A stretch of DNA of 64,000 bases from an uncultured Planctomycetales bacterium. GTDB lineage: Bacteria > 4484-113 > JAFGCY01. The notes beneath the pieces were generated by a model that had not been told where the DNA came from, did not search any database, and was given only the letters and a program-made list of their open reading frames with translations. Of the stretch, positions 1-64,000 are shown in pieces. Made by a program: the position numbers and the translations under genes. The stretch is taken from the NCBI GenBank assembly GCA_964512635.1, contig CAZEJB010000014.1:15704-79703 (forward strand), in the 5' to 3' direction. Within the stretch, counting starts at the first letter, position 1. Each line of letters begins with the position of its first letter.

Positions 1-143
1 CTGCAGCTCAGGCTGCGCACGCTCCATTCGCATTCGCTGTCGATCTGCTGCAGATGCGCGATGACTTCCAGGGCCTGCCGGCCGATTGAGCCGGTGGCGC
101 CAAGGATGGCGACGCTGCACTTCCGTTTGCCTGAATCTGGCAC
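1..143 (-). CDS. dxr: 1-deoxy-D-xylulose 5-phosphate reductoisomerase, 5' part (runs off the window edge)
   Basis: Manual translation from GTG at 143: MPDSGKRKCSVAILGATGSIGRQALEVI. ILGxTGSIG is the DXR NADPH-binding motif. TATCAT lies 6 nt upstream. Confidence 0.85.
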   Translation of the reverse strand, partial: MPDSGKRKCSVAILGATGSIGRQALEVIAHLQQIDSECEWSVRSLSC

Positions 144-164
144 GCGGCAATGATAGCGGGGGAA

Positions 165-313
165 GGAGCCAGGGATCAGGGATCAAGATCAGAAAAGACA
201 AGGGAGCAGAAGGCGCAAACCTCCTGCTCCCCTTGTTTAGCTTCTGGCAACACCTTGGAATCAAGATCCCGAGACATCCAGTCCCTGATCCCTAATACCT
301 AATCCCTGGTCCC
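165..313. repeat. Inverted pair of degenerate 7-bp tandem arrays
   Basis: AGGGATC-like units at about 170-200 and complementary TCCCTGA/TCCCTAA/TACCTAA/TCCCTGG units at 281-313. Confidence 0.7.
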
Positions 314-318
314 TCTTT

Positions 319-3300
319 CTACTTGTCTTCCTCGCGAATACCCGCGCCGCTGCGGTTCGGGTACTTCGGCTTGGCCGGCTCGTTCCACGGACGCTCGCCG
401 AGTTCCTTGACCACTTCCTGAATCGCGCGGTCAAGCTGGGCATCCTCGCCGCGGGCCAGGATGCTCGGCGTGTTGTCGATGTCGATATCCGGGTCGACGC
501 CGTGGCCCTCGACCGCCCAGGTGCCGTTGGGCTCGAAGAAGCCGAAGTTCGGCACGCTGACCGCGGAGCCGTCAAGCATCGGCGGGCTGCCGGAGATACC
601 GATCAGGCCGCCCCAGGTGCGCTTGCCGATCAGCTTGCCCAGCTTGTAGTCGCGGAACAGCCAGGGGAAGGAGTCGCCGCCGGAGCCAGCGTTCTCGTTG
701 ATCAGCATCACTTTGGGTCCGCCGTTCATGTACCAGGGGCTGCGCCAGTTGACGCCGTCGCGGGTGGCCCAGTACTGGCGGCCGCGGCGGTTCAGGATCT
801 GGATCATCGGGTCGGGGCTCAGACCGCCGCCGTTCCAGCGCTCGTCAATGACGAGGCCCTGCATGTTGTGCTGGCCAATGAACTGGCGCATGAAGTCAGA
901 TGCGCCGCCGCCGCCGGTGTCGCGGACATAGATATAGCCGATCTTGCCGCCGGTCTTGTCGGAGACATACTGGCGGTTCATCTCGATCCAGTCGCGCAGG
1001 CGCAGCTCGCCGTCGCTGTAAATCGGGCTGACCAGGTACTTGCGCTCCTTGCCGTCCTTCATCGCGCTGGCGCTGACCGTCAGCTCGGTCGGCTTGCCCA
1101 CGGTGCCGCTGAGCAGCTCCCAGGGGTTGCCGTTCTCGCCGACCGGCTGGCCGTTGACCGCCAGCAGGAAGTCGCCTTCGTTGATGTCTATGCCGGGCTG
1201 CTCCAGCGGGCCGCGGACATCCGCTTCCCAGCTCGCGCCGCTGTAGATCTTCTTGAAGCGCACGCCGCGCTTGCCGTTGGCATCCGCAGCGTATTCAAAG
1301 TCGCAGGCGAGCTGGCCGATGCCGATGCTCTTGGGATAGTCGCCCGGGTCGCTGTAAACATAGGTATGGCCGGAGTTCAGCTCGGCGACCATCTGGCGGA
1401 TGATGTACTCCACATCGCCGCGGTTGGTCGCGAAGTCAACCAGGCTCAGCGCGCGCTTGCCGGCGGCATCCCAGTTCACACCGTGCATGTCCGGGTCATA
1501 GAAATAGTCGCGATAGCGGCTCCAGGCATCGTAAACGATGGCCTTCCACTCGTCGCGGGGATTAACCTCAACCAGCAGGCCACTGGTGTTGACCGGCTTG
1601 TCCAGCGCCGCGCCGGGCATCGCCCCGGTGATGAACACGCCGCCGTTGGCGAAGACCAGCATCTTGGAGGCGTCGGGGGTCAGCTGGTAGCCGCCGATGC
1701 CCGGCAGGATCGGGGTCTCGGCCGGGTTATCGCCTGACAGATCGAACATCGCCAGGGTCGGGGGAGCCGCAGCGCCGGCCTTGATGTAGAAAATCTTCTT
1801 GTCGCCGCCCTGCAGGTTGAAGAAGGCGCCGGAGCCGACCGGCAGGTTGATCGTGCGGGCCTCGATGCCCTCAATATCAACCTTGAGGTTCTCAACCTTG
1901 GGCTCTTCCTTCTTCTCGCCCTCGGCCGGAGCCGCCGGCGCAGCGCCCTCAGCCGGTGCCGCCGGGGCCGCGCCCTCCGCAGGCTTGTCGCCCTCGGCGG
2001 GCTTCTCCTCCGCCGGCTTGATCTCCTCGTCGTCGTTCTTCGCCGCGAAGGGCGAAGCGATGTCCGCGCGCAGCGTCGTTACGCAGAGCACGGTGGTATC
2101 GCTGAAGTTGAACTCGCCCCAGTCGCCCACCGGCGAATAGCTCGGGTTGAAGCTGCTGTCGCTGGTATAGAACAGATAATCGCCGCTCTTGTCGAGGGTC
2201 GCATTGCCGCAGCTGAAGGCCGGATTGGTTACCGGATAGGTCTTGCGGGCGGCATAGTCGCAGAGCATCACCACGCCATTGCCGCTGACCGCATCCGTGC
2301 CGTTGAAGGCCAGCCAGTTGCTGTCCTTGGCCCAGCTCAGGGTTCCGGCATTGGCCCAGGGGTCCTTGAAGAACATCCAGCTCTCGCCGTTGTCCACGGT
2401 GCAGATGAAGTTCGCCCCGGTCTTGTCGCTGAAGGCGATCTTCTTGCTGTCGGGGCTCCAGTTCAGGTTCATGCGGAAGGTGTGGCCGTCGTGGGTCAGC
2501 TGCTTCGCCTCGCCGCTGCCGTCGCTCGGCCGCAGGTAGATCTCATACTCGCCGGTGGCGTTGCTGAGGTAGGCGATCCACTGGCCGTCGGGGCTCCAGG
2601 TCGGCTCGCGCTCGGTCACGCCGTTGGTGTTGGTCAGGTTGCGCGGGAAGCCCTTCTCGGCCGGGATGGTCCAGATATCGCCGCGGGCGTTCACCGTCAC
2701 ACGCTTGGCCTGCGGCGAGATGCCGCCTTCCATAATGTTCTGGCCGGCGTCGATGGTCTGGGGCATCACGCTGATACGGTCGCCGGGCACGCTGATATCA
2801 ACCTTGCTCAGCTTCTCGGAGGCGATATCCAGCAGCCAGAGCTGGCCGCCGTTCTCCATCACGATGTCGCTGGGGCCCATCGCGGGCCACTTGGTTTCGA
2901 AGTCCTTGAAGGTCGTAACCTGGCGGCGCTTGCCGTCGGCCAGGGTATAGACCCAGATATTACGGCGATGCTCGGGGCCGGCATCGGACAGGAAATAGAT
3001 CTTGTCATTGCCATAGAACATCGGCGCCGTATCCGTGCCGGGCCAGTCGGTGAGCTGCTTGCTCTCGCCGTTCTTCAGGTTGTAGATCCAGATATTGCTG
3101 GCCGTGCCGCCCTGATAGCGGTTCCAGTTCTGGAACTCAATCCACTGCTGGTCCATCGCCACCCACTCGCCGTTGGCGCTGAAGGAGGCAAACATCGCCT
3201 CGAAGGGCGGCAGGGCCTCGGGCAGGCCGCCTGAACGGCTGGTGTAATACAGGCGGTTCTGGTGGCCGGCGTTCTCCTGCGAGGAGCCGAACACCACGCG

Positions 3301-3720
3301 GCCGTCCGGGGCATAGTCGACCATGAACACACCGCCGGGCTGGAAGCTCAGGCGCGTGGGCAGGCCGCCGTTGACGGGCAGCTCATAGATGTCGCCGTTG
3401 CCGTCATAGTTGGCGCCAAAGGCCACATGGCTGCCGTCCGGGCTGAAGCGCGGGAACTGCTCGGCCCCCGCCGGACTGGCCAGCGGGACGGCCAGGCCGC
3501 CCGTCTTGGGCGCGACCCACAGGTCGTTGTCATAGCGAAAGACGATCTTGTCCGCGCTGACATCCGGCGTGCGCAGCATGGCCGCATTCAGGGCCACGGA
3601 GCCGCCGGCAGATGCCGCCTGGGCTGTGCCGCAAAGGGCCGCTGATGCAGCCAGCACAAGCATGGCCAGCAGTGCCAGCGACGCAGTCCGCGCGCCGGCG
3701 ATGCAGGGAAGGGATACCAT
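319..3720 (-). CDS. Tricorn protease family (S41) secreted peptidase with beta-propeller, PDZ and catalytic domains
   Basis: Signal peptide, WD40-like PRFSPDG repeats, LVIDERWNGGG, and NAGSGGD catalytic Ser motif. AAGGAGG RBS precedes the ATG at 3720, so the upstream ORF extension is spurious. Confidence 0.93.
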   Translation of the reverse strand: MVSLPCIAGARTASLALLAMLVLAASAALCGTAQAASAGGSVALNAAMLRTPDVSADKIVFRYDNDLWVAPKTGGLAVPLASPAGAEQFPRFSPDGSHVAFGANYDGNGDIYELPVNGGLPTRLSFQPGGVFMVDYAPDGRVVFGSSQENAGHQNRLYYTSRSGGLPEALPPFEAMFASFSANGEWVAMDQQWIEFQNWNRYQGGTASNIWIYNLKNGESKQLTDWPGTDTAPMFYGNDKIYFLSDAGPEHRRNIWVYTLADGKRRQVTTFKDFETKWPAMGPSDIVMENGGQLWLLDIASEKLSKVDISVPGDRISVMPQTIDAGQNIMEGGISPQAKRVTVNARGDIWTIPAEKGFPRNLTNTNGVTEREPTWSPDGQWIAYLSNATGEYEIYLRPSDGSGEAKQLTHDGHTFRMNLNWSPDSKKIAFSDKTGANFICTVDNGESWMFFKDPWANAGTLSWAKDSNWLAFNGTDAVSGNGVVMLCDYAARKTYPVTNPAFSCGNATLDKSGDYLFYTSDSSFNPSYSPVGDWGEFNFSDTTVLCVTTLRADIASPFAAKNDDEEIKPAEEKPAEGDKPAEGAAPAAPAEGAAPAAPAEGEKKEEPKVENLKVDIEGIEARTINLPVGSGAFFNLQGGDKKIFYIKAGAAAPPTLAMFDLSGDNPAETPILPGIGGYQLTPDASKMLVFANGGVFITGAMPGAALDKPVNTSGLLVEVNPRDEWKAIVYDAWSRYRDYFYDPDMHGVNWDAAGKRALSLVDFATNRGDVEYIIRQMVAELNSGHTYVYSDPGDYPKSIGIGQLACDFEYAADANGKRGVRFKKIYSGASWEADVRGPLEQPGIDINEGDFLLAVNGQPVGENGNPWELLSGTVGKPTELTVSASAMKDGKERKYLVSPIYSDGELRLRDWIEMNRQYVSDKTGGKIGYIYVRDTGGGGASDFMRQFIGQHNMQGLVIDERWNGGGLSPDPMIQILNRRGRQYWATRDGVNWRSPWYMNGGPKVMLINENAGSGGDSFPWLFRDYKLGKLIGKRTWGGLIGISGSPPMLDGSAVSVPNFGFFEPNGTWAVEGHGVDPDIDIDNTPSILARGEDAQLDRAIQEVVKELGERPWNEPAKPKYPNRSGAGIREEDK

Positions 3721-4312
3721 CAGTTCCTCCTTGGAGAGCAGCAGTCGGCCACTTGGTATGCCGGCCTGCCGTGACACGGGATAAAGCCTAGCATGTGCGG
3801 ACCCGTTGCGGCGTCTGCGCCGAGGCGCGCGCTGCCCGCGGGCAGCGTTCAACAAGCTCACAGACGGGCCGGCCGGCGCAGTGGTTACCGGACAGCCCCG
3901 CTTCAGGGGCCTACAGCAGCCTCCAAAGCGTCCGAGAACGCGCATGCAGGGATAGAGCCGCGCGGGGCAGGGGAGGTAACGGGCCAGTGCGCGGACGATC
4001 CGTCCGCGTTTGTGTATTTTCCGGGAGTGCCGGGCCAGGCCCGGCATTTTTACCGGAACGCCGACCCGCCGCGCTTGCATCTCTTCCCGGAGCGCCGGTC
4101 GACCGACCGGCTTCCTGTCCCCCACGGCCGGCTGCAAGCCGGGCTCTTGCCCTGGGGCGCCAGCCATAGGCTGGCGTCCTCTCCGGCTGTTACAATCCCC
4201 GCAGATGTCCACTGCCCCGCAAAACCGGCAGCACAGCTCCGCAGGCCGCGCCGCGCCACGTCCGGTGGCACCGGCTTGCAACCGGTGGGTTTTCGCGGCT
4301 GCGCCGCGTGCT

Positions 4313-4425
4313 GGAGCGCCGGCTTCAGCCGGCATCTCCTGGGGAGCGCAGACTTCAGCCGGCATCTGCTGGGGAGCGCAGACTTCAGCCGGCATCTGCT
4401 GGGGAGCGCAGACTTTAGTCTGCAT
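4313..4425. repeat. Tandem of four GGAG-type REP-like palindromes (about 30-bp period)
   Basis: GGAGCGCCGGCTTCAGCCGGCAT, 2x GGAGCGCAGACTTCAGCCGGCAT, GGAGCGCAGACTTTAGTCTGCAT. Relatives at about 25155 and 27847-27902. Confidence 0.8.
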
Positions 4426-4486
4426 CTTCAAGCAGCGCGGACATCTTGCCCGCGTCGCCCGCTCGCGCGGATCGCGTAGCCGGCCG

Positions 4487-6094
4487 GTCATCATTGCCGG
4501 CGGGACCAACGACTGGCAGTGGACCAAGATCACGCACCAGGTTGACGCAATCGGGCGCACCAGCGACAGCAACTACCGCCAGTGGTTGAATGGCGGCAGC
4601 GAGCCTGCCGGTGATAGCCTGCAGCATGTCTACGACCAGGCCGGGCGGATGGTGCAGAACTACGACGGCACCTCCGCGTACGGCGCGACTTGGCGCTGGG
4701 CCGGCGCGGCCAACAGCCACAATGGCCCGCTCTGGGGTCCGGCTGCGGATACCTCCAGCCAGGTCAACCACAATGTTGCTGCGGGCAGTTTCAAGGGCAT
4801 CCCGGTGCGCCGTAGCTTCAGCCAGCCGACAGTCGAAGGCGACAAGCGTGAGCTCTTCGGCCAAGGCCGCCCACAGGCCAAGGACAGCGTGAGCAGCTGG
4901 CACCTCGGCATCCAGTCCGGCCCGCAGCCCGCCTCGCTGCAAGGCACTACTACCAGTCGCTTCAGCTTCATCGGCACCGTCGCCGCGACCGACATGAGCC
5001 GCGCGACCGACAGCCGTGAAGCCGGCCGCATCGGCATCTTCGGCTCTGCGCTGAGCTATGGCGGGAGCTATGGCCGTGTGACGAACGAGGCGATTGGTAG
5101 GGATGTAAATCCGCTTGGAAGGAGTGGAGGGTTCGCTCTAGTAGGCGGTTCCCAGAATTTTAACAGAATCTCCGCCGTCATACCCCTTACCATTAGAAAA
5201 GGTATGGGCAGCGGTAACTCGATTAATAATGATGGGATGCCGACTCCCGATTGCCCAGACCCAGAATGTGTAGGTGGGGGTACTAAGTACTGGGATAAAT
5301 ACGCAAAATCGGACTGCTGCATCTGGCATGCAAAGGTTTGGGAACATGATAATGAATGGGACCAATGTCTCTGCAAAGTGAGATCGTGCCGTCCCGACAT
5401 CTGCCCTGACTGCAGCTCCAGTGAATGGCGCCATATAACTGAGTGTTGCTATTGTATGGAGTGCAAAGCTCGCAATCGAGCAGATAAAAAGTGTGAGTAT
5501 CCATGCAAATTTGATTGCGCTGGTCCCAAGTGGTGCCAAATGCCTGACGACTGCTACTGCCAAGAGAAGTCAGACGGCGGTTCGGGCGATGATGGAGGAG
5601 ATGGGTTGTGCTGGATCGTAGTACCAGGAAGCAAACAGTTAGGTTCATTTATGGGCGGGTGCTACGTCCCTGGCCCAGGTGAGGAGAATGATCCAGGTGC
5701 TAATCCAGGAGGACAATTGACCTACAAATGCAGCGTCACGGCAACTCAATTGTGCCAGTCAATTCCATGTAAGAGCGGTGGAACCAAGACAGCCTATTAT
5801 GCTGCTGCAGTGAGTTGCACTTGCTTCAATTTCAAGGATACAACCCAAGGCACAGGAACCGTGAGTGTAAACTTGCCCTGCGGGAAGTCATTCTCCCCCA
5901 GCGAAAAGTCGGTGTTTGGCGGCAGAATAAAGAATGTTCTGGGACAAATTCTCTGTCCGTGCTCGGATTTTTCGGGAATCGATGGTGAGCCTCCTCCCAT
6001 TTCGTTGATGGAACGGTTTGGAACGAGGCGTGGTTCGATCACTTTTGTTTCAAACATTTCAAGAGATCTAGGAGGTAAACGGGGATGTTGTTGA
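4487..6094 (+). CDS. Orphan Rhs/YD-like core fragment fused to a Cys-rich variable C-terminal (putative toxin) domain; true start unclear
   Basis: YD-like segments (HQVDAIGR, HVYDQAGR), a DPxG-like boundary (GRDVNPLG), a visible GC drop at about 5080-5110, and about 30 Cys afterwards. Confidence 0.6.
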   Translation, partial: VIIAGGTNDWQWTKITHQVDAIGRTSDSNYRQWLNGGSEPAGDSLQHVYDQAGRMVQNYDGTSAYGATWRWAGAANSHNGPLWGPAADTSSQVNHNVAAGSFKGIPVRRSFSQPTVEGDKRELFGQGRPQAKDSVSSWHLGIQSGPQPASLQGTTTSRFSFIGTVAATDMSRATDSREAGRIGIFGSALSYGGSYGRVTNEAIGRDVNPLGRSGGFALVGGSQNFNRISAVIPLTIRKGMGSGNSINNDGMPTPDCPDPECVGGGTKYWDKYAKSDCCIWHAKVWEHDNEWDQCLCKVRSCRPDICPDCSSSEWRHITECCYCMECKARNRADKKCEYPCKFDCAGPKWCQMPDDCYCQEKSDGGSGDDGGDGLCWIVVPGSKQLGSFMGGCYVPGPGEENDPGANPGGQLTYKCSVTATQLCQSIPCKSGGTKTAYYAAAVSCTCFNFKDTTQGTGTVSVNLPCGKSFSPSEKSVFGGRIKNVLGQILCPCSDFSGIDGEPPPISLMERFGTRRGSITFVSNISRDLGGKRGCC

Positions 6095-6687
6095 GTCAAA
6101 TCCCAGTGTTCGTAGCTGTAATGGCATTGCTAGCTCAGTGCGGCGGTGATGAAACGAATGTATCTGCCACACCATCTGAAGTCGATTTCATTAGCCGAGA
6201 TATTAGTACAATTCGTGACTCTGGAGCTCTAGGGCTCATAGAAGTTTACGATTTGTTTTCCATTGAAGAGAATACGGTGGCGCTTTACGCAAATAATGAC
6301 CCGAATGAGGAATGGGTAAGGATGTGGAATTCTAATATCGAAATTGCCTATGATGGTGGAGGCAAGAATGGTTGGCAGTTGTCCACAAGTAGTGATTTCC
6401 AGGCATGCATTTTCCAGACTAGTTCAATTTGGTATGCACAAGCTAACGGACTGAGCGCAGACAGGCTTTGCGACCTATTGCGAGAAGAGGTGAAATCAGC
6501 TAAACCAGAGGTAAGTACTTCAATGACAGGAAGTAACATAATCCAATGGAGAGCGCAAGGTGTATTTATTGGAATCATAAGTAAAGAAGACTTTCTGAAT
6601 TCCGATACACCAATTGCATTTACACTGCAATTCTCAAGAGCTCCAGCTGCCGACCGTATCGAGAAACCGACGCGTCAACAGCAATGA
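6085..6687 (+). CDS. Low-GC lipoprotein, putative immunity partner
   Basis: LAQC lipobox-like signal, 10-bp overlap with the upstream ORF, and the same low GC as the Rhs tip. Confidence 0.6.
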   Translation: MLLSQIPVFVAVMALLAQCGGDETNVSATPSEVDFISRDISTIRDSGALGLIEVYDLFSIEENTVALYANNDPNEEWVRMWNSNIEIAYDGGGKNGWQLSTSSDFQACIFQTSSIWYAQANGLSADRLCDLLREEVKSAKPEVSTSMTGSNIIQWRAQGVFIGIISKEDFLNSDTPIAFTLQFSRAPAADRIEKPTRQQQ

Positions 6688-7200
6688 GGGCATCGCTTTC
6701 AAGAAGCTCCTTTTGCGGAGGTTTTGGCACCGCTATTGAACTGATAGCACTATTTGGCCAGCACTTGGCAGTTCTGAGAAGGCAACTTGGCCGCTTGACC
6801 TTACGCTGCAATGGCTGGGCTACCTGACGCAGGCAGACCATCCTCAAGTGACGAACAGCGTCGGCAGTAGGAAGATAAGTGGTAGTTTTTTTAGTCTCAG
6901 TGTTAGAACGAACTCCGCGCACAGTCGAATTTTTTATGGCGCCGACCCGCCTAGCTGCTCTCCGAGCGGCGGGAGGGGCGGAGTCGGGTTCATTTGAGAA
7001 GCAGCAAAAGCCTGATTTGATCAGGCTGGAAGCGGCTTCCAGGCCCTTCTTGTCCCTTACTACCGTAATCAGGGCCTTAGTAAGGGGTAGATTGAGCTTT
7101 GTTCCTGGCTGTGTTAGTTTGTGTAGGACTTCGGATAGCTTCAAGCAAGGACCACCATTACTGCGGACATGCCGCCATTCGCAAGCTCATGGCGGTCTAG

Positions 7201-7300
7201 GCTACGCGGGGCTAAGCCCCGTAGCGTCCCGGCTAGAAATGCCGGCCGGGGACAAGCCCCGGCCCTACGAGAACTGGGGCTGCCGGGCTTAGCCCGGCGT
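7201..7300. repeat. Cluster of REP-like hairpins
   Basis: CTACGCGGGGCTAAGCCCCGTAG, GCCGGGGACAAGCCCCGGCCCTAC and GCCGGGCTTAGCCCGGC. Confidence 0.7.
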
Positions 7301-7452
7301 ACTTTAGACCGGCGAGCGCCGGCGCGAGACGGCATGGCCGCCAGCGGCGCAGCCGCATACCTTCCGTGCGAGGCGCGCAGCGCTGAGCGCGGCCTCCGTT
7401 GTAGCATGCAGTGTGGGCAGATCGACGACCACTTGGGGCGTCGCCCACTTAC

Positions 7453-7971
7453 TCACGCCCGCTCCTGTGCCATCAGCCAGTTGCAGGGCAGGTCGCGGGT
7501 CGCCTGCTGCAAGCCCCATAACTGCTGCGTCTGCCGCATACCATCGTTTCCTGCCAGCAGGCTCGGGCTGAGATCAGCCAGGAGCAATTCGCCAGCGTGC
7601 AGGATTCGCGAGCGAATCTTGTAGAGCCCTTCGAAGTGCTTGCGCTGTTCGTCGCTGACCCCGCCATACTTGTCGAGGAAGGTTCGGTATCTCTTCAACA
7701 CGGCGTAATGGCGCTGCTCGCAGCTGGGGCAAGGATCGACCTTGACGCCGCGGTTGTCATGATCGATCAGCGTCTCCAGCGCGCCAATCAGTGCGGTCAA
7801 GGCCAGGCTTGGGGAGATAGTGATAGCCAGCATGGCCGACTGGAAGAGCGCGCAGGCCCGCAGAAAAGCGTCGCGGGTGGAATCCTCTTGGCTGCCGGCC
7901 CACTTAGGACAAAAGCGGTCCAGTTGTGCTAAACCGGCCGGCAGGCTAAAACAATCGCGCTGCGGCGCGGG
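7453..7971 (-). pseudogene. 5'-truncated HEPN (Apea-like) domain gene
   Basis: ALIGALETL, CPSC and R-x4-H (RSRILH) motifs. The frame stays open upstream of ATG 7833 to an in-frame TGA at 7974-7972 with no start codon. Confidence 0.55.
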
Positions 7972-8434
7972 TCATAGATGCGCCGTCCGGCATAGCTGTT
8001 TGCCGGAAGTGTATTTAGGCATTGGAAGGCCCCGTCACATGCTTGCTCATCCGCTCAAGTATCCCTCCGCCAAATTCCAGCCCCTGGCCCTCGTCCGCGA
8101 GTCTGGCGGGGGCGGCAGTGCCGCTGGACCAGACTTGGACCAAAGCAGGGCCAAAAGCTGCGGCCTGGACCAGACCTGGCCCAAAACTGCCGGCGCGCAG
8201 CCCATCGCGGGCCTGAAAAACAGAATCTCACGTTGCGTTTGCCGGCCAAAGGTTAAATCCGCGGGCCGCGCGGCTGGCATGAAAATGTGTTTCGACGTTC
8301 GTTTTGCGGCCGCAAAGTTAAATCCGGCGAGGGGCTGGATGGCTGCCTGTATCCGTCGTCTGCAGATCCCTGCAACAAAGTCATGCGCTGCGCAGTGGCC
8401 CGGCGGCCGCGCGCCGGCCCTTTAGAATATGCCC

Positions 8435-9691
8435 GTGCCCCATACATATGATGTCATCGTCGCCGGCGGCGGACTGGCCGGCTGCGCCGCCGCGCTGGCG
8501 GCTGTGCGTGAAGGGGCCCGGACCCTGCTGGTCGAGCTGCATGGCTATCTCGGCGGGAATGCTACCCGCGGCATGGTAGCGCCATGGCAGAGCTATCACG
8601 CCAGCCGCCCCGACCCGCAGTCCAGCGCGCTGCCGCAGCAGGTCATCGGCGGCATCGCCCAGGAGTTCGTCGACGACCTGGTCGCCCGGGGCGCCAGTCT
8701 GGGCCACATCGTCGACCCGATCGGCTTTGCCGGCAGCCTGACCCCGGTGGACGCCGATGCCCTGAAGCTCTACCTGCCGGAAAAGCTCAGCGCCGCCGGG
8801 GTTGAGATCCGCCTCGGCCAGGGCGTTGAGCTCGAACTGCTAAGCAGCGCGGCGCAGGTGGTGGATGCCACAGGCTCCTGCGCCGCCGCCCGGATGCTGG
8901 GGGCGCAGTGCAGCCTGGCCGCCGAGCGTCAGCCGATGACCTGGATGTTCACGATGCAGGGTGTGGACACGGCGGCGATCCGCGATTTCCAGCTGGCCCA
9001 TCCGCAGCAGTTCGTCCTGCATCCCCGGGTTCGGGAACTGCGCCCGGACTTCGTCGCCGTCAGCGGCTTTTTCGATCTGTGGCGCGGCGGGCGCGAACGG
9101 GGCGAGATCACGATCCCCCGCGACCGCCTGCTGTGCTTCTCCACTCCCCGGCCCGGCGAAGTGCTGATCAACAGCACCCGCATCCCGGCTGAGCATCCCC
9201 AGCCGCGCCTGGAAGGCCTGCGCCAGGTGCGTGAACTGCTGGACTGGCTGCCCCGTCATATCCCCGGCTTTTCCAGCGCCGGCCTGGGGCGGGTGGCAGA
9301 TGACATAGGAGAAAGAGAAAGCTGGCGGCTGGAAGGTAAGTACAAGCTGAGTGTTGAGGACCTGCTGAGCGGGCGGGACTTTGAAGACACGATTACCCGG
9401 GGCTGTTACCCGATCGACATTCACAGCGCCAGCAGCGACGAGCTGGCGACCCGCGAACTGGACAGCCGGGGCTGGTACAGCATCCCGCTGCGCTGCCTGG
9501 AAAGTCCGCAGGTTGAGCGCCTGCTGGTGGCCGGGCGCTGCATCAGTGCCGACCGCAGCGGCTTCGCCAGCGCCAGGACCCTGCCGACGGCAATGGCTCT
9601 GGGACAGGTTGCGGGAATGGTGGCTGCGGCCAGGGCGGTCGGTAAAAAAGTGGAAAATTTAACTTGTCTTTCCGCAACGGCGCGGGTATAA
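8435..9691 (+). CDS. FAD-dependent oxidoreductase (PF12831-like)
   Basis: YDVIVAGGGLAG Rossmann motif, LGGNATRG, DATG, YPIDIH and LLVAGRCIS. Confidence 0.88.
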   Translation: MPHTYDVIVAGGGLAGCAAALAAVREGARTLLVELHGYLGGNATRGMVAPWQSYHASRPDPQSSALPQQVIGGIAQEFVDDLVARGASLGHIVDPIGFAGSLTPVDADALKLYLPEKLSAAGVEIRLGQGVELELLSSAAQVVDATGSCAAARMLGAQCSLAAERQPMTWMFTMQGVDTAAIRDFQLAHPQQFVLHPRVRELRPDFVAVSGFFDLWRGGRERGEITIPRDRLLCFSTPRPGEVLINSTRIPAEHPQPRLEGLRQVRELLDWLPRHIPGFSSAGLGRVADDIGERESWRLEGKYKLSVEDLLSGRDFEDTITRGCYPIDIHSASSDELATRELDSRGWYSIPLRCLESPQVERLLVAGRCISADRSGFASARTLPTAMALGQVAGMVAAARAVGKKVENLTCLSATARV

Positions 9692-9693
9692 AC
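9664..9693 (+). promoter_or_regulatory. Sigma70-type promoter upstream of the rpoD leader
   Basis: TTGTCT-18 nt-TATAAC in an AT-rich stretch. Confidence 0.5.
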
Positions 9694-10134
9694 TCAAGTC
9701 CCAACGCCAGCTGGGCGGCAGGCAAAGATTAATATCGTTGCTGGAAGCCGCAAAGTAAAAGCGTTGGGCGCGTTTCAAGCTGAGGTGGGAAGTAGCGGAA
9801 GACGGGGTTGAGATGCGGTGCATTTGAGATCGCTTGCGGCACTTTATGGCCATCATTTATATATTGGCCTCCCTGTAGGGGATCTTCGCCGAAGCCGATC
9901 AGGACTGGATGCAGCGTTGTGGTGGTTGATAAGACTGGGTGGTTCGAGAAGCAGTTACAGCAGAGCAATGGCGTTATCAGACGGTTGCTTGTGGCTGGCT
10001 GACTTCTCAAAGCCGCGCTGATTTACCTGCTGCCATGCGCATGACTATTCAGTAATTGCCCTGCGTCCCGATTGATGGCTTTTTTCGCTACCTCAGCGGA
10101 GCGCTACACAAATATGTAGTGTAAGGAGCAAGCA

Positions 10135-11286
<1,152 letters not shown>

Positions 11287-11345
11287 TCCGGCCCTGGACC
11301 TGGGCCAGCCGGCAGGCTGGTTCAGTCTGGTGCAATTTGGATACA

Positions 11346-11378
11346 AAAGGGGCTGCCCAGCGGGGTGGCCCCTTTCCT
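11346..11378 (+). terminator. Probable intrinsic terminator downstream of rpoD
   Basis: AAGGGGCTGCCC...GGGGTGGCCCCTTT followed by a T-rich tail. Confidence 0.55.
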
Positions 11379-11415
11379 TTCTGCGGCGGCGGCGCGCTTT
11401 CGCTACAATGCAGAA

Positions 11416-11937
11416 GTGATCTCGAGCCGGCAGCCTTCCCGCAGCATTGTGCTAACCGGCTTCTACGGCTCCGGGGCGCTGGATGTTGGCCGGGAGCTGG
11501 GCCGCAGGATGCGCCGGCAGCTGGTGGACTGGGACAGCGAGCTGGAGCGCCGCAGCCGCCGTGACCTGCTGGCGCTGCTGAACATCGTCCCGGAGCCCCA
11601 GCCGGAGCTGCATGAGCTGCGGATAGCCTCCGAACTCCCCTTCCGCCGCGACTGTGTGATTGTGCTGGGGCCGGAGGCGGTGCGCCAGGAGGTCTGGCCG
11701 ACGCTGTATCTTGAAAACACACTTACGGTCTTCATCGACCAGCCCTTTGAGGTCCTCTGGCGGCGGATCCAGGGTGACCCGGCCTGCCGGGACTACCTGA
11801 AAAGCACCAGCCGAGAACACGCCATGGCGGCCTGGCATGAGCTCTATCCGCTCTATGAACAAGCCTGTCTGCGCCTGACTAATCCGCCTAATCCGCCGCG
11901 GCAGGCCCGGGTCATCCTGCACAGCTTCTACACTTAA
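11416..11937 (+). CDS. Shikimate kinase-like protein with degenerate P-loop
   Basis: IVLTGFYGSGALDVGRELG..LVDWD.ELE, and R..LYE at the C-terminus. The Walker A Lys is absent. Confidence 0.7.
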   Translation: MISSRQPSRSIVLTGFYGSGALDVGRELGRRMRRQLVDWDSELERRSRRDLLALLNIVPEPQPELHELRIASELPFRRDCVIVLGPEAVRQEVWPTLYLENTLTVFIDQPFEVLWRRIQGDPACRDYLKSTSREHAMAAWHELYPLYEQACLRLTNPPNPPRQARVILHSFYT

Positions 11938-11940
11938 GCC

Positions 11941-13173
11941 ATGAGTTTACAGCTGCCACGCGAAATGCAACCGCAAAAAGAGCGCCCGAGCGGCACCGGC
12001 AGCAACATGCAGCTCCTGGGGATCGTGCTGCTGATTACCATCTTCAGCGCCTGGCAGCTCTTCAATCTACCCGGGGCGCTGCTCAAAAAAGTCAGGGTTC
12101 CGGAGGACATGCTGGAGTTCGGCTTCGGCCTGGCCAGTGTCCAGATCGGCCCTGCCGGTGAGTGGATCATCCGCCGCCAGGCCTATGCCGACCGGATGGG
12201 CCGCTATGACATCAGCGCTGACGGAATCCTGACCCGCAGCAAGGAACGGGGCCTTGCCTCAGAGCCCAACCGCACTGGAACGATGACACAGCCCTATATG
12301 CGAATGGAGGGACACTCCTATCTGGATGTGGCCCCCGGCCCGGCCTATTTCACCCAGCGCCGCGAACTGCGGGCCAAAGCCGGCAAGCTCAGCCACAAGG
12401 GTAAGCCGCTGCTCAACAATGAGACCGATCCGCGGGCCCAGCTGCCCGGGGAGCACATTGAGCCGAAGATTATCGGCAAGGAAGCTGAAACCGGGCATTT
12501 CGTTGCGCTTAACATCCTGCGGGTCAGCCGCTGGCTGGCCGTCAACGAACTGCCGGAACAGGTCCGCGGTGAAGCCCAGCTGCAGTATCAGTTGCTGGAG
12601 GGTCACGACTATTACGCGGTGATCGACTCAGCCGCCTACAAAGCTCCTGACCTTTGGCTGACCACCGACAAGGGCCAGTTCCTGCACCATCTGCGGGCCA
12701 GCGAGGCCACGCTGGGCCTTCCGGAAGGCGCGCCGGCTGAGGACGGCATCGAGATTAAGGTGCTGCAGAGCATTCCGCTCAAGGATCTGCTGCCGGTGCA
12801 GAGAAATGGAATTGTCCTTGGCCGCGACCACGGCAGTGAAAGACTGTTTCTGGTCCTCCCGGACGGCCAGCGACTGTGGTTCAACCCGAATGACCTCAGC
12901 CTGCTGGGCCGCGACAAGCTGCCGGGATTCTGGCAGCGGGAGTATGGCGCCCTGACTTTTGATGTTGTCCAGCGGCTGGAGTACCCGAACTACAACATGG
13001 AAAGCGGCTGGCCGCTGACCGAAAGTGCGTTCAAGCGCATCCAGCGCATTCTGGCTTTGGTAATGCTTGGCGGCCTGCTTGGTCTCGCCTGGCTTTGGAG
13101 GACACCTTGGAGATTCATCTCGGCAGCGACCACCGCGGCTTCGAACTCAAAGAGCGAGCCCTTGAATACCTGA
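11941..13173 (+). CDS. Hypothetical membrane protein
   Basis: 410-aa ORF with host-like codon usage and hydrophobic segments near both termini. Confidence 0.7.
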   Translation: MSLQLPREMQPQKERPSGTGSNMQLLGIVLLITIFSAWQLFNLPGALLKKVRVPEDMLEFGFGLASVQIGPAGEWIIRRQAYADRMGRYDISADGILTRSKERGLASEPNRTGTMTQPYMRMEGHSYLDVAPGPAYFTQRRELRAKAGKLSHKGKPLLNNETDPRAQLPGEHIEPKIIGKEAETGHFVALNILRVSRWLAVNELPEQVRGEAQLQYQLLEGHDYYAVIDSAAYKAPDLWLTTDKGQFLHHLRASEATLGLPEGAPAEDGIEIKVLQSIPLKDLLPVQRNGIVLGRDHGSERLFLVLPDGQRLWFNPNDLSLLGRDKLPGFWQREYGALTFDVVQRLEYPNYNMESGWPLTESAFKRIQRILALVMLGGLLGLAWLWRTPWRFISAATTAASNSKSEPLNT

Positions 13174-13550
13174 GAGAGCTCGGCCACCAGTGCACGGACC
13201 ACGGCGCGCTGGGCGAAGAGCGCACGGATTATCCCGGCTTCGCCAAGGCAGTGGGGGAGGCGGTCAGCGCCGCTCCAGGCAGCCTCGGCCTGGTCTTTTG
13301 CGGCAGCGGGATCGGCATCAGCATCGCGGCAAACAAGGTACATGGCATCCGCTGCGCAGTCGCCTGGTGCGAGCATGTCAGCGAATACGGCCGCCGCCAT
13401 AACCATGCCAACTGCCTGGCCTTTGGCGCGGATGTACAGACCTGGGTCGAGGTCGAGCGCTGCCTGAACGCCTACCTTGGCGCCACCGAGGAAGGCGGGC
13501 GCCACGCCCAGCGGGTGGAGATGGTGAAGGAAATGGACGGGAAGCGCTGA
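13107..13550 (+). CDS. rpiB: Ribose 5-phosphate isomerase B
   Basis: GSDHRG, DYP, CGSGIGISIAANKVHGIRCA and HNHAN motifs. GGAGG RBS before TTG 13107. Confidence 0.93.
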   Translation: MEIHLGSDHRGFELKERALEYLRELGHQCTDHGALGEERTDYPGFAKAVGEAVSAAPGSLGLVFCGSGIGISIAANKVHGIRCAVAWCEHVSEYGRRHNHANCLAFGADVQTWVEVERCLNAYLGATEEGGRHAQRVEMVKEMDGKR

Positions 13551-13556
13551 GTTCTA

Positions 13557-13648
13557 GTAGGGCCGCACGGATGTGCGGCCGATCTTGGATCCTGCTTCCG
13601 AAACCCGCATGCCGGGAAGAAGACGGCCGCACATCCGTGCGGCCCTAC
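13557..13648. repeat. Inverted GTAG-REP doublet (REPIN-like)
   Basis: GTAGGGCCGCACGGATGTGCGGCC, a 44-nt spacer, then its exact reverse complement. Confidence 0.85.
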
Positions 13649-13659
13649 CAGTCTTGCTA

Positions 13660-14277
13660 CTAAAGCGTAACCAACACGGCCCGGCAGGGCGATGCCTCGG
13701 CACCGCCGATCTTCAGCGGCAGGCAGTGCAGTTCATAGCGCCCGGGCTTGACCTGCCGCAGATCGACATCCTCCAGGATCAGCACGTTGAAGCTGCTCAG
13801 CAGCCGGTGGACCGGAAAGTCCTCGTCGTGGCCCCGCTCGATGGAGAGGTAGTCAATCCCCACCAGCGCGGCGCCGCGGTCCAGCAGCAGCTGCGCGGTA
13901 TCCAGGCTGACATAGGCGTGGTGCTCAATGTAGCTGTCGCGCTGCAGCTCGCCGTTGAGGGTCTTGAACAGCACGGCATCGCCTTCCATGATCTGCAGAT
14001 CATCCAGCGCCTTCGGCCCGATCACGTCAATCGTGTCCACCTCCACTACGTGGGCCGTCAGCACAAAGCGCTCCAGCGGAATCTGGTCGATACTCGGCCC
14101 GTCTTCGATGAAGTGCGCCGGGGCGTCGATGTGCGTTCCAAGGTGCAGGCTGGCGCTGATCTTTGAGAGCATGTAGCCCTGGTCAACCACCATGGCGACT
14201 GCTTCAAGTTCGGTCTCTGGATCTCCGGGATAGTCGATTGTGTCGAGGCCAATGGTACGCGTGATGTCAATGAGCAT
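13660..14277 (-). CDS. Cyclase / kynurenine formamidase (KynB-like) family, copy 1
   Basis: HLGTHIDAPAHF, VGIDYLS and H..LL...ILE motifs. Confidence 0.9.
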   Translation of the reverse strand: MLIDITRTIGLDTIDYPGDPETELEAVAMVVDQGYMLSKISASLHLGTHIDAPAHFIEDGPSIDQIPLERFVLTAHVVEVDTIDVIGPKALDDLQIMEGDAVLFKTLNGELQRDSYIEHHAYVSLDTAQLLLDRGAALVGIDYLSIERGHDEDFPVHRLLSSFNVLILEDVDLRQVKPGRYELHCLPLKIGGAEASPCRAVLVTL

Positions 14278-14361
14278 AGAGAAAGTATATGGAGCGTGAG
14301 GATTCAGGAGTTGCGGCCGCCGCTGAAGAAAGGGAATTCGCTGAGATCCCAGGCGCTCTGT

Positions 14362-14985
14362 CTAGCCCTGGATCGTCATCAGCACGGCACGGCAAGGAGC
14401 CGCCTCGCCGCGTGCAACCCTAAGCGGAAAGCACAGTAGACGGTATTTCCCAGGGCTGACATGGCTCAAGTCGACGTCTTCAAGCAGCAGTATCCCTGCG
14501 CCCAGCAAGGCCCGATGAACCGGGTAGCCCTCACCACTGGCGCGTTCGATGGTTATGTAGTCCATCCCGACTATGCCGACCTGCAGTTCGATCAGCCGCC
14601 GGGCAGTTTCGATGGGAATATGGGCGTGGCGCTCAACAAAGCCTCCGCGGTCTAGCTCGCCGTTGACAGTCTTGAACAGCACTGCCTCGCCAGGACGAAC
14701 CTGCACGCCATCCAGAATCTCGGGCGGGATGGAACTGAGGGTCATCAATTCGATCACATGACATAGCGGAGTGAAGCTGTCCGGGGCGTACTGGTCGATG
14801 CTCTTGCCGCCGGAGATGAAGTGCGAAGGGGCGTCAAGATGAGTCCCGGCGTGCAGGGTCATTGTGACCTGAGTTAGCTTAAAGCCGTCAAGCTGAATGT
14901 TGGCCAGGGCTGTGAAAGCCGTCGCCGGATCACCGGGGTAAGGCATATCATCCAGACCGATAGTGCGCGAAATGTCGATGAGCAT
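14362..14985 (-). CDS. Cyclase / kynurenine formamidase family, copy 2
   Basis: HAGTHLDAPSHF and VGMDY motifs; tandem paralog of copy 1. Confidence 0.9.
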   Translation of the reverse strand: MLIDISRTIGLDDMPYPGDPATAFTALANIQLDGFKLTQVTMTLHAGTHLDAPSHFISGGKSIDQYAPDSFTPLCHVIELMTLSSIPPEILDGVQVRPGEAVLFKTVNGELDRGGFVERHAHIPIETARRLIELQVGIVGMDYITIERASGEGYPVHRALLGAGILLLEDVDLSHVSPGKYRLLCFPLRVARGEAAPCRAVLMTIQG

Positions 14986-15040
14986 GCCTGCTTAGCTTAC
15001 AACAGCGGCGTCAAATCCGCCAAAAATGTACAAGTGAGTC

Positions 15041-16057
15041 CTAATACCCCGCCTGATAGCTCCCGTCGCTGATTGCCTGCATCCATGCTTCATTGGCGAG
15101 GTACCAGTCGATAGTGCGTTTAAGGCCTTCTTCAAAGGGCACAGCGGCCTTGAAGCCCAGTTCGGTCTCGATCTTATGGCCGTCAATGGCATAGCGGCGG
15201 TCGTGACCCGGGCGGTCGGGCACGAAGCTGATTAACCCCTCAGGCTTGTCGAGCAGGTGCAGCAGGGTACGCACCAGTTCAATGTTGGGCAGCTCCGTGC
15301 CACCGCCAACGTTATAGACCTCGCCGGGCCGTCCATGTTGCAGCACGGTCCACAGCGCGCGGCAATGGTCCTCAACATAGAGCCAGTCGCGCACATGCAG
15401 TCCGTCGCCATAGACCGGCAGCGGCTCATCGCGCAGAGCCTTCTGGATCATCAACGGGATCAGCTTTTCAGGGAACTGCCTCGGGCCATAGTTATTGCTG
15501 CAGCGGGTGTTCATGATCGGCAGGCCGTGGGTGCGGAAGTAGGCGCGGCACATCAGGTCGGCGGCGGCCTTGGAGGCGCTGTAGGGGTTGTTCGGCGCCA
15601 GCGGTGAGCTTTCGGAGAACTCGCCCTCCTCGCCGAGGCTGCCATAGACCTCGTCGGTAGACACCATCAGGAAGCGCGGAACCGGCTGGCCGTTCTTATT
15701 CAGCTTCAGCAGGGCGTCCAGCAAAACCTGGGTGCCAACGATGTTGCTCTCCACGAAGGGCATCGCTGAGACGATGCTGCGGTCGACCATGCTCTCGGCG
15801 GCCAGGTGCATGATGCCGTCGAAGCTGCCCTGGCCTACCAGCTCGTCAACCAGCGCGCGGTCGGCCACATCGCCATGGACAAAGCTGTAGCGCGGGTCGT
15901 CGGCGATATCGGCGAGGTTCTGGGGGTTGCCGGCGTAGCTGAGCTTGTCCAGGTTGACCAGATTGACGATGTTGAGGCCGGACTGCTCGGACAGCAGCAT
16001 GCGGATCAGGTTCGACCCGATGAAGCCGCAGCCGCCGGTGATGAGGATTTGGTTCAC
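15041..16057 (-). CDS. rfbB: dTDP-glucose 4,6-dehydratase
   Basis: ITGGCGFIGS, DKLSYAG, HLAAES.VDRSI, STDEVYG, YSASKA and RPGHDRRYAID. Confidence 0.93.
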   Translation of the reverse strand: MNQILITGGCGFIGSNLIRMLLSEQSGLNIVNLVNLDKLSYAGNPQNLADIADDPRYSFVHGDVADRALVDELVGQGSFDGIMHLAAESMVDRSIVSAMPFVESNIVGTQVLLDALLKLNKNGQPVPRFLMVSTDEVYGSLGEEGEFSESSPLAPNNPYSASKAAADLMCRAYFRTHGLPIMNTRCSNNYGPRQFPEKLIPLMIQKALRDEPLPVYGDGLHVRDWLYVEDHCRALWTVLQHGRPGEVYNVGGGTELPNIELVRTLLHLLDKPEGLISFVPDRPGHDRRYAIDGHKIETELGFKAAVPFEEGLKRTIDWYLANEAWMQAISDGSYQAGY

Positions 16058-16066
16058 GAAGATATT

Positions 16067-16131
16067 GTAGGGCCACACGGATGTGCGGCCGTCCTTGACT
16101 GGAAAAGGGCCGCACATCCGTGCGGCCCTAC
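16067..16131. repeat. Inverted GTAG-REP doublet between divergent rfbB and tag
   Basis: Same unit as 13557 with one substitution; 17-nt spacer. Confidence 0.85.
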
Positions 16132-16155
16132 AAGAACGCATGCAACAATCCCCAC

Positions 16156-16737
16156 ATGCCCAAAGAGCTGATCCGCTGCGACTGGTGCCATTCCACGCCG
16201 CAGTACATTGCCTACCACGATGAAGAGTGGGGCGTGCCAAAGCGCGACCGCCGGCGGCTGTTTGAGGACCTGATCCTCGATGGATTCCAGGCCGGCCTGA
16301 GCTGGCGCACGATCCTGGAGAAGCGCGAGAACTTCCGCCGCGCCTTCGACAACTTCGAGCCGGAGAAGATTGCGCGCTATGGCGACCGCGAGACCTCGCG
16401 GCTGCTCGAAGACGCGGGTATAGTGCGCAACCGCCAGAAGGTCGCCGCCACTATCGGCAACGCCAAAGCGCTGCTGGCGCTGGAGCAGGAACTGGGCATT
16501 GGCTTCGAGCAGTACATCTGGGACTTCGTCAAGGGCAAGCCGGTGGTCAACAATTGGACCAGCATGGGCGAGATCCCGGCCAAGACGGAGCTGTCCGACG
16601 AAATCAGCAAGGCTCTGCTAAAGCGCGGCTTCAAGTTCGTCGGCAGCACTATCGTCTATGCCTTTATGCAGGCGGTCGGGATGGTCAACGACCACATCGT
16701 CACCTGTCATCGTTACAAGGTCGTTGGAAAGGGCTAG
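16156..16737 (+). CDS. tag: DNA-3-methyladenine glycosylase I
   Basis: RCDW, YHDEEWG, FQAGLSW, IVRNRQK, KRGFKFVG and GMVNDH. Confidence 0.93.
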   Translation: MPKELIRCDWCHSTPQYIAYHDEEWGVPKRDRRRLFEDLILDGFQAGLSWRTILEKRENFRRAFDNFEPEKIARYGDRETSRLLEDAGIVRNRQKVAATIGNAKALLALEQELGIGFEQYIWDFVKGKPVVNNWTSMGEIPAKTELSDEISKALLKRGFKFVGSTIVYAFMQAVGMVNDHIVTCHRYKVVGKG

Positions 16738-16742
16738 AGTCA

Positions 16743-17549
16743 ATGCCTGATCAAGCCGAGCTGCGCCAGCAGTCCCCTCCCGGGGAGCGCTTCGTTGATA
16801 CGCGCTCCGGCCGGATCTTCACACACACGTGGTCCGGCGCTGAATCAGAGAAGTCGCCAGTAGTTTTGCTGCACGACTCGCTGGGTTGTGTGGAGCTCTG
16901 GCGCGACTTCCCTGCGCTGCTGAGCCAGGCCCTGCAGCGAAGCGTCATTGCCTATGACCGCCTGGGCTATGGGCGCTCCGACGCCCACCATGGCGTCCTG
17001 GGCGATGATCTCGTGGAGTCGGAGTCGATGCACCTGGCAGAGATATTGGAGGCCATGGGCATCAGGGAATTCGTCGCTCTTGGCCACAGCATTGGCGGAG
17101 AAATGGCCATTGCCTGTGGATCCCGGCTGCCCGGCAGGTGTCAGGCTGTAATTGCAATAGCGGCGCAGGCCTGGCTTGAGGAGCAGACCCTGAGTACCAT
17201 TGCCAGTGCCCGCGAGCAGTTCAGCGATCCCGAGCAGTTTGAGCGCCTGAAGAAGTATCATGGCGCCAAGGCGCAGTGGGTCCTGGATGCCTGGACCGGC
17301 ACCTGGTTTCGGCCGTCTATGCGCAACTGGAGCATCCTGCCTGAGCTGCCGCTGGTGCAGGTGCCCATGCTGGTGATCCACGGTGATCGAGATGAATTTG
17401 CTTCGCTGGAACAGCCGCGCAAAGTGGCGGAGCTGGCCGGCGGGCCGGTCAGGCTCGCGATCCTGCAGGACTGCGGCCACCTGCCGCAGCGCGAGCAGCC
17501 GGAGACAGTACTGAGGCTGATTGGGGAGTTCTTGCAGGAACTCCTGTAG
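16743..17549 (+). CDS. Alpha/beta hydrolase
   Basis: LLHDSLG, YDRLGYG, GHSIGG nucleophile elbow, HGDRD and GHLPQ. Confidence 0.88.
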   Translation: MPDQAELRQQSPPGERFVDTRSGRIFTHTWSGAESEKSPVVLLHDSLGCVELWRDFPALLSQALQRSVIAYDRLGYGRSDAHHGVLGDDLVESESMHLAEILEAMGIREFVALGHSIGGEMAIACGSRLPGRCQAVIAIAAQAWLEEQTLSTIASAREQFSDPEQFERLKKYHGAKAQWVLDAWTGTWFRPSMRNWSILPELPLVQVPMLVIHGDRDEFASLEQPRKVAELAGGPVRLAILQDCGHLPQREQPETVLRLIGEFLQELL

Positions 17550-17800
17550 TAGCGGGGGATTGTCCCCGTGCGAATTTAGCCATTTAGCTGATTGCTGCTC
17601 TGTAATAGATCAAAACAGGACGCAGAGATGCAGAGGACGCTGAGTTTCGCAGAGAAGAATCCTTGATGATTCCTGGGATTCCGTCGTAGCTCGATCCGGG
17701 CTCTGCGTTCTCTGTGTCTCTGCGTCATGTGTTTGTTTTCGAAGACGGGCGGGGACAAGCCCACGCCCCTATCCGGAAGGCGGGTCAAGACCCGCCACTA
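17550..17800. repeat. GTAG-REPs plus an inverted pair of 9-bp arrays
   Basis: GACGCAGAG-type units at about 17618-17654 and complementary CTCTGCGT units at about 17700-17727. REP hairpins at about 17550, 17750 and 17780. Confidence 0.65.
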
Positions 17801-17945
17801 CAAAGCAAAAAAGCGGATGGACCTTGCGATCCACCCGCCTGTATTCCTCAAACAGAGGAACAATTCCAATGCCCAGGCTGCCCCCCGAGATGCAGCGCTG
17901 CGCCGAGTAGGAGCTCTACAGCGGCCCGCTCGTATAATCAAAGAC

Positions 17946-18587
17946 GTGGAACAGGTCACAAGGTTACTGGGGCTTTTGCCCGAAATTTACGGGCGGGGCT
18001 TATTGGACGCCAGCGGGGGCAGTTTCGCCGTGCGCGGCAGCAAGGGCGTCTATGTCAGCCCGCTGCAGGCCGGGCCGGCGCTGCGCTGGCAGCTCCAGAT
18101 CGACGACCTGGTGCTGTTCCCGGGCCCGGGGGAGGCTTCTATGGCCCGCGCCGGCCGCCAGCCCTGCCGCGACAACCGCAGCCACCGGGCGCTGCTCGCG
18201 GCAAGGCCGGACTGGAATCTCAGCATTCACGGACATTCATGGGGCCTGCTGGCCTTTGCCCTCGCGGGGGTCGATCTGCCGGTCGTGGCCGAGCACTACG
18301 CGGCTTTTAAGGCAGGCCGGGCGGCGGAGATTCACTGCCTGCCCTCGGTTACAGGCGGGCTAGCCCAGCTGCCGGAAGTGGTCGTCGCTGCCATGGGACG
18401 GCAGTTCTCGGGCCAGCCGCACGGTGCACTTCTGCTTGGCGGCAATGGCCCGCTGGTTTGCGGCAGCACAGTTGAGTCAACCTTGAGTACGCTCGAGCTT
18501 CTTGAGCAGCTGGCCCGGGCCCAGCAGTGGCGGCTGGTCAAGCCGGCGCCGCATCCCTCGGCGCCAGCGGTGCCCGAGGTCGGTTAG
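17946..18587 (+). CDS. Class II aldolase/adducin-fold protein
   Basis: RGLLDASGGSFA (cf. SGN.S), IHGHS (HxH) and a C-terminal LE.LA. GTG start follows TATAAT. Confidence 0.65.
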   Translation: MEQVTRLLGLLPEIYGRGLLDASGGSFAVRGSKGVYVSPLQAGPALRWQLQIDDLVLFPGPGEASMARAGRQPCRDNRSHRALLAARPDWNLSIHGHSWGLLAFALAGVDLPVVAEHYAAFKAGRAAEIHCLPSVTGGLAQLPEVVVAAMGRQFSGQPHGALLLGGNGPLVCGSTVESTLSTLELLEQLARAQQWRLVKPAPHPSAPAVPEVG

Positions 18588-18697
18588 CCCGGGAGCAGGC
18601 CATCCGGGAGACGGTACTGCCGGCTGACAGGATCAGAAAAAATCGGGCCACGGTTGCCCGCGGCCCATAGCCCTTGTTCCAATCCTGGCTTTCGTTC

Positions 18698-19150
18698 TCA
18701 GACCTGCGGGGTCTCGTCCGCAGTCTCATCCACCGGCGCCGGGTTAACCCGGATGTTGAGGTAGACATGGTCCGCCTCGTCAAGGCCGCTGGTGCGGAAG
18801 CGCGCTTCCATCCGCGTCGTACCGGCATCCAGCGCCTTGATCACGCCGAGGCTGTTGGCCTCCGCAATCCCGCTGGGGATGAAGTAGTAACGGCAGACCG
18901 TCGTGACCTCATCAGTGTCGGTGTTGTCGCTGTCGGCGGTAAGCCGCTTGACCGTGAAGTGATACTCCTGGCCCTCAACAAGCACAATCTCGCCGGTGTC
19001 CCGGGCCGTGGAGATCAGGCGGTTTTCATCCGCGCTGTACAGCGAGATCGTGCTGGACGGAATGCCTCCTCCCGCGCCGCAGGAGCTGAAGGCTCCGAGC
19101 GCGCAAAGAACAGCGGCGGCTGCCGCGAGGCGTGAAAACAGAGGGGTCAT
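18698..19150 (-). CDS. Lipoprotein with a probable Ig-like domain
   Basis: FSSC lipobox; IAEANSLGVIKALDAGTT resembles a Big_2 repeat. GGAGG RBS. Confidence 0.65.
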   Translation of the reverse strand: MTPLFSRLAAAAAVLCALGAFSSCGAGGGIPSSTISLYSADENRLISTARDTGEIVLVEGQEYHFTVKRLTADSDNTDTDEVTTVCRYYFIPSGIAEANSLGVIKALDAGTTRMEARFRTSGLDEADHVYLNIRVNPAPVDETADETPQV

Positions 19151-19272
19151 CAGACTGCCTCCCAAAACTTGATTCCCGTGCGCATGCAGTACTGACGCCT
19201 GGCCACTCTACTATGTTTGATGGTGGAGCCTATCCCGCATAGGCACTCCACCAGCCCGTCAAACAAAGCAAA

Positions 19273-19296
19273 GGGACGGGTTGTTATACCCGTCCC
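19273..19296 (-). terminator. Hairpin terminator downstream of glnA
   Basis: GGGACGGG-8 nt-CCCGTCCC with an A-run on the left, i.e. a U-tail on the minus strand. Confidence 0.6.
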
Positions 19297-19359
19297 CTTA
19301 GTGGCGAATTGAGACAAGCAGGGCACGCACCTTTCAGTGCCTGGCCTGCGCAGCAGCGC

Positions 19360-20700
19360 CTAGAGCACGCTGTAGTAGCGGTTGATTTCCCAGTCGGAAA
19401 CCTGGGTCCGGTACTCGTCGAACTCCTTGTACTTGACCGTCAGGTAGTTCTCGACCAGGTTGTTGCCGAGGGCGTCGCGGACCCAGTCGGAGCGCTTGGT
19501 GTGGTGCAGGGCCTCATGCAGGTTACCCGGCAGGCTGCGGATGCCGCGACGTTCGCGCTCCAGCTCGGAGAGGTGGAACAGGTTGTCGGTCTGCGCCGGC
19601 TCCAGCTCCAGCTTTTCCTCGATGCCGGACAGGCCGGCCGCCAGCATGCCGGCGAAGGCCAGGTAGGGGTTGGCCGAAGGATCCGGGCAGCGCAGTTCGC
19701 AGCGCACGCTCTTTTCCTTGCCCTTGACGAAGGCCGGCAGCCGCACCAGCGCGCTGCGGTTCTGCTGGCTCCAGGCGATATAGACCGGCGCTTCATAGCC
19801 CGGCACAAGGCGCTTGTAGCTGTTGACCGTCGGGGCCCAGAAGCTGCACAGCGGCTGGGCATACTTCAGCAGGCCGGCGATGTACTGTTTGGCCGTGGTG
19901 CTCAGGCCGTGGGGGTCAGCGGCATCCGCCATAGCGTTGGTGCTGCCGTTGAACAGGCTCTGATGGACGTGCATGCCGGAACCGTTGACGCCATAGATCG
20001 GCTTGGGCATAAAGCTCGCATAGCAGCCCGCGGCATCGGCGGCCTGCTTGACGATGTACTTATAAACAATGGCGTGATCAGCCATGACGGCCGTTTCGTT
20101 GTAGCGCAGGTCGATCTCGTGCTGGCTCTGTGCGACCTCGTGGTGGTGGTACTCCACCTGGATGCCGAGGTTCTGCAGCGCCCGGACGGCTGCATGGCGC
20201 ACCGGCGTGCCCCGGTCGGTCGGCGGGCCGCTGAAGTAGCCGCCGTGATCCAGCAGGGTGGGGCCGTTGCCCTGGGCAAAGATGAAGAATTCCAGCTCAG
20301 GGCCCATATAGCTGGTAAAACCCATGTCCTGAGCCTTCTTGACGATGCGCTTGAGCACACCACGCGGGTCACGGTCATAGGGCTCACCGTTGGGGGTGAA
20401 CAGATCGCAGAACATAAAGACCTGCTTGGGCTCATCTTTGAAGCTCGGGAGCTCGCGGAATGTGCTCAGGTCAGGCCGTGCCAGCAGGCTGGACTCTTCA
20501 ATCGAGTTGAAGCCGCTGACGGAGCTGCCATCGAAGTACATACCGTCGGTCAGGCTGCGTTCGAACTCGGTCGGGGCAATGGCAAAACCCTTGACATGCC
20601 CTTCAAGATCGACGAACCAGTGCCAGATGACTTCGATGCCTTCACGCTCGACATAAGCGAGCGCGTCTGCGGGTGTTGCCACCCGGGCTGCGCTTGACAT
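19360..20700 (-). CDS. glnA: Glutamine synthetase type I
   Basis: FDGSS, GPELEFF, HHEVAQSQHEI, FMPKP, NGSGMHVHQSL, RLVPGYEAP and ELRCPDPSANPYL. GAGGA RBS before ATG 20700. Confidence 0.95.
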   Translation of the reverse strand: MSSAARVATPADALAYVEREGIEVIWHWFVDLEGHVKGFAIAPTEFERSLTDGMYFDGSSVSGFNSIEESSLLARPDLSTFRELPSFKDEPKQVFMFCDLFTPNGEPYDRDPRGVLKRIVKKAQDMGFTSYMGPELEFFIFAQGNGPTLLDHGGYFSGPPTDRGTPVRHAAVRALQNLGIQVEYHHHEVAQSQHEIDLRYNETAVMADHAIVYKYIVKQAADAAGCYASFMPKPIYGVNGSGMHVHQSLFNGSTNAMADAADPHGLSTTAKQYIAGLLKYAQPLCSFWAPTVNSYKRLVPGYEAPVYIAWSQQNRSALVRLPAFVKGKEKSVRCELRCPDPSANPYLAFAGMLAAGLSGIEEKLELEPAQTDNLFHLSELERERRGIRSLPGNLHEALHHTKRSDWVRDALGNNLVENYLTVKYKEFDEYRTQVSDWEINRYYSVL

Positions 20701-20961
20701 GGAATGATCCTCCTCGAATGTGCCGGCCGCGGGCCGAGGGGGCAGCCCGGGCTCGTTCGGGCGGGATTTTAGCAGGCGGAATCGGGCGCTGGCCGCGCGG
20801 CGGCAGGCTATAATGACCCTCCCGCGCCCGGGGCAAAAACGGCGCGGCGGAAGCGGACAAATGCGATAGGCGCGCCCGGCGCGGATGCCGGGTAGACTTA
20901 GGTCAGGGCAGGCCGTCAGGGCCGGCCGGAGGGTTGGGCGTAGCCCAGAGTGGAGAGGAAC

Positions 20962-23900
20962 TTGTCCGCGTTTGTCCATCTGCATAATCACAGTGAGTAC
21001 TCGCTGCTTGACGGCATTGCGCGCGTCGGCGACATGGCTGCACGCCTCAAGGCGCTGGAATACGACGCCTATGCACTGACCGACCACGGCGTCATGTATG
21101 GCGCCCTCGAATTCTATCTGGGCATGCAGGCCGCCGGGATCAAGCCGATCATCGGCTGCGAGGTCTATGTCGCCAGCCGTAAGCTGACGGATAAGGACAG
21201 CCAGCTTGACCGCAAGAGCTGGCATTGCGTACTGCTGGCTCAGAACGAGACGGGCTACATCAACCTGATGCGTCTGACCTCGATCGCGCACCGCTTTGGC
21301 TATTACTACAAGCCGCGGGTCGACGTCGAGGCGATCCGGGCGCACAGCGAGGGCATCATCTGCCTCACCGCCTGCCCCAACGGCGTGGTCGCCGGTCCCT
21401 TTCATGGAAAGGCGATGGGGGACGAGGGCCACGAGTCCGAGAGCCGCGCGTCGCAAAGCCAGGGGCCAGGCAGCGGGCTGGTCGGCGGCGGGCTTGATGG
21501 CGCCGACAACGAATGCGAGGCTGGCGGGGTTACGGCGGCACACGAGGCCGCGGCACGCCGCGCGCTCGAAACCTATCTCGAAATCTTCACACCCGAGCGC
21601 TTGTTCCTGGAGATCCAGAACCACGGCATGGACATGGAACGGGCCTACAGCCCCTGGGCCGCGGATATGGCCCAACGCTACGGTCTGCGCCTGGTCGCGA
21701 CCAACGACTGCCACTATGTGGCCAAGGATGATGCCCGGGCCCACGATATCTGCCTGTGCCTGCGCGACAAGAAGCTGCTCAGCGACGAGGACCGCCTGCG
21801 CTACAGCGGGCCGGAGTATTACATCAAGACCCAGGCGGAGATGGCCGAGCTGTTCGGCGCCTATCCGCAGGCACTTGCCAATACCAGGGCTGTCGCTGAC
21901 CTGTGCAACCTGAGTCTTGACCTCAAGCGGGTCTACTTCCCGCAGATGGAAGTGCCGATCGTAGGGGCGAGTCCTGACTCGCCATCTTCTGCCGTAGGGG
22001 TGGGGCTTGTCCCTACCCGTGATGGCGGTGCCGAAGACGGGCGGGATCAAGCCCAAGCCCCTCAAGTCGGAACGGAAGATGGGCGGACACAAGGTCCGCC
22101 CCTACAGGAAACCACCACCGATCAGGCCGCGCAGGATGCCTGGCTGCGCCATCTGGTCCACGAGGGTGCGATCCGGCGCTATGGCAGCATCAGCTCCGAG
22201 CTGCAGGAACGAATTGACTATGAACTTGGCGTGATCATCCCCAAGGGTTTTACGACCTACTTCCTGATCTGCCACGACTTTTGCGACTTCGCCCGCAGCA
22301 AGGGCATCCCGGTCGGCCCCGGCCGTGGTTCCGCCGCCGGATCGGTGGTCGCCTATTGCCTTGAGATCACCGACCTGGACCCGATCAAGTACGGCCTGTA
22401 CTTCGAGCGCTTCCTCAACCCGGAGCGCATCGAGCTGCCGGACGCGGACATCGATTTCTGCTACCGCCGGCGCGATGAGGTGATCGAGCACGTCAAGAAC
22501 AAGTACGGTGCGGACCGGGTTGCGATGATCATCACCTACAGCCGCCTGAAGGCCCGCGCGGTGATCAAGGCGGTCGGCCGCACCAAGGGCATCGCCTTCC
22601 AGTACACCGATAAGGTGACCAAGGAGATCAACGGCCTCAACCCGACCATCGACGAGGCCATTGAAGGCAGCAAGGTGCTGCAGGAGATGATCCGCTCGGA
22701 CAAGGAAATCGCCGAGCTGGTCGAGGATGCCAAAAAGCTGGAGGGAATCGCGGCCTACCAGTCCGTGCACGCGGCGGGTATCGTCATCGCCCCCAGCGAG
22801 ATCAGCAACTACGTCCCGGTCCAGCCGATCAAAGACAGTGATCTGCTGGTGACCCAGTACAGCATGGACTATGTCCCCAAGGCTGGTCTGGTTAAGTTCG
22901 ATTTCCTCGGCCTGCGTAACCTGACGATGATTGAGGACACGGCGCAGTACATCCGCCGGTATGTCGACCCTAGCTTCGACGCCCGCTTTGTCCCTGAAGA
23001 CGACCCTGAGACCTACGCCATGCTGCAGCGCGGCGACAACTACGGCGTGTTCCAGTTTGAAGCGCCGCAGGTGCGCCGGATGCTGATCGACGGCCGGCCG
23101 GAGAACGTGATCGACCTCGCGGCGATCAACGCGGCCAACCGTCCCGGTCCGCTGCAGAGCGGCGGTACCGCCCAGTACCTTGAGGCCCGCAAGGCCGGCA
23201 AGCAGAGCCAGGCGCGCTTCAAGAGCATCGCGACTATCCTTGAAAGCACCGGCGGCGTGCTGCTGTTCCAGGAACAGGTGCTGGAGATCGCCAAGCAGCT
23301 CGGCGGCTTCAGCCTCGGCGAAGCGGACCTGCTGCGCAAGGCGATGGGCAAGAAGAACATGGAAGTCATGCTGGCCCAGAAGGAGAAGTTCCTGGCCGGC
23401 GCCAAGCGCATTGCCGACGAGGGCGGTGCCAGGATCCCCACCCAGGAACTGGAAGACATCTGGCAGATGATGGAGACCTTCGCGGGCTATGGATTTAACA
23501 AGGCCCACTCGGTCTGCTATGCCTGGATTGCCTTCCAGACGGCTTACCTGAAGTGCCATTATCCGCACTATTTCATGTGTGCGATGCTCAACAGCTACCT
23601 CGGCAATGCGGCCAAGCTGGCGCAGATTCTGGCGCAGTGCCGGCGGATGAAGATCCAGGTGCTGCCGCCGAGTGTTAATGACGGCGAGCTGGAGTTTACG
23701 CCGACCGCCACCACGGGGATGGGCGAGATCGGCTCGATCATCTTTGGCCTTGGCGGTATAAAGGGCCTGGGCTCTGCGGCGGTCGATGTGATCCTGGCCG
23801 AGCGCCAGCGCGGCGGTGCATTTGGTGACCTGACGGACTTCTATAAGCGCACGAAGAGCAGCGCGCTGAATAAGAAGGTGCTGCAGAGCCTGGCCTGCGC

Positions 23901-25113
23901 CGGCGCCTTTGACTGCCTCGAGCCGCAGCGCAGCAAGCTGATCCAGCGCCTCGACGATATTGATGTCTTCCTGCGCGGGCCGGAAAAGCAGTTCTCGATG
24001 TTTGACGATTTCAACGCCTCAAGCGAGAACGATAGTGTGCTGCCCAGCAAGGAAGTCACGCGTATCGACATCGCGATGCTGGAGAAGGAAGCCATTGGCC
24101 TCTTCCTCACCGAACATCCCTACGCCGACCACCCGATGTTCTTTGACGACCGCTATGTCCAGCTGGAGCGCCTGCAGGAACTGGTCAACGAAAACCCGGC
24201 ATTCTGGCAGGAACGCCCGCTGCCGGCCAAGGGAATTGTCGGACTGCTGACCAATGTGACGATCCGCATGGCCAATACCAGCAACAAGCCTTTCGCCAAG
24301 GCACGGCTTGAAGATCCGGAACGCGGCGTCGAGCTGGTCATCTGGCCGCGCACACTGGAAGCCGCCCGCGACCTGGTTACTGAAAACAACCCGGTGATTG
24401 TCTGGGGCAAGGTCCAGACGCCGGATGTTGCGGCTAGCGCCGAGCAGGGCGACGAGAGCGAAGCTTTTGAGGCGATCGAGATCATCGTCGAAAAGGTCGA
24501 GCAGTACATCCCGCCACCAGGTGGGATTACCCCACGCGGCGACCGGGAAGAGCGCAGCGCAGCACCCCGCGAGACAACGTCCGCCGCGCGAAATCCCAGC
24601 CGGCTGGCCGATCTGACGGCCAGCGACCTGGCTGCGGCTGAGGCGGTAATGCAGATATCGGATAACGCTGCAGCGGGGGCCAGTCCGGCGCCCGTCCCTG
24701 AGAGCAATCAGGACCACTTGCCGTCCTCGCAGACGCGGCTGCGGCCTGTCCTGCGCCGTGTTGATGCAGACTCGGCAAGCTTCGAAAGCGCCGATGCCGC
24801 TCAGGAAGGAAGTTCATCGCCGTCGCCGGGCCAGTCCGCCGAGGCCGCCGATGAACTGGGCAAGGGTCTTGGCATGATCACCTGGTCTGTCGACCTTAGC
24901 CAGGCCGATGCCGCCGCGCTGAAACTGCTGGCGAATACCCTTGAGCGCACCGAAGGTGAGCAGGAGGTCCGCATGCTGCTAAAGGATGTCGGCGGACAGC
25001 TGCGCCAGATCCGCGTGGGCCAGCGCTTCTTCATCGACGCCCAGCAGGCCGAGGCCATCGAACAGCAGTTCGGCTTCCTGGAACGCATACAGCGCGGCCA
25101 GCCCCAGGCCTGA
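20962..25113 (+). CDS. dnaE: DNA polymerase III alpha subunit with several in-frame insertions
   Basis: FVHLHNHSEYSLLDG, TDHG, GRGSAAGS, PDADIDF, HAAG, KFDFLGL and FNKAH, plus an OB-fold. TTG start after GAGAGGA. Confidence 0.96.
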   Translation: MSAFVHLHNHSEYSLLDGIARVGDMAARLKALEYDAYALTDHGVMYGALEFYLGMQAAGIKPIIGCEVYVASRKLTDKDSQLDRKSWHCVLLAQNETGYINLMRLTSIAHRFGYYYKPRVDVEAIRAHSEGIICLTACPNGVVAGPFHGKAMGDEGHESESRASQSQGPGSGLVGGGLDGADNECEAGGVTAAHEAAARRALETYLEIFTPERLFLEIQNHGMDMERAYSPWAADMAQRYGLRLVATNDCHYVAKDDARAHDICLCLRDKKLLSDEDRLRYSGPEYYIKTQAEMAELFGAYPQALANTRAVADLCNLSLDLKRVYFPQMEVPIVGASPDSPSSAVGVGLVPTRDGGAEDGRDQAQAPQVGTEDGRTQGPPLQETTTDQAAQDAWLRHLVHEGAIRRYGSISSELQERIDYELGVIIPKGFTTYFLICHDFCDFARSKGIPVGPGRGSAAGSVVAYCLEITDLDPIKYGLYFERFLNPERIELPDADIDFCYRRRDEVIEHVKNKYGADRVAMIITYSRLKARAVIKAVGRTKGIAFQYTDKVTKEINGLNPTIDEAIEGSKVLQEMIRSDKEIAELVEDAKKLEGIAAYQSVHAAGIVIAPSEISNYVPVQPIKDSDLLVTQYSMDYVPKAGLVKFDFLGLRNLTMIEDTAQYIRRYVDPSFDARFVPEDDPETYAMLQRGDNYGVFQFEAPQVRRMLIDGRPENVIDLAAINAANRPGPLQSGGTAQYLEARKAGKQSQARFKSIATILESTGGVLLFQEQVLEIAKQLGGFSLGEADLLRKAMGKKNMEVMLAQKEKFLAGAKRIADEGGARIPTQELEDIWQMMETFAGYGFNKAHSVCYAWIAFQTAYLKCHYPHYFMCAMLNSYLGNAAKLAQILAQCRRMKIQVLPPSVNDGELEFTPTATTGMGEIGSIIFGLGGIKGLGSAAVDVILAERQRGGAFGDLTDFYKRTKSSALNKKVLQSLACAGAFDCLEPQRSKLIQRLDDIDVFLRGPEKQFSMFDDFNASSENDSVLPSKEVTRIDIAMLEKEAIGLFLTEHPYADHPMFFDDRYVQLERLQELVNENPAFWQERPLPAKGIVGLLTNVTIRMANTSNKPFAKARLEDPERGVELVIWPRTLEAARDLVTENNPVIVWGKVQTPDVAASAEQGDESEAFEAIEIIVEKVEQYIPPPGGITPRGDREERSAAPRETTSAARNPSRLADLTASDLAAAEAVMQISDNAAAGASPAPVPESNQDHLPSSQTRLRPVLRRVDADSASFESADAAQEGSSSPSPGQSAEAADELGKGLGMITWSVDLSQADAAALKLLANTLERTEGEQEVRMLLKDVGGQLRQIRVGQRFFIDAQQAEAIEQQFGFLERIQRGQPQA
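21961..22105. repeat. Four GTAG-type REPs (two forward, two reverse) inside the dnaE coding sequence
   Basis: GTAGGGGCGAGTCCTGACTCGCC (21961), GTAGGGGTGGGGCTTGTCCCTACCC (21994), a degenerate unit at about 22039, and GGGCGGACACAAGGTCCGCCCCTAC (22081). Confidence 0.85.
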
Positions 25114-25147
25114 GCCCAGGACTGACCGCGCCTCTCGCTATGGGACG
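25035..25147 (+). repeat. 113-bp direct repeat, copy 1 (dnaE 3' end, stop codon and downstream bases)
   Basis: Matches 25895-26006 except for one substitution and one indel. Confidence 0.92.
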
Positions 25148-25371
25148 CTGTCGGAACGCCGGCTTTAGCCGGCATTCTTCCCTGTATCTCGCAGCTTGCT
25201 GCAGTCCGATCCAACGCAGAGGCGCGGAGAACGCAGAGGACCGCAGAGCTAAGCATTTGCAGCATGCTAAGACAGGCAGGAAACAGCTGGAGCAGAGGCT
25301 GGAACCCGAACTCTTGTGCCACCTCGCGATATCATTTACGGTGCAGCGCGGAGTCACTTACAGTGAATGAA

Positions 25372-25851
25372 ATGCCCAAGTCGGAGCAAAACCTGGCTAG
25401 GCTGTTGAAGTCGCTTGGTCTTGTCGTGGCGGCTTGCTCAATGTGTTTTGTTTTGGCTGAGTGCGGAAGTGCAATCTATTGGTCCCGGCCGCGAATCACG
25501 TCGATCCATAGGGTGGGTCAGGCGATTGAGGTTCACACCCAGGCATCAGCGCGTGAGCCAAAACATAGGATCACCTCTATTTACTTGGTGCTGCCCACCT
25601 CGAAGTTGAGATTGTCAGCAGAGTTTGAAAGTGTTTCAACAATTGACCATGAGCTGAGGTCCCAAGGCAGGATTATCACTGTCGCCCATCAACCAGTAAA
25701 TGGTTCCGGCGGCATGTTCGTGCTAAGCCTGCCTGAGGGGGAGCTATCGGCTGGCGAACAAGCCAAGCTGGTGATTGTTAGCATTATTGACGGTCCTTTC
25801 TCACGACAGTTAGTCAGGGATCGTATTGTGCGGCTCAAAGGCAGGATGTAA
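25372..25851 (+). CDS. Low-GC hypothetical membrane or exported protein between the direct repeats
   Basis: N-terminal hydrophobic segment; composition differs from the flanks. Confidence 0.55.
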   Translation: MPKSEQNLARLLKSLGLVVAACSMCFVLAECGSAIYWSRPRITSIHRVGQAIEVHTQASAREPKHRITSIYLVLPTSKLRLSAEFESVSTIDHELRSQGRIITVAHQPVNGSGGMFVLSLPEGELSAGEQAKLVIVSIIDGPFSRQLVRDRIVRLKGRM

Positions 25852-25894
25852 CCGCCAGGTATGGGCCACGGAAGGGGACGCCCGCGCGACAAAA

Positions 25895-26006
25895 CGACGT
25901 CCAGCAGGCCGAGGCCATCGAACAGCAGTTCGGCTTCCTGGAACGCATACAGCGCGGCCAGCCCCAGGCCTGAGCCCGGACTGACCGCGCCTCTCGCTAT
26001 GGGACG
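25895..26006 (+). repeat. 112-bp direct repeat, copy 2 (duplicated dnaE 3' end)
   Basis: See copy 1. Confidence 0.92.
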
Positions 26007-26013
26007 AGCTTAG

Positions 26014-27666
26014 TTAGATGTCTCCGCCGATGCCTTCGTCATGACCTCCGGGGTCGTCGTCGCCGGGATCATCATCACCCGGATCGTCATCACCTGGGTC
26101 GTCGTCACCTGGATCGTCATCACCTGGATCGTCATCACCTGGGTCGTCATCGCCGGGATCATCGACGCCAGGATCGTCATCGCCCGGATCGTCGTCACCC
26201 GGATCATCCACGCCAGGGTCGTCGTCGCCCGGATCGTCATCGCCGGGATCGTCCTTCAGGGTATCCGGGTCGAAGTGCTTGCCCTTGGGTGCACTGAAGT
26301 ACCACGCCGGGCTGGGCTCGGGGCCGGTCGGGCTGTTGATCCAGTCCACCCAGGCTTGAAAGCCGCTGTAGACGTTGAAGATCGACTCGCCCTCCAGCGG
26401 CCAGGCAAAGGTTGCCGGCACGATGAAGCCCAGCGGCACGCCCTTAGCGTCCACCGGGTCGCCGGGCTTCTGCCAGAGGCCCAGGCGGTACTCAGCGGCT
26501 TCTCCGGGCTTGACCAGCAGCTCAGGCTTGTACGGCAGCGGGGTATAGCTGCCCTGGGCCAGCGGCGGGTTGAAAGTCAGGGTTACGATGGCATAGTCGC
26601 CGGCGACCGGCGTAGTGCCCGCCTTGACGTTAGCGCCCCAGCCACCGGGGCTGGAGGGCAGCGCCTCAGCGGTGGGCGCGAAGACCGGCAGGCTGGTTCC
26701 GTCTATGCTGGTCCAGACGCGCTGGTCGAAGTGGCGCTGGTCGTTGGTATGCACCGCGTCGCCATTGTCATAGAACTGGTCGACCGTGGCAAAAACCCTG
26801 CTGCCGGGGAAGGCCCCGCCAATGTTCAGCTGCCAGTTGCTGGCATAGCCCGCGCCGCGCGCCAGGGCCTTGACCAGCAGGTTAATCTGCACCAGGCGGC
26901 CCTGCTTGTCGCGCAATTCTTCTGCGCGCAGCGAGCCGACATAGTCATTGAAGTCATAGTCGCTGCCGCCGTCCTTGACGTCCTCCCAGACCATCTGGGC
27001 CTGGCCGGCGTCGCTGCCCTGGGGATAGACCAGCGGGTCGGCGGTCGGCGTGGCGCTGAGGGCAAAGTCGAGGCTGAAGAAGTCGCCGGGCAGCAGCGGG
27101 CTGGCCGAGCCGTCCATGTTAAAGGGCAGCTGATAGCTGAAGACCGCCGTGTACTCACCTGTCGAGGAATGCTCGACGTCCCGCTCGACATAGCTCAGGC
27201 CGGCGCCGCGCACGACCCAGAAGCGGTCCAGCACGGTGCCGGCGGCCGCCTCATAGCAGACGTGCAGGTCGACCATGTCGCCGCTGCTGAAGGATCCGTT
27301 AGCCTCCCCGGGGACGGCTGCCTCGCCGTGGGCGCTGATGGCCATCCAGAGAAACTTGAAGCTCTCTCCGGCGGCCAGGGCCGAGCCGCGCCGCAGCGGC
27401 TTGAAGCTGACGGCTGCGCTGGCCGGGGCAAGCTGATATGCGCCGGTGCTGCCAGCAGCCTGAGTTGCCGCTTGCAGTGCGCTGGTTCCATGGCTGAGCT
27501 GCAGTCCGGTCTGGAATTTCAGGTTCAGCGCGGTCGAGCCATCCCCCGGCTTGGGGTTCTTGGGGATGTTGATCGGGGCGCCGTTATAGCCCCCGCACGA
27601 GGTCAGCAATAACACCAGGGCGGCCAGGGCGAGCAGCGCCGGCCGCGAAGCTGATTTGGGAAACAA
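26014..27666 (-). CDS. Lipoprotein with a LruC/DUF4842-like domain and an acidic DDPG-repeat tail
   Basis: LTSC lipobox, WED...DYDFND motif, P..F.WPLEG..I..VY..F..W. TTG start after GGAGG. Confidence 0.75.
   Translation of the reverse strand: MFPKSASRPALLALAALVLLLTSCGGYNGAPINIPKNPKPGDGSTALNLKFQTGLQLSHGTSALQAATQAAGSTGAYQLAPASAAVSFKPLRRGSALAAGESFKFLWMAISAHGEAAVPGEANGSFSSGDMVDLHVCYEAAAGTVLDRFWVVRGAGLSYVERDVEHSSTGEYTAVFSYQLPFNMDGSASPLLPGDFFSLDFALSATPTADPLVYPQGSDAGQAQMVWEDVKDGGSDYDFNDYVGSLRAEELRDKQGRLVQINLLVKALARGAGYASNWQLNIGGAFPGSRVFATVDQFYDNGDAVHTNDQRHFDQRVWTSIDGTSLPVFAPTAEALPSSPGGWGANVKAGTTPVAGDYAIVTLTFNPPLAQGSYTPLPYKPELLVKPGEAAEYRLGLWQKPGDPVDAKGVPLGFIVPATFAWPLEGESIFNVYSGFQAWVDWINSPTGPEPSPAWYFSAPKGKHFDPDTLKDDPGDDDPGDDDPGVDDPGDDDPGDDDPGVDDPGDDDPGDDDPGDDDPGDDDPGDDDPGDDDPGDDDPGGHDEGIGGDI
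26048..26253 (-). repeat. 15-bp coding tandem repeat, 14 x (D/V)DDPG
   Basis: Counted from the translated ORF. Confidence 0.9.
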
Positions 27667-28188
27667 GATCCACCTCCATGTGGCTGTGCCCAACACGGGC
27701 GCACGGGGCAAGCATAACCGCCCAGGCGCGTGCTCGGGCTAAAGGCGGGTTAACACCGCGTACAGCTTGGCCGGACGCTTTAAGCAAAGTGCAACCGCCC
27801 GCGTTGAGCGCTGCGCATAGCCTGTAACCCCGCACGGCATTTTTATGGAGCGCTGGGACTGGCCCGGCATCTTCGCTGGGGAGCGCAGACTTTAGACTGC
27901 ATCTCTCATTCGAGCAGCCTGGAACTTCGCTGCTATCCAAATCAAATCCAACAGGAGACGCAAAGACCCTGAGGATATGGAGGTCGTCGAGCCAGTCAGG
28001 CTGAAGTTCATGTCGACATTCCTGCACTCCGTACAGCGCAGCCGAGCAGCCCTCATTAGTCGCTGTGACTCAGTGTCTCCTGTTTGCTTTTGGATTTGCT
28101 CTGCGGCACCGCGGCTCTTTGTGAATCCCAGCTTTACGCGCCGGGGCACGACGCGCGCAGGGCGCCGCGCTGCTTTTGGGAGAATTGT

Positions 28189-28559
28189 GCGAGTGGGCCA
28201 TAAGCCGGGTTCTGTTTATGCGGCCATCTGTCTGGGCCGTCTGTCTCCAGACGGCTCATGCGGTATTGCGCGGGGGCCGGGCCAGCCTTGCCGCTTTCGC
28301 GGCTCCCACGTCTGCCTTGCACCAGGCGGGTTTGCCTGAGCCGGCGTGTTACCACGCCGCTGGTGAGCTCTTAACTCGCCGTTTCACCGTTGCCAGCGGA
28401 CTCCCTGACCGGAATTTAGGCCTTATGGCCTAGAGCTGGCTGTTTGTTTCTGTAGCGCGTTCCATGGCCTCGCGACCTCCGGGTGTTACCCGGCGCCCTG
28501 CCCTGTGGTGCCCGGACTTTCCTCGAGGTGTTAACCCCGCGGCCGCTTGGCCCACTCGC
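28189..28559 (-). ncRNA. rnpB: RNase P RNA (type A)
   Basis: GAGGAAAGTCCGGGCACC, AACAGAAACAAAC, and the 3' ACAGAACCCGGCTTAT. Complementary ends GCGAGTGGGCCA/TGGCCCACTCGC form P1. Confidence 0.95.
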
Positions 28560-28584
28560 GCAGCGATTGTACCCGGCGGGGAGA

Positions 28585-28818
28585 AATGATGATTGAAGAT
28601 TGCTGATTGATGATTTTCATGAGCGCTGAGCATGAGCCGTCAGCATGCTGCCTGCCAGCAAAAAATTATGGGTGCGTAGAGCTCGACGTCGTTTTGGGCA
28701 AAAGGTTGATCGGAAGCAGAACGACCTCCATCCAACTCGGTACTCCGGACAATCAGCAATCAGCATTCAGCATTCAGCATAAGGCACTCAGCATAAGGCA
28801 CTCAGCACTCAGCACTTC
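28585..28818. repeat. 7-bp tandem arrays
   Basis: GATTGAA/GATTGCT/GATTGAT at about 28590 and TTCAGCA/TAAGGCA/CTCAGCA at about 28755-28815. Confidence 0.7.
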
Positions 28819-28821
28819 TGA

Positions 28822-29250
28822 CTACTCCCCCATCGGCGGCTCGGGGATGTGCGTCGGGTCCTGCGGCACTTCCTGGCCCAGGCCCTGCTTGCATTTGTCG
28901 CGGTAGAACTCGGCGTCGTAGCGCTCATCCTTGAAGATCGCCGGGTCGCTCTTGGTCTGTTCAAGGAACTTCTCGAAGAAGGGCAGGGCCTCTTCAAAGC
29001 GCCCCAGCTCATAAAGTGCGCGGCCCTTGCCAAGGGTGGCCATCGCGTCGTCCGGCAGCTTGGCCAGAATCGCCTCATACTCGGTCAGCGCTGTTCCCCA
29101 GTCGCCGGCGCCCTGGGCGTTCTGCGCCGCTGTGTAGTGCATCCGCGCGCTCTTTTCGCAAGAGAACAGCGCGGACACAAGGATGCAGGCCAGCAGCACC
29201 AAAACCACGGCCTTCGGCAGCAGGCAGAAACAGCGTGTCTTGTCCGGCAT
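28822..29250 (-). CDS. TPR-containing lipoprotein
   Basis: LFSC lipobox; ATLGKGRALYELGRFEEALPFFEK is a TPR. Confidence 0.8.
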   Translation of the reverse strand: MPDKTRCFCLLPKAVVLVLLACILVSALFSCEKSARMHYTAAQNAQGAGDWGTALTEYEAILAKLPDDAMATLGKGRALYELGRFEEALPFFEKFLEQTKSDPAIFKDERYDAEFYRDKCKQGLGQEVPQDPTHIPEPPMGE

Positions 29251-29287
29251 GATGAGATGTTAGCGCGGTTGCCGGCCAGTGCAAAGC

Positions 29288-30433
29288 TCAGCGCTTGACG
29301 AGGCAGGGAATCCCGGCGCGGTAAGCCACCGCGATGCTGTCGCTGATATCAAGCTGCATCTGGGCCCGCAGGGCCTCGCCGCTGTCAAAGTCCTGCCAGC
29401 CCCGCAGCTGCTGCAGGAAGCTCAGCTTAAGCTCGCGGCCGTATAGATCACCGTCGAAGCCAATCAGATGCGCTTCAAGCACCTGGCCTGCGGCCTGTGC
29501 CGCCGGGCGGTCACTTTCAAGCAGTAGCGGCTCAATCAGGCCTTTAAGCGCGCCTGCCGGCCCGGCCGGGACCGCTTCCCGCTCCAGGACTGTCTGGCAG
29601 GCCAGCACAGTGCTCATCAGGCACAGCGCCGCCGGAAAGCAGCCGCCGTCCAGTTCAGCCAGCCCGGCATAGACACCGCCGGGTGGCGTTAGCTTGTCGG
29701 CAGGCAGGTATACATTTGCGGTGGGGATGCCCAGCACTTCGCGGCCCTTGCCCTTGCCATGCTCGACCAGTCCCAGCGAAAAAAAGCGGTAGCCCAGCAG
29801 GGCCTTGGCGCCGTCAAGATCGCCACGGACCAGCATCTGGCGGATGCGGCTGCTCTTGACATGCTGGCCGAGGGCATCAAAGGGTTCCACCAGATGGCAG
29901 TCGATTGCCAGCCGCTGCGCCAAAAGCTGACAGCCGGCCTGGCCCCCGACCATGTCGTTGCCAAGGCTGGTGTCATAACCCAGCACTATGCCCGCCAGGC
30001 CCGCAGGAGAGCCGCCGCTGCGCAAGGCGGTATCCAGCCCCTGCAGCCACTGCTCGGCGCTCTGGCCGGCCGTGGCAGGACCGTAATCCAGGATCAGCAC
30101 CGCATCCAGGTCAAGCTGGCTCAGCAGGTGCAGTTTCTCTTCAGGGGTGTTCAGGTAATGCCAGTTCGGGAAGTTCTCGCTGCGGGCGCTTTCGCCGGCA
30201 GCATCAAGGCGGTGGAAATTCTTGGGAGAGTTAGAAAAAGTAATCGCCAGGCTCAGGGCGTCGGTCGGGGAGGAGCTGCAAAGCTGGGCGCATCGTCGCA
30301 GCTGCTCAATCAGATGTCGGTGACCCCGGTGTACGCCGTCGAAGAAGCCGACGGTGATATACACCGGGCGGCGCATCTCGGCAGCCCAGTGCGAAAGCTC
30401 CATCATGTTGCGCAAGACGCGCGTTGTTGGCAC
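29288..30433 (-). CDS. ribF: Bifunctional riboflavin kinase / FAD synthetase
   Basis: VGFFDGVHRGH, KSSRIR, GKGREVLGIPTAN, GVYAG and EAHLIGFDGDLYG. Confidence 0.9.
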   Translation of the reverse strand: MPTTRVLRNMMELSHWAAEMRRPVYITVGFFDGVHRGHRHLIEQLRRCAQLCSSSPTDALSLAITFSNSPKNFHRLDAAGESARSENFPNWHYLNTPEEKLHLLSQLDLDAVLILDYGPATAGQSAEQWLQGLDTALRSGGSPAGLAGIVLGYDTSLGNDMVGGQAGCQLLAQRLAIDCHLVEPFDALGQHVKSSRIRQMLVRGDLDGAKALLGYRFFSLGLVEHGKGKGREVLGIPTANVYLPADKLTPPGGVYAGLAELDGGCFPAALCLMSTVLACQTVLEREAVPAGPAGALKGLIEPLLLESDRPAAQAAGQVLEAHLIGFDGDLYGRELKLSFLQQLRGWQDFDSGEALRAQMQLDISDSIAVAYRAGIPCLVKR

Positions 30434-30512
30434 AGGTGAAGAATAGCAGAAATGAGTCGGGGTTCTGGGGTTTTGCCCCGGGCCAGCCTGACTGGTGGAC
30501 TGCCTCGTGCAG

Positions 30513-31007
30513 CTACTTAAACTTGCGCTGGTTGTCGCGCTCGATGTCGCGCTCCTTGATGCTCTCGCGCTTGTCGTAGTGCTTCTTGCCCTGGACCAGC
30601 GCGATCAGCACCTTGACGTTTCCGCGCACGAAGTAGGCCTTCAATGGAATGATGGTCAGACCTTTCTCGATCACCTTGCGGCGCAGCTTGCGCAGCTCTT
30701 CGCGGTGCAGCAGCAGCTTGCGCTTGCGCAGCGGCTCGGGCTGCTTCTCGTGGGTGCTGGCCTGCGGGTAGGGGGGGATATTGGAGCCGACCAGCCAAAG
30801 CTCCCGGGGCTCGCCGTCCTTCGGAGAGTTGAACTCGGCGTAGGCATCGGACAGCGTGAAGCCGCCACGCCGCACCATCTTGACCTCGCAGCCGCTCAGG
30901 ACGATGCCGGCCTCGAACTCCTCGAGGATCGCATAGTCGTGATAGGCCTTGCGGTTGCTGATGGTGGGATGGCCGACGCCGCCCTCGTCTTTACCCTTCT
31001 TCGCCAC
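30513..31007 (-). CDS. smpB: SsrA-binding protein
   Basis: NRKAYHDY, EAGIVLSGCEVK, RKRKLLLHR and GKKHYDKRE. Confidence 0.95.
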   Translation of the reverse strand: MAKKGKDEGGVGHPTISNRKAYHDYAILEEFEAGIVLSGCEVKMVRRGGFTLSDAYAEFNSPKDGEPRELWLVGSNIPPYPQASTHEKQPEPLRKRKLLLHREELRKLRRKVIEKGLTIIPLKAYFVRGNVKVLIALVQGKKHYDKRESIKERDIERDNQRKFK

Positions 31008-31198
31008 GGGTGGAGGATTATATCCGGGCCGGGGCAGCGAACATTCAAATCCAACAGGAGACACAGAGGCGCAGAGAACTTTGAGGGCTGCACGCCTCCG
31101 AAGACCGAAGAGATGAATTTGAGACCTGCTCAGATCGGCAGGGAATTTGGCGCCCTCCATCCTCTCAGTGTCTCGGTGCCTCCTGTTGGTTTTCTTGA

Positions 31199-31420
31199 CT
31201 AGACTCGGCCTCTGAATACAGCAGTTATCCAGCTCAGCATTCCAACAACTGGAGCAAGGACCACTATAAATAGTACGGTCAGCCATACCGGGTCCGTGTC
31301 CAGGTCACCCTGGAAGTACATGGCCGCGTCAAAGATGCTCATGATCAGGGCTACGCCAATCACGGCGACGATGACGTGATCCTTGGGCTCCGAGCCAAAT
31401 GAGTTTCGAGGCCTGCTCAT
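31199..31420 (-). CDS. Small low-GC membrane protein
   Basis: Two hydrophobic segments in 73 aa; adjacent to a 9-bp repeat pair (31060-31197). Confidence 0.45.
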   Translation of the reverse strand: MSRPRNSFGSEPKDHVIVAVIGVALIMSIFDAAMYFQGDLDTDPVWLTVLFIVVLAPVVGMLSWITAVFRGRV

Positions 31421-31480
31421 CCTTTTGAATTGTAAGTGGCGCTGCCTGTAGAATCCTACTCTTCACGCAGGGAGACTCAA

Positions 31481-33148
31481 ATGAACAAGCTCATCCAACT
31501 CGGATTCCTGGCACTGATCGCTTTGGCACTGGCCGGCTGCCCGGCGCCGCCAAAGGACACGGGCAATTCCGGCGCTACGGGCAGCCCGACCGGCAGCGAT
31601 ACCGCCAGCGCCGACCGCCCCAGCGAGTACCGCTGGCCGCTGCCTGCCGACCCGATGGGCCTCGACCCGCTCAAGGTGACCGATACGGTAAGCGACACCG
31701 TCGCCCGGCGTATGTTCAACGGCCTGGTACGCTTCAGCCCCGAGGGCAAAGTGGTGGGTGACGCTGCAGAGAAGTGGGAGATCAGCCCCGACGGCCTCGT
31801 CTATACCTTTGCTTTGCGCAGCAAGGATGGCCAGCCCGCGCTGAAGTTCCACAACGGCGAGGTCCTGGATGCTGCAGCATTCCAATACAGCTTCAAGCGC
31901 GTGCTGGATCCCGCCAACGAATGTGAGCGCGCCAACCTGCTGGAGTATGTTGCCGGCTCGGCTGACTTTGCCAGCGGCAAAGCTCCCGAAGTTGCCGGGC
32001 TTGAGGTCGTTGACCCGCTGACCTTTAAGATCACCTTGACCAAGGCCTACGCGCCCTTCCTCGACGCCCTGTGCCTGATGAGCCTCTGCGCAGTGCCGCC
32101 GCAGGCGGCGCAGGCCGCAGGCAAGGACTTCGGCGACAACCCGATCGGATCAGGGCCCTACAAGTTCGACTCCTGGGAACGCGAGCAGCGCATCGTGCTT
32201 AAGGCGAACCCCGACTACTGGGCTGGCAAGCCGGCGATCGAGACCCTCATCTTCCGCGTGATCAAGGATGAAAACACCCGCTTTGAGGAGTTCAAGGCCG
32301 GCTCGCTTGAGCACTGCGACATCCCGCCGAGCAAGATCAGCGAGGTCAACGGCGACCCCAAGCTGAAGGCGATGATCCAGGGCGCCCCGGCGATGGACAA
32401 ATACAGCTATGCCTTCAACTGCGAGAAAGCGCCGTTCAAGGACAACACAGCCCTTCGCCAGGCCTTCAACTATGCCGTCGACAAAAAGAACATCGTCAAC
32501 AACATTTGGGGTGGCCTGGTCACCGAGCAGAAAACGATCGTCCCGGCGGGCATGTTCTACTTCATGGGCGATTCCGCGGGCTATCCATATGATGTTGAGA
32601 AGGCCAAGAGCCTGCTGGAACAGGCCGGCTATCCGGGAGGGCAGGGCCTGCCCGATCTCGTGCTCAATGTCGACCTTGCTCCGACCAATAAGCTCGTGGC
32701 CGAAGCGGTCCAGGAGGATCTGAGCAAAATCGGCGTCAATGTTCGGATTGAGACCACCGACTGGGGGCCCTTCCTGGACAAAATCTATGCTGGCGACAGC
32801 CTGTTCCACCAGAGCACATGGCTGACGGACTACCCGGATCCGGACAACTGGCTGTTCCAGCTCCTCGACAGCTCCAACTTTGGCGGCAAGGGCAATACCT
32901 CGCGCTGGTCCAACAGCGAGTTTGACAGCCTGGTGCGCGCGGCCCAGGTTGAGCTGGATGAGGCCCGCCGCGCCGAGTTGTATGGCAAGGCCGAGAAGAT
33001 TGCGCTGGACGAGGCGCCCTGGCTGCTGCTGTACTGGAAGAACAGCTCAACCCTGGTCCAGCCCTATGTTCAGGACCTGACGGTGACCCAGTTCGACCGC
33101 ACGCCGCAGCTCGGCGGCAGCTGGATCGAGAAGGTGAGCCTGAAGTAG
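31481..33148 (+). CDS. Peptide/nickel ABC transporter substrate-binding lipoprotein (family 5)
   Basis: LAGC lipobox, GLDP, MFNGL, FHNG, PIGSGPY and RQAFNYAVD. Confidence 0.92.
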   Translation: MNKLIQLGFLALIALALAGCPAPPKDTGNSGATGSPTGSDTASADRPSEYRWPLPADPMGLDPLKVTDTVSDTVARRMFNGLVRFSPEGKVVGDAAEKWEISPDGLVYTFALRSKDGQPALKFHNGEVLDAAAFQYSFKRVLDPANECERANLLEYVAGSADFASGKAPEVAGLEVVDPLTFKITLTKAYAPFLDALCLMSLCAVPPQAAQAAGKDFGDNPIGSGPYKFDSWEREQRIVLKANPDYWAGKPAIETLIFRVIKDENTRFEEFKAGSLEHCDIPPSKISEVNGDPKLKAMIQGAPAMDKYSYAFNCEKAPFKDNTALRQAFNYAVDKKNIVNNIWGGLVTEQKTIVPAGMFYFMGDSAGYPYDVEKAKSLLEQAGYPGGQGLPDLVLNVDLAPTNKLVAEAVQEDLSKIGVNVRIETTDWGPFLDKIYAGDSLFHQSTWLTDYPDPDNWLFQLLDSSNFGGKGNTSRWSNSEFDSLVRAAQVELDEARRAELYGKAEKIALDEAPWLLLYWKNSSTLVQPYVQDLTVTQFDRTPQLGGSWIEKVSLK

Positions 33149-33208
33149 CGCCGTCCTTCGAGGCGGCGGAGGGATGGCAAGGCGTAAATGGCCAATTGCT
33201 TTTGTTTT

Positions 33209-33835
33209 GTAGGGGCGGGGTAGTATCCCCGCCCCGGTGGAGCCTGCTAGCAGCTGACTAAAGCAGTCCCTGGCGCTTGAGGTGCCAGCGCAGCGGGTTG
33301 CTGACCACATACTGGCGATGGAACTCAAGGTCCTTTTCGCCGTCAAGAGAGCTATCCCAAAACCCTGGTTGCCAGAATTGCCCATCGTAAGGTGGCCAGC
33401 CAAGCTCCCTGACACCAACTCCGTACTGCTTCGTACTGTGGCGCTTGAAGTTACCGATTACGGCTGACAAGTCGGGGCGCTGAGGGAAAACCTCAAGATG
33501 TGGATGCGTGAGTCGGGTTTCGACAATGCCAAGCACTGCATGGAAGTGGTCAGGCATGACAATGTGACAGTCAAGAACCAGTCCCGGATTATGTTCTGGC
33601 ATGGCCAGCCAGATCTCCTCGATTTTCCTGCCGATTGCGTTGAGCTCCAGGCTTCCTTCTACAATTCGTCCAAACAGTGGCCTGCGCTCTGCCAGGCAGA
33701 CTGTCACGAAGTAGTTGCCACGCGTGTAATCTATGCGAGGGTCACGCATCGAGTTGCGGCTGCGATAGTCCCTAGGATCTTCAGGCATCGTGCATTGTAG
33801 CCAACAGCCGGGCGGGGATGCTACCCCGCCCCTAC
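33209..33835 (-). mobile_element. RAYT locus: transposase gene between inverted GTAG-REPs
   Basis: GTAGGGGCGGGGTAGTATCCCCGCCC at 33209 and a near-identical reverse copy at 33810-33835. Confidence 0.85.
33258..33788 (-). CDS. REP-associated tyrosine transposase (RAYT, Y1/HUH)
   Basis: NYFVTVC, VMPDHFH (HUH), FKRHS, FWQPGFWD and QYVVSNP (catalytic Tyr). Confidence 0.9.
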   Translation of the reverse strand: MPEDPRDYRSRNSMRDPRIDYTRGNYFVTVCLAERRPLFGRIVEGSLELNAIGRKIEEIWLAMPEHNPGLVLDCHIVMPDHFHAVLGIVETRLTHPHLEVFPQRPDLSAVIGNFKRHSTKQYGVGVRELGWPPYDGQFWQPGFWDSSLDGEKDLEFHRQYVVSNPLRWHLKRQGLL

Positions 33836-34089
33836 AAGAAGATAAAGTGGGCTCTTGCTGTGCAAGCAGCCCGGAGATCCGCGCCAAGAGCAATGTCGCC
33901 CGAAAGAAGCGTGGGTCGCTGGCCAGGATTCTTCAACTCCCAGCGATATGCTTCGACCAACCTAATACAATAGGCGCCTTGTCGGACAGACCCACAGTTG
34001 ACCCGCCGGGAAGCGGGAATACGGGACAAAGTCCCGCGCTCCAACCTGAGCAGCCGGCCGGCTCGCCGCGGCGACTGCGTCTCCCGCCC

Positions 34090-35076
34090 CTGCTCGCCTT
34101 CGTGCTGAGGCGGCTGCTGCTGTCGATCCCGGTGCTCTTTGGTGTGACCTTCATATGCTATGGCATCCTGTCCGCCGCACCCGGTGACCCGGTGCGGATC
34201 ATCATGGGCCAGCACTATGACCCGGTCATTGCCGAACAGATCCGCAAAAGCTGGGGCCTTGACCAGCCCTGGCTGGTCCAGTACAGCCGCTTCCTCTGGC
34301 GCACGGCCCACGGCGATCTGGGACACAGCTATGCCAAGCGCACAGCGGTCGGTCCGTTTATCCTGGATAAGTTCGGCAACACCCTGCAGCTCACGCTGGT
34401 AGCTATGACGATCGCCATCGTGTTTGGCATGTCCGCGGGGATCGTCTCAGCGGCCTGGCCGCGCAGTCCGGCGGACGCCGCACTGATGATCCTCGCCGTG
34501 GCCGGCATTTCTATTCCGGTCTTCTGGCTTGGCATGTTGCTGCAGGTTAGCTTCGCCGCCAAACTTGGATGGCTGCCGGTCAGTGATATGAGCTACAGCG
34601 GCGACCTGACGACGCTCTGGAAGAGCAGCGGATCTTATCCAGCCTTCTGGTGGCAGGCCTACGGGCGCTACTTCGTGCTGCCGGGCCTGACGCTGGGCAC
34701 CGTGCCGATGGCGATCATCGCGCGGCTGACGCGCTCCAGCATGCTGGAGGTGCTCAATCAGGACTACATCCGCACCGCGCGGGCCAAGGGGCTGTCCTGG
34801 CCGCGGGTCGTGCTTACCCACGCCCTGCCCAACGCGCTGATCCCGGTGATCACCGTGATCGGCAACAACTTCGCGGCGCTGTTGACCGGCGCCGTGCTGA
34901 CCGAGACAGTGTTTGCCTGGCCTGGCCTCGGGCGCGTGATGGTCGAGGCGATCAGCCAGTTTGACTACCCGGTGGTCATGGGCGGCGTGATCCTGATGGC
35001 CTGCGTCTTCGTGCTGATCAACCTGCTCGTAGACATCACCTACGGCCTGATCGACCCACGCGTGAGGGCCGCCTGA
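34090..35076 (+). CDS. Peptide ABC transporter permease (OppB/DppB-like); start uncertain
   Basis: PGDP, GLDQPWLVQY, GDLG, and the EAA loop DYIRTARAKGL. Confidence 0.9.
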   Translation: MLAFVLRRLLLSIPVLFGVTFICYGILSAAPGDPVRIIMGQHYDPVIAEQIRKSWGLDQPWLVQYSRFLWRTAHGDLGHSYAKRTAVGPFILDKFGNTLQLTLVAMTIAIVFGMSAGIVSAAWPRSPADAALMILAVAGISIPVFWLGMLLQVSFAAKLGWLPVSDMSYSGDLTTLWKSSGSYPAFWWQAYGRYFVLPGLTLGTVPMAIIARLTRSSMLEVLNQDYIRTARAKGLSWPRVVLTHALPNALIPVITVIGNNFAALLTGAVLTETVFAWPGLGRVMVEAISQFDYPVVMGGVILMACVFVLINLLVDITYGLIDPRVRAA

Positions 35077-35990
35077 TGCAGCTGATCGCACGCCTGTGGA
35101 AGAACCCGCTGACCGCTCTGGGAATGGTGCTGGTTGCGGCGGCTATCACGGCCGCAGTGCTGTGCCCCTGGCTGTCGCCCTTTGACCCGACCAGCCAGTT
35201 CCGGGGCTATCAGTTCAAGCCGCCCGGAAGCAGGTTCACAGAAGAAGACCGCCAGACGGAGCAGGGGGAGGGTGGCAAGGCCGGCAGCAGCTTCGCCATG
35301 GGTACAGACATCCACGGGCGCGACGTGCTCAGCCGCGTACTGTATGGCGCGCGCATCAGCATGCTGGTCGGCGTTGTCGCCACGCTGCTGAACCTGCTGA
35401 TCGGCGTGGCCATCGGCATCCTTGCCGGGTTCTACGGCGGCTGGCTGGATAGCCTGCTCATGCGCGTTACCGACACTTTCTTTGCCTTTCCCGGAACGCT
35501 GTTGGCGATCATCATCCTGGCAACTTTGAGCGCCAGCCTGGGGGACAGCTATGACCCCGGCATGCTGGGGCTCTTCCTGGCGCTCGGGCTGACCGGCTGG
35601 ACCGGCATCGCGCGCGTCATCCGGGGCACGGTGCTGTCGCTGAAAGAGCGCGAGTTCGTTGAGGCCGCCCGGGCCATCGGCTGCCGTGACCTGCGCATCA
35701 TGCTGGTCCACATCCTGCCAAACTGCATGGCGCCGGTGATTGTGCTGGGGACCATGCAGGTTGCTTACAACATCCTGAGCGAAGCGGGGCTGAGCTTTCT
35801 GGGGCTTGGTGTGCAGGCTCCGGCGGCAAGCTGGGGCGGCATGCTGGCCGATGCACGGCCCTTCTTCAAGGAGAACTGGTGGTGGGGGCTTTTCCCCGGG
35901 CTGGCGCTTGGACTGGCCGTGTTGGGCTTCAATCTCTTCGGAGATGGCCTCAGGGACGTGCTTGATCCGCGCTTGCGGGCACGCAGCTAG
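35076..35990 (+). CDS. Peptide ABC transporter permease (OppC/DppC-like)
   Basis: GTDIHGRDVLSR, YGARIS, EFVEAARAIG, HILPN and SFLGLG. Confidence 0.92.
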   Translation: MQLIARLWKNPLTALGMVLVAAAITAAVLCPWLSPFDPTSQFRGYQFKPPGSRFTEEDRQTEQGEGGKAGSSFAMGTDIHGRDVLSRVLYGARISMLVGVVATLLNLLIGVAIGILAGFYGGWLDSLLMRVTDTFFAFPGTLLAIIILATLSASLGDSYDPGMLGLFLALGLTGWTGIARVIRGTVLSLKEREFVEAARAIGCRDLRIMLVHILPNCMAPVIVLGTMQVAYNILSEAGLSFLGLGVQAPAASWGGMLADARPFFKENWWWGLFPGLALGLAVLGFNLFGDGLRDVLDPRLRARS

Positions 35991-36020
35991 GGGCTGGACT
36001 GGAGGCTGTCTGCCGAGGTC

Positions 36021-36392
36021 TTAGGCTGCCGGGGCGGATGCCAGATCCAGCGGGCTGAGCGGAGGGGCATCCAGTGCATCTTCCAGCGAGCTGAACAGGC
36101 GGAAGCGCTTTTCAAGCTTGGTCAGATACAGCAGCTCGACAATCCCGGCCTTCATCCGCGCCAGATGGATAAATCCGCCGCGGGCGGTGACCATCTTCAG
36201 GGCGCTGACCAGTGCACCCAGGCCGCAGGAATCCATGATGTCCAGCTTGGCCATATCGATGACCACAGCATAAATGCTGGTCTCTTCAAGCGCTGTGGCA
36301 AAGACCTCGTTGAACTTGCTGACAGTGAACATCCCCAGCTCCCCGCTGAGGTCGACTACCAGCCGGTTGTTCTCGATCCTGTAATCAATCAT
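36021..36392 (-). CDS. STAS-domain anti-sigma-factor antagonist (RsbV/SpoIIAA-like)
   Basis: LSGEL, VIDMAKLDIMDSCGLGAL with the phospho-acceptor Ser. GAGGT RBS. Confidence 0.88.
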   Translation of the reverse strand: MIDYRIENNRLVVDLSGELGMFTVSKFNEVFATALEETSIYAVVIDMAKLDIMDSCGLGALVSALKMVTARGGFIHLARMKAGIVELLYLTKLEKRFRLFSSLEDALDAPPLSPLDLASAPAA

Positions 36393-36688
36393 GTCGCTAC
36401 CTCGTTCCAACCACCCGTTACCATGCCTGGGGCACGGCAAAGCCTACCTGACAGCAATATGCTGTGTGGCCGTTCTAAGCCATATTTGGCAGCACTTTAA
36501 CGTTGTCCTAATCGGACAGCCTGGAAAACTGCACCAATTCGATTGCACTTATCGGCCTTTCTTTTGGCGCCTTGAAGACGTTTCACAGGCGCGCAAGCTG
36601 GGTAAGACAGTTTTGAGGACGGCACAGGGCCCGCTGAGGACACCGGGGGCCGGACTTTAACCCTGTCACCACCGGGAGGGTGGTTCCG

Positions 36689-37123
36689 ATGAATGCAAAG
36701 ACTGCCAACTTAGTTGAGCTCAAAGTCCCCGTCAGCGCGGACTATGTCTCAGTAGTGCGCCTGCTGGTCTCCGGCCTCGGCAATCGTCTGGGGCTGCCGG
36801 TTGATGAGCTTGAGAATCTCAAGCTGATGATCGGCGAGGCCTTCCTGACCGTGGTTGCCAAGGCTGAAAATGCTATTGGACTGATGCACCTGACCTGGAA
36901 GCAGGAAGGGGCGCGCATCACGGTCTCCCTTTCTGACCCGAGCGGCAAGCACAAGAGCATTGCCAGCACGAATTCCGCCAGCCTGGCCCTGCTCCAGAGC
37001 ATGGGTGGCGAGCTCAGTTCTCAGGTCATCGATGGCGTGCCGCAGCTTGACCTCGGTTTCACGATCCGCTATAAGGAAGACCGGCCCCACATCTTCAATG
37101 ACAAGGAAAACGGACGAGCCTGA
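36689..37123 (+). CDS. RsbW/SpoIIAB-like anti-sigma factor with degenerate ATP-binding boxes
   Basis: LKVP..ADY.SVVRL.VSG....G...DE.E.LK..IGEA N-terminus; lies directly before the sigma gene. Confidence 0.75.
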   Translation: MNAKTANLVELKVPVSADYVSVVRLLVSGLGNRLGLPVDELENLKLMIGEAFLTVVAKAENAIGLMHLTWKQEGARITVSLSDPSGKHKSIASTNSASLALLQSMGGELSSQVIDGVPQLDLGFTIRYKEDRPHIFNDKENGRA

Positions 37124-37940
37124 GCCCAAGGTGCTTCTGCAGGTCCCGGATCTGCCGGAGGACGATGGCAAGGAACAAGAGCGCGCCGAAGAGCGCGCTC
37201 TTTTTGCTCGCTACAAAGCTGCTCCCAGTGAACGCCTCGAAGGCGAGCTGGTAGAGAAGTTCAAGCCCCTGGTCTACCGCATTGTCCACAAGTTCCGCTT
37301 CAACCCGGACCAGTTTGACGACCTTGTTCAGGTAGGCACTGTCGGGCTCCTGCTGGCGATCCGCCGGTTTGATCTTGAAACCGGCTTCCGTTTCAGCACC
37401 TATGCCTGGACCACCATCCAGGGTGAGATCCAGCGCTACTTCCGCGACAAGACCTGGGCCGTCAATGTGCCCCGCGACCTGAAGGAAAAGTCGCTGAAGG
37501 TCTTCAACGCGCGCAACGAGTACATCAACGACAACGGCCATGAGCCAACTGTGGCCGAGTTATGTCGCCGAACCGGTTTCTCCGACGAGACAATTCAGGA
37601 AGCGCTCGAGCTGGGATCCGCTTACCACCCCCAGAGCTACATGGAAAACAGCTCTGAAGGCGACGCGACCTATGCCATGGACAGCGACGGCGAAGGCTCT
37701 GAAACCACCGACATGGGTGTAACCAAGCGCAGTATCTTCTGGGAGAGCCTGCTGGGCCACCTGACCGATACGGAAGCCAAGGTGGTGCGGATGTACTTCT
37801 TCGACCAGCTGACCCAGAAGGAAATCGCCGACAGCCTCGGAACCAGCCAGATGAACATCAGCCGCATCACACGCCTGGCGCTGGGCAAGCTGCGCCACCT
37901 GCTGGTCCCGGAAGATATGGAAAGCCTCGGGACGATTTAG
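37098..37940 (+). CDS. Alternative sigma factor, SigB/SigF/SigG family
   Basis: DDLVQVG.VGL, FD...G.RFSTYA..TI.GEI.RYFRDK.W and TQKEIA..LG.SQM.ISR. Confidence 0.92.
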   Translation: MTRKTDEPEPKVLLQVPDLPEDDGKEQERAEERALFARYKAAPSERLEGELVEKFKPLVYRIVHKFRFNPDQFDDLVQVGTVGLLLAIRRFDLETGFRFSTYAWTTIQGEIQRYFRDKTWAVNVPRDLKEKSLKVFNARNEYINDNGHEPTVAELCRRTGFSDETIQEALELGSAYHPQSYMENSSEGDATYAMDSDGEGSETTDMGVTKRSIFWESLLGHLTDTEAKVVRMYFFDQLTQKEIADSLGTSQMNISRITRLALGKLRHLLVPEDMESLGTI

Positions 37941-38067
37941 CAGTCGTCGAGAGGCGCCACGCCGAGAGGCAGGAACTAAAAGCGAGATATCTTTCCTTCC
38001 AAGCGAGCGCTCAACACTCCATATGAACCCCGGGCCTGCCTGAGCGTCAACTATGATGTAGGCTCAA

Positions 38068-40035
38068 GTGGACCGCTTCTTCCTCAACCCATGGATGCTG
38101 GCGATGGCCGGGCTGGCCGGCGGCATTGTGCTGCTCTACATCCTGCGCCTCAAGCGCAAGAAGGTGCGCGTCAGCTCGACATTGCTCTGGGAACGGGTAA
38201 TCCACGACTCCAAGGCCAACGCGCCCTGGCAAAAGCTGCGCAAAAACTGGCTGATGATCCTGCAGATCATCGCCCTGTGCCTGCTGGCGCTGGCGCTGGC
38301 GCGGCCCTTCATCTTCGGCTCAGCCCTGCTCGGTGGCCGCACTGTGGTCGTGCTGGATACAAGTGCATCCATGCTGGCGGCTGACGAAGACCCGGACCGG
38401 CTCGGCCGTGCGATGATCGAGGCCGGCAAGGTACTCTCAGATCTGCGCCAGTCCGACGAGGGCATGGTCATCGCTGCCGGTCCGACGCCCAGCCTGTTGT
38501 GCGCCTTTACCAACGACAAGAACCGCCTGCTCGACGCCGTGCGCGAAGCGCGGAAGTTTGCCGGCGGCCGCGCTGACCTTAACGCCGCGCTGAAACTGGC
38601 CTCGTCGGTCAGCACTGGATCAGCCTCCCGGGTGGTGATCTTCTCCGACGGTGCGGTGGACGACCTGGACCCCTTTGCCGTCAGTGATCTGAAGATCAAC
38701 TTCTTTCCGCTTGGCCAGGACACAGAAAATCTGGGCATCACCGGCGCTGGCGCCCGGCGCAATCCGCTGACAGGCCAGTACGAGCTGTTTGTGGCGATGC
38801 AGAGCTTTTTTGGCACGCCGCAGGAAGTCGACGTTACGGTGCAGCGCGAGGACGGCGACGTAATTGATGTTCGCACTGTCCATTTTGATCCTGGTGATCG
38901 CCAGGAGGTCCTGCTTCAGAACCTCCCTTACATCGCCGAGCCGATCAAAGTCAATCTGGATTTCAAGGACAAGCTGCAGGCCGACAACGAGGCCTATGTG
39001 GTCATGCCGCGCAAGGCGGAATACCGCGTCGCGCTGTGCAGCGACGGCAAGAGCTTCCTGCTGCGCAAGGTCCTGTCCAGCCTCAGCGATGTGCTCTACT
39101 ACGAATACAAAGGCGGCAAACTGGTTGCGGCCAATGATGCTGCCAACGCCTCAGACGACGGCAGCGCGAAGATTGACGTTTTCATCGTTGAAGGCGGCGC
39201 GCAGGTGCCGATGGACGACACCGCAAGCTATCTGTTCCTCGACACCAGCAGCCACCCCCTGCTTCCGGTGATCCCCGGCGCACGCGTCGAGACGGACTTC
39301 AATGCCAGCCCGCCCGTGATTCCAGCCGTGGTTGGACTCGACCGTTCGAGCCCGCTGCTGCGCTATGTGAACTTCAGCGATCTGCGACTGAAGTCAATGC
39401 GGCAGGTTCAGCTCAAGCCCTGGGGCCGCAGCGTGGTGGATGCCAGTGTCGGCCCGCTGGTGGTCGAGGGTGAGCTGAACGGCCAGCGTTCGCTCTATCT
39501 GGCCTTTGACGTCTATGAAAGCGATCTGCCGCTGCGGGCCGCCTTTCCGATTTTCATGGCCAACGCTGTGCGCTACCTTAGCGAGCAGAGCCAGGGCTCC
39601 ATCGGCCGATCGGCGCAGTCCGGCGCAAGGGTCGATCTGCTGGCTCCGCCGGATACAACCCTGGTTGAGGTCGCTGACCCAGGCGGCGCCCGAAGCTCGA
39701 TCAAACTAAGCGCGCGGGACTTCACGCTCAGCCGCACCAACCAGGTTGGAATCTATCGCCTGCAATACAAGGATGCAGCCGGGGCTGATCTCGGCCGCCA
39801 GCTCGTACCTGTCAGCCTCGTTTCGGCAGAAGAGAGCAACATCGCGCCCGCCGCTACGCTGAAGGTTCAGGGTGCCGAAGAGGCTCTGGCCGGCATCGGT
39901 GCCGGGGATAAGCTGCAGGAGATTGCCGGCACCAAACAGGTGCGGGTCAACCGCGAGTTCTACCTGTGGCTGATCCTGGCAGTTCTGGCCTTGATCACCT
40001 TCGAGTGGTGGCTGTACCATACCCGGGCGCTTTAG
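38068..40035 (+). CDS. BatA N-terminal + VWA domain membrane protein
   Basis: NPWML..., LLYIL.L.R, ALARP, VLDTSASM (MIDAS), IFSDG and a C-terminal EW.LYH TM segment. Confidence 0.85.
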   Translation: MDRFFLNPWMLAMAGLAGGIVLLYILRLKRKKVRVSSTLLWERVIHDSKANAPWQKLRKNWLMILQIIALCLLALALARPFIFGSALLGGRTVVVLDTSASMLAADEDPDRLGRAMIEAGKVLSDLRQSDEGMVIAAGPTPSLLCAFTNDKNRLLDAVREARKFAGGRADLNAALKLASSVSTGSASRVVIFSDGAVDDLDPFAVSDLKINFFPLGQDTENLGITGAGARRNPLTGQYELFVAMQSFFGTPQEVDVTVQREDGDVIDVRTVHFDPGDRQEVLLQNLPYIAEPIKVNLDFKDKLQADNEAYVVMPRKAEYRVALCSDGKSFLLRKVLSSLSDVLYYEYKGGKLVAANDAANASDDGSAKIDVFIVEGGAQVPMDDTASYLFLDTSSHPLLPVIPGARVETDFNASPPVIPAVVGLDRSSPLLRYVNFSDLRLKSMRQVQLKPWGRSVVDASVGPLVVEGELNGQRSLYLAFDVYESDLPLRAAFPIFMANAVRYLSEQSQGSIGRSAQSGARVDLLAPPDTTLVEVADPGGARSSIKLSARDFTLSRTNQVGIYRLQYKDAAGADLGRQLVPVSLVSAEESNIAPAATLKVQGAEEALAGIGAGDKLQEIAGTKQVRVNREFYLWLILAVLALITFEWWLYHTRAL

Positions 40036-40040
40036 TTCTT

Positions 40041-40155
40041 AGAGCGCGGGACTGTGTCCCGTATCCCTGGTCAGCTTCGCATTGTCAGGATTCGTGCTTA
40101 TTCCAAGTCTCAGTGTCCTTTAAGGACGAAGAATACGGGACACAGTCCCGCGCTC
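40041..40155. repeat. Inverted GGAG-type REP doublet
   Basis: AGAGCGCGGGACTGTGTCCCGTAT, then ATACGGGACACAGTCCCGCGCTCC. Confidence 0.8.
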
Positions 40156-40157
40156 CA

Positions 40158-41177
40158 TCAGAGGAGCTTCATCATCTCCCGGGCCAGCATACGGTTAAGG
40201 CGGTGGCCGCTGCGAAATGCTGTGACACGCCCGCTCCACTCCGCCGGCACGATATAGAGATCACCGATAAGGTCCAGCACCTTATGCCGCGCGTACTCGT
40301 CGGGGAAGCGCAGGGGACTGTCGGGGACCATCTCGGAGCGCGGACGATCCGTCCGCGAATCTTCAGGGAGCGCGGGACTGTGTCCCGTATCTTCGTCCGG
40401 AAGCGGACCACTGGTCCGCGCTCCGGTCTGCGGACTTAAGTCCGCGCTCCCAGCAGGCCGGATCACCAGCGCGTCCTCGCTGTGCGTGTTCTTCAACAGT
40501 CCCGCTGCGCTCAGCGCCTCGCCTTCGCGCTGAGTAATGAAGGTCCGCGCCGGGAGGATGCCGTCGACTGCCCACTTTCTTGTGATGTCACCAAAGCAGA
40601 CTCGCTGCTCTCCGAGTTCAGGATGACTGAAGGAGTAGTCGATGCTCAGTCGATAATCGGTTATGTCGCGGTTTCGTTCGATCAATATGTAGCTGCCATT
40701 CTCATCTTCGACCCTCAACTGCTCTACTGGCAGAATGGGTCGGTTTGCCGCCATGTACTCCACTCCCGCGGACGCGATCTCGTCATAGAGCGTCCTGGCC
40801 GAACCGTCGTGATTCGGCAGTTCAGTGCCGTTGTCCACCACAATGCGGCAGTGGTCGATGCCGGCGGCCCAGAGCGCGCAAAAGACATGCTCAATCACCA
40901 GCAGGGGCGGGCCGCCCTCGCCGGGCGGGAGCAGGGCCGTACAGTTGGGCAGCTCGAGGTAGCGCTCAGGCAGGGCGGGGTAGCGGTAGCCCTCGTGTTC
41001 AATCAGGATGCCGTGCGCGGCAAACTCCGGCGTGCTTTTCTCGACGTCGTAGGGGATTCCCCCGCGCTCGCATTCCTCGGGCGACAGCGCCGGGCGGATC
41101 TTGCAGGAACACTTGCTGCCAGAGAACAAACCCCTGCCAGAGAGGCCGACGCCGTGCTTGATGGTAGCTGAATGCAT
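40158..41177 (-). CDS. lpxC: UDP-3-O-acyl-N-acetylglucosamine deacetylase with an in-frame REP-derived insert
   Basis: G.GL.SG, IEH..CAL...GID, ELP..DGSA, I..ARTF, RF.DE..RHK.LD.IGDL and SGH.LN. Confidence 0.9.
   Translation of the reverse strand: MHSATIKHGVGLSGRGLFSGSKCSCKIRPALSPEECERGGIPYDVEKSTPEFAAHGILIEHEGYRYPALPERYLELPNCTALLPPGEGGPPLLVIEHVFCALWAAGIDHCRIVVDNGTELPNHDGSARTLYDEIASAGVEYMAANRPILPVEQLRVEDENGSYILIERNRDITDYRLSIDYSFSHPELGEQRVCFGDITRKWAVDGILPARTFITQREGEALSAAGLLKNTHSEDALVIRPAGSADLSPQTGARTSGPLPDEDTGHSPALPEDSRTDRPRSEMVPDSPLRFPDEYARHKVLDLIGDLYIVPAEWSGRVTAFRSGHRLNRMLAREMMKLL
40335..40451. repeat. Four GGAG-type REPs inside lpxC
   Basis: Units at 40335, 40367, 40402 (reverse) and 40429 (reverse). 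The second is essentially identical to the intergenic REP at 40041. Confidence 0.88.
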
Positions 41178-41265
41178 CGCAGCTAGTTATAGATGATGGC
41201 GGATGGCGGATGGCGGATGGCAGAGATGGAGGAATGAGGGTAGGGGCGCACGGCGTGCGCCCGGC

Positions 41266-41688
41266 TCACTTGACTAGTCTGATTGGCAAGCCCAATCCCT
41301 GAACTGACTCAACAAACTCTTGACGACCTCGGTCGGGCAACGATGCTTCCCACCAAGGCAGAACGTAACTTGAATGCGATTGCATAGGGTTATCGGGCAA
41401 TAGGATCGATCGATATCGGTAGTCAATGTCAGAGAGCGATTGTCTGAAGACAACATAGTCGGGCGATGTCTTATCCGAATAGGACGTTATGGCCTCTTCG
41501 AGCAGACGTCGGACGTCAAGGTCAAACATCAGTTCATCATAAATGTCGCCATAGCCAGATTCGCACGTCCCGACAAGCCTGTCCCATCCTTGCAATAGAT
41601 CCCACACAGCCACTGGCCGTCCATAACTCACCACAGTTCTCCAAACGAACTCTGCAAAAGGACCGTTTCGAAATTCTAGTGCCTTCAT
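41266..41688 (-). CDS. Low-GC hypothetical protein carried between inverted REPs
   Basis: 140-aa ORF with a GGAG RBS; AT-rich compared with the flanks. Confidence 0.6.
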   Translation of the reverse strand: MKALEFRNGPFAEFVWRTVVSYGRPVAVWDLLQGWDRLVGTCESGYGDIYDELMFDLDVRRLLEEAITSYSDKTSPDYVVFRQSLSDIDYRYRSILLPDNPMQSHSSYVLPWWEASLPDRGRQEFVESVQGLGLPIRLVK

Positions 41689-41815
41689 TTTGTGTGAATC
41701 AACTCCTCGAAATCACTCCGCAGCGCAAGCTATACGCCGGGCGCACGCAGTGCGCCCCTACATGTCTTCCCAGCGCCACGTTCCATCTGCCATCTGACAT
41801 TTGCCATCTGCCATT

Positions 41816-44815
41816 CTATGAGACCAGCTCCTTCAGCAACTCCCTCAGACTGAGTTGCGCGCTCGGCTTGACCTGGCTGGGGTCGGAGATGTCGCCAAAG
41901 ACGTCGTCGAAGAGGCCCTGCTTCTCTTTTAACATCTTCAGCAGCTTCTCCTCAACCGTGTTGCGGCACAGCAGGTTGATCACCACCACGCTGCCCTGCT
42001 GGCCCATGCGATGCGCGCGGGCGACGCGCTGCGCCAGCTTGGCCGGGTTAAAGGGCAGGTCGTAGTTGACCACCAGGCTGGCCGCCTGCAGGTTCAGGCC
42101 GGTGCCGCCGGCGTCAGTGCTGATCAGGATACGGCTCTTGCCCTCCTGGAAACGCTCGACCAGCTCGCGGCGGCCCTGGGCATCCACCCCGCCGTGCAGG
42201 AAGGCCGGGGCATAACCCGCAGCCGTCAGCTCGCGCAGCAGGATCTCGCCCATTCGCGTCCACTGGGTGAAGATGATCGCCTGGCGATCCAGCGTGCGGA
42301 TCTCGTCCTCAAGGATTGCGTTCAGCTCCGTGAGCTTCTGGCTTTCGCGCTGGCTCGGTTCGATCAGCTCCGGCGTGTCACAGACCTCGCGCAGGCGTTG
42401 CAGCAGGGTCATGGCGTTGTTGGTCGCCAGCTTGTCCCACTGCTCCTTGCTGAGCAGCATGCTGGTCTCGCCCTGCAGGTCCTTATAGAATGCGCGCTGG
42501 ATGTCGGTCAGGCTCAGCCAGCGCTCCATCTCGATCAGCGGCGGCAGTTCGGTGAGCGTCTGGGTCTTTGTGCGTCGCAGGGTCAGGGCCGCGATCTTGC
42601 GGCTGACTTCCTCGACCTTCTGATAGCCCTGGATGCCGCCGAAGCGGTCGAGGATCACGTAGCGGTCGCGGAAGGCCAGCGGGTTGGCGCCGAGAGCCCT
42701 GGGCTCGATGAACTTCATGATGGTGTAGAGCTCCATCAGCTGGTTCTCCAGCGGCGTACCGGTCAGGACAAACAGGTAGGGGCTGGCGAGGCTGAAGACC
42801 GACTGCGCGGTCTTGGTACGGAAGTTCTTGACGCGCTGGGCCTCGTCAAGGATCAGGATGTCGGGGGCCAGGGCCTTGAGCTGCTCGATATCGCGGTGGA
42901 CCAGCTCGTAGTTCACGATGTAGAAGAAGGGCATGTCCGCCGGGTCGTGGAAGATGCCGGGGAGCTGCTGCGCCTTGCCGGATGCCCTGGCATCCGCCTT
43001 GCCGGGCGGGCTGGCCAGGATCTGGTCCAGCAGCGCATCGGCTTCATCGCGCGCGCTGGCCTTCCTGGCCGCACGACCTGCCGGGGCAGGAGGGTCTTTA
43101 GCCTGCTGCGCCGCCGCAGCGCCTGTGGCGCGATCAAAGACTGCCGCCGCCCGATAGATCGATTCCCGCTCGTCCGGCCCGCCGCCAATAACCTCGCAGC
43201 GCAGTCCGGTGAAGCGCTGGATCTCGGACTGCCACTGGTACTTCAGCGAGGCCGGGCAGACAATCAGCGCGCGCTTCAAACCCTGCTTCTGTTTCAGGTA
43301 GAAGGCGGCGGTCATACTCTGCAGGGTTTTGCCGAGGCCCATGTCATCTGCCAGCAGGGCCCGCCGGTTGCTGACCAGAAAGGCCACCCCTTCGCGCTGA
43401 AAGGGGTAGAGCTTGGCTTTCACCGGCGTATCAGAATGGAGCGCGGAGTCTTCGGTGGGGCGGCCGGGCCGCTCAGAATGGAGCGCGTCTTCGGTGGGGC
43501 GGCCCTCAGTGGCCGCCTTCTTCTTATTCTCTGGCTTTGGCAGTCCCCACCACCAAACCCACTTATAGCCCTGTTCATTCGGCCAGCGCTTGTGAGGATT
43601 ATTCAAGATGTACTGCGCTTTCTCGAGAAGTTCGTCATCGTCTCGCATTATCCTATCGAGATACTCATCTTGCCAAAGGGACCCCACATAGCCTAACTCC
43701 TTTTGTGCAGTGTGGGCCGTAAATGATTTCCAGGAATGGACAACGTCCTCAAGGTAGTGCCCGGGCATAGGTTGCATGAGAACATGAACATGGTCGTCCA
43801 TCACGACGTAAGCAAAGAGGTGGTAACGCTGAGTGTCAAAGTGATGAATGGCACTGGCCACCAAATCACGGGCAGCTGGGCTCAGAGTTTGGTGCTTTTT
43901 GTTCAGCCTCCAGGTTACAAAGTAAGTTGAGTTACTTAGACGCCAGTGGGGAAGTCGGTGCCGATATTGAGAAAAATCGTCTTTGGCAGCTGGGATGGCG
44001 GCCAGTGACGGCCGCCCCACCGAAGAGTCCCGCGCTTCATCCTCGGCGCCCTCGCCGGCGATCCACTGTTCAAGCTCCTCCGCCAGCGTCTTTAGTCCCT
44101 CATAGTGATCCAGCACGGGCTTCACTGTTGGGTGTATGCGCACCTGCGCGCCGGCGACGTGCAGCCTGGCGACCAGTTCGGGGCAGTCCAGGGGCTGGCG
44201 CAGGGTATGCACCTGGTCGATATGCGCGGCAAGAATGCTGTGCAGTTCCGGCAACAGGAACTGCTCGGCGTGATAGGCCTGCACCTGGCGGAAGAAGGAA
44301 ATCGACTCTTCGAAACTGATCGCCCGGGCGCCGAACTCCTTCAGGGCCAGAGTGAAGCCCTTGTCGAAGCGCAGCTGGCCCTTGGCCCGGCGCAGCAGCT
44401 TCTCCAGGCGCCAGACATCAAAGTTGTCCCGCAGCGCTCCTTCCGTGCAGTACTCGCGCAGCAGGTTCTGCAACGGCCTGGCCGCCTCATGCGCCGGTGC
44501 GCTGACCAGGAAGCGCACTGACTGCGGCCCTTCGATGCCACGCTGCTTAGCACCGCTGAAGAGCACCACATAGCGCTGCATATGCGCGTCATAGGCCTTC
44601 TGCAGCGCTTCCCAGTCAGTGCCGGCAAAGAAACGGTCCGCCCGCGCGTCGCCGAGTTCTGCCAGCAGACTGGGGTAGGCCGAGTAGTCGCTGAGCGCAA
44701 AGCCGAAGCTGAAGTACTGGTTGATGATCCGGCGTATGTGCGGCGGCAGGCGCTGCTTGTCACCGCTGAAGCGGATCTCATCGCCGTTCTTGCCACCAAC
44801 TACCAGACGCGCCAC
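41816..44815 (-). CDS. SNF2-family helicase/ATPase with an internal RAYT transposase domain
   Basis: YPFQREG, LADDMGLGKT, LDEAQRVKN, LTGTPLEN, IFTQW and GG.GLNLQ.A..V...D.P.NPA...QR.ARAHRMGQ. Confidence 0.92.
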   Translation of the reverse strand: MARLVVGGKNGDEIRFSGDKQRLPPHIRRIINQYFSFGFALSDYSAYPSLLAELGDARADRFFAGTDWEALQKAYDAHMQRYVVLFSGAKQRGIEGPQSVRFLVSAPAHEAARPLQNLLREYCTEGALRDNFDVWRLEKLLRRAKGQLRFDKGFTLALKEFGARAISFEESISFFRQVQAYHAEQFLLPELHSILAAHIDQVHTLRQPLDCPELVARLHVAGAQVRIHPTVKPVLDHYEGLKTLAEELEQWIAGEGAEDEARDSSVGRPSLAAIPAAKDDFSQYRHRLPHWRLSNSTYFVTWRLNKKHQTLSPAARDLVASAIHHFDTQRYHLFAYVVMDDHVHVLMQPMPGHYLEDVVHSWKSFTAHTAQKELGYVGSLWQDEYLDRIMRDDDELLEKAQYILNNPHKRWPNEQGYKWVWWWGLPKPENKKKAATEGRPTEDALHSERPGRPTEDSALHSDTPVKAKLYPFQREGVAFLVSNRRALLADDMGLGKTLQSMTAAFYLKQKQGLKRALIVCPASLKYQWQSEIQRFTGLRCEVIGGGPDERESIYRAAAVFDRATGAAAAQQAKDPPAPAGRAARKASARDEADALLDQILASPPGKADARASGKAQQLPGIFHDPADMPFFYIVNYELVHRDIEQLKALAPDILILDEAQRVKNFRTKTAQSVFSLASPYLFVLTGTPLENQLMELYTIMKFIEPRALGANPLAFRDRYVILDRFGGIQGYQKVEEVSRKIAALTLRRTKTQTLTELPPLIEMERWLSLTDIQRAFYKDLQGETSMLLSKEQWDKLATNNAMTLLQRLREVCDTPELIEPSQRESQKLTELNAILEDEIRTLDRQAIIFTQWTRMGEILLRELTAAGYAPAFLHGGVDAQGRRELVERFQEGKSRILISTDAGGTGLNLQAASLVVNYDLPFNPAKLAQRVARAHRMGQQGSVVVINLLCRNTVEEKLLKMLKEKQGLFDDVFGDISDPSQVKPSAQLSLRELLKELVS
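43431..44020 (-). mobile_element. RAYT domain with inverted GTGG-type REPs, inserted in frame in the SNF2 gene
   Basis: RHRLPHW, TYFVTWRL, VMDDHVH (HUH), WKSFTA, LWQDEY.DRI.R and QYILNNP. REPs at 43494-43517 and 43997-44020. Confidence 0.9.
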
Positions 44816-44858
44816 GACCCTATGTTAGCGTGACCCCTGAGAGTACTTAACATCAGCC

Positions 44859-45083
44859 TCAGCGCAGGTAGAGCTCCCAAAGTACGATCAGCACGGCAAG
44901 GCCCACAAACACAGCAATCGGCCAGTAGCTGGAAGAGCCAGCCTCTTCCTCTAACGACACCACAAAAGCGCTTTCAGGCTCGCGCAGTTCTTCCTCGTCG
45001 CGGCGTTCAAGCTCAAGGTTCGCGCGCATCTGGACGCGATAGTCATGCTCATCCTGATCAAGTTTCTGCCGCCAGTCGCTCAT
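44859..45083 (-). CDS. Small membrane protein
   Basis: 74 aa with a charged N-terminus and a C-terminal TM helix. Confidence 0.5.
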   Translation of the reverse strand: MSDWRQKLDQDEHDYRVQMRANLELERRDEEELREPESAFVVSLEEEAGSSSYWPIAVFVGLAVLIVLWELYLR

Positions 45084-45148
45084 AAAAGGGAGTATATCCG
45101 TGCGGCTGCTAATTTGCCGCCGGACGGTCTGGGTATCATTGCTCTGCC

Positions 45149-45730
45149 ATGAATTCAAGCCGGCATGAGCAGCTTCGCCAGCAGGCCGCGGCACTGCGCG
45201 GACTCGAGCGTATTGTGCTGGTGGGCTGCAGCGGCGCGGGCAAGAGCACGCTCTCACGCTGGCTTGGGCCGGCGCTTGGCCTGCCGGTCGTGCACCTGGA
45301 CCGCGAATTCTGGCTTCCCGGCTGGGTCGAGCCGGATCGCGATCAATGGCGGCAACGTGTTGCCGAGCTGCTTGCCGAGCCCCACTGGGTCATGGACGGA
45401 AACTTCAGCAACACCTTTGAGCAGCGTGTTGAGCGCGCCCAGGCGGTGATCTTCCTGGATTTTCCGCGCTGGCTGTGTATCAATCGCGTGCTGGGCCGTG
45501 TGGTGAAGGACTATGGACGTACCCGGGCTGATATGACTCCGGGATGCAATGAGCGCTTCGACTGGGGCTTCATGGTCTGGATCTGGAACTATCCCCGGCG
45601 CAGCCGGCCGAAGATTGTCGAAATTCTGAACCGTCATCAGGAGCACAAGCAGATGCTCATCCTGAGGCATCCGGCCGAGATTGATATCCTGAGGCAGGGC
45701 CTGGAGGAGTCTGGGCCGCTCAGGCGTTGA
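45149..45730 (+). CDS. Topology modulation protein / adenylate kinase-like (FlaR family)
   Basis: GCSGAGKSTL, HLDREFWLPGW, WVMDGN and IFLDFP. Confidence 0.85.
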   Translation: MNSSRHEQLRQQAAALRGLERIVLVGCSGAGKSTLSRWLGPALGLPVVHLDREFWLPGWVEPDRDQWRQRVAELLAEPHWVMDGNFSNTFEQRVERAQAVIFLDFPRWLCINRVLGRVVKDYGRTRADMTPGCNERFDWGFMVWIWNYPRRSRPKIVEILNRHQEHKQMLILRHPAEIDILRQGLEESGPLRR

Positions 45731-46004
45731 TGGCGCCACAGGAAGGGCAGAAACGCACTTCGTCGCCGATGTTTACACCGCAGCTGGTGCAGCGCCGCGG
45801 CTCAGGTTCGCTTGCCATGGCGGCCTGCGCCTGGGCTTCGGCGGCCTTCTCAGCCTCCCAGGCACGGCGCTGTTCATCCACCTGACGGTTCTGGTGCGCC
45901 AGGTTCAGCAGGATAATGCGCACCAGCAGAAACATGACTGCCACTGGCAGCACGAGCGCAAGTGCTGTTCTGACCCACGGTATGAAGAGCAGGTCTTCAA
46001 ACAT
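45720..46004 (-). CDS. Small membrane protein with a C-terminal zinc ribbon
   Basis: TM segment followed by CTSCG...FCPSCG. Confidence 0.75.
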   Translation of the reverse strand: MFEDLLFIPWVRTALALVLPVAVMFLLVRIILLNLAHQNRQVDEQRRAWEAEKAAEAQAQAAMASEPEPRRCTSCGVNIGDEVRFCPSCGAINA

Positions 46005-46065
46005 GGCGTTCCCCCCGGCGTTTCCTGCTGGCACTAATTCTAGCGCCTCGCGCTAAAATCTGGCT

Positions 46066-47277
46066 ATGGCAACTATGCTTCAGGACGTCCTGCCCGGCGT
46101 CAACATCAGCGAACCCACGCGCAACGGCCACCCCGAGGTGGTCGCCAACCGCCGTTTTCTGCACACGATTCCTGAAATCGGCCTGCAGGAGTTTCAAACG
46201 GCGGAGTTCATTGAAAGCCGCCTTGACGCCCTGGGGCTGGCGCATGAGCGCTGCACCCCGACCGGCATCCTGAGCATGATCAATGGCCGCAACCCCGACA
46301 GCGGTCCAGTGGTTATGCTGCGCGCCGACATCGACGCATTGCCGATCCTGGAAGCCACCGCCCACGAATACGTCTCCACCCGCCCGGGCTTCATGCACGC
46401 CTGCGGCCATGACACCCACACGGCGATGCAGATCGGCGTGGCCCGCCGCCTGGTCAGCGAAGGCTTTGACAAGGGCCGCGTTAAGCTCTGCTTCCAGCCC
46501 GGTGAGGAAGGCCACCACGGCGCGGAGAAGATGATCGCCGCCGGGGCACTGGAGAACCCGAAGGTTCAGTACTGCTACGGCCAGCACATCTGGGCCGGCA
46601 GCCCGACGGGCCAGATCCTGATCCAGGGCGGCCCGGTGATGGCCGGCGTCGACCGCCTGGAGATCAGCCTGACCGGCAAGGGCACCCATGCGGCCCAGCC
46701 GCAGAGCGGCTATGACACGGTCTATGCCGCCGCCCAGGTAATCACCGCGCTGCAGACAGTCATCAGCCGCAATATCGACCCGCTCGAGGCGGGCGTGGTG
46801 ACGGTGGCGATGATCAACGGTGGCACCGCCCACAACATCATCCCGGAAAAAGTCGAGCTGGTTGGAACGATCCGCTGGTTCGACAACGAGACCCACGAGA
46901 TCATCAAGAAGCGCGTGCCCGAAGTCGTCACCGGCATCGCCAATGCCCTGCAGGTCCAGGCCGATGTGCGGATCATCCACGAGCACTTCCCGACAGTGAA
47001 CGATGACAACATTGCCGAGATCGTGCGCCAGGAAGCGGTGCAGATCGTCGGCGAAGCCAACGTGATCACTCGCCAGCGTACGATGGGCGCCGAGGACTTT
47101 TCCGACTTCGCCCGCGAAGCGCCGGGGGCCTTTGCCTTTGTCGGCGCGCAGAACCCCTCCAAGGACTGCGTCTGGCCGCACCACCACCCCAAGTTCAACG
47201 TCGACGAGGATGCCTTCGCCATCGGTTCCGAGCTTATGCACCGCGTCTGCCTGCGCCTGCTGGAACTGCCGGGCTAG
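46066..47277 (+). CDS. M20D amidohydrolase
   Basis: RR.LH..PE, LRADIDALP, MHACGHD.H, QPGEE, GAEDF and HHHPKFNVDE. Confidence 0.92.
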   Translation: MATMLQDVLPGVNISEPTRNGHPEVVANRRFLHTIPEIGLQEFQTAEFIESRLDALGLAHERCTPTGILSMINGRNPDSGPVVMLRADIDALPILEATAHEYVSTRPGFMHACGHDTHTAMQIGVARRLVSEGFDKGRVKLCFQPGEEGHHGAEKMIAAGALENPKVQYCYGQHIWAGSPTGQILIQGGPVMAGVDRLEISLTGKGTHAAQPQSGYDTVYAAAQVITALQTVISRNIDPLEAGVVTVAMINGGTAHNIIPEKVELVGTIRWFDNETHEIIKKRVPEVVTGIANALQVQADVRIIHEHFPTVNDDNIAEIVRQEAVQIVGEANVITRQRTMGAEDFSDFAREAPGAFAFVGAQNPSKDCVWPHHHPKFNVDEDAFAIGSELMHRVCLRLLELPG

Positions 47278-47278
47278 T

Positions 47279-47725
47279 GGAGCGCGGACCCATGGTCCGT
47301 ATCTTCTGCGCTGCGACAAGCCAATGTGGTGCGGGGATCAACCACAAAGATCACAAAGGTTCACGAAGAACACGAAGAGTAGGAATAGAGCCTGGAAGCT
47401 GCCTCTGAGCTGTCATTCTGATGTAGCCAAGGGGGCTGGCAGAGTCTTAGCCTTAGTGCTCTTGGTGCTGCTTGGTGGGCCTGATGTTGAGAAAAGCCAT
47501 GTCCAGCTGTTCTGCTTTGCGTTCTTCGCGAGCTTTACGCTGTGATCTTTGTATGGCAGGTCCGGGACGGCCGAACTGGGGTAGGGGCGCACAGAGTGCG
47601 CCCGGCATTTGGCTCGCTGCCCAGAGCAGCGAATGACAATACCAATCCAATTCGCGGCCCCGGTAGGGGCCGGGCGCACGCGGTGCGCCCCTACAAGGCA
47701 AAAACGGACCATGGGTCCGCGCTCC
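47279..47725. repeat. Nested repeat array: a GGAG-REP pair enclosing a 9-bp array pair and a GTAG-REP doublet
   Basis: Outer REPs at 47279 and 47702-47725; 9-mers at about 47342-47376 and 47515-47550; GTAG doublet at 47581-47694. Confidence 0.8.
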
Positions 47726-47752
47726 ATCCTGAGCGCCGCATAGAATAGAAGC

Positions 47753-49075
47753 GTGATCGCTTACCCCTCACCCCGTGCGGCAGCTTTCGGCCTTGGCCTG
47801 GTGCTGCTGGCGGTGCTGGGTTATCTGTGGCCGCAGGCCTTTATGCTGGCCCGGGCGGGGGCGGGTGTACTGGTCGTGGTCATGCTGCTCGACCTCTGGT
47901 TTTCAGCCCGTGCGCTCTATGGCAAGCTTAAGCTTGTCCGCGACTATCCGGTGAACACCACCGTAGCCCGCCCGCGCAAGGGCTGGCACCGCATAGAAAA
48001 CAGCTCGCGCATCCGCATCCGCGCGCGGGTCTATGAGGACTCGCTGCCCCTGATCGACAAAGATGTCGACCCGGCCTGGAAGTCCATCGGCCCGCGCTCG
48101 AGCCTGCGCCTGCCACTGAGCATCACCGTGCACAAACGCGGCGAGGTGCCGCTCGGCGGCGCATCCCTGCGCCTGCTGGCGGGTCTGGGTCTGTGGATAC
48201 TGCAGTACCGCTTCGAGCCCGGCAATGTTGCCCGGGTCTATCCGCTGATCGAGGAGCTGGTACGCGGCGACCTGTTCGCTCACCGCCGGCGGCTCTACGG
48301 CATCGGCCAGCATCAGAGCAAGAAGTTCGGCCGCGGCACGGAGTTCGACCAGCTGCGTGAGTACAGCCCCGACGACGAGTACCGCATGATCAACTGGAAG
48401 GCCACCGCCCGCGCCGGCAAGCCGGTGGTCAACCAGTACCAGGTTGAGCAGAGCCGCGACCTGATGCTGCTGGTGGACACCGGCCGGCTGATGCACACCG
48501 AGATCGCCGGGCGACCGCGCCTGGACCGCTATCTGGACGCCGCGGTGCATCTGGCCTATCTGGCCCTCAACCAGCGCGACAGGGTTGGGATGATCGTTTT
48601 CGACAACGAGGTGCGGCGTTATGTCGCCCCCGGCCACCGTCCGCGCCAGCTTGACGATCTGATTGAGGCGGTCTTTGACCTCGAGCCGCGCTTTGTGGAG
48701 AGCGACTACGGCCGCGCCGTGACCACCCTGAAGCACCGCCAGCCCAAGCGCGGCCTGGCCGTGCTGTTTACCGACCTTGTGGACTCGATTTCCAGCAAGG
48801 CCGCGGTGGCGCACCTCTCGCGCCTGGCGCGCACGCACCTGCCGGTGATCTGCATCCTCGACGACCCGCAGGTGCCGGCCATGGCGGCGGCCCCGGCGGA
48901 GAGCCTGGACGACGCCTACACCAAAGCAGCGGCGGAGAAGTTCATTTCCGAAAAGCGCCGCACCCTGCAGCAGCTGCGCACGCGCGGCTGCCTGATCGTG
49001 AATGTCGCCGCCGACCGCCTGAACGCCTCGCTGGTGAACCAGTACCTCGAGGTCAAAGCGCGGAACATGCTGTAG
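47753..49075 (+). CDS. DUF58 domain protein (MoxR-associated)
   Basis: GTEFDQLREY..DD..R.INWKATAR, LLVDTGR.M and DRVG. Confidence 0.9.
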   Translation: MIAYPSPRAAAFGLGLVLLAVLGYLWPQAFMLARAGAGVLVVVMLLDLWFSARALYGKLKLVRDYPVNTTVARPRKGWHRIENSSRIRIRARVYEDSLPLIDKDVDPAWKSIGPRSSLRLPLSITVHKRGEVPLGGASLRLLAGLGLWILQYRFEPGNVARVYPLIEELVRGDLFAHRRRLYGIGQHQSKKFGRGTEFDQLREYSPDDEYRMINWKATARAGKPVVNQYQVEQSRDLMLLVDTGRLMHTEIAGRPRLDRYLDAAVHLAYLALNQRDRVGMIVFDNEVRRYVAPGHRPRQLDDLIEAVFDLEPRFVESDYGRAVTTLKHRQPKRGLAVLFTDLVDSISSKAAVAHLSRLARTHLPVICILDDPQVPAMAAAPAESLDDAYTKAAAEKFISEKRRTLQQLRTRGCLIVNVAADRLNASLVNQYLEVKARNML

Positions 49076-49077
49076 AA

Positions 49078-49352
49078 GGGTCAAGTCGGAAGGCGAAAGG
49101 CGCAAGGTGAAAGGACCAAGACAGCAGAAGCTAAAAGGAAGAAAGATCGAGAGAAGGCAGAACAAGGAGTTAGGAACCAGGAACTTGAGAACAGGGATCT
49201 AACAAAGAGGTAGTGGTACGTGGAGCGCCTGCGCCAATCCCTGCATTCGGTTTGAGCCTGGAAGACGAGCGTGCCTATTGCCGCGCTGCTACTCTTCCCC
49301 TTCGACTTTCGACATTCGACTTCCGCCTTCCGCCTTGAGCCTTTCGCCTTCT
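49078..49352. repeat. Inverted pair of degenerate 7-bp arrays
   Basis: AAGGCGA-like purine-rich units at 49080-49200; TTCGACT/TCCGCCT units at about 49295-49352. Confidence 0.65.
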
Positions 49353-49353
49353 C

Positions 49354-49950
49354 CTATCCCAGTCCTTTCAGACTCAGGTACTCGAACACCTGCGCCCAGG
49401 CTTTGCCGCGGTGGCTGCGGGCGTTCTTCGCCTCGGGGTCCATCTCCGCGAAGGTCTGGCCCAGTTCGACATCCTCAAACACCGGGTCATAGCCGAAGCC
49501 GCTGCGGCCGCGGGGCTCCAGCGCAATGCGGCCGGGCGTCACCCCGCGCCAGGTGTGCAGCAGGTGGCCATTGATCGCCAGCGCGGTATAGGCAATGAAG
49601 TGCGCTGTGCGCAGCTGGCCCTCGCCAAGGCGTTCCAGCAGCAGCTCAATCCGCTCCGGATCGCTGGGCGCCACGCGCTTGCTGTCCACCCCCGGCCAGC
49701 CCAGCAGAGCCTCCACCTGCAGGCCGCTGTCTTCGGCTACCACTGGCGGCTCAATGCCATGCTCACGGCGCAGCCAGAGGCTGTACTTCACCGCCTTGAT
49801 GGCGGCGTTCTCTTCAAGGGTATCGCCGTCCTCAACAATGTCCGGTGCACCGGGCCAGTGGCTGATGGCCTGCAGCTCAAACTGCGCGGCAGCCGGCAGC
49901 GCGCGGATCTCGCGCAGCTTGTCGGAGCTCTGGGTGCCAAGGACAATCAT
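49354..49950 (-). CDS. rdgB: Non-canonical purine NTP pyrophosphatase (Ham1/RdgB)
   Basis: K.REI, E.G.T.EENA.IKA, AEDSGL.VEAL.G.PG, GFGYDPVF and KN..SHRG. Confidence 0.9.
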   Translation of the reverse strand: MIVLGTQSSDKLREIRALPAAAQFELQAISHWPGAPDIVEDGDTLEENAAIKAVKYSLWLRREHGIEPPVVAEDSGLQVEALLGWPGVDSKRVAPSDPERIELLLERLGEGQLRTAHFIAYTALAINGHLLHTWRGVTPGRIALEPRGRSGFGYDPVFEDVELGQTFAEMDPEAKNARSHRGKAWAQVFEYLSLKGLG

Positions 49951-50189
49951 TGGAGGCACATTGTAGCGGTGACTTGCTGTGATGAGTGCTTCGATCCTTG
50001 GACCTGTCTCGAGTCCTGAATTCAGAGTCCAGACTCGACTATGTTCTTCAGGCCCGATGAGCATGGACTTGCAACGCCACTTAGGTGAGATGCAGCAGCA
50101 AGTCGCTATTCAGGACACAGGACTCTGGACTCAGGACTCAGGACTCCTCACGGGACGCGCGGGCAGGGCCGCGCTGCTACAGCCCGAGG

Positions 50190-52151
50190 TTACTCCAGCC
50201 GGTACTCCCCATTGCCGATGCTCAGCACATCACCGGCAAAGACGGCCTGTGGGATGCCGGGCTGGACCGGATTGCCGTTCACGCGGGTACCGTTGGTCGA
50301 GCCCATGTCCAGCAGCGTCGCTCCGCCGGCCTCCAGCTTGATCACCGCGTGACGGCGGCTGACCTGTGAGTCGTTCAGCGGGATAGACCCCTCGCCGCGG
50401 CCGATGGAGTTGTCGCCGCTGTGCAGCTCAAAACGCTGGGTCGCGTGCGGACCGCTCATGGACACAATCGACTTGGGTGCGACCTTCATCACCCCGCCGG
50501 CGGCAGCCACAGCGCCGGCTATTGCCGCAGCGCCGGCGCTGCCCGGGGCGGCCGCGGCTCCTCCGGCCAGCTGCGCCGCTTCGCTCAGCTCCGCCGCATC
50601 GATCCTGTTGAAGACTTCGCTGTCGACCTCCACTTCAAGCCCGGCGCCCGGTCGGCTGACCCGCTCGTGGAAGACGAACTGCGTCATGCCAAGTATGAAG
50701 CGGTCGCCATCCCGCAGCAGGCGGCGGGAGAGCATCCTTGGCCCCATCAGGATCGGCGAGGCCGGGTCCACTGCTTCCAGCAGGAAGCCCTCATGCGTTT
50801 CCTTGAAGGCAGCATGCAGCGGCAGGATCGTCGGGTCGCGGGCGACGCGCACTTCGCAGCCCTCAAGGCTGCCGATGTCGCCGCCCAGCGCGCCCAGGGC
50901 ATAGTCGCGACCCTCCAGAGGCGTGATCATCACCGTCACCCAGGCCTTGCGCGCCAGCTTGAAGATCGTCGCCAGGATCAGCACCAGCATCATCAGGGCG
51001 ATGGCGATCAGGCCGGGGATCAGGCTTCGGGCCAGCAGCTTGGCCAGGCCCGGGCTGCGATAGCTATACTGCCCGGGGTCGAAGCCCTGCACAGTCTTCA
51101 GCCCGACTTCGAGGTCAATAATCGTTCCCGCCTCGCTTTCCAGCGGGCTGGTGTACTCCAGCAGGTACTCGTTTTGAATCTGATGCAGGATCTGCTCATA
51201 GACGTTGGCCAGGTCCTGCTGGCTGGGTGAATCGAGGTAAACACCGCCGGTGCGGGTGGCGATGTTGCCCAGAGCGGCGCGGTCAATCTGCGCACCCAGC
51301 CCGAGGCAGTAGATCGAAAAGCCCTTGTTCTGCTGCTGGGCATTCTCGTCATAGAACTTCAGCACGGTCGCCGGGGACTCCAGACTCTTGTTGTCCAGGC
51401 CGTCCGACAGCACGATCAGCGCTTTGCGGGCCGGATCGGTGTCCGCCAGCAGTTCTTCCACGCCAAGCTGAATGCCGTCCCACAGCGCCGTCTGTCCATA
51501 GGGCGACAGCACGTCGGAACGGCGCAGCAAGGCCTCGTGATCATCCGTCAGCGGGACCTCACGAATCGCGGCGTCGCTGAAGGTGATCAGGCCGACGCGG
51601 TCCCGGGGCTGCAGCTGCTTGACGAAAGCCTGCAGCGCCTCGATCTCGGCCGACATGGCCGGTTCCATCGAACCCGAAATGTCCACCACGAAGATGAGGG
51701 CCAGCGGCAGTTCCAGCTCGTCGCGGTTGGCGAAGTGCACATCCGCCGCCCCGGTGCCGCCCTCGGTGACGACGAAATCGCCTTCGTTCAGCGTCCGGAT
51801 TGGTATGCCGAGGCTGTCGGTGACCGAGACAAAGGCGCGCATCGTGGGGAACTTGCTGACGTCCACCTGGCTGACGCGCACCTTGACGCCCTTGGCATAC
51901 TTCAGGAAGGGGTCGTCGTGCTCGCTGTGCTCCTCGCCTTTCTGGGTCGGGGATTGCTTGCTCTGGTTGCAGGGGTTGCCCGTCACCTGCCCGCGGTTGG
52001 AGCCGGACTGGCTGCCATTTCCAGGGGCGCTGGGATTACTCTGTGCCAGAACGGGGGTGACAGCGGCCAGGATCAGGAAGCAGGACAGGGATGCCAGCCT
52101 CAGCAGCCCGCGGCCCGGTCGATTCACTCTGGGGCCGGCAGACGGGCTCAT
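50190..52151 (-). CDS. Exported VWA-domain protein with a TM segment and cytoplasmic FHA domain(s)
   Basis: VVDISGSM (MIDAS), TALWD, LSDG, IGR..G and VSRRHA..D.GSTNGT.VNG. Confidence 0.85.
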   Translation of the reverse strand: MSPSAGPRVNRPGRGLLRLASLSCFLILAAVTPVLAQSNPSAPGNGSQSGSNRGQVTGNPCNQSKQSPTQKGEEHSEHDDPFLKYAKGVKVRVSQVDVSKFPTMRAFVSVTDSLGIPIRTLNEGDFVVTEGGTGAADVHFANRDELELPLALIFVVDISGSMEPAMSAEIEALQAFVKQLQPRDRVGLITFSDAAIREVPLTDDHEALLRRSDVLSPYGQTALWDGIQLGVEELLADTDPARKALIVLSDGLDNKSLESPATVLKFYDENAQQQNKGFSIYCLGLGAQIDRAALGNIATRTGGVYLDSPSQQDLANVYEQILHQIQNEYLLEYTSPLESEAGTIIDLEVGLKTVQGFDPGQYSYRSPGLAKLLARSLIPGLIAIALMMLVLILATIFKLARKAWVTVMITPLEGRDYALGALGGDIGSLEGCEVRVARDPTILPLHAAFKETHEGFLLEAVDPASPILMGPRMLSRRLLRDGDRFILGMTQFVFHERVSRPGAGLEVEVDSEVFNRIDAAELSEAAQLAGGAAAAPGSAGAAAIAGAVAAAGGVMKVAPKSIVSMSGPHATQRFELHSGDNSIGRGEGSIPLNDSQVSRRHAVIKLEAGGATLLDMGSTNGTRVNGNPVQPGIPQAVFAGDVLSIGNGEYRLE

Positions 52152-53131
52152 GCTTCCACCTTAAACAGGCTGGTTCCAAAACGCAGCGTATCCCCGGGCG
52201 CCAGCTCCATCATGGTCACCCGCTGCTCATTGACAAACGAACCGTTCGTCGAGCCATGATCGGTCAGCGTGGCAATGCCGTCCGGCGCCACACTGATCAT
52301 GGCGTGCCGGCGGGAAACCTGGCTGTCGTCAGCCAGCAGGATCTCGGCGTCCTGTCGGCCGACCGTGTGCTCGCCGGGGCTGAGGGCAAAGCTCTGGCCC
52401 ACATACAGCCCGCCGATGCCCTGCAGGCGGCTGACCGGAGCAGTGCTGCGCTGAACAGCGGCTGCGCTCGCCGAGCCAAAGCCCGCGGCGGCTGCATCCG
52501 CTCCGACGGCCGTGGCCATGCTTACGTTCAAAGGAGAAAGATCGACAGGGATCGGGGGCAGCTCCGGCTGGGCGCTGCTGCTGGCAGGGACGCCGTGGCC
52601 GAGGTCTGCGCCGTTGACTGAGGGTGCCCCGGCCGTGCTGGCCGCCGCAGCAGCGGGCGCGCCGGGCAAGGGCCGGTCATAGCGCGAAGCGGAAATGGTG
52701 CCGGGCAGGCGACCCGCATTGACCTTGTCCAGGATCAGGCGCGTGACCAGCAGCGCCAGCATCAGGCCGGCGATGCCCATCGCGGCCCAGAAGGCCAGGT
52801 TCAGTTGCTGCATCGCTGCAGGGCCGCCGGGCAAGGTCACCAGTGTCGGCCCGTCTTTCTGGAACAGCCAGGGGAAGGATACCCAGCCGCCAAGGGCGAC
52901 ACACAGGCATCCCAGCACGCGGACGTAGTGGTTGTCGACCACCTCTGCCACCACCATCGCCAGCCAGCCGGCAACGAGGAAGGAGACAATCGCCAGCGCA
53001 TCCCGCGCGCCGCCGTCGGGCAGCTTGGCGCTGAGCAGGCTGACATAGCGATGGGCTACCAGCGCGACCGATCCGCCGCAGAGCAGCACCAGCAGGCGCA
53101 GCAGCCACTTGTTGTAAAAGAGGAAAACCAT
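52148..53131 (-). CDS. Membrane protein with a C-terminal FHA domain
   Basis: Four TM segments; VGR, VSRRHA and DHGSTNGSFVN. Confidence 0.85.
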   Translation of the reverse strand: MVFLFYNKWLLRLLVLLCGGSVALVAHRYVSLLSAKLPDGGARDALAIVSFLVAGWLAMVVAEVVDNHYVRVLGCLCVALGGWVSFPWLFQKDGPTLVTLPGGPAAMQQLNLAFWAAMGIAGLMLALLVTRLILDKVNAGRLPGTISASRYDRPLPGAPAAAAASTAGAPSVNGADLGHGVPASSSAQPELPPIPVDLSPLNVSMATAVGADAAAAGFGSASAAAVQRSTAPVSRLQGIGGLYVGQSFALSPGEHTVGRQDAEILLADDSQVSRRHAMISVAPDGIATLTDHGSTNGSFVNEQRVTMMELAPGDTLRFGTSLFKVEA

Positions 53132-53258
53132 CCCGGCAATCTTAGGCTATGCCACAGGCGCGGCGTCGCCACACTTTGGACTGCCTTTGTGCTCCGATTG
53201 TTGCAAAACGACTCAAGGCCAGCCCGCGGCCCAGCCCGGTCTGGTTTATGATCTTGCC

Positions 53259-53711
53259 GTGGAAACTCCTGATTCAACCCTGCGCGACATCACCGCTCTG
53301 GTGGACAACAGCATGGCTCACGCCACTGAGTGCCTGAAGAAACATGCGGCCTTTGTCCCCTTCAGCGTGGTCATCATGCTGGATGACACCTACCGCGTCT
53401 ACTCCAGCAGCCGTGACCAGACTGCCGGGGACTATCAGGAACTGCTGGGGCAGATGGCCGGCCTGTTAGGCGCCGCCTACGAGAATGGCCAGATCCGGGC
53501 CAGCGCCCTGGGTGTCCGGGTAGCAGCGCAGATGACACCGGGAGAGCTGCACCAGGACACTCTGCTGCTTGAGCTTGAGCATCTGGACGGCTCGGCGATG
53601 AAGTACTTCATCCCGATCGAAAAGCCGGTCTTCGGCGCGCCGCGCCTCGGCAAGGCTGTGGCTGCCCCGCATAAGCGCCGCTTCGTGCCCGACCCGGGCC
53701 AGGATGGATAG
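53259..53711 (+). CDS. Hypothetical protein
   Basis: Host-like codon usage; TATGAT-N6-GTG start. Confidence 0.6.
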   Translation: METPDSTLRDITALVDNSMAHATECLKKHAAFVPFSVVIMLDDTYRVYSSSRDQTAGDYQELLGQMAGLLGAAYENGQIRASALGVRVAAQMTPGELHQDTLLLELEHLDGSAMKYFIPIEKPVFGAPRLGKAVAAPHKRRFVPDPGQDG

Positions 53712-53717
53712 AGGCAT

Positions 53718-53910
53718 GTAGTGGCCCACTGCGTGCGCCTTGGAGCCTGATCCGTGTAGAGGCGCACTGCGTGCGCCTTTCCTAAATCCTCAGAAGGCGC
53801 ACGCGGTACGCCACTACAAAGACCACGGACACGCCGGTCATTGCGGCAGGAAAAGGGCCGCATTTCTGCGGCCCTTGTATCAATATTCTCCATCTGCCAT
53901 CTGCCATCAG
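53718..53910. repeat. GTAG-REP cluster, terminator hairpin and 7-bp array
   Basis: REPs at 53718, about 53756 and 53795-53817; AAGGGCCGCA..TGCGGCCCTT at about 53853; CCATCTG units at about 53890. Confidence 0.7.
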
Positions 53911-53921
53911 GCGTCTGGCGT

Positions 53922-56003
53922 CTACTCGTCGTCGTCCTTCTTGGCCGTGGCCTGGTGGTGCTTGACGATCTCGGCCTGGACATTGCTCGGCACCTGCTCG
54001 TAGTGGCTGAAGGCCATTTCGTAGTAGCCCTGGCCCTGGGTCATCGAACGCAGGCTGTTGATGTACTGGTACAGCTCGGCCAGCGGCACCTGAGCCACCA
54101 GCACGCGCATGTCACCGCTCTGCTCCATGCCGCTGACACGGCCGCGGCGGGTGTTGAGGTCGCCCATGATGTCGCCCATATAGTGCTCAGGCGTATATAT
54201 GGTGACATTGTATACAGGCTCCAGAAGGATCGGCCCGGCCTTCTCGAAGGCCAGCTTGAAGCCCATGCGGCCGGCCATCTTGAAGGACAGTTCGTCGGAG
54301 TCGACGCTGTGGGCGCTGCCGAAGAAGACTGTCGCCCGCAGGTCGATTACCCGGCTGCCGGACAGCGGACCGTGCTCCATCGTCTCGATGATGCCCTTTT
54401 CCACGGCGGGGATGAAGCGGTTGGGAATCACGCCGCCGACCACGGCATCAACAAACTCAAACCCCGTGCCGCGCTCCAGAGCTTCAAGCCGGATATGCGC
54501 GTCGCCAAACTTGCCGCGGCCGCCGGTCTGCTTCTTAAACTTGCCCTGGGCCTCGGCCTTGCTGGTGATCGTCTCGCGGTAGGCGATCCGCGGCTTCTTC
54601 CACTGCACCTGAACGTGGTTCTTGTTCTTGACATAGTTGGCGGCTACATCAATATGCAGCGGCCCCATGCCATAGACCAGCATTTCCTTGGTCTCTTCTT
54701 CCTGATGCAGCTTGAAGGTCGGGTCCATGTGGCTGTAGACATGCAGCGCCGAGATGACCTTCTCAAGGTCGTTCTTGTCCTCGACGTTAACCGCCTCATA
54801 GGAGACCGCGCTGGGGTAGTGGATCTCAGGGTAGATGATCGCTGACTCTTTCAGGCACAGCGTATCGCCAAGGCGCGTGCCCTTCAGCTTCACCGTTGCC
54901 ACCAGATCGCCGGCACTGGCGTTGGGCACATCCTCACGCGTCTTGCCGCGCATGACAAGCAGGGTAGAGATCTTCTCCTGCTCACCCGTGCGCGGGTTGT
55001 AAACCGTATCGCCGGGCTTGATGCTGCCGCTCAGGACGCGCATCCACAGCACTTCACCAAGCTGGCCCTCCAGGGTCAGCTTGAAGATCTGAGCGCTGAA
55101 GGGAGCGGCATCACTAAGCGGGCGCGTGTCTTCGCCGCCGTTGGGCTTCTGGCCGGTCATGCTGCCGTGGAAGCTGGGGTCGGGCAGACTGTGGTGGATC
55201 AGCTCCAGCAGACGGCCCATGCCGATGTTCTGCTTGGCGCTGCCGCCGACCACCGGGCAGATCGCGCCCTTCTTCACGCCTTCCAGCAGGGTGTGCAGCA
55301 GCTCTTCCTCACCGATGGCCTCGTCAAGCATGTAGCGCTCCATCAGCGCGTCATCCAGCTCAACGATTGACTCAATCAGCGAGGTACGGGCAGCTTCAAT
55401 TGCCTCCGACATCTCTGCCGGCGGATCGCTTTCCACAACCTGGCTGCCCTGGCGGCTGTAGACCTTGCGGTTCAGCACGTTGACCACGGACTTCAGGTTG
55501 GACTGCTCGCCGACCGGGATAACAAAAGGCACAACGCTCTTGCCGAAGGCCGCTCGCAGCTGCTCCAGCACGCGGCTGTAGCTGCTGTTTTCCTTGTCGA
55601 GCTGGCTGATGAAGAAGGCGCGGGCCACGTTCATCTGCTCGGCATAGCGCCAGGCCTGGCGGGTCTGCGGTTCGATGCCAGCCACGCCGTTAACCAGGAT
55701 CACCGCACCCTCAACCACCGACAGGGCGCTGATCGCCTCGCCGATGAAGTCGAGATATCCCGGGCAGTCCACGACGTTGTAATGCAGGCCGTTGTAGTTG
55801 AAAGGGAGTACTGTGCTGTAGATCGAGTAGCGCCGCTTGAGTTCTTCGGGGTGATAGTCGGAAACAGTGTTGCCCTCTTCGATGGTGCCCATACGCGTGG
55901 TCACACCCGCGTAATTGAGCAGCGCCTCGGCGAGGGTTGTCTTGCCGGAGCCACCATGGCCCAGCAGAGCGACATTGCGCTTGTTTGCGACCGGTACCGC
56001 CAT
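53922..56003 (-). CDS. fusA: Elongation factor G-like paralog (EF-G2 type)
   Basis: GHGGSGKTTL, DCPG, and EF-G domains III-V (IAYRETI, KKQTGG.G.FG, P.LLEP). Confidence 0.85.
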   Translation of the reverse strand: MAVPVANKRNVALLGHGGSGKTTLAEALLNYAGVTTRMGTIEEGNTVSDYHPEELKRRYSIYSTVLPFNYNGLHYNVVDCPGYLDFIGEAISALSVVEGAVILVNGVAGIEPQTRQAWRYAEQMNVARAFFISQLDKENSSYSRVLEQLRAAFGKSVVPFVIPVGEQSNLKSVVNVLNRKVYSRQGSQVVESDPPAEMSEAIEAARTSLIESIVELDDALMERYMLDEAIGEEELLHTLLEGVKKGAICPVVGGSAKQNIGMGRLLELIHHSLPDPSFHGSMTGQKPNGGEDTRPLSDAAPFSAQIFKLTLEGQLGEVLWMRVLSGSIKPGDTVYNPRTGEQEKISTLLVMRGKTREDVPNASAGDLVATVKLKGTRLGDTLCLKESAIIYPEIHYPSAVSYEAVNVEDKNDLEKVISALHVYSHMDPTFKLHQEEETKEMLVYGMGPLHIDVAANYVKNKNHVQVQWKKPRIAYRETITSKAEAQGKFKKQTGGRGKFGDAHIRLEALERGTGFEFVDAVVGGVIPNRFIPAVEKGIIETMEHGPLSGSRVIDLRATVFFGSAHSVDSDELSFKMAGRMGFKLAFEKAGPILLEPVYNVTIYTPEHYMGDIMGDLNTRRGRVSGMEQSGDMRVLVAQVPLAELYQYINSLRSMTQGQGYYEMAFSHYEQVPSNVQAEIVKHHQATAKKDDDE

Positions 56004-56336
56004 TCGCCTTCCCCTGAGGAAAAAGATGCCCCGCCGCCGGATGAGGACGGGATAAAGAATTATAGAGGACAGACAGCCCCCGGCAAGCCTGTGGGAGAGG
56101 TTGAGCGCTTTGCCCAGATTGCGTGAGGCTTCAGCCTTGTCGAGGATCAGCCAGCGGAGTTTGAGACAAGGGCAGGGAGAGACGGTTGCCGGGAGTTGTT
56201 ACCACCCGAAGGTCCGCTAAAGCAGACCCGCACGTTGCCTGTCACCGAGAGGTCCCGCTCTTGACTGCAAGGCCAATTCAGACAAATTCAGTATCACTCA
56301 AAATAATTCCGTGATTGCCGATAAGAAATTACCTAT

Positions 56337-57689
56337 ATGGATTACAATACGCGCCCGATGTCAGACGTGATGGCCACCTTCAACGACCGCAAGCGCAGCA
56401 TCCCCGAGCTCGCGCGCATGATCCAGCCGGGGATGCACGCCTATATCCACAGCAACGCCGGTATTCCGATCGAGCTGCTGACCGCGTTCACCGAGTACGC
56501 GCTGCACGAAGATGGCGCGCATCTCAAGGACCTCACCTTTACGCATCTGCTTACGCTCGGTGAGCTGCCTTACCTTTGCAGCGAACTGAAGCATCGTGTG
56601 CGCCACAACTCGCTGTTTGCGGCGGCGAACTGCCGCAATGCGATCAACAAGGGCGCGGCCGACTGGAACCCGATCCACCTTAGTGACGTTCACCGGCTGA
56701 TCGACGACAGCGGATCCAGACGCGATCCCAGAATGCATATTGACGTGGCCCTGATCCAGGTCAGCCCGCCGGATGAGCATGGCTTCTGCAGCCTTGGCGT
56801 TGCCACGGAGATCCTGCCGACTGTGCTGCGCAAGGCCGAACTGGTCCTGGCCGAGGTTAACCCGCGCATGCCGCGTGCGCTCGGCGAGTGCTTCGTGCAT
56901 ATCTCGCGCATTGACGCTCTGGCCGAGGTTGACCACGAACTGCCCGAACTGCCGCGGGCCGAGATAACAGAGCAGCACATGGCCTGCGGCGCGCATGTCG
57001 CCGGCCTGATCGAAGACGGCGACTGCCTGCAGACCGGTATCGGCGGTTTGCCTGATGCCGTCCTGGGTTTGGTCAAGGATCGCCGCGGCCTCGGGATGCA
57101 CAGCGAGCTCTTCAGCGACGGCGTGGTCGAACTGGTTGAAGCCGGTGTCATTACCGGCGAGCGCAAGAACCTGCATCCCGGCAAAGTGGTGGCCGGCTTC
57201 GTCATCGGCAGCCAGCGGGTTTACGAGTTCATCCATGACAATCCGCTAATCGAGATGCAGCCGCAGAACTACGTCAACGACCCCTTCGTGATCGCCCAGA
57301 ACGACAACATGGTGGCGATCAACAGCGCGCTGCAGATCGACCTGACCGGCCAGGTAGTGGCCGACAGCATGGGGCCGCAGATCGTCTCCGGCTTCGGCGG
57401 CCAGGTCGACTTCATGCGCGGCGCGGCGCGGGCCAAGCGCGGCCGGCCGGTGATCGCAATGCCGGCGACGGCCAAGGGCGGGACGCTTAGCCGCATTGTG
57501 GCCCAGCATCCCCAGGGCTACGCGGTCACGACCAGCCGCGCGGACGTGCGCTGGGTGGCCACCGAGCACGGCATCGTCAACCTCTTCGGCCTGAACATCC
57601 GCCAGCGCGCCAAGGCGCTGATCGAGCTGGCCGAGCCGCAGTTCCGCGAAGGCCTGCAGGAAGAGGCGATCAAGCTCGGGCTGCTGTAG
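56337..57689 (+). CDS. Acetyl-CoA hydrolase / 4-hydroxybutyrate CoA-transferase family
   Basis: VSPPDEHGFCSLG, EVNPRMP, LQTGIG..P, HSE, SG.GGQVDF.RGA and VATEHG. Confidence 0.92.
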   Translation: MDYNTRPMSDVMATFNDRKRSIPELARMIQPGMHAYIHSNAGIPIELLTAFTEYALHEDGAHLKDLTFTHLLTLGELPYLCSELKHRVRHNSLFAAANCRNAINKGAADWNPIHLSDVHRLIDDSGSRRDPRMHIDVALIQVSPPDEHGFCSLGVATEILPTVLRKAELVLAEVNPRMPRALGECFVHISRIDALAEVDHELPELPRAEITEQHMACGAHVAGLIEDGDCLQTGIGGLPDAVLGLVKDRRGLGMHSELFSDGVVELVEAGVITGERKNLHPGKVVAGFVIGSQRVYEFIHDNPLIEMQPQNYVNDPFVIAQNDNMVAINSALQIDLTGQVVADSMGPQIVSGFGGQVDFMRGAARAKRGRPVIAMPATAKGGTLSRIVAQHPQGYAVTTSRADVRWVATEHGIVNLFGLNIRQRAKALIELAEPQFREGLQEEAIKLGLL

Positions 57690-57710
57690 GGGCCGAGCAT
57701 GCTCGGCCCG

Positions 57711-57760
57711 GGAGCGCGGGACTCGCCCGTATCTTGATGGAGCGCGCGACTCGCCCGTTA
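57711..57760. repeat. Two tandem GGAG-type REPs
   Basis: GGAGCGCGGGACTCGCCCGTAT and GGAGCGCGCGACTCGCCCGTTA. Confidence 0.7.
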
Positions 57761-57865
57761 CTCGCCGTCATCCTTTCCAGGCTCATCAAGCAAGAGAGCG
57801 AACGCCAGTCACCGCATCACGTCTGACTGCTTGGACGTTGCAGAACCTCTGGCCATTCCCTGAGA

Positions 57866-58531
57866 GTGAAGGACATCTTGTTTCGGTCGAGCATCCCAAA
57901 GAAGAGCAAGCTGGCAATGCTGCTGGCGGGGCTTGGCGCCTTGGTGTTGCTTGCTCTGCTCACAAACACTCTGGTTCTGAGAAAAAATGCAAGGTATGTA
58001 CCCCTCAACGGTTGGAAAACCGAATCTGAACTCGCTGAAGAGATGCGAAGTGTCAAGTATCTTTCGTTTCCATATAGGGCCGAGTTAGCTAATGGGAATC
58101 TGCATGTCGACTGGTACCTTGGGCTGGGAACGGTATCGAGGAGCCTCGTCGTGGTCCCGCATCACCAGGAGCTTCTCAGTATCTTGGGTAAGAGCTCAGA
58201 TATCTGCTGGGCTATGTCCGACTCGACTTTCGTACTAAACAACAAAGAGACTGCTGCCTTGGCGTTCACGCTCTCTGAGGAGGACGCTGCCCCAGATTCC
58301 ATTGCGCATATCGACTTTGAGATCAAGCAGTCAATGATCGGTAGAAACACCCACCGGGTTAGTTTTAATCTGGGGAAATGCCCCCATGGTGTAGTCCAAA
58401 TGCTGCGAGAAGGCGAAGTAGACCTGGTGATTCCACTGTCAGGACCCAGGGAAGGATTCTGCCAGGTGCTTCTTCCCAGGAATTGCCTGGGTGAGCTGGG
58501 GAGTGTCATGGCCCATTTCGCAGGAAACTAG
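57866..58531 (+). CDS. Low-GC hypothetical protein with an N-terminal TM segment
   Basis: 221-aa ORF starting with GTG. Confidence 0.6.
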   Translation: MKDILFRSSIPKKSKLAMLLAGLGALVLLALLTNTLVLRKNARYVPLNGWKTESELAEEMRSVKYLSFPYRAELANGNLHVDWYLGLGTVSRSLVVVPHHQELLSILGKSSDICWAMSDSTFVLNNKETAALAFTLSEEDAAPDSIAHIDFEIKQSMIGRNTHRVSFNLGKCPHGVVQMLREGEVDLVIPLSGPREGFCQVLLPRNCLGELGSVMAHFAGN

Positions 58532-58604
58532 CCGCCAAGATCTCGGCATTCTCCCTACAGGGTGTTGCACAATTCAATCAATGGTGTATAATTGACACTA
58601 TTAG

Positions 58605-59204
58605 ATGAGTTGCCTTGAGATCTTTGGCGTTGTGACAGGACTGATTTCGGTCTGGCTGACCGTTCGTCAGAACATCTGGTGCTGGCCCACGGGTATAATC
58701 AGCGTTGTCGCATACGGCTACTTGTTCTTCAACATCAAACTCTACGCAGACATGGGTCTGCAGGTGTTCTTCCTCGCGGCTGGCGTGTTTGGGTGGTATC
58801 AGTGGCTTCACGGGGGTCGTGATCGCAGCGCCTTGAAGATTGGACTGCTACCCGCATGGCAGCGTTGGCTTGTGGTGGCGGCTTCGCCTGGTTTGATCTG
58901 GGTGATTGGCAGGCTGCTCGACGTTTACACTGACGCCTCTATCCCTTACTGGGACTCAACAATCAGCGGACTCAGCATACTCGCTCAAGTCCTGCTCGAC
59001 CGCAAGATTCTGGAGAACTGGTACATCTGGATACTCGTCGATGTAATTTCCATCGGGGTCTACGTGTACAAAGAGATTTACCTCACCGCAGGACTCTATC
59101 TGGTCTTCCTTGTTCTTGCTTGCATGGGGCTGCTGCACTGGCAGGCACAGTATGGGCGGCAAAGGAGTGGTCCGGGTGAGCCTGCTGTTGGAGAGATCCC
59201 ATGA
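58605..59204 (+). CDS. pnuC: Nicotinamide riboside transporter
   Basis: EIFGVVTG, W.W..G, LYAD..LQ, G..QW, D.....S, ENW..WI.VD and Y. Confidence 0.92.
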   Translation: MSCLEIFGVVTGLISVWLTVRQNIWCWPTGIISVVAYGYLFFNIKLYADMGLQVFFLAAGVFGWYQWLHGGRDRSALKIGLLPAWQRWLVVAASPGLIWVIGRLLDVYTDASIPYWDSTISGLSILAQVLLDRKILENWYIWILVDVISIGVYVYKEIYLTAGLYLVFLVLACMGLLHWQAQYGRQRSGPGEPAVGEIP

Positions 59205-60220
59205 ATGGTGGCACAACACTCGTAAGGGGCCAGGGGCTGGTGCTAGGAAAATTCATGCCGCCACACCTGGGCCATCAACTGTTGTTTGACTTTGCTCAAA
59301 CGTTCTGCGAAGGTCTGCACATACAAGTGTGTACGTTGCCTGATGACCCGATTGACGGAGAACTGCGCTTTCAATGGGTTAAAGAGATGGCTCCTCGCGC
59401 AAATGTCGTCCACCAGTCAACGGTAGTTCCTCAAAGTCCCGAGGAGCACCCCGAATTCTGGTCGCTGTGGAAGGCTGCGATCCGGCAGCAGTTTCCGGGC
59501 GTAGAGTTTGACTACTTTCTGGCTTCCGAGCTTTACGGCTGGCGCGTTGCTGAGGAGTTGGGTGCTGAGTACGTGCCGGTGGATCGTCTGAGAGCTCAAA
59601 TGGACATCTGCGCCACGGTCATCCGAGATAAACCCTTAGAAAACTGGGATTACCTTCCACCAGGTCCGCGAGCCTACTACTCAAAACGGGTTTGCCTGGT
59701 TGGCCCGGAATCAGTTGGTAAATCGACCCTTGCCCGCAGATTGGCGCAAAAGTTCGAGACCGTTTGCGTGGATGAGTATGCCAGGGCCTTGCTGGATGAG
59801 TACATACTGCAAGGCATTCGTAAGGATGGCGAGGTTTGGCCGGAGGACTTTGCGGTGATTGCGCGCGGTCAGGCAGCCTCAGAAGACGCGCTGGCGCGTC
59901 AGGCTAATCGCTTGTTGATCTGCGACACCGACTTGTTGACGACCTGCTTCTTTGCCAACTTCTTCCTTGGAACCTGTCCAGATTGGCTTGAGCTTGAAGC
60001 TAGCTCTCGCAGGTATGACCTGTATCTGCTGCTGGATAGCGATTGCCCCTGGGTTGATGACGGTCAGCGCTGCATGAGCCAGGCGCAGCGCGACGAAGCC
60101 GTAGACTGGTGGAAGCGTGAGTTGGACCGGCTTGGACGCAGTTATGTACTAATTGGTGGCACATACGCCGAACGGGAAGAGCGCGCAACGCATGCAGTCA
60201 CGACGCTTCTTTCACTCTGA
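59201..60220 (+). CDS. nadR: NadR-type NMN adenylyltransferase / ribosylnicotinamide kinase
   Basis: GKFMPPHLGH, GPESVGKSTL, EYAR, CDTD and PWVDDG.R. Confidence 0.88.
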   Translation: MNGGTTLVRGQGLVLGKFMPPHLGHQLLFDFAQTFCEGLHIQVCTLPDDPIDGELRFQWVKEMAPRANVVHQSTVVPQSPEEHPEFWSLWKAAIRQQFPGVEFDYFLASELYGWRVAEELGAEYVPVDRLRAQMDICATVIRDKPLENWDYLPPGPRAYYSKRVCLVGPESVGKSTLARRLAQKFETVCVDEYARALLDEYILQGIRKDGEVWPEDFAVIARGQAASEDALARQANRLLICDTDLLTTCFFANFFLGTCPDWLELEASSRRYDLYLLLDSDCPWVDDGQRCMSQAQRDEAVDWWKRELDRLGRSYVLIGGTYAEREERATHAVTTLLSL

Positions 60221-60283
60221 GTTTAAGTCATACGCTCGAACTGCATACGGAACAAAGCGTGCTCCATAGAGTAGATTCCAGGT

Positions 60284-60913
60284 ATGGGACAACTCATCGA
60301 TATTTCACGCCCCATCCAGCCGGAGGTGCTCCTGCATCCCGGCGACCCGCGGCCGATGCTGTCGCGCTATAAGGACATGGCGCGCGGGGATGACTACAAC
60401 CTGACCCAGCTCAGCATGGGCATCCACACGGCGAGCCACTTCGACTTCCCGCAGCACATGGACCCGCATGGCGCGAGCTGCGAGGACATTCCCCTGGAGC
60501 GCTTCATCGTGACCGCGCATGTAGTCGACTGCGGCACGGCGCCGGCGGTCACCCGCGAGCAGCTTGAGTACGTGAAGGTCGAGGCCGGCGATGCGGTTTT
60601 GCTCAAGACCCTCAACGGCGAGTCCTCCCAGGACCGCATGCGCAAACCCTGGGTCCATATCACACCGGAGGCCGCGCAGTGGTGCGTCGACCGCCGGGCC
60701 GGCATCGTCGGCGCGGACTATATCGAAGTCGAAAGCGGCCTCAACGAGGGCAAGTACCCTGTGCACCACACCCTGCTCGGCGCCGGCATCCTGCTGCTCG
60801 AGAACATCGACCTGCGAAAGGTCGCTGCCGGCACCTACCGCCTGTATTGCTTCCCGCTGCTGATACCCGGCTGCGAAGGCAGTCCCTGCCGCGCAGTGCT
60901 TGAAGTCATGTAG
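60284..60913 (+). CDS. Cyclase / kynurenine formamidase family, copy 3
   Basis: HTASHFDFPQH, VGADY and GSPCRA. Confidence 0.88.
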   Translation: MGQLIDISRPIQPEVLLHPGDPRPMLSRYKDMARGDDYNLTQLSMGIHTASHFDFPQHMDPHGASCEDIPLERFIVTAHVVDCGTAPAVTREQLEYVKVEAGDAVLLKTLNGESSQDRMRKPWVHITPEAAQWCVDRRAGIVGADYIEVESGLNEGKYPVHHTLLGAGILLLENIDLRKVAAGTYRLYCFPLLIPGCEGSPCRAVLEVM

Positions 60914-60914
60914 G

Positions 60915-61345
60915 GAAATGGCGGATGAAGGATGAAGGATGACGGATGAAGGATGACGGATGGCGGATGACGGATGGCGAATAGCTGATGGTTGATGGCG
61001 GAGGGCTCATTTCGGAGGACGAATGGCAAATGGCGAAGGGAGAGGCGCGTGGAGCGCACCCGGGCAGGCAGTCTGCGAGCTGCTGGGTCATGAGTAGGGG
61101 CGCACAGAGTGCGCCCGGCCCATCGCGATAGGCTGGATTTGGATGACAAGTTGGCCTTGTATCAAAGCGGAGCTAGTCATTAGCGATCCGAAGCGTTCAA
61201 TATTGTTGCCGGGCGCACTCTGTGCGCCCCTACGCCTCTTCGTTGTGGCTCTGCATAGGGTTACCCGTACACGCTCCACGCGCACCTGTATCCCCATTCG
61301 CGTTCCGCCAATTAGCCATTAGCCATCAGCCATTAACCATTCGCC
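60915..61345. repeat. Inverted 7-bp arrays enclosing a GTAG-REP doublet
   Basis: GATGAAG/GATGACG/GATGGCG units; REPs at 61094 and 61211-61233; CCATTAG/CCATCAG units. Confidence 0.8.
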
Positions 61346-61363
61346 ATCAGCCCTCCGCCATTT

Positions 61364-62323
61364 CTACTGTCCCGGCTCGGGCGGCGGCAGCTCGACCTTA
61401 TTCACGGCCCGCGCATTACCCCGCAGCACCACGACCAGGCCGACGACGATCACCACCGCGCCGGCGATGGTCAGGCTGCCGGGCAGCTCATGCAGCGTCA
61501 GCATCGCGATCAGGATCGTATACAGCGGCTGCGTCTGGTTCAGCAGCATCACCTGGCTGACCGGCAGATAGCTCAGCGCCAGCAGGTAGGTGTTGCGCGC
61601 CAGGATCGGGCCGATCAGCGCGCTGGCCGCCAGCCAGAGCCACTGCACGGCGCCCAGCGTGGGCCAGCCCGGCTCAAGCAGCAGCCAGCCGCAGCAGAAG
61701 ATCAGCGCCAGGCTCCAGCCGCGATACAGCACCAGCCGTGGCACGCTGACCGCGCGCAGGGCCAGCTTGCCGGCGACCTGCGAGAAGCCCAGGGTCAGCG
61801 CGGAGAGGATGGAGAAGGCGAAGCCCAGGCCCGACCCGCTGAGCGCGCCCCAGCGCACCAGCGCGACACCGGCGGCGGTAATGCCGATGCCCAGCCACTG
61901 CCGCGCGCTGAAGCGCTCCTTCAGCCACCACATGCCAAGGGCAATGCCGACGACGGCTTCAAGCCGGCTGAGGATTGCCGCCACGTGCGCCGGAATCAGG
62001 TCAACGCTGAGCCAGACGCAGATAACGCCCAGCGCCGAGGCCAGGCAGTGGATCGCCACCCACAGCCAGTGGCGGCGGAAGTTATGCGGGTCGGCGCCGC
62101 TGGCCTCCAGGCTCGGCATTTGTCCGCGGCTGCTCAGGCCGTCCCAGACCGTGTTGACGAGGGCGGCCATGATGTAGGTGATAGCCGCGAAGCGCCAGGC
62201 CCCGACATAACCCAGCGCGTACTTGCCGATGACGAAGTTGGCGGCGGCGCTGAGGGCGTAGCCCTGGGTGAAGAGCAGGCCGGTCTCCAGTTGTTTCGCG
62301 CGGCCTGCGGCGGGTGGCGTCAC
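61364..62323 (-). CDS. EamA/DMT family transporter
   Basis: About 10 TM segments in two repeats; LKERFS and L.HELP. Confidence 0.88.
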   Translation of the reverse strand: MTPPAAGRAKQLETGLLFTQGYALSAAANFVIGKYALGYVGAWRFAAITYIMAALVNTVWDGLSSRGQMPSLEASGADPHNFRRHWLWVAIHCLASALGVICVWLSVDLIPAHVAAILSRLEAVVGIALGMWWLKERFSARQWLGIGITAAGVALVRWGALSGSGLGFAFSILSALTLGFSQVAGKLALRAVSVPRLVLYRGWSLALIFCCGWLLLEPGWPTLGAVQWLWLAASALIGPILARNTYLLALSYLPVSQVMLLNQTQPLYTILIAMLTLHELPGSLTIAGAVVIVVGLVVVLRGNARAVNKVELPPPEPGQ

Positions 62324-62515
62324 ATGAGCAGCATAGCAGGGGAGATGCTGGATGCTGGATGCTAGCTAGGAGCTTTGAGGAGACTCGACGCGGTCCGTAC
62401 ATTGATCGGGATGGAGTATTGCGGAACTTGTGTCCTTGCCTTTTTTCACTAGCATCCAGCATCTGGCATCCAGCATCTTCCCAATTCCTTGCAGTCATAC
62501 TGACATGATGCTAGA

Positions 62516-63136
62516 ATGTCCACAGTGGATACAGTCAACACCAAGCGGAGCTATACCAGTCCTCTGCGCGAGCAGCAGGCCGAGCAGACCCGCGAGCGGA
62601 TTCTGGAGGCGATGGCCGAGGTTCTGGAGGATGAAAATCTCCAGGAAGTGACCTTTGCTGCCGTCGCCAAGCAGGCGATGGTCTCTGAGCGGACCGTCTA
62701 CCGCCACTTCCCGACGAAGGAAGATCTGCAGACCGCCTTCTACTGGTGGGTCAACAAGCAGATCGGTATGGGCCAGTATCCGCAGAACCCCGAAGAACTG
62801 GTCAGCATGCCGCCCGTGGTCTTCGAAGGCTTTGACCGTTATGAGCAGATGGTGCGCGCCCACATGCGCAGCCACGCCGGCGAGGAGCTGCGTGAAAAGC
62901 AGGTCCAGGGCCGCCAGCAGGCCTACCGCAAGATGCTTGGCGAGGTTATGGAAGGTCTGCCGCAGAAGCACCAGCTCGCCGGTTACGGGGTGCTGCAGCT
63001 CCTGTTCAGCCCGCGGGCCTGGGAGTCCATGAAGGAAAACTGGGGACTCACCGGCAAGCAGGCCGGTCAGGCTTCCTCCTGGGCGATTACAGTCCTGCTG
63101 CGCGAGCTGGCCCGGATGAAGGCCGAAGGAAAATAG
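62516..63136 (+). CDS. TetR family transcriptional regulator (start may be GTG 62525)
   Basis: TRERILEA, TFAAVAKQAMVSERTVYRHFPTKEDL. Confidence 0.92.
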   Translation: MSTVDTVNTKRSYTSPLREQQAEQTRERILEAMAEVLEDENLQEVTFAAVAKQAMVSERTVYRHFPTKEDLQTAFYWWVNKQIGMGQYPQNPEELVSMPPVVFEGFDRYEQMVRAHMRSHAGEELREKQVQGRQQAYRKMLGEVMEGLPQKHQLAGYGVLQLLFSPRAWESMKENWGLTGKQAGQASSWAITVLLRELARMKAEGK

Positions 63137-63316
63137 GGCAGGTTAGGATCTGCCTGGCCTGGAACATTTCCCGCTCGGCTGCGTCTGATAGATTGCCATC
63201 ACTAAGGCGGGGTCACGAGCCCCGCCCTTTTCTTTGCCTCGGCCTCTTCCCTTCGTTTTGAATCACTGCGCAGTCTCGTCCACCACCCATTCAAACGCTG
63301 CTCTGCTCGTTTAGCC

Positions 63317-63501
63317 TTGACTTTGACGCTGTGAATAGTTATACTTGTCGTGTGTATAGTAATATGCTGGAGGACGAGCAAATGCGCGAGTACTGTGAGC
63401 AGAGTATCTACACAGGCGAATACATATCCACAGCAGATGGAGGGGCTTATCCACAAAGTTGTCCCCAAAGGGGCTTGTCGGACGGCTACCTCTGTGATAA
63501 T
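63317..63501 (+). promoter_or_regulatory. Sigma70 promoter and DnaA-box cluster (candidate oriC / dnaA control region)
   Basis: TTGACT-17-TATACT (63317-63345); perfect TTATCCACA at 63447; near-boxes at 63330, 63351, 63424 and 63459. Confidence 0.6.
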
Positions 63502-64000
63502 TTAACAGCCCGAGCCGCTGAGGAGAACTATGCGTCGCAGGATGCAGTTTATCCCGAAGCTGAAGTCCTGGGCCAGATTGACCGGGATCCCCAGCAAAGG
63601 GCGGCACGGAGGGTTGAAGCGGGTGAAGCTGCTGCATCGACCTGGCGCCCCTGGTCAGATCCGTCCCTTCAGGCAGCCTACGCCCCCTTCATTCCAGAAT
63701 TGAATGATCGATTGTTCTGCATCCCGGGACAGTACTGCCCCGGTTGTGGAGACTGACTGTGGGGGGGCCGCATGATGGCCCGCGTGACATAAAGCACGGA
63801 TGCTGAGGCCAGAAAGACGACGACGACGCACACCCCACTGCCCTTGCTGCGCAGGCAGCCCCGCGGCGGTGCATCCGCCGATGAAAACGGCCCGCGGGCC
63901 GCACTGGTCTTGAACGATAAGGCGTAAGACGGGTTTAGGAAGAATAGGCAGAAAAACAGGATTGGAGTCCGCTCCTGCGGATAATCCTGTTTGGGAGACG

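Follow-up and report, generated by a model that had tools for sequence, protein, structure and literature searches.

GTAG-type REP units lying in frame in the PHP-palm linker of the replicative dnaE gene of an uncultured Planctomycetales bacterium

The presence of REP units within coding sequences has been described before. Di Nocera, De Gregorio and Rocco (2013, BMC Genomics 14:522; PMC3733652) catalogued in-frame REPs of the GTAG and CGTC types, with dnaE and dnaE2 among the host genes, and for Opitutus terrae alone the catalogue has about 70 rows of in-frame GTAG REPs, the insertions being units or dimers and some ORFs appearing in two rows. REPs were reported in the dnaE2 genes of four species, of the GTAG type in O. 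terrae (aa 934-971) and of CGTC types in the three others, and one single CGTC unit was reported in R. conorii dnaE (aa 853-861); some reported clusters encode 43-82 aa, and replication and repair genes (uvrA/B/C, recBCD, polA, dnaE2 and R. conorii dnaE) are prominent hosts (PMC3733652). The first-pass annotation of the locus described here had held that coding palindromic repeats are known mainly from Rickettsia, which the O. terrae rows and the dnaE2 genes of four species contradict. The Rickettsia elements themselves (RPE; Ogata et al. 2000, Science 290:347) are, in the accounts given by PMC3733652 and PMC3184786, palindromic repeats of about 100-150 bp found in frame in functional, often essential genes, and the same accounts explain their tolerance by insertion into surface loops, with new peptide segments as a result; RPE-4 and RPE-6 were classed as CGTC-tagged by Di Nocera et al. 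(PMC3733652). As for the MITE-like repeats ERIC, Correia/NEMIS and RU-3, genes are occasionally found fused to ORF segments that a repeat encodes (Delihas 2007, 2011; PMC3184786), mostly at gene termini in the case of RU-3 and YPAL/RU-2; other repeats are known to give internal in-frame fusions as well (RPE; Ogata 2000, Croucher 2011). The TnpA-REP transposase recognises single-stranded REPs and cleaves at a CT beside the hairpin, with GTAG as guide (PMC8266576).

The locus studied here lies in a window of 64 kb, by which we mean the whole stretch of DNA that was analysed, and its features are collected in Table 1. As in the intragenic GTAG REPs of the 2013 catalogue (e.g. O. terrae GTAG-17/18/19), a GTAG head is followed by a GC-rich palindrome, insertion is in frame and by singles, dimers or groups, and the peptides are rich in Gly/Pro/Ser/Ala and open with Val-Gly from GTA-GGN (VAGVADPG... 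and VGPALAAG... in the catalogue); in the catalogue the TAG of GTAG frequently serves to end translation, and at 57686 in the window the TAG of a REP does the same. What differs from the catalogue is the host, a replicative dnaE with GTAG-type units, the site, the PHP-palm linker with four units in one nested hairpin, and the occurrence in that one linker of unrelated REP units in three further lineages, a recurrence that we did not find in PMC3733652. The units are GC-rich and GTAG-tagged, whereas RPE are AT-rich and Rickettsia-specific, so the likeness to the latter is functional only. CGTC repeats are not known to have a RAYT of their own; the composites seen here are made of short GTAG REPs and a RAYT-like gene lies nearby. 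With REPIN/RAYT systems and the REPtrons of E. coli, S. maltophilia and Marinomonas (PMC8266576, PMC5581495) the locus shares inverted REP doublets, the GTAG guide tetranucleotide, a CT dinucleotide placed 1-2 nt before many of the units, a gene between inverted REPs, here for a putative transposase with HUH and Tyr motifs, and, as in group 3 REPtrons, perfect palindromes straight after GTAG; with E. coli BIMEs it shares REP clusters in alternating orientation. REPIN/RAYT systems, however, are described as essentially extragenic, and here the cluster is intragenic and the RAYT scores under the NCBIfam equivalog cutoff. Unlike most fusions of the MITE/REP types that Delihas reviewed, moreover, the insert is found 1 kb into an essential gene, where it separates two domains of the catalytic core.

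Table 1. Position of the dnaE gene, its REP cluster and related features in the window
Feature	Position	Strand	Remarks
dnaE, replicative DNA polymerase III alpha subunit	20950-25113	+	From ORF list and translation; 1387 aa, uninterrupted ORF enclosing the REP cluster
REP cluster, 145 nt	21961-22105	+	Predicted to be translated as DnaE residues ~338-385
REP unit A	21961-21989	+	GTAGGGGCGAGTCCTGACTCGCC + tail ATCTTC; perfect 8-bp stem
REP unit B	21994-22020	+	GTAGGGGTGGGGCTTGTCCCTACCC; 8-bp stem including one G-T pair
REP unit C	~22033-22064	-	Head degenerated to TGAG (vs GTAG); stem imperfect
REP unit D	22075-22105	-	GTAGGGGCGGACCTTGTGTCCGCCC + tail ATCTTC; 8-bp stem
REP doublet, related to unit C and L001's reverse dnaE unit	17741-17802	-	Intergenic; unit GGCGGGTCAAGACCCGCCACTAC
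REP, left arm of REPtron	33209-33235	+	GTAGGGGCGGGGTAGTATCCCCGCCCC
RAYT-like Y1 (HUH) transposase gene	33258-33788	-	REP_Tyr_transpos, Y1_Tnp, HUH/Tyr motifs
REP, right arm of REPtron, inverted	33810-33835	-	GTAGGGGCGGGGTAGCATCCCCGCCC

The host gene is of the replicative type and not an error-prone DnaE2, judging from its full set of Pfam domains (PHP at aa 10-225, DNA_pol3_alpha at aa 398-654, then finger, HHH_6 and OB) and from its score of 1106 with NF004226, the NCBIfam equivalog for replicative Pol III alpha (cutoff 1002); with NF004225, the error-prone DnaE2 model, it scored 561, under the cutoff of 939. Two forward and two reverse GTAG-type REPs, adding some 48 stop-free codons at the junction of the PHP and palm domains, had been noted in this gene at first pass, and our analysis agrees on each count: A and B are on the plus strand and C and D, the former degenerate, on the minus strand, the insert falls exactly in that linker, and its translation in the dnaE frame (VGASPDSPSSAVGVGLVPTRDGGAEDGRDQAQAPQVGTEDGRTQGPPL, with stretches such as DGGAEDGR and TQGPPLQETTTDQAAQDAWLR) has no stop. 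Units A, B and D have a GTAG(G) head, a GC-rich 8-bp stem and a loop of 2-5 nt. B and C form an inverted-repeat pair that is 75% complementary over 24 nt and A and D pair via their heads, so that the whole insert makes one nested hairpin, A with D and B with C (RNA fold -86.9 kcal/mol, z = -5.6). A second lineage-specific insert of DnaE, in the PHP domain (21412-21543), was searched for REPs and none was found.

Of the six frames across the insert, the dnaE frame is the sole open one, the other five having 1-2 stops each. The GC content at codon positions 1/2/3 is 0.86/0.61/0.49 in the insert, compared to 0.65/0.42/0.81 in the remainder of dnaE, a profile that, with a GC3 of 0.49, is non-coding in character. 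Whether the segment is a disordered loop had been proposed as a matter for structure prediction, and in an AlphaFold2 model of DnaE aa 1-700 (overall pLDDT 85.4, pTM 0.85) residues 342-381 indeed have a pLDDT <50 and no secondary structure, with short strands on either side; the flanking PHP and palm domains are modelled confidently, and structural superposition with the Pol III alpha of Taq and of E. coli gives a TM of 0.73-0.78. Pfam matched no Hint/intein domain or extra domain in DnaE, the Rfam scan gave no match within dnaE, and no promoter-like or terminator-like sites were found in 21700-22400; on these scans an intein, an intron, an internal terminator and an internal promoter were rejected.

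REPs are abundant around the gene. There are 21 GTAG+hairpin units in the window, against 0-4 (mean 1.75) across 20 Markov shuffles, and about 19 of them are REP-like; the strict units 33145 and 44925 lack GGG after GTAG and are probably there by chance, in agreement with the shuffle expectation. Fourteen of the 20 units outside dnaE are inter-ORF, five are found within 45-173 nt of the start of a maximal ORF and one supplies a stop codon, which leaves dnaE as the sole gene of the window with an internal REP. In the Pfam-scanned ORFs (15041-16240 and 17727-18587), four of the five edge units precede the point where the Pfam match begins, and the fifth, 45 nt into the maximal ORF 33790-35076, is the right arm of the REPtron. 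Intergenic doublets are found at 13557/13648, 16067/16131 and 61094/61233, and many different stem sequences stand side by side within the 64 kb. The related intergenic REPs that the first-pass annotation had placed at about 17750-17800 correspond to the doublet of Table 1, which precedes the first Pfam-matched residue of ORF 17727-18587: unit C is identical to 17741-17770 at 27 of 30 bases (90%), and the unit GGCGGGTCAAGACCCGCCACTAC of the same doublet is the same as the one at 4063-4085 of L001, the relative at 80% identity. Unit B resembles the intergenic unit at 7244-7268 and matches 7249-7269 at 19 of 21 bases (90%). Units A-D are part of the dispersed GTAG-REP population of the window. 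The RAYT-like gene is likely to encode the kind of enzyme that mobilises these REPs, as its product matches NCBIfam REP_Tyr_transpos (E = 2e-16, profile positions 4-136/146) at 60 bits, under the equivalog cutoff of 80, and Pfam Y1_Tnp at 18 bits, below 23, and its HUH and Tyr motifs align to those of E. coli TnpArep (PDB 4ER8); the arrangement fits a REPtron, but the REPs beside it have a stem that differs from that of units A, B and D.

The comparison with relatives rested on 120 listed DnaE homologues, 119 besides that of the window. Conservation of the insert peptide in distant relatives would have spoken against a REP origin, and BLASTP of the peptide against these 119 listed homologues gave no significant match. 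Three relatives (at 80, 65 and 60% identity) have their own, different REP units in the PHP-palm linker. In L001 (JADZFO01; 80% aa identity) the linker carries unit A together with a reverse unit of another kind; that of L006 (65%) contains another three units, and one of these is 28/30 identical to an intergenic copy on its own contig; L007 (60%) has a REP doublet 8 codons downstream. No GTAG REPs were seen in the linker DNA of L009, L010, L011 and L012, the last of which carries REPs in another DnaE spacer, and the other members of the clade have a non-REP insert or no insert. No target motif shared upstream of the four independent inserts was found beyond a Pro codon conserved in three. The closest relative with a short linker, P0003 (JGI sample 3300056388; 76% identity, linker ILGGAELARPAASTTEHP), was compared as protein, and it is only a guess that its linker peptide could be palindrome-encoded. 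The 90% clusters of the window's DnaE and of its 80% relative have one member each, a metagenome scan returned only a DnaE at 36% identity, and a genome scan returned one close relative, L001. The earlier view that a short linker is the norm at this point holds for relatives at 42% identity or less and for Firmicutes-type DnaE, but not for many relatives at 50-60%, in which this very point is occupied by a conserved insert of about 55 aa without REPs; given that insert, the PHP-palm linker was already permissive.

The explanation that we favour, with a probability of about 0.83, is that a permissive loop between two domains has more than once received REP/REPIN DNA of the RAYT type, and that this DNA is translated within DnaE. 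The 145-bp segment would thus be selfish, normally extragenic GTAG-type REP/REPIN DNA, of which RAYT (TnpA-REP, Y1/HUH) transposases would recognise the units as single-stranded hairpins, cutting and rejoining beside the GTAG guide, and the units would have lodged in the one kind of place in dnaE where they were harmless and perhaps selectively neutral, the loop that leads from PHP to the polymerase palm. As insertion did not disturb the downstream frame, and as dnaE uses precisely the one frame in which the element has no stop, the element would be transcribed and translated within DnaE, a reading that draws on the intact ORF of an essential gene, to give a probably disordered loop of about 48 residues rich in Gly/Pro/Ser/Asp/Arg, while elsewhere the enzyme would fold as an ordinary Pol III alpha. 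Assembly of the cluster would have been stepwise, accretion of units being expected since existing REPs are themselves substrates of the transposase, and the linker is a recurrent sink, since related lineages acquired their own REPs there. The first-pass annotation had proposed that REP propagation targets or survives in a surface loop and creates new peptide sequence; a permissive linker that is predicted to be disordered and a new peptide sequence support this, although targeting and survival are not separable with these data: recurrence in four lineages marks the linker as special without giving the reason.

A different reading is that a role at the nucleic-acid level inside dnaE maintains the REP cluster or has led to its repeated recruitment. 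A hairpin of -87 kcal/mol in the mRNA might slow ribosomes between PHP and palm or set the stability of the DnaE message; alternatively, replication and repair genes could be preferred RAYT targets, with insertion modulating polymerase activity as Di Nocera et al. proposed in their mutator hypothesis. The stems kept perfect in A, B and D, the z-score of the whole-insert fold, the presence of REPs in this one linker in four lineages, whose REP sequences are lineage-specific, the REPs in another DnaE spacer of L012, and the report that replication/repair genes are often the sole REP-tagged genes of a genome (PMC3733652) all agree with such a role. Sister lineages, however, do without linker REPs (L009/P0005 and L010/P0026 at the DNA level, P0006 at the protein level, its linker being too short), unit C and unit A of L001 have stem mismatches that are not compensated, and stems, unit number and exact position vary among lineages, so that no common structure is conserved; together with the lack of any terminator-like or promoter-like signal in 21700-22400 and with the earlier ~55-aa non-REP insert of many relatives, which argues that the site is simply length-tolerant, this makes a nucleic-acid role unlikely in our opinion. 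Closely related is the possibility, which we rate as distinctly improbable, that the PHP-palm linker is in this clade an actively targeted or selected landing pad, with REP/RAYT repeatedly remodelling dnaE. The substrate of REP/RAYT systems is single-stranded DNA at replication forks. The perfect stems in three of the four units, despite the age of A, could reflect conservation of structure or gene conversion and not neutral drift; and the occupancy in four lineages, while REPs occur within no other gene of the window, is as compatible with active targeting or selection as with permissiveness. If the landing pad were real, dnaE2, uvrA and recBCD elsewhere would be likewise remodelled, the translated loop or a strong mRNA hairpin would tune polymerase level, folding or fidelity, and a domesticated transposase system would be functionally coupled with the replisome.

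The insert might also be a functional DnaE peptide of long standing and specific to the lineage, such as a loop for protein interactions, with a coincidental or secondary likeness to REPs, and in fact many members of the clade have an insert at this point, which is conserved at the amino-acid level in P0012 and P0014-P0024, and the peptide of unit A (VG.S.DSPS) is common to L001. The insert of the window, however, is unlike the conserved one of those relatives, and in L011 the conserved insert is present but free of GTAG hairpins; furthermore, the units match intergenic REPs at 90% at the DNA level, codon-position GC is of non-coding character, no structure is predicted for the segment, and the differences between the window and L001 are whole units and not substitutions. 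This reading is hence scarcely credible, and already largely refuted. That the source is an uncultured organism leaves room for an artefact or a non-expressed state, be it mis-assembly of the metagenome, a pseudogenised dnaE, or an intron or intein that is removed, but linker REPs with an intact frame occur in four independent assemblies from different sources, the gene has 1387 continuous codons with all Pol III alpha domains and a score over the equivalog cutoff, and Pfam and Rfam found neither a Hint/intein domain nor an intron, 48 aa being much under the size of an intein; we therefore regard an artefact as highly improbable.

With respect to what is already known, REPs translated within dnaE are of a kind catalogued in 2013, in-frame GTAG/CGTC REPs having been listed there with dnaE and dnaE2 included, so that the present cluster is a further case of that kind, and recurrence at one linker is the sole fresh element. 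Knowledge of REPs is unchanged by it, as both the phenomenon and the bias toward replication and repair genes were described then (PMC3733652), and the published pattern is extended by a replicative dnaE with GTAG units. The locus is nevertheless a clean example of non-coding selfish DNA turned protein sequence in one of the most constrained genes of bacteria, with the donor REP family and a RAYT-like gene both visible within one 64 kb and with relatives that show different stages, namely no insert, doublet, triplet and nested quadruplet, and it supports the idea of inter-domain loops as sinks where REPs survive. Inserts of this sort also confuse gene callers, domain boundaries and the alignment of marker genes in MAGs.

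As for the order in which the cluster was assembled, alignments of the window to L001 with and without B-C score equally (120 vs 120.5), and the reverse unit of L001 can be matched to C or to D. Two points are firm at the level of the alignments: unit A matches L001 4012-4039 at 25/28 bases and is orthologous to its first unit, and unit B has no counterpart in the L001 alignment. Unit B, or the B-C doublet, is what differs between the two, the 3' units probably predate their split, and unit A is older than the separation from this 80%-identical relative.

The gene hosting the REP cluster encodes a DnaE that scores above the NCBIfam cutoff for the replicative equivalog (NF004226; 1106 against 1002) and below that for the error-prone DnaE2 model (561 against 939), with Pfam matches to PHP (residues 10-225), DNA_pol3_alpha (398-654), finger and HHH_6 domains and a weak OB fold. 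The segment at 21961-22105 follows the last PHP-associated helices and precedes the palm-opening helix; here the protein reads ...FPQMEVP-I-[VGASPDSPSSAVGVGLVPTRDGGAEDGRDQAQAPQVGTEDGRTQGPPL]-QETTTDQAAQDAWLRHLV... As the first-pass annotation had described, it holds two forward and two reverse REP units and is stop-free in dnaE; unit C proves degenerate, and the dnaE frame is the only open one among the six across these 145 nt. Stems of 8 bp are perfect in A, B and D, with one G-T pair in that of B, and as RNA the whole segment is predicted to fold into one nested hairpin pairing A with D and B with C (-86.9 kcal/mol against -62.8 ± 4.3 in dinucleotide shuffles; z = -5.6). In a window of 61.7% G+C, codon-position G+C of the insert is 0.86/0.61/0.49 against 0.65/0.42/0.81 in the remaining dnaE, and this want of the strong GC3 signature of the genome's genes is among the signs of a non-coding origin.

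Features of the dnaE REP cluster and of the surrounding window
Feature	Position	Strand	Details
dnaE, DNA polymerase III alpha subunit	20950-25113	+	single ORF, 1387 residues
REP unit A	21961	+	GTAGGGGCGAGTCCTGACTCGCC, then ATCTTC
REP unit B	21994	+	GTAGGGGTGGGGCTTGTCCCTACCC
REP unit C	~22033-22064	-	plus-strand tail GAAGAC; stem imperfect; head degenerated to TGAG
REP unit D	22105	-	GTAGGGGCGGACCTTGTGTCCGCCC, then ATCTTC
RNase P RNA, bacterial class A	28186-28558	-	Rfam RF00010, 214 bits
RAYT-like Y1/HUH transposase ORF	33258-33788	-	between inverted REPs 33209 (+) and 33835 (-)
GTAG/CTAC-ended hairpin	47663-47694		GTAGGGGCCGGGCGCACGCGGTGCGCCCCTAC

A scan of the window for GTAG with a stem of 7 bp or more starting no more than a few bases after it gave 21 units, whereas 20 Markov shuffles gave 0-4 each (mean 1.75); two of the 21 (33145 and 44925) look like chance matches. 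Stem sequences differ between families, which share the pattern GTAG(G/T)G(G/C)C-stem-loop-stem; many units have CT 1-2 nt upstream of GTAG, and inverted doublets are numerous (13557/13648, 16067/16131, 41240/41761 and 61094/61233). Related intergenic units, noticed earlier near 17750-17800, are indeed present: 17741-17770 matches unit C at 27 of 30 positions, and unit B matches 7249-7269 at 19 of 21. Units A-D are REPs. Elsewhere in the window REPs are kept out of genes. On a GC3-based gene map, 14 of the 20 non-dnaE units lie between ORFs, five fall in the first 45-173 nt of maximal ORFs and one provides a stop codon, the TAG of GTAG at 57686; four of these five, those in the two ORFs scanned with Pfam, lie ahead of the first Pfam-matched residue, and the fifth is in ORF 33790-35076. 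The dnaE cluster, 1011-1155 nt into its gene, is the only deep intragenic case in ~50 genes. The stop codon concerned closes ORF 56337-57689 within the head of REP 57686-57708, a usage described by Di Nocera, De Gregorio and Rocco (2013; PMC3733652), who report that GTAG often serves as a stop codon source. In an intergenic REP cluster at 47581-47694, one single hairpin carries GTAG and CTAC at its two ends.

The window also carries a RAYT-like ORF, flanked by inverted GTAGGGGCGGGGTAG(T/C)ATCCCCGCCC REPs (33209-33835), the same architecture as that of RAYT REPtrons (PMC8266576). Over profile positions 4-136 of 146 it matches the NCBIfam model 'REP-associated tyrosine transposase' (E 2e-16), though its 60 bits fall short of the equivalog cutoff, 80, and it matches Pfam Y1_Tnp weakly; at its HUH (DHFHAV) and Tyr (QYVVSNP) motifs it aligns with E. 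coli TnpArep (PDB 4ER8). Because its GC3 is low, the GC3-based map missed this ORF and chose a spurious one on the opposite strand. TnpA-REP binds single-stranded REPs and cuts at the CT adjoining the hairpin, with GTAG as guide (PMC8266576).

Three relatives carry REPs of their own in the same linker at the DNA level. In L001, from the MAG 'bacterium SJ870' (80% amino-acid identity), unit A, a reverse unit and a partial duplicate follow in that order; its unit A matches that of the window at 25 of 28 positions, with one uncompensated stem mismatch, and its reverse unit GGCGGGTCAAGACCCGCCACTAC equals the window's intergenic unit at 17776-17802. Unit A predates the window/L001 split. As for B, either an A-D doublet may have taken in B-C, or the unit may have been lost from L001. 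In L006 (protein P0025, 65%), GTAGGGACAGGGCTTGCCCTGTCC stands directly after the conserved Pro codon; a second forward unit comes next, then a reverse unit whose end reads CCCTAC. An intergenic copy lying 1.2 kb upstream on this contig agrees with the first unit at 28 of 30 positions. In L007 (P0004, 60%) a doublet sits 8 codons further downstream in the other permissible frame, AGT-AGG. The linkers of L009, L010, L011 and L012 had no REPs in their DNA. A neighbour-joining tree places the window protein with P0002 and P0003 as sister to P0004-P0006, with P0025 outside. In both L006 and the window, intragenic units match intergenic copies from the same genome at ~90% identity, against a difference of 35-40% between the host proteins, so at least some of the acquisitions, or conversions, are recent and independent.

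The homologues, a graded series from a database search, bear on the earlier statement that DnaE has a short linker here. It holds for homologues at 42% identity or less and for Firmicutes-type enzymes, with only a few residues (FP.F.VP....(Y)L), but not for the 50-65% clade, where the site is hypervariable, though short in several members. At exactly this junction ~55 aa are inserted in many 50-60% relatives (P0012, P0014-P0024), conserved residues among them (W..NP..AG ... E.AS.EE...FE); the corresponding L011 DNA (10841-11059) shows no GTAG hairpins. This point was therefore already tolerant of length. Perhaps this clade had the ~55-aa insert as an ancestral mini-domain and the window's subclade has lost it. 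The window's insert peptide had no significant BLASTP match in any other listed homologue. Structure prediction, one of the checks proposed earlier, gave an AlphaFold2 model of residues 1-700 (48-sequence alignment; mean pLDDT 85.4, pTM 0.85) whose only internal low-confidence stretches are residues 162-190, a PHP-domain insert with pLDDT <50, and 342-381, the REP insert, which has no predicted secondary structure and short strands on either side. The model superposes on Pol III alpha of Thermus aquaticus, M. tuberculosis and E. coli (TM 0.73-0.78), so the catalytic core is ordinary and the REP insert makes an excursion at the PHP-palm junction.

Other explanations fare less well. Selection of the cluster for a role at the nucleic-acid level seems improbable, as neither the stems nor the number or position of units is conserved between lineages, and REPs are missing from sister lineages. 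The stretch 21700-22400 holds no promoter-like or terminator-like signal. Neither a Hint/intein domain in DnaE (Pfam) nor an intron or other Rfam family in dnaE was detected. Four independent assemblies have the phenomenon with an unbroken frame, which speaks against mis-assembly.

The original observation was thus borne out and its interpretation is essentially right, in a phenomenon already known. Prokaryotic REPs were split into GTAG and CGTC superfamilies in the 2013 survey (PMC3733652), which argued that in-frame inserts possibly sit in flexible linkers. The view that coding palindromes are mainly a Rickettsia matter is not upheld: although Rickettsia palindromic elements are the classical precedent (Ogata 2000, cited through PMC3733652 and PMC3184786), Additional file 3 of the survey has ~70 rows of in-frame GTAG REPs in Opitutus terrae, many of whose peptides begin VG/VAG, as does the window insert, and REP groups encoding 43-82 aa in Thauera and R. 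conorii. It also records REPs in dnaE2 of O. terrae (aa 934-971), S. wittichii (166-246), R. palustris (128-157) and E. litoralis (175-203), and a single CGTC unit in R. conorii dnaE (853-861). Three points are new. One is the host together with the site, a replicative dnaE holding GTAG units at its PHP-palm linker; another is the nested arrangement of four units; the third is that unrelated REP units recur at this linker in four lineages within an uncultured clade, a RAYT-like gene lying close by.

A second DnaE spacer is also a REP host: the dnaE of L012 (P0011) has an in-frame doublet, GGCGGCGTCTCGCCGCC ... GAAGACGGCGGCGTGACGCCGCCGCTAC, in its disordered C-terminal spacer (REPs at 13380-13440 and 13942-13975), and its stop codon is overlapped by a GTAG REP. 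The window's DnaE has a C-terminal extension of ~200 aa past the OB fold (24500-25113, aa ~1185-1387), a disordered spacer and then a conserved terminal module (ITWSVDL...RFF...), common to the clade at 122-219 aa. The window yielded no tRNA genes. The region ~5040-7450, with no ORF passing the GC3 test, a Cys-rich reading frame (within 4010-6094, +) and a 200-aa ORF (6085-6687, +), ends at REP 7244-7268 and may be foreign or atypical DNA. The PHP-domain insert (21412-21543, aa ~155-198), whose DNA has no REP features, is lineage-specific, occurring also in P0002 and P0003 and in part in P0004-P0006; around a variable middle its conserved, His/Cys/Glu-rich flanks (GDEGHE ... DNECEAG..AAHE) could bind metal.

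Follow-up and report, generated by a model that had tools for sequence, protein, structure and literature searches.

A complete REP-RAYT-REP transposase unit lies in frame within the interdomain linker of an SNF2-family helicase gene in the 64,000-nucleotide stretch of DNA analysed here (the window), and this part of the picture appears to be new; no description of an in-frame RAYT or of a RAYT-helicase fusion was found in the literature searched, which is not in itself proof of novelty. The window also contains in-frame, stop-free REP clusters in dnaE and lpxC, which are known biology in a new lineage. REPs with GTAG, GGAG, and GTGG heads, followed by G+C-rich stems of 6-10 bp, occur in it. 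We consider it likely (probability about 0.72) that this is a REP-rich genome in which RAYT-mobilised REPs sometimes land in genes and harmless insertions survive.

The host of the transposase unit (41816-44815, minus strand) is a single ORF of 999 aa with Pfam matches to SNF2-rel_dom, Helicase_C, and Y1_Tnp, and its helicase is of the SF2, SNF2/Rad54 type (best structure match 1z63). The reading frame runs unbroken across the insert, which lies in an interdomain linker. The REP-RAYT-REP unit (43438-44038, minus strand) is flanked by truncated GGAG-REP heads at 44024-44038, ~43479-43487, and 43438-43448. One GTGG-class REP, GTGGGGCGGCCGTCACTGGCCGCC (43997-44020, minus strand), lies upstream of the RAYT, and two more (43494-43517 and 43455-43474, both plus strand) lie downstream, inverted relative to the first; all three GTGG copies in the window belong to this unit, and none was found elsewhere in it. 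The RAYT catalytic domain spans aa 282-419 (43559-43972, minus strand) and contains the HUH motif DDHVHV and the tyrosine motif YILNNP. The Pfam Y1_Tnp/RAYT match covers aa 294-405 at 35.2 bits (cut-off 23), and the nearest solved structures by sequence are PDB 2fyx and 2xm3 (E 2e-5 against the 2fyx TnpA). The embedded RAYT is missing its own stop codon and its sole in-frame start within 40 upstream codons is a GTG inside the REP, so it is predicted to be translated only within the helicase, as one of its internal domains; from the reading frame we infer a fusion protein. An AF2 model of the 999-aa fusion (mean pLDDT 58, pTM 0.34) is usable solely for its pattern of ordered and disordered segments. 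An earlier reading of this site had overlooked that what it took for an insertion in SNF2 is the whole transposase unit, a rarer occurrence than a plain REP insert.

A RAYT occupies the same linker in four orthologous SNF2 genes, and the inverted hairpin repeats on its flanks differ from gene to gene; in three of the loci (L001, L003, and L004) inverted cognate REPs lie on the flanks, as in the window. Most orthologues are RAYT-free, with ~25 listed without one, and those lacking the domain are 725-818 aa in length. In the closest relative the host parts are 90% identical (P0121 against P0122), compared with 43% identity for the RAYTs, and its SNF2 site contains intact GGAG REPs and a different RAYT type. 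Another orthologue, P0130, is 84% identical to P0123 and has no RAYT; a search of its linker for a REP footprint returned only a weak GTGG-like hairpin. In all four RAYT-bearing genomes, GC3 is lower in the embedded RAYTs (0.56-0.73) than in the host parts (0.81-0.96), which suggests recent arrival.

The second RAYT in the window is a free-standing gene (33258-33794, minus strand; HUH motif PDHFHA, tyrosine motif YVVSNP), and the two RAYT domains reported by the first-pass annotation are accordingly both present. This gene is flanked by GTAGGGGCGGGG (33209-33235, plus strand) and by an inverted partner (33810-33835, minus strand), so that both RAYTs in the window sit between inverted REPs in a REPtron arrangement, and both contain the HUH motif and catalytic tyrosine of the Y1 transposase fold family. 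Against NCBIfam NF047646, whose cut-off is 80 bits, the embedded RAYT scores 78.7 bits (E 4e-22) and the free-standing RAYT 61.2 bits (E 1e-16); no Pfam match to the latter was found at E up to 1e-3. The free-standing gene is missing from the syntenic site of the closest relative. The definition of a RAYT as free-standing, single-copy, extragenic, vertically inherited, and fixed in its locus does not hold here, because one copy is part of a 999-aa ORF, another RAYT type occupies the relative’s corresponding site, and the free copy is absent there.

Members of the embedded RAYT’s subfamily also occur in frame inside LeuRS, ValRS, MurB, citrate synthase, QueA, and DNA methylases, with inverted REPs on the flanks where the DNA was checked. 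Of 123 RAYT-bearing cluster representatives, 21 reach a length of 380 aa or more. The HUH and tyrosine motifs have both been kept in 20 of these 21, and host domains were found in 14 of the 15 long representatives scanned with Pfam; they include LeuRS, ValRS, other class I tRNA synthetases, citrate synthase, and MurB, as well as TsaD, CarB, GH38, and MmeI and Eco57I-type enzymes. Among 80 metagenomic RAYT loci, 11-14 have the RAYT inside a long stop-free ORF. Clear inverted GTGG-head REPs flank ~8 of 14 such loci, the remaining flanks being weak, and inverted cognate REPs flank the RAYT in 46 of 69 metagenomic loci of the subfamily, most of whose members are free-standing. In the DUF1156 methylases and in LeuRS, the divergence of the RAYT tracks that of the host, which suggests long residence, opposite to the GC3 signal in the SNF2 genes. 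A related MAG sampled for further intragenic REPs (SJ870; GCA_020849855.1) has REP- or RAYT-bearing QueA, MmeI-like, dnaE, and SNF2 genes, in line with the expectation of the first-pass annotation that intragenic cases extend beyond the window. A RAYT predicted to be made as part of the interior of host proteins seems not to have been described before, and it recurs in many metagenomes.

Helicases joined to HUH nucleases are already known to work, the two activities operating together in Helitron Rep/helicase proteins and in relaxases. By analogy, the SNF2-RAYT fusion could be a functional partnership, selected for REP mobilisation, in which the helicase or translocase exposes single-stranded hairpins to the RAYT. 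The four orthologous genes with a RAYT in the same linker and with intact HUH and tyrosine motifs would fit such a partnership, and the occurrence of two different RAYT types at the same site could reflect selection for context. It is opposed by the ~25 listed orthologues without a RAYT, by the mostly free-standing state of the subfamily, and by its presence in hosts that play no part in unwinding DNA (tRNA synthetases, MurB, citrate synthase, CarB, QueA, and methylases). Since the same subfamily is found in so many unrelated hosts, cooperation specific to the helicase is unlikely, and we regard the partnership as improbable.

The background against which these units occur is a dense REP population. 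Curation yielded ~33 intergenic copies in the window, consistent with an earlier count of more than 25. A strict detector, requiring exact 8-nt heads and a stem of at least 6 bp and run beside a reversed-sequence control, counted 37 copies over the entire window where the control had 6, and 132 copies in 131 kb of a relative against 9; density in the region is ~0.6-0.7 copies/kb. Class consensus patterns gave 11 and 5 matches where 0.01 and 0.26 were expected by chance. Two looser detectors, one based on generic palindromes and the other on prefixes with one mismatch allowed, were discarded, having flagged many chance hairpins in G+C-rich coding DNA. Many-copy architectures include inverted REP pairs with outward heads (REPIN doublets such as I14, I18, I23, and I25) and an intergenic nested array at 47277-47727, in which a GGAG pair (47277-47299, plus strand; 47705-47727, minus strand) encloses a GTAG pair (47581-47603, plus strand; 47672-47694, minus strand). 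The same nested head-out architecture is seen in dnaE, in lpxC, and in the locus L007.

REPs are strongly depleted from genes. Across a 42-kb stretch with orthologue-verified gene boundaries, their density is 2.75/kb in intergenic DNA and 0.31/kb in coding DNA, a 9-fold coding depletion (binomial p ~1e-8 against random placement), and 3 of 14 REP loci are intragenic. Comparison of 33 syntenic gene pairs located REP copies only in dnaE, lpxC, and SNF2, and indels of more than 15 aa only in lpxC and SNF2. Several other candidates were rejected. REPs that seem to fall within long ORFs (4089-4427, 16067-16131, 17747-17801, and 33810-34042) prove to be intergenic, the ORF starts being over-extended; orthologue comparison and inspection of N-termini ruled out the apparent REPs close to the 5' ends of ORFs for a tricorn-like protease, an epimerase, an aldolase, and OppB; and the L007 ORF, which spans two large REP clusters, is without Pfam support and was therefore not counted as a gene. 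Searches with the GGAG core in Verrucomicrobiota MAGs gave a low density and no convincing intragenic cases, and its matches in actinomycetes are chance matches in coding DNA.

The intact dnaE gene (20962-25113, plus strand; DNA polymerase III alpha, with Pfam PHP, DNA_pol3_alpha, finger, and HHH_6 domains), whose start codon position was taken from the orthologue P0242, contains a 145-nt GTAG-class cluster (21961-22105) of four REPs that is in frame and stop-free. The block lies between the PHP and DNA_pol3_alpha domains, in the PHP-palm linker, and consists of GTAGGGGCGAGTCCTGACTCGCC (21961-21983, plus strand), GTAGGGGTGGGGCTTGTCCCTACCC (21994-22018, plus strand), a degenerate copy (22035-22062, minus strand), and GTAGGGGCGGACCTTGTGTCCGCCC (22081-22105, minus strand). 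The length of this linker is hypervariable across the lineage, and distant DnaE proteins are without it. At the same site the syntenic relative SJ870 has two REPs versus four in the window, so that the inserts are kept across species-level divergence.

In lpxC (40158-41177, minus strand), which is intact by Pfam LpxC matches in two stretches and by orthologue alignment, four GGAG-class REPs form an in-frame, stop-free cluster (40335-40450) in the order > > < <, with copies at 40335-40357 and 40367-40387 (plus strand) and at 40403-40424 and 40430-40450 (minus strand). An intergenic GGAG REPIN lies directly downstream of the gene (40041-40156; copies 40041-40061, plus strand, and 40136-40156, minus strand). 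A 21-nt core, GGAGCGCGGGACTGTGTCCCG, is shared exactly by the intragenic REP at 40367-40387 and the intergenic REP at 40136-40156, and the plus-strand copy of the downstream REPIN differs from it by one base. The REP block codes for most of an insert of ~40 aa, which neither the syntenic orthologue P0003 nor any of the distant LpxC proteins compared contains. Alignment of sequences 70-78% identical gives REP numbers from 0 to 4; an orthologue with 72% identity has none, and two others (P0002 and P0004) have variant arrays. In an AF2 model, aa 247-278 have pLDDT <50 and form a loop between strands 237-241 and 283-285, and the REP-encoded peptide is predicted to be disordered.

The first-pass annotation had described these inserts in dnaE (GTAG), lpxC (GGAG), and SNF2 (GTGG) as in-frame, stop-free, and REP-derived, and in this it was right. 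The insertions are real, orthologues of the three genes lack the blocks or contain variant ones, and the sites are permissive, lying between two beta-strands in lpxC, in a linker of variable length in dnaE, and in an interdomain linker in SNF2. Its further proposal, that REP and RAYT constitute an adaptive protein-remodelling system that writes peptide segments for the benefit of the host, with coding insertions filtered for frame and loop position, and are more than an intergenic repeat family, fares poorly. Three insert-bearing genes within 23 kb, further cases in the QueA and MmeI-like genes of a relative, and the survival of dnaE inserts through species-level divergence are compatible with it. 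The frame and stop filters are weak and accounted for by composition, as each REP can be read without a stop in 4-6 of its 6 frames and stop-free status is hence nearly automatic, and insert lengths in multiples of 3 reflect survivorship in genes whose integrity is required. Moreover, REPs are 9-fold rarer in coding DNA, the encoded peptides are of low complexity (that of lpxC being the predicted disordered loop), no insert-specific conserved residues were seen, and insert sequence and copy number differ among close relatives, down to the REP-free 72%-identical orthologue. Remodelling is on this evidence very unlikely, and selfish insertion filtered by selection fits the coding depletion, the LpxC disorder, the changes in copy number, and the open frames. 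Least credible of all is an artefact of mis-assembly at repeats or of over-long ORFs in G+C-rich DNA. The window and every relative come from metagenome assemblies, in which repeats may produce errors, and four REP-containing ORF starts in the window are indeed over-extended in the spurious manner that G+C-rich DNA allows. Against this reading, conserved host protein continues in the same frame on both sides of the insert in all three genes, the same architecture appears in independent NCBI, ENA, JGI, and Logan assemblies, and two embedded proteins from separate sources, P0447 (JGI) and P0510 (ENA), are identical.

Under the favoured explanation, in which mobilised REPs occasionally enter genes and the harmless insertions persist, REP hairpins would be mobilised by HUH/Y1 RAYT transposases and now and then land inside a coding sequence. 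Because these G+C-rich palindromes are stop-free in 4-6 of 6 frames, roughly a third of such insertions would keep the frame, and in genes whose integrity is required, such as dnaE, lpxC, and SNF2, those that hit a surface loop or a linker between domains would be tolerated as disordered peptide. The architecture suggests that the interior of a resident REP pair may serve as a landing pad for further REPs, which would produce the nested > > < < arrays and the turnover of copy number between relatives. In SNF2, a complete REP-RAYT-REP unit that matches the gene in orientation and frame would have landed or taken the place of an earlier one, with REP-encoded linkers of predicted disorder joining the RAYT to the helicase. 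The host gene may then offer an intein-like safe haven, as it would supply expression and an imprecise deletion of the element would take that gene with it. More tentatively, and at somewhat below even odds, REP-RAYT-REP units may form a class of intein-like elements that do not splice and that reside in frame in genes for housekeeping and DNA modification (SNF2, LeuRS, ValRS, MurB, citrate synthase, QueA, and DNA methylases). The RAYT would then be an active internal domain that obtains expression and shelter from deletion, and that either persists for long periods or is swapped for another RAYT type at the REP-marked site.

In-frame REP insertions illustrate how a very heavy load of selfish hairpins is absorbed by a bacterial genome in which non-coding DNA is scarce, and they keep supplying essential enzymes, among them the replicative polymerase and LpxC, with disordered loops. 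In the current description, RAYTs are extragenic genes that do not move, are present in single copy, and pass on vertically. If the present reading is true, RAYTs and their REPs do move, against this non-jumping, extragenic picture, and whole REP-RAYT-REP units can relocate or be replaced, which would also offer a natural test of a Y1/HUH transposase working as an inserted domain. Chimeric ORFs of this kind are already being annotated automatically as transposases or as double-function proteins, and they thereby mislead the annotation of core genes.

Intragenic REPs as such have already been published. The main text of Di Nocera, De Gregorio, and Rocco (2013, BMC Genomics 14:522; PMC3733652) describes RAYT-associated GTAG-headed palindromes whose dimers and clusters lie in frame in ORFs, adding 20-30 aa and up to 43-82 aa. 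Many of these inserts fall in genes of replication and repair, dnaE and dnaE2 among them, and the authors regard them as likely to be neutral and to sit in linkers or loops. The elements reported here resemble these GTAG/CGTC REPs in their GTAG heads, their link to RAYTs, their in-frame clusters, and the use of dnaE as a host. They differ in comprising three REP classes in three genes within 23 kb of an unclassified lineage at ~0.6-0.7 REP/kb, and in that the transposase itself is in frame in a host gene, of which a term search of the main text of PMC3733652 found no instance. The same text cites the Rickettsia RPEs (Ogata et al. 2000), in-frame palindromes at permissive sites in functional genes for conserved proteins. 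These belong to another sequence family, their host has the reduced genome of an obligate intracellular bacterium, and classed RPEs are placed there in the CGTC super-family, with no dedicated transposase found according to that text.

REPIN-RAYT systems (Bertels and Rainey, bioRxiv 10.1101/2021.07.10.451892) share the inverted REP doublets, the RAYT with its cognate REPs, the specific RAYT-REP pairing, the HUH motif, and the catalytic tyrosine; in the window, by contrast, one RAYT is inside coding sequence and is of a type unlike that at the relative’s same site, and the free-standing RAYT is absent from the relative’s syntenic site. The TnpA enzymes of IS200/IS605 elements (PDB 2fyx, 2xm3) are of the same HUH/Y1 fold family and act on flanking hairpins, but those elements are autonomous, multi-copy, and gene-disrupting, whereas the ORF described here is fused in frame with that of its host. 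Helitron Rep/Hel proteins and relaxase-helicases are obligate, family-wide fusions of HUH and SF1 domains, in contrast to an SF2 helicase most of whose orthologues are RAYT-free and a RAYT that also occurs in unrelated host proteins.

Inteins offer a further parallel. They are characterised by a Hint domain, a Cys, Ser, or Thr at the N-terminal junction, and a His-Asn pair followed by Cys, Ser, or Thr at the C-terminal junction. No Hint or intein Pfam family was found in the 999-aa SNF2 protein, nor were intein junction motifs found in its junction peptides DSSVGRPSLAAIPA and TEDSALHSDTPVKAKLYPFQ, and the RAYT insert, unlike an intein, presumably stays in the mature protein. Both are selfish coding elements held in frame in conserved housekeeping genes, expressed by the host and, for the RAYT units by inference, shielded from imprecise deletion. 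If this holds, REP-RAYT-REP units would be a second example, beside inteins, of a selfish coding element hidden in indispensable genes.

The window (G+C 62%) is part of an 89,840-nt contig of a diderm bacterium from a metagenome assembly, and its nearest public genome is 'MAG: bacterium isolate SJ870' (GCA_020849855.1). SJ870 contig JADZFO010000027.1 is syntenic with the window over ~10.9–56 kb, where 33 orthologous gene pairs share 57–97% protein identity; comparison with it fixed the true gene starts and gave the full list of indels there. Among these pairs, only lpxC and SNF2 contain indels >15 aa, and only dnaE, lpxC and SNF2 contain short palindromic repeats (REPs) within coding sequence. 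A bacterial class A RNase P RNA (28186–28558, minus strand; 214 bits) is the sole Rfam family at gathering score in the window.

Two abundant REP consensus patterns match 11 times against 0.01 expected and 5 times against 0.26 expected, and a strict detector returned 37 copies in the window versus 6 on a reversed-sequence control. Curation gave ~33 intergenic and 11 intragenic copies, bearing out the first-pass annotation's figure of more than 25 intergenic REPs, well above chance. The three in-frame inserts of three classes that it described are all real: GTAG, GGAG and GTGG repeats were located in dnaE, lpxC and an SNF2 helicase gene, respectively. Four more apparent REP-in-ORF sites were rejected as artefacts of over-extended ORF starts, so these three genes are the only intragenic cases in the window.

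In dnaE (20962–25113), GTAG-headed hairpin repeats, four in number with two in each orientation, occupy 21961–22105 and are translated in frame as 'VGASPDSPSSAVGVGLVPT...EDGRTQGPPLQ', with the PHP domain on one side and the DNA_pol3_alpha domain on the other. SJ870 has two REPs here to the window's four; the linker is hypervariable in length across the whole lineage, and distant DnaE proteins are without it. In lpxC (40158–41177, minus strand), four GGAG-headed repeats in the order > > < < occupy 40335–40450, and the 21-nt core GGAGCGCGGGACTGTGTCCCG is identical in one of them and in an intergenic copy directly downstream of the gene. LpxC relatives 70–78% identical to the window protein, which has four REP-derived units at this site, carry none (P0003, the syntenic orthologue), three (P0002) or about three (P0004), and no more distant LpxC protein has any. 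The AlphaFold2 model of the window LpxC has high overall confidence (mean pLDDT 81), with insert residues 247–278 below pLDDT 50 and free of secondary structure between strands 237–241 and 283–285; these in silico data support a predicted surface loop. Two more lineage-specific low-complexity inserts, common to the closest relatives, lie at 42940–43120 (SNF2 aa 566–625) and 21400–21560 (DnaE aa ~150–200); they contain no recognisable REP and could be old, decayed REP inserts.

The SNF2 gene (41816–44815, minus strand) is a 999-aa ORF with a Y1_Tnp domain of the REP-associated tyrosine transposase (RAYT) type at aa 294–405, flanked by GTGG-headed inverted repeats at 43997–44020 on one side and at 43494–43517 and 43455–43474 on the other. 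With the free-standing RAYT gene (33258–33794, minus strand), which lies between inverted GTAGGGGCGGGG repeats, this makes the two RAYT domains reported at first pass; both match NCBIfam 'REP-associated tyrosine transposase' at scores just below its cut-off. Members of the helicase family recovered by homology search are 725–818 aa long and consist of an N-terminal domain, a linker and the SNF2 core. Among the matches listed, the RAYT is missing from ~25 members and present in the linker of four (the window, P0122 of SJ870, P0123 and P0124), all encoded in the same M20–SNF2–LpxC neighbourhood. Each of the four is flanked by in-frame inverted hairpin repeats that differ by genome: GTGG in the window, intact GGAG REPs in SJ870, GTAG/GTGG-like repeats at L003 and a different 27-nt hairpin unit at L004, the latter two being loci of SNF2-RAYT relatives. 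Between the window and SJ870 the host parts of the helicase are 90% identical, versus 43% with indels for the RAYT domains. The window RAYT is nearest to that of P0123 (60%), the host parts of this pair being 66% identical, and a RAYT is missing from the orthologue P0130, which is 84% identical to P0123. The GTGG unit in the window is flanked by truncated GGAG REP heads and the same GGAG REPs are intact in SJ870, which points to at least one replacement at this site.

In all four genomes GC3 is 0.56–0.73 in the RAYT segment and 0.81–0.96 in the host parts. The embedded RAYT of the window contains no stop codon, and the sole in-frame start codon within 40 codons upstream is a GTG inside a REP; on sequence evidence, this RAYT is made as a segment of the helicase. 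Neither a Hint domain nor splicing motifs are present in the 999-aa protein, so the mature helicase probably retains the RAYT domain. AlphaFold2 modelled the fusion with low confidence (mean pLDDT 58), giving an ordered N-domain, a predicted beta-alpha-beta module at 295–420, and pLDDT <50 at 255–291 and 421–494, spanning the REP-encoded junctions.

A set of 1.84 billion protein cluster representatives was searched with the RAYT and the start of the helicase as query. Among the matches listed, 123 bear the HUH motif, and in 21 of these, each 380 aa or longer, the RAYT is bordered by long host sequence on one side or both; the Tyr motif is also kept in 20 of these 21. Pfam identified host domains in 14 of 15 long proteins scanned: LeuRS, three ValRS, two other class I tRNA synthetases, citrate synthase, MurB, TsaD, CarB, a GH38 mannosidase, a metallophosphatase-PHP protein, and MmeI- and Eco57I-type enzymes. 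JGI, ENA and NCBI are among the sources, some of them Phycisphaeraceae MAGs, and JGI names one fusion 'leucyl-tRNA synthetase/REP element-mobilizing transposase RayT'. A DNA-level scan of JGI metagenomes with an alignment of this RAYT subfamily yielded 80 loci. At 11–14 of them the RAYT lies in a stop-free ORF reaching hundreds of codons to one or both sides; the remainder are free-standing, with a start 3–7 codons upstream and a stop 3–10 codons downstream. A DUF1156 DNA methylase is the host at seven loci (five of them scanned, two placed by similarity); the other embedded hosts are an MmeI-type enzyme, LeuRS, QueA (an N-terminal fusion) and SNF2 (L115, from similarity to L003). A partnership specific to RAYT and SNF2 helicases is unlikely, because the hosts are this varied.

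Inverted GTGG-head REPs, for example GGTGGGACAGGCCTCCGTGCCTGTC, are clear around ~8 of 14 embedded copies, the others having weak flanks; free-standing copies are mostly flanked likewise, and overall a clear inverted pair is found at 46 of the 69 loci with enough flank. For the methylase group and for LeuRS, identity between RAYTs follows that between their hosts. The LeuRS locus L158 and the LeuRS-RAYT protein P0363 are 66%, 64% and 67% identical in the N-part, RAYT and C-part, and metagenomic loci L122 and L136 are 87% identical in the RAYT and 82% and 68% in the host parts. Embedded RAYTs of these two groups appear to have been kept over long divergence with catalytic motifs intact. REP-encoded peptides beside embedded RAYTs read 'VGQAVGQ...' upstream and 'GTEACPT' or 'HGQDxRAT' downstream (DUF1156 methylase loci L113–L136; proteins P0447 and P0472), and such repeats may offer a simple way, at the protein level, of spotting in-frame REPs and REP-RAYT-REP units in databases.

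For a genome-wide view we sampled SJ870, where a one-genome-per-species scan with the GGAG REP core gave 18 blocks of 8 kb containing 132 strict REP copies in 131 kb versus 9 on the control. Intragenic cases in these blocks comprise three to four REPs at the 'PLPPYI|...ERYQTVY' loop of QueA, an inverted REP pair inside an MmeI-like restriction-modification enzyme, and the SNF2 flanks. An unsupported candidate gene is an ORF of >490 aa (L007 2–1477, minus strand; SJ870 contig JADZFO010000026.1) with two REP clusters of ~186 nt each, holding at least four and at least six copies; one has an outer GGAG pair around GTAG copies, and the second is arranged alike, one outer GGAG copy being degenerate. 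Its GC3 is coding-like on both sides and it has no Pfam match. Intragenic REPs therefore occur outside the window too, as first proposed, and remain a minority of copies, at ~14% in the SJ870 blocks (strict count, probable false singletons included).

The first-pass annotation had gone further, suggesting that insertions are filtered for frame and loop position and that REP/RAYT is a protein-remodelling system. The predicted surface loop in LpxC agrees with the filter; being stop-free and a multiple of three in length is weakly informative. Each REP consensus has 4–6 of six frames without stops, so a stop-free insert says little, and a multiple of three is a requirement for survival in an indispensable gene. 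The statistics speak against remodelling: a 42-kb stretch with verified gene boundaries is 84% coding, yet 11 of 30 REP copies lie in genes, and density is 2.75 per kb in intergenic versus 0.31 per kb in coding DNA, a 9-fold difference (p ~1e-8). REP-encoded peptides are of low complexity and differ between close relatives, and the one in LpxC is predicted to be disordered. Coding depletion, open frames and variable peptides match tolerated selfish insertions.

REP clusters place forward copies left and reverse copies right, often with one class nested within a pair of another, as in dnaE, lpxC, both L007 clusters and the intergenic array 47277–47727 (a GGAG pair enclosing a GTAG pair). From this we infer that REPs land preferentially inside a resident REP pair, which would account both for REP clustering and for the turnover of copy number at fixed sites. 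Directly outside GTAG REP pairs are heptamer tandem arrays (GATGGCG / CCATCTG and variants) in inverted orientation (41195–41221 and 41783–41814; 60918–60990 and 61294–61362; 53890–53923; 28753–28816; 50110–50146), and pairs and arrays together make up bigger composite inverted structures that surround intergenic spacers. The lpxC–SNF2 spacer is 638 nt in the window versus 156 nt in SJ870. REPs abut or overlap stop codons at 57686–57689, 47275–47299 and 40156–40160; the acetyl-CoA hydrolase stop codon is the TAG of a GTAG head (57687–57689), and a GGAG REP begins 0–2 nt past the ends of the M20 gene and lpxC. Four head-to-tail variants, GGAGCGC(A/C)G(A/G)C...GCATCT, with a 30-nt period, lie at 4313–4427 upstream of a tricorn-like protease gene; the 1417-aa ORF seemingly containing them reaches too far upstream, and the true start, with its signal peptide, is near 3717. 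Several Verrucomicrobiota MAGs (Pedosphaera- and Limisphaerales-like; L008, L017, L013, L028, L048 and others) also carry the exact GGAG core GGAGCGCGGGACNNNGTCCCG at low density, which hints at lineage affiliation or a common REP/RAYT family.

The free-standing RAYT and its two REPs are missing at the syntenic SBP–OppB spacer of SJ870 (L002 20894–21108), which has GGAG REPs in their place; both window RAYT loci thus differ from the closest genome. Just past dnaE, an ~860-nt insert of lower G+C (25035–26003) lies between direct repeats of ~105 nt, duplicates of the dnaE 3′ end that are 99% identical over their first 83 nt. It contains a GGAA/GGAG-type REP at 25153 and a 195-aa ORF (25264–25851) with no Pfam match, the gap from dnaE to the next gene is just 46 nt in the relative, and the insert resembles a small element that integrated with a long target duplication. 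At 26054–26253, a 15-nt tandem repeat of ~13 copies (a 45-nt period is also readable) inside a DUF4842-family gene (26014–27666, minus strand) encodes a pentapeptide-repeat C-terminal region.

At the level of sequence, REPs and REP-RAYT-REP units lie in frame at apparently permissive gene sites and vary among orthologues, with catalytic motifs kept. RAYTs are HUH/Y1 enzymes, kin of the IS200/IS605 TnpA that acts on single-stranded hairpins, and are held to duplicate REP doublets; the nearest solved structures to this RAYT are TnpA proteins. Insertions might occur at random or close to existing REPs, and selection would clear all but those preserving frame in loops or linkers. A RAYT unit reading through into its host gene would be expressed with it, and would be retained since its sloppy deletion would kill that gene.

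REPs within genes, GTAG and CGTC, are already described by Di Nocera et al. 2013 (PMC3733652), who cite earlier Rickettsia RPE work, and the intragenic REPs seen here add a further example of that phenomenon. The embedded RAYT is at odds with how RAYTs are usually described; a full-text literature search returned no description of in-frame RAYTs, and automatic annotations already carry the double names. The interest lies in this embedded transposase rather than in the remodelling hypothesis as first written. Inteins offer a comparison: a Hint domain and splicing motifs set them apart from the embedded RAYT, and the logic that keeps them in essential genes would be the same.

Follow-up and report, generated by a model that had tools for sequence, protein, structure and literature searches.

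An 860-bp segment has been inserted at the 3′ end of dnaE in the window, by which we mean the whole 64,000-nucleotide stretch of DNA that was analysed. The insertion is real, and it varies among strains. The added DNA consists of 747 bp of cargo and one extra copy of a 113-bp segment from the end of dnaE, and the cargo lies between the two copies. We suggest, at a probability of about 0.45, that it arose by a Campbell-type crossover at a reused site at the dnaE end, which left an element unable to move itself. This reading and that of an insertion with long target duplication are nearly level.

Results

The ORF at 20950–25113 on the forward strand encodes a protein of 1387 amino acids, and it was assigned as dnaE, the gene for DNA polymerase III alpha, because its product contains the PHP, DNA_pol3_alpha, DNA_pol3_finger, and HHH_6 domains of Pfam. 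The gene is intact through the stop codon at 25111–25113, and its C-terminal extension is lineage-specific. The last 95 amino acids are identical in protein P0002 and near-identical in L001, the only related genome, showing that the C-terminal peptide is conserved. A protein search with 299 amino acids of the dnaE end gave two fragment matches. On the far side of the insertion is a convergent gene on the reverse strand, at 26014–27711, for a LruC-domain/DUF4842 protein with a (DDPGD)n tail, which has matches in Pfam and NCBIfam. This gene is the ancestral right flank, and its product is 71% identical to that of the gene found directly after dnaE in L001. The GC content of the flanks is 0.62–0.69, compared with 0.50–0.575 for the insert. 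No tRNA or tmRNA target is present in the window. In an Rfam search of the window, RNase P RNA alone was matched.

The duplicated dnaE 3′ end around a small foreign gene, which the earlier note had described, is indeed present, as a direct repeat of only two copies, at 25035–25147 (113 bp) and 25895–26006 (112 bp), both read on the forward strand. The left copy is the one used by dnaE, and it comprises the last 25 full codons, the stop codon, and 34 bp of conserved 3′ intergenic DNA. The right copy is an orphan dnaE 3′ fragment without an in-frame start, and the DNA to the left of 25895 shows no similarity to dnaE. At its other end, the right copy passes directly into the ancestral downstream sequence, AGCTTAGTTAGATG, as in L001 and in the sludge metagenome X3. 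Positions 25035–25117 and 25895–25977 align over 83 nt with 1 mismatch (25040 C vs 25900 T), and 25116–25147 pairs with 25975–26006 after a 1-bp indel, the extra A being 25118 of the left copy. When the repeat was sought beyond the locus, as had been advised, a 77-nt exact core was found exactly twice in the 64 kb, while 0 matches are expected (100 shuffles). The single substitution and single indel noted previously hold for the deposited sequence, but the copies in X1 and X2 differ by 3 substitutions and 1 indel, since in the independent unitigs from these metagenomes the copy joined to the left flank has, in addition, A at 25036 and G at 25062. The identity between the copies is 96.5–99% over 113 bp, with the 34 noncoding bp included, and the edges of the repeat are sharp.

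The sequencing runs were searched as k = 31 unitigs. The insert was detected only in X1 and X2, which are bioreactor metagenomes, and in X6, which is from a third study; dnaE was detected additionally in X3, X4, X5, X8, X10, and X11. Insert coverage was nil in X3, X4, X5, and X8, despite the presence of dnaE. The empty site that might be expected in relatives was found both in L001 and on a unitig of X3. L001 has one copy of the repeat and no insert, with the gene order conserved on both sides. The X3 unitig runs through 25043–25147 and then straight into the right flank, and there are no insert words in X3. Over these positions, the left copy of the window has 0/105 differences from the single copy of X3. 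A scan of GTDB for relatives of the dnaE end gave 1 locus, and a scan of the JGI metagenomes gave 0; viral contigs gave no match to it either.

A check for different cargo at the dnaE end had also been proposed, and a sibling strain seen in X4 and X8 has other DNA there. The X4/X8 allele shows 0 differences from the window over 24717–25031, followed by 12 in 25032–25083, nearly all of them at third codon positions, and the substitute dnaE 3′ end is about 14% diverged. Unrelated DNA begins straight after the dnaE stop codon, and the 31-bp intergenic motif that is otherwise conserved is missing. The breakpoint is at or before 25031, and the left edge of the window's repeat is 3 bp away. The known part of the cargo is 70 nt long; no recombinase was seen in that stretch, and the loose-end sequence does not occur in the 64-kb window. 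Judged by analogy with prophage e14 at icd (PMC13626634), the pattern is the signature of an element that would bring its own substitute 3′ end. The point in dnaE around codon 1362 appears to have been used more than once in this species.

The earlier note had pointed out that a single copy, duplicated by an artefact of assembly, could be mistaken for such an insertion. In X1, one 865-bp unitig, 25088–25952, spans both junctions, and the 55-bp core of the repeat has a depth of 23.7, compared with 10.5 for the chromosome and 8.65 for the insert. Both junctions are spanned by independent unitigs in X1 and in X2, with the repeat core at double depth, and the junction of the insert with the right copy is also present in the third, unrelated study. 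The unitigs alone do not exclude an artefact, because a k = 31 graph is unable to phase across the 55-bp identical core. The artefact would have to be a single chromosomal copy and a separate 860-bp molecule, circular or other, that shares the 113 bp with it and was misthreaded into the contig. The deposited left copy has G at 25036 and A at 25062, which are the right-copy letters in X1 and X2, and this hints at consensus mixing. However, the depth of the insert tracks that of the chromosome (8.65 vs 10.5 and 17.8 vs 24.8), with the core twice as deep; the resulting insert-to-flank ratios in the k = 31 unitigs, 0.82 and 0.72, are only suggestive of an excised form. Furthermore, the deposited assembly phases the copy with the extra A with the start of the insert, and the copy lacking it with the right flank, as the integrated form predicts. 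An 860-bp circle would be without a replication function, and the recurrence of the same junction in the unrelated study also argues against misthreading. We consider an artefact of this kind highly improbable.

The insert itself, 25148–25894 on the forward strand, is missing from the empty-site relatives and is single-copy in the metagenomes that carry it. Its first ~100 bp are the genome's own dispersed intergenic repeats. A REP-like hairpin, GCCGGC-TTTA-GCCGGC, lies at about 25153–25180, and it resembles the 30-bp units of a dispersed family at 4308–4427 and 27875–27904, in agreement with the earlier description of a REP here. It is followed at 25213–25247 by one arm of a dispersed inverted-arm repeat family (D11), with the partner arm absent here. 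This arm had been read as a 9-bp array; repeats are present, but they are two 17-nt units of GCAGAG type (25213–25246). Related arms of the GCAGAG/GGAGAC-type family are found at 17615–17730, 27942–28090, and 31045–31185, and the arm in the insert has a contig depth of 200–300 in the metagenomes. The whole insert was considered as a REP or MITE, and this was rejected, as the dispersed repeats are limited to the first ~100 bp. An IS, DNA transposon, or MITE was likewise rejected: there are no terminal inverted repeats, the duplication is 113 bp (vs <15 bp), and there is only a single copy of the insert in the window, as in the metagenomes.

The absence of an integrase, which had been claimed for the insert, extends to the entire window. 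No integrase, recombinase, or DDE transposase was found in the insert or in the 64 kb when all ORFs of at least 150 amino acids were compared with Pfam. The sole HUH-type domain of the window is 16 kb away, within an SNF2 fusion. Promoter, terminator, and folding scans of the junctions gave nothing above shuffled controls.

The cargo ORF, 25372–25851 on the forward strand, encodes 159 amino acids from the ATG at 25372, in a frame that is open from 25264, that is, for 195 codons (P about 2e-4 per frame). Its codon usage is foreign, with a GC3 of 0.57 compared with 0.68–0.90 in the host genes. The protein is predicted to carry, at its N terminus, a signal that includes a lipobox-like VAAC, and it has one Big_5-like Ig domain. 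In a set of 1.84e9 representative proteins, its sole relative is the Big_5 domain that is repeated in a giant protein, P0004; a search of 5.8e9 proteins gave no homologue, and there is no exact gene on record. Comparison of the ORF with Pfam (E up to 10), PHROGs, NCBIfam, and PADLOC gave zero matches, and hence no restriction-modification, defence, or phage family from these collections. The AlphaFold single-sequence model of the protein has a pLDDT of 49. No source of the cargo was found in plasmids, phages, IMG/VR, or the JGI metagenomes, and the region was contained in none of the RNA runs searched.

Discussion

We propose that the 860 bp entered through one reciprocal crossover between the chromosome and a circular DNA already bearing a copy of the dnaE end. 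The crossover point would have been in dnaE around codon 1362, so that dnaE was left complete, and the orphan dnaE 3′ fragment would have stayed beyond the insert, much as icdC is found next to icd where prophage e14 has integrated. From this arrangement we infer the circle, the crossover, and the enzyme. What is now present, two att-like repeats, a small foreign lipoprotein gene, and dispersed-repeat DNA with no recombinase, would then correspond to a decayed element, or the state of a cis-mobilizable element (CIME). Its precise loss could occur by recombination between the 113-bp repeats, and it could be expected to move only via the recombinase of a related element or RecA.

Prophage e14, and also phage 21, are reportedly found at the 3′ end of icd in E. 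coli, as described by Hill et al. in 1989. The likeness to the present locus is in the use of a protein-coding housekeeping gene as the attachment site, the gene being kept complete while an orphan C-terminal fragment is at the far end (icdC there, 25895–26006 here). The X4/X8 allele, furthermore, has an e14-type cluster of synonymous changes at the end of the gene, and e14 brings its own substitute 3′ end (PMC13626634). However, e14 is 15 kb long and has its own integrase and excisionase, whereas the insert here is 747 bp with no recombinase, and the two copies here are far more similar than icd and icdC. Decayed elements with att repeats but without an integrase are documented (PMC7563491), among them those of Streptococcus thermophilus and S. 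salivarius, which lie at the 3′ end of fda. CIMEs are also att-flanked remnants at the 3′ end of a housekeeping gene, without recombination or transfer genes and movable only with the help of a related element, but what identifies a CIME is that its att sites are shared with a known ICE or IME, with which it often lies in tandem, and the present insert has no known cognate element or integrase. Its repeats are also much longer than the att repeats at fda, which are 27 bp.

The Campbell-type integration suggested in the earlier note accounts for the geometry, with direct att-like repeats at both ends and the target gene complete, and for the empty site and the alternative allele; the anatomy of the insert is explained about equally well by long target duplication. 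Against the crossover is the absence of a recombinase gene from 25148–25894 and from the entire window. The near-identical copies and sharp edges look more like a resident copy than like an element's own diverged 3′ end. In addition, a crossover core shared with the X4/X8 allele, whose breakpoint is at or before 25031, is not a strict fit, because the right copy has no dnaE similarity to the left of 25895. That the integration was recent is doubtful, because X1 and X2 show 4 differences between the copies. The further suggestion of mobilisation in trans has found no support, because the collections searched, namely GTDB genomes, JGI metagenomes, IMG/VR, and plasmid and phage collections, contained no cognate integrase and no element with the dnaE end or the cargo. 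It seems unlikely to us that the dnaE 3′ end serves an undescribed family of integrative elements in this sludge lineage as its attachment site, with the 860-bp unit a minimal member that lacks an integrase and still undergoes excision and re-integration in trans. If it were so, the unit would be among the smallest att-flanked mobile units known, at a target gene not previously reported as attB.

Could the resident DNA have been duplicated during insertion instead? An insertion with long target duplication was reportedly described by Nobusato et al. in Gene in 2000. Such insertions, with repeats of 46–423 bp, were found by Furuta, Abe, and Kobayashi (NAR 2010) by screening restriction-modification genes (PMC2853133). 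Here, linear foreign DNA would have been joined to chromosomal breaks with a stagger of 113 nt, or in the course of break repair or template switching, and fill-in would have copied the resident 113 bp. This would need neither a site-specific recombinase nor prior homology in the incoming DNA; it would be a one-off event, with later spread or loss only by homologous recombination. The direct repeats of 113 and 112 bp and the insert of 747 bp are within the >30 bp and <20 kb that delimit the class, and an insert GC below that of the genome is seen in several published cases (PMC2853133). As in that class, a short insert of foreign composition, with no mobility genes in or beside it, lies between long direct repeats over the 3′ end of a gene, and the empty site in a related genome has a single, aligning copy of the repeat (L001, and likewise the X3 unitig). 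The copies are near-identical even in noncoding DNA, with edges that have no functional meaning, and the lack of any difference between the left copy and the X3 copy over 105 positions also suggests resident DNA. However, the published cases carry restriction-modification genes, and cutting of DNA by these is the proposed cause, whereas the cargo here is a small Ig-domain lipoprotein gene and dispersed repeats. The mechanism of the class has never been demonstrated. Furthermore, the class is not characterised by a second allele broken at almost the same base, and a break in X4/X8 within 3–20 bp of the same point of dnaE is left unexplained, with an estimated chance of a few percent within the 400 bp examined. 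We regard long target duplication as a serious possibility, although short of an even chance. The same end product would be given by a tandem duplication of the 113 bp and later insertion of DNA between the copies, or by an error of replication in which the fork switched template at 25147, copied 747 bp from elsewhere, and re-entered at 25035. The native dispersed repeats with which the insert begins, over ~100 bp, may insert by themselves, which is in keeping with such a history. However, none of the strains showed a bare tandem duplication, a donor template is absent from the window and from the metagenomes, where the insert is at single-copy depth, and two steps are less economical than one. 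Such a history is very unlikely.

If the crossover is correct and the dnaE end is a reused attachment site, dnaE would join the genes known as targets of integrative elements, here in an uncultured lineage, and the insertion would be a very small natural att-flanked cassette. If long target duplication is correct, that class extends beyond restriction-modification cargo, and the idea that a nuclease of the cargo is the cause is weakened. Under either reading, the insertion is a further example of an event type already known; the consequences are local, and the understanding of these systems is unchanged. Its main value is as a clean and well-controlled example of a gene with almost no relatives that arrived beside an essential gene without damage, and wastewater metagenomes show the site filled, empty, and filled with different DNA. 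We also note that lpxC is present, which suggests a diderm (two-membrane) cell.

Duplication of the dnaE 3' end

The dnaE gene (20950-25113) is a 1387-aa ORF with PHP, DNA_pol3_alpha, finger, and HHH_6 domains. The earlier note had read its last 25 or so codons and stop as duplicated at 25035-25147 and 25895-26006, and this was confirmed at both places. The left copy, which is the dnaE end in place, contains 25 complete codons, the stop codon (25111-25113), and 34 bp past the stop. Reading of the sequence from 24700 to 26400 together with a repeat finder gave a block of 83 nt, 25035-25117 and 25895-25977, with 1 mismatch (C at 25040, T at 25900), and the repeat finder gave a second, collinear block, 25116-25147 and 25975-26006. 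The offset between the blocks is an extra A at 25118, found only in the left copy. Across the 64 kb, an exact 77-nt core is present in these two copies and nowhere else, while the chance expectation is none. The right copy is an orphan gene fragment because it has no in-frame start. The claim that the copies differ by one substitution and one indel holds for the deposited contig, but not for the unitigs of the bioreactor metagenome runs X1 and X2, which give three substitutions and one indel. At 25036 and 25062, the unitigs joined to the left flank in X1 and X2 read A and G, but the deposited sequence of that copy reads G and A, which are the right-copy letters. The deposited letters point either to gene conversion between the copies or to a mixed assembly consensus.

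Within 24214-25147 (6001-6945 in L001, the sole related genome, a MAG), dnaE has a C-terminal extension of about 200 aa, and its last 95 aa are identical in the JGI protein fragment P0002. Directly downstream of the stop, a 31-bp stretch is conserved at 29/31 positions between the window and L001, although the neighbouring proteins are only 59-71% identical. This stretch is a conserved 3' motif.

Public runs containing the region were located, and their Logan unitigs were aligned to the locus. In X1, the left-flank unitig extends to 25092 (depth 10.5), the identical core 25063-25117 forms a 55-bp unitig of its own (depth 23.7), a single 865-bp unitig runs from 25088 through the entire insert to 25952 with 0 differences (depth 8.65), and a 129-bp unitig joins 25948 to 26076 in the right flank (depth 11.3). 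The same unitig loop is seen in X2, with depths of 24.8, 17.8, and 21.4. In X6, a wastewater run from a separate study with a depth of about 2, a read-length unitig covers 25800-25950, from the insert into the right copy, with 0 differences. The insertion is real and not an assembly artefact, on a k=31 graph that gives no phasing across the 55-bp core. The single copy by which the earlier note would have recognised an artefact is not the case, as the X1 and X2 unitigs span the junctions, and we consider that explanation scarcely credible. The depths and the phasing in the deposited contig make a free 860-bp circle instead of an integrated copy very unlikely, as does the fact that such a circle would have no replication function. 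The insert-to-flank depth ratios, 0.82 in X1 and 0.72 in X2, would agree with the insert being absent from a minority of genomes, without proving it.

Content of the insert

The 747 bp between the copies (25148-25894) have a GC content of 0.50-0.575, compared with 0.62-0.69 on both flanks. The REP, repeat array, and low-GC ORF described previously are all present. The first 100 bp or so consist of intergenic repeats of the native type, namely a REP-like hairpin (25153-25180), a spacer, and an arm of GCAGAG/GGAGAC type (25213-25247). This layout aligns over its full length with a composite element at 27870-27990, whose partner arm is missing in the insert. The hairpin is related to 30-bp units found as a tandem array of four at 4308-4427 (GGAGCGCAGACTTCAGCCGGCATCT...) and as a lone fifth at 27875-27904. 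The arm belongs to a dispersed family of inverted arms built of GCAGAG/GGAGAC-type 8-9-mers, with members also at 17615-17730, 27942-28090, and 31045-31185. The 37-bp arm of the insert is matched by many contigs, at depths of 200-300, in every sludge metagenome examined.

The remainder of the insert contains a single ORF, the best of the six frames. Its frame opens at 25264 and closes with the stop at 25849-25851, the start being most likely at 25372; P is about 2e-4 for an open frame of 195 codons. However, the codon usage is foreign, with a GC3 of 0.57 compared with 0.68-0.90 in 15 host genes. The predicted N-terminus looks like a lipoprotein signal: charged residues are followed by LGLVVAA and the Cys of a VAAC lipobox. 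No relatives were found among 5.8e9 proteins and no match in any family library searched. An exhaustive HMMER search over 1.84e9 representatives gave a single match (E = 2.5e-8), to a Big_5 Ig-like domain that is repeated in a surface protein of 3738 aa. The single-sequence structure model was of too poor quality for use.

Empty and alternative alleles

The geometry read in the earlier note was sound, and the checks that it proposed in relatives, for an empty site or other cargo, agree with its reading: the site is empty in relatives, and a sibling strain has different DNA at the dnaE end. L001 is the only relative among 185,579 GTDB species genomes, with 59% identity over the dnaE C-terminus. 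Its locus has the segment in one copy and no insert: the dnaE stop is followed by about 50 bp and then the stop of a convergent LruC/DUF4842 gene, 71% identical to that of the window. A closer strain is represented in the activated-sludge run X3 by a 212-bp unitig, which matches the left copy without difference over 25043-25147 and continues with AGCTGTTTAGTTAGATGTCTCCGCC, the right flank; dnaE and the right flank are covered in this run and the insert is not. A search with the insert alone matched only X1, X2, and X6, while the dnaE flank is additionally present in X3, X4, X5, X8, X10, and X11. The presence of the insertion thus varies between strains.

A third allele is found in a sibling strain in the public runs X4 and X8. 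The 468-bp unitig has 0 differences from the window over 24717-25031 and 12 in 25032-25083, almost all of them at third codon positions; from there to the stop it again has none. Immediately past the stop is unrelated DNA, GTGGATTGCTATGAACGAAAGAACGCTGCC..., possibly with a co-directional gene starting ATGAACGAAAGA. This end is not merely the orthologous region of a diverged donor, because even the conserved 31-bp motif is absent. It looks like a different element in the same site.

Origin of the insertion

Any model of the origin must turn a segment present once in the empty allele into two copies flanking an insert, and two models do so economically. We slightly favour, with a probability of roughly 0.45, a Campbell-type reciprocal crossover, in which the chromosome would have recombined, by integrase or by RecA, with a circular DNA already carrying the segment. 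At icd, prophage e14 supplies a replacement 3' end in which synonymous changes cluster; element DNA comes next, and an orphan icdC lies at the far end (PMC13626634). The X4/X8 allele is like e14 in its substitute 3' end, its clustered synonymous changes, and the unrelated DNA that follows, and this signature counts for the crossover. Furthermore, its first difference, at 25032, is 3 bp from the left edge of the window duplication (25035). Two independent structural variants with breaks only a few bases apart suggest that the dnaE end is a reused site. Remnants that lack an integrase but retain att repeats are documented as decayed or cis-mobilizable elements (PMC7563491). The fit is imperfect, however: left of 25895, similarity between the right copy and dnaE ceases, which leaves no evident crossover core strictly common to the window and X4/X8.

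The other model, which we rate only a little lower, is an 'insertion with long target duplication', a documented class of unexplained mechanism in which duplications of 46-423 bp of the resident target enclose foreign DNA that carries no mobility genes (Furuta et al. 2010, PMC2853133). In its favour, the identity of the two copies is 96.5-99%, with the noncoding part counted in, and the repeat edges fall at positions without evident meaning. No recombinase is present: as the earlier note had it for integrases, Pfam scans of all window ORFs of 150 aa or more found no integrase, serine recombinase, or DDE transposase in the 64 kb. The left copy also has 0 differences in 105 bp from the single copy of X3, while the upstream X3 dnaE is about 4% different (25/633); by our own arithmetic, the chance of 0/105 at that divergence is about 0.015. 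That the copies arose in two steps or by template switching seems quite improbable.

Whichever the origin, the present unit is passive, and recombination between the 113-bp repeats could remove it precisely. The structure belongs to known kinds, either an insertion of the long-target-duplication class or a decayed integrative element at a gene 3' end. To our knowledge, dnaE has not been reported as a target of such insertions. It is unlikely that the dnaE end functions as an attachment site and that the 860-bp element there is mobilised in trans; if both were true, the finding would gain interest.

Surroundings of the locus

The scans showed housekeeping genes in the window, namely those for a tricorn-like protease, sigma factors, glnA, dnaE, RNase P RNA, ribF, smpB, an opp transporter, lpxC, and fusA, and there is no tRNA or tmRNA gene in the window. 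The LruC-domain/DUF4842 gene (26014-27711, minus strand) has a tail of about 14 tandem 15-bp repeats (26009-26293) encoding (DDPGD)n; L001 has this tail as well, and the region breaks short-read unitigs. A 999-aa ORF at 41816-44815 (minus strand) has a Y1_Tnp (IS200-like HUH) domain fused to an SNF2-family helicase and is flanked by REP hairpins, GTAGGGGCGCAC..GTGCGCCCGGC, at 41225-41265 and 41736-41769. Hairpins of this type recur at 47566-47702 and 61079-61241, and the fusion is possibly an enzyme associated with REPs. A 7-bp unit, GATGGCG or its complement, forms arrays at 41195-41224, 41776-41809, 53890-53923, 60917-61023, and 61316-61363, often as inverted pairs around short intergenic stretches. 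Putative cyclases (PF04199) are encoded by three paralogous genes, two of which lie side by side, at 13660-14277 (minus strand), 14362-14985 (minus strand), and 60284-60913 (plus strand).
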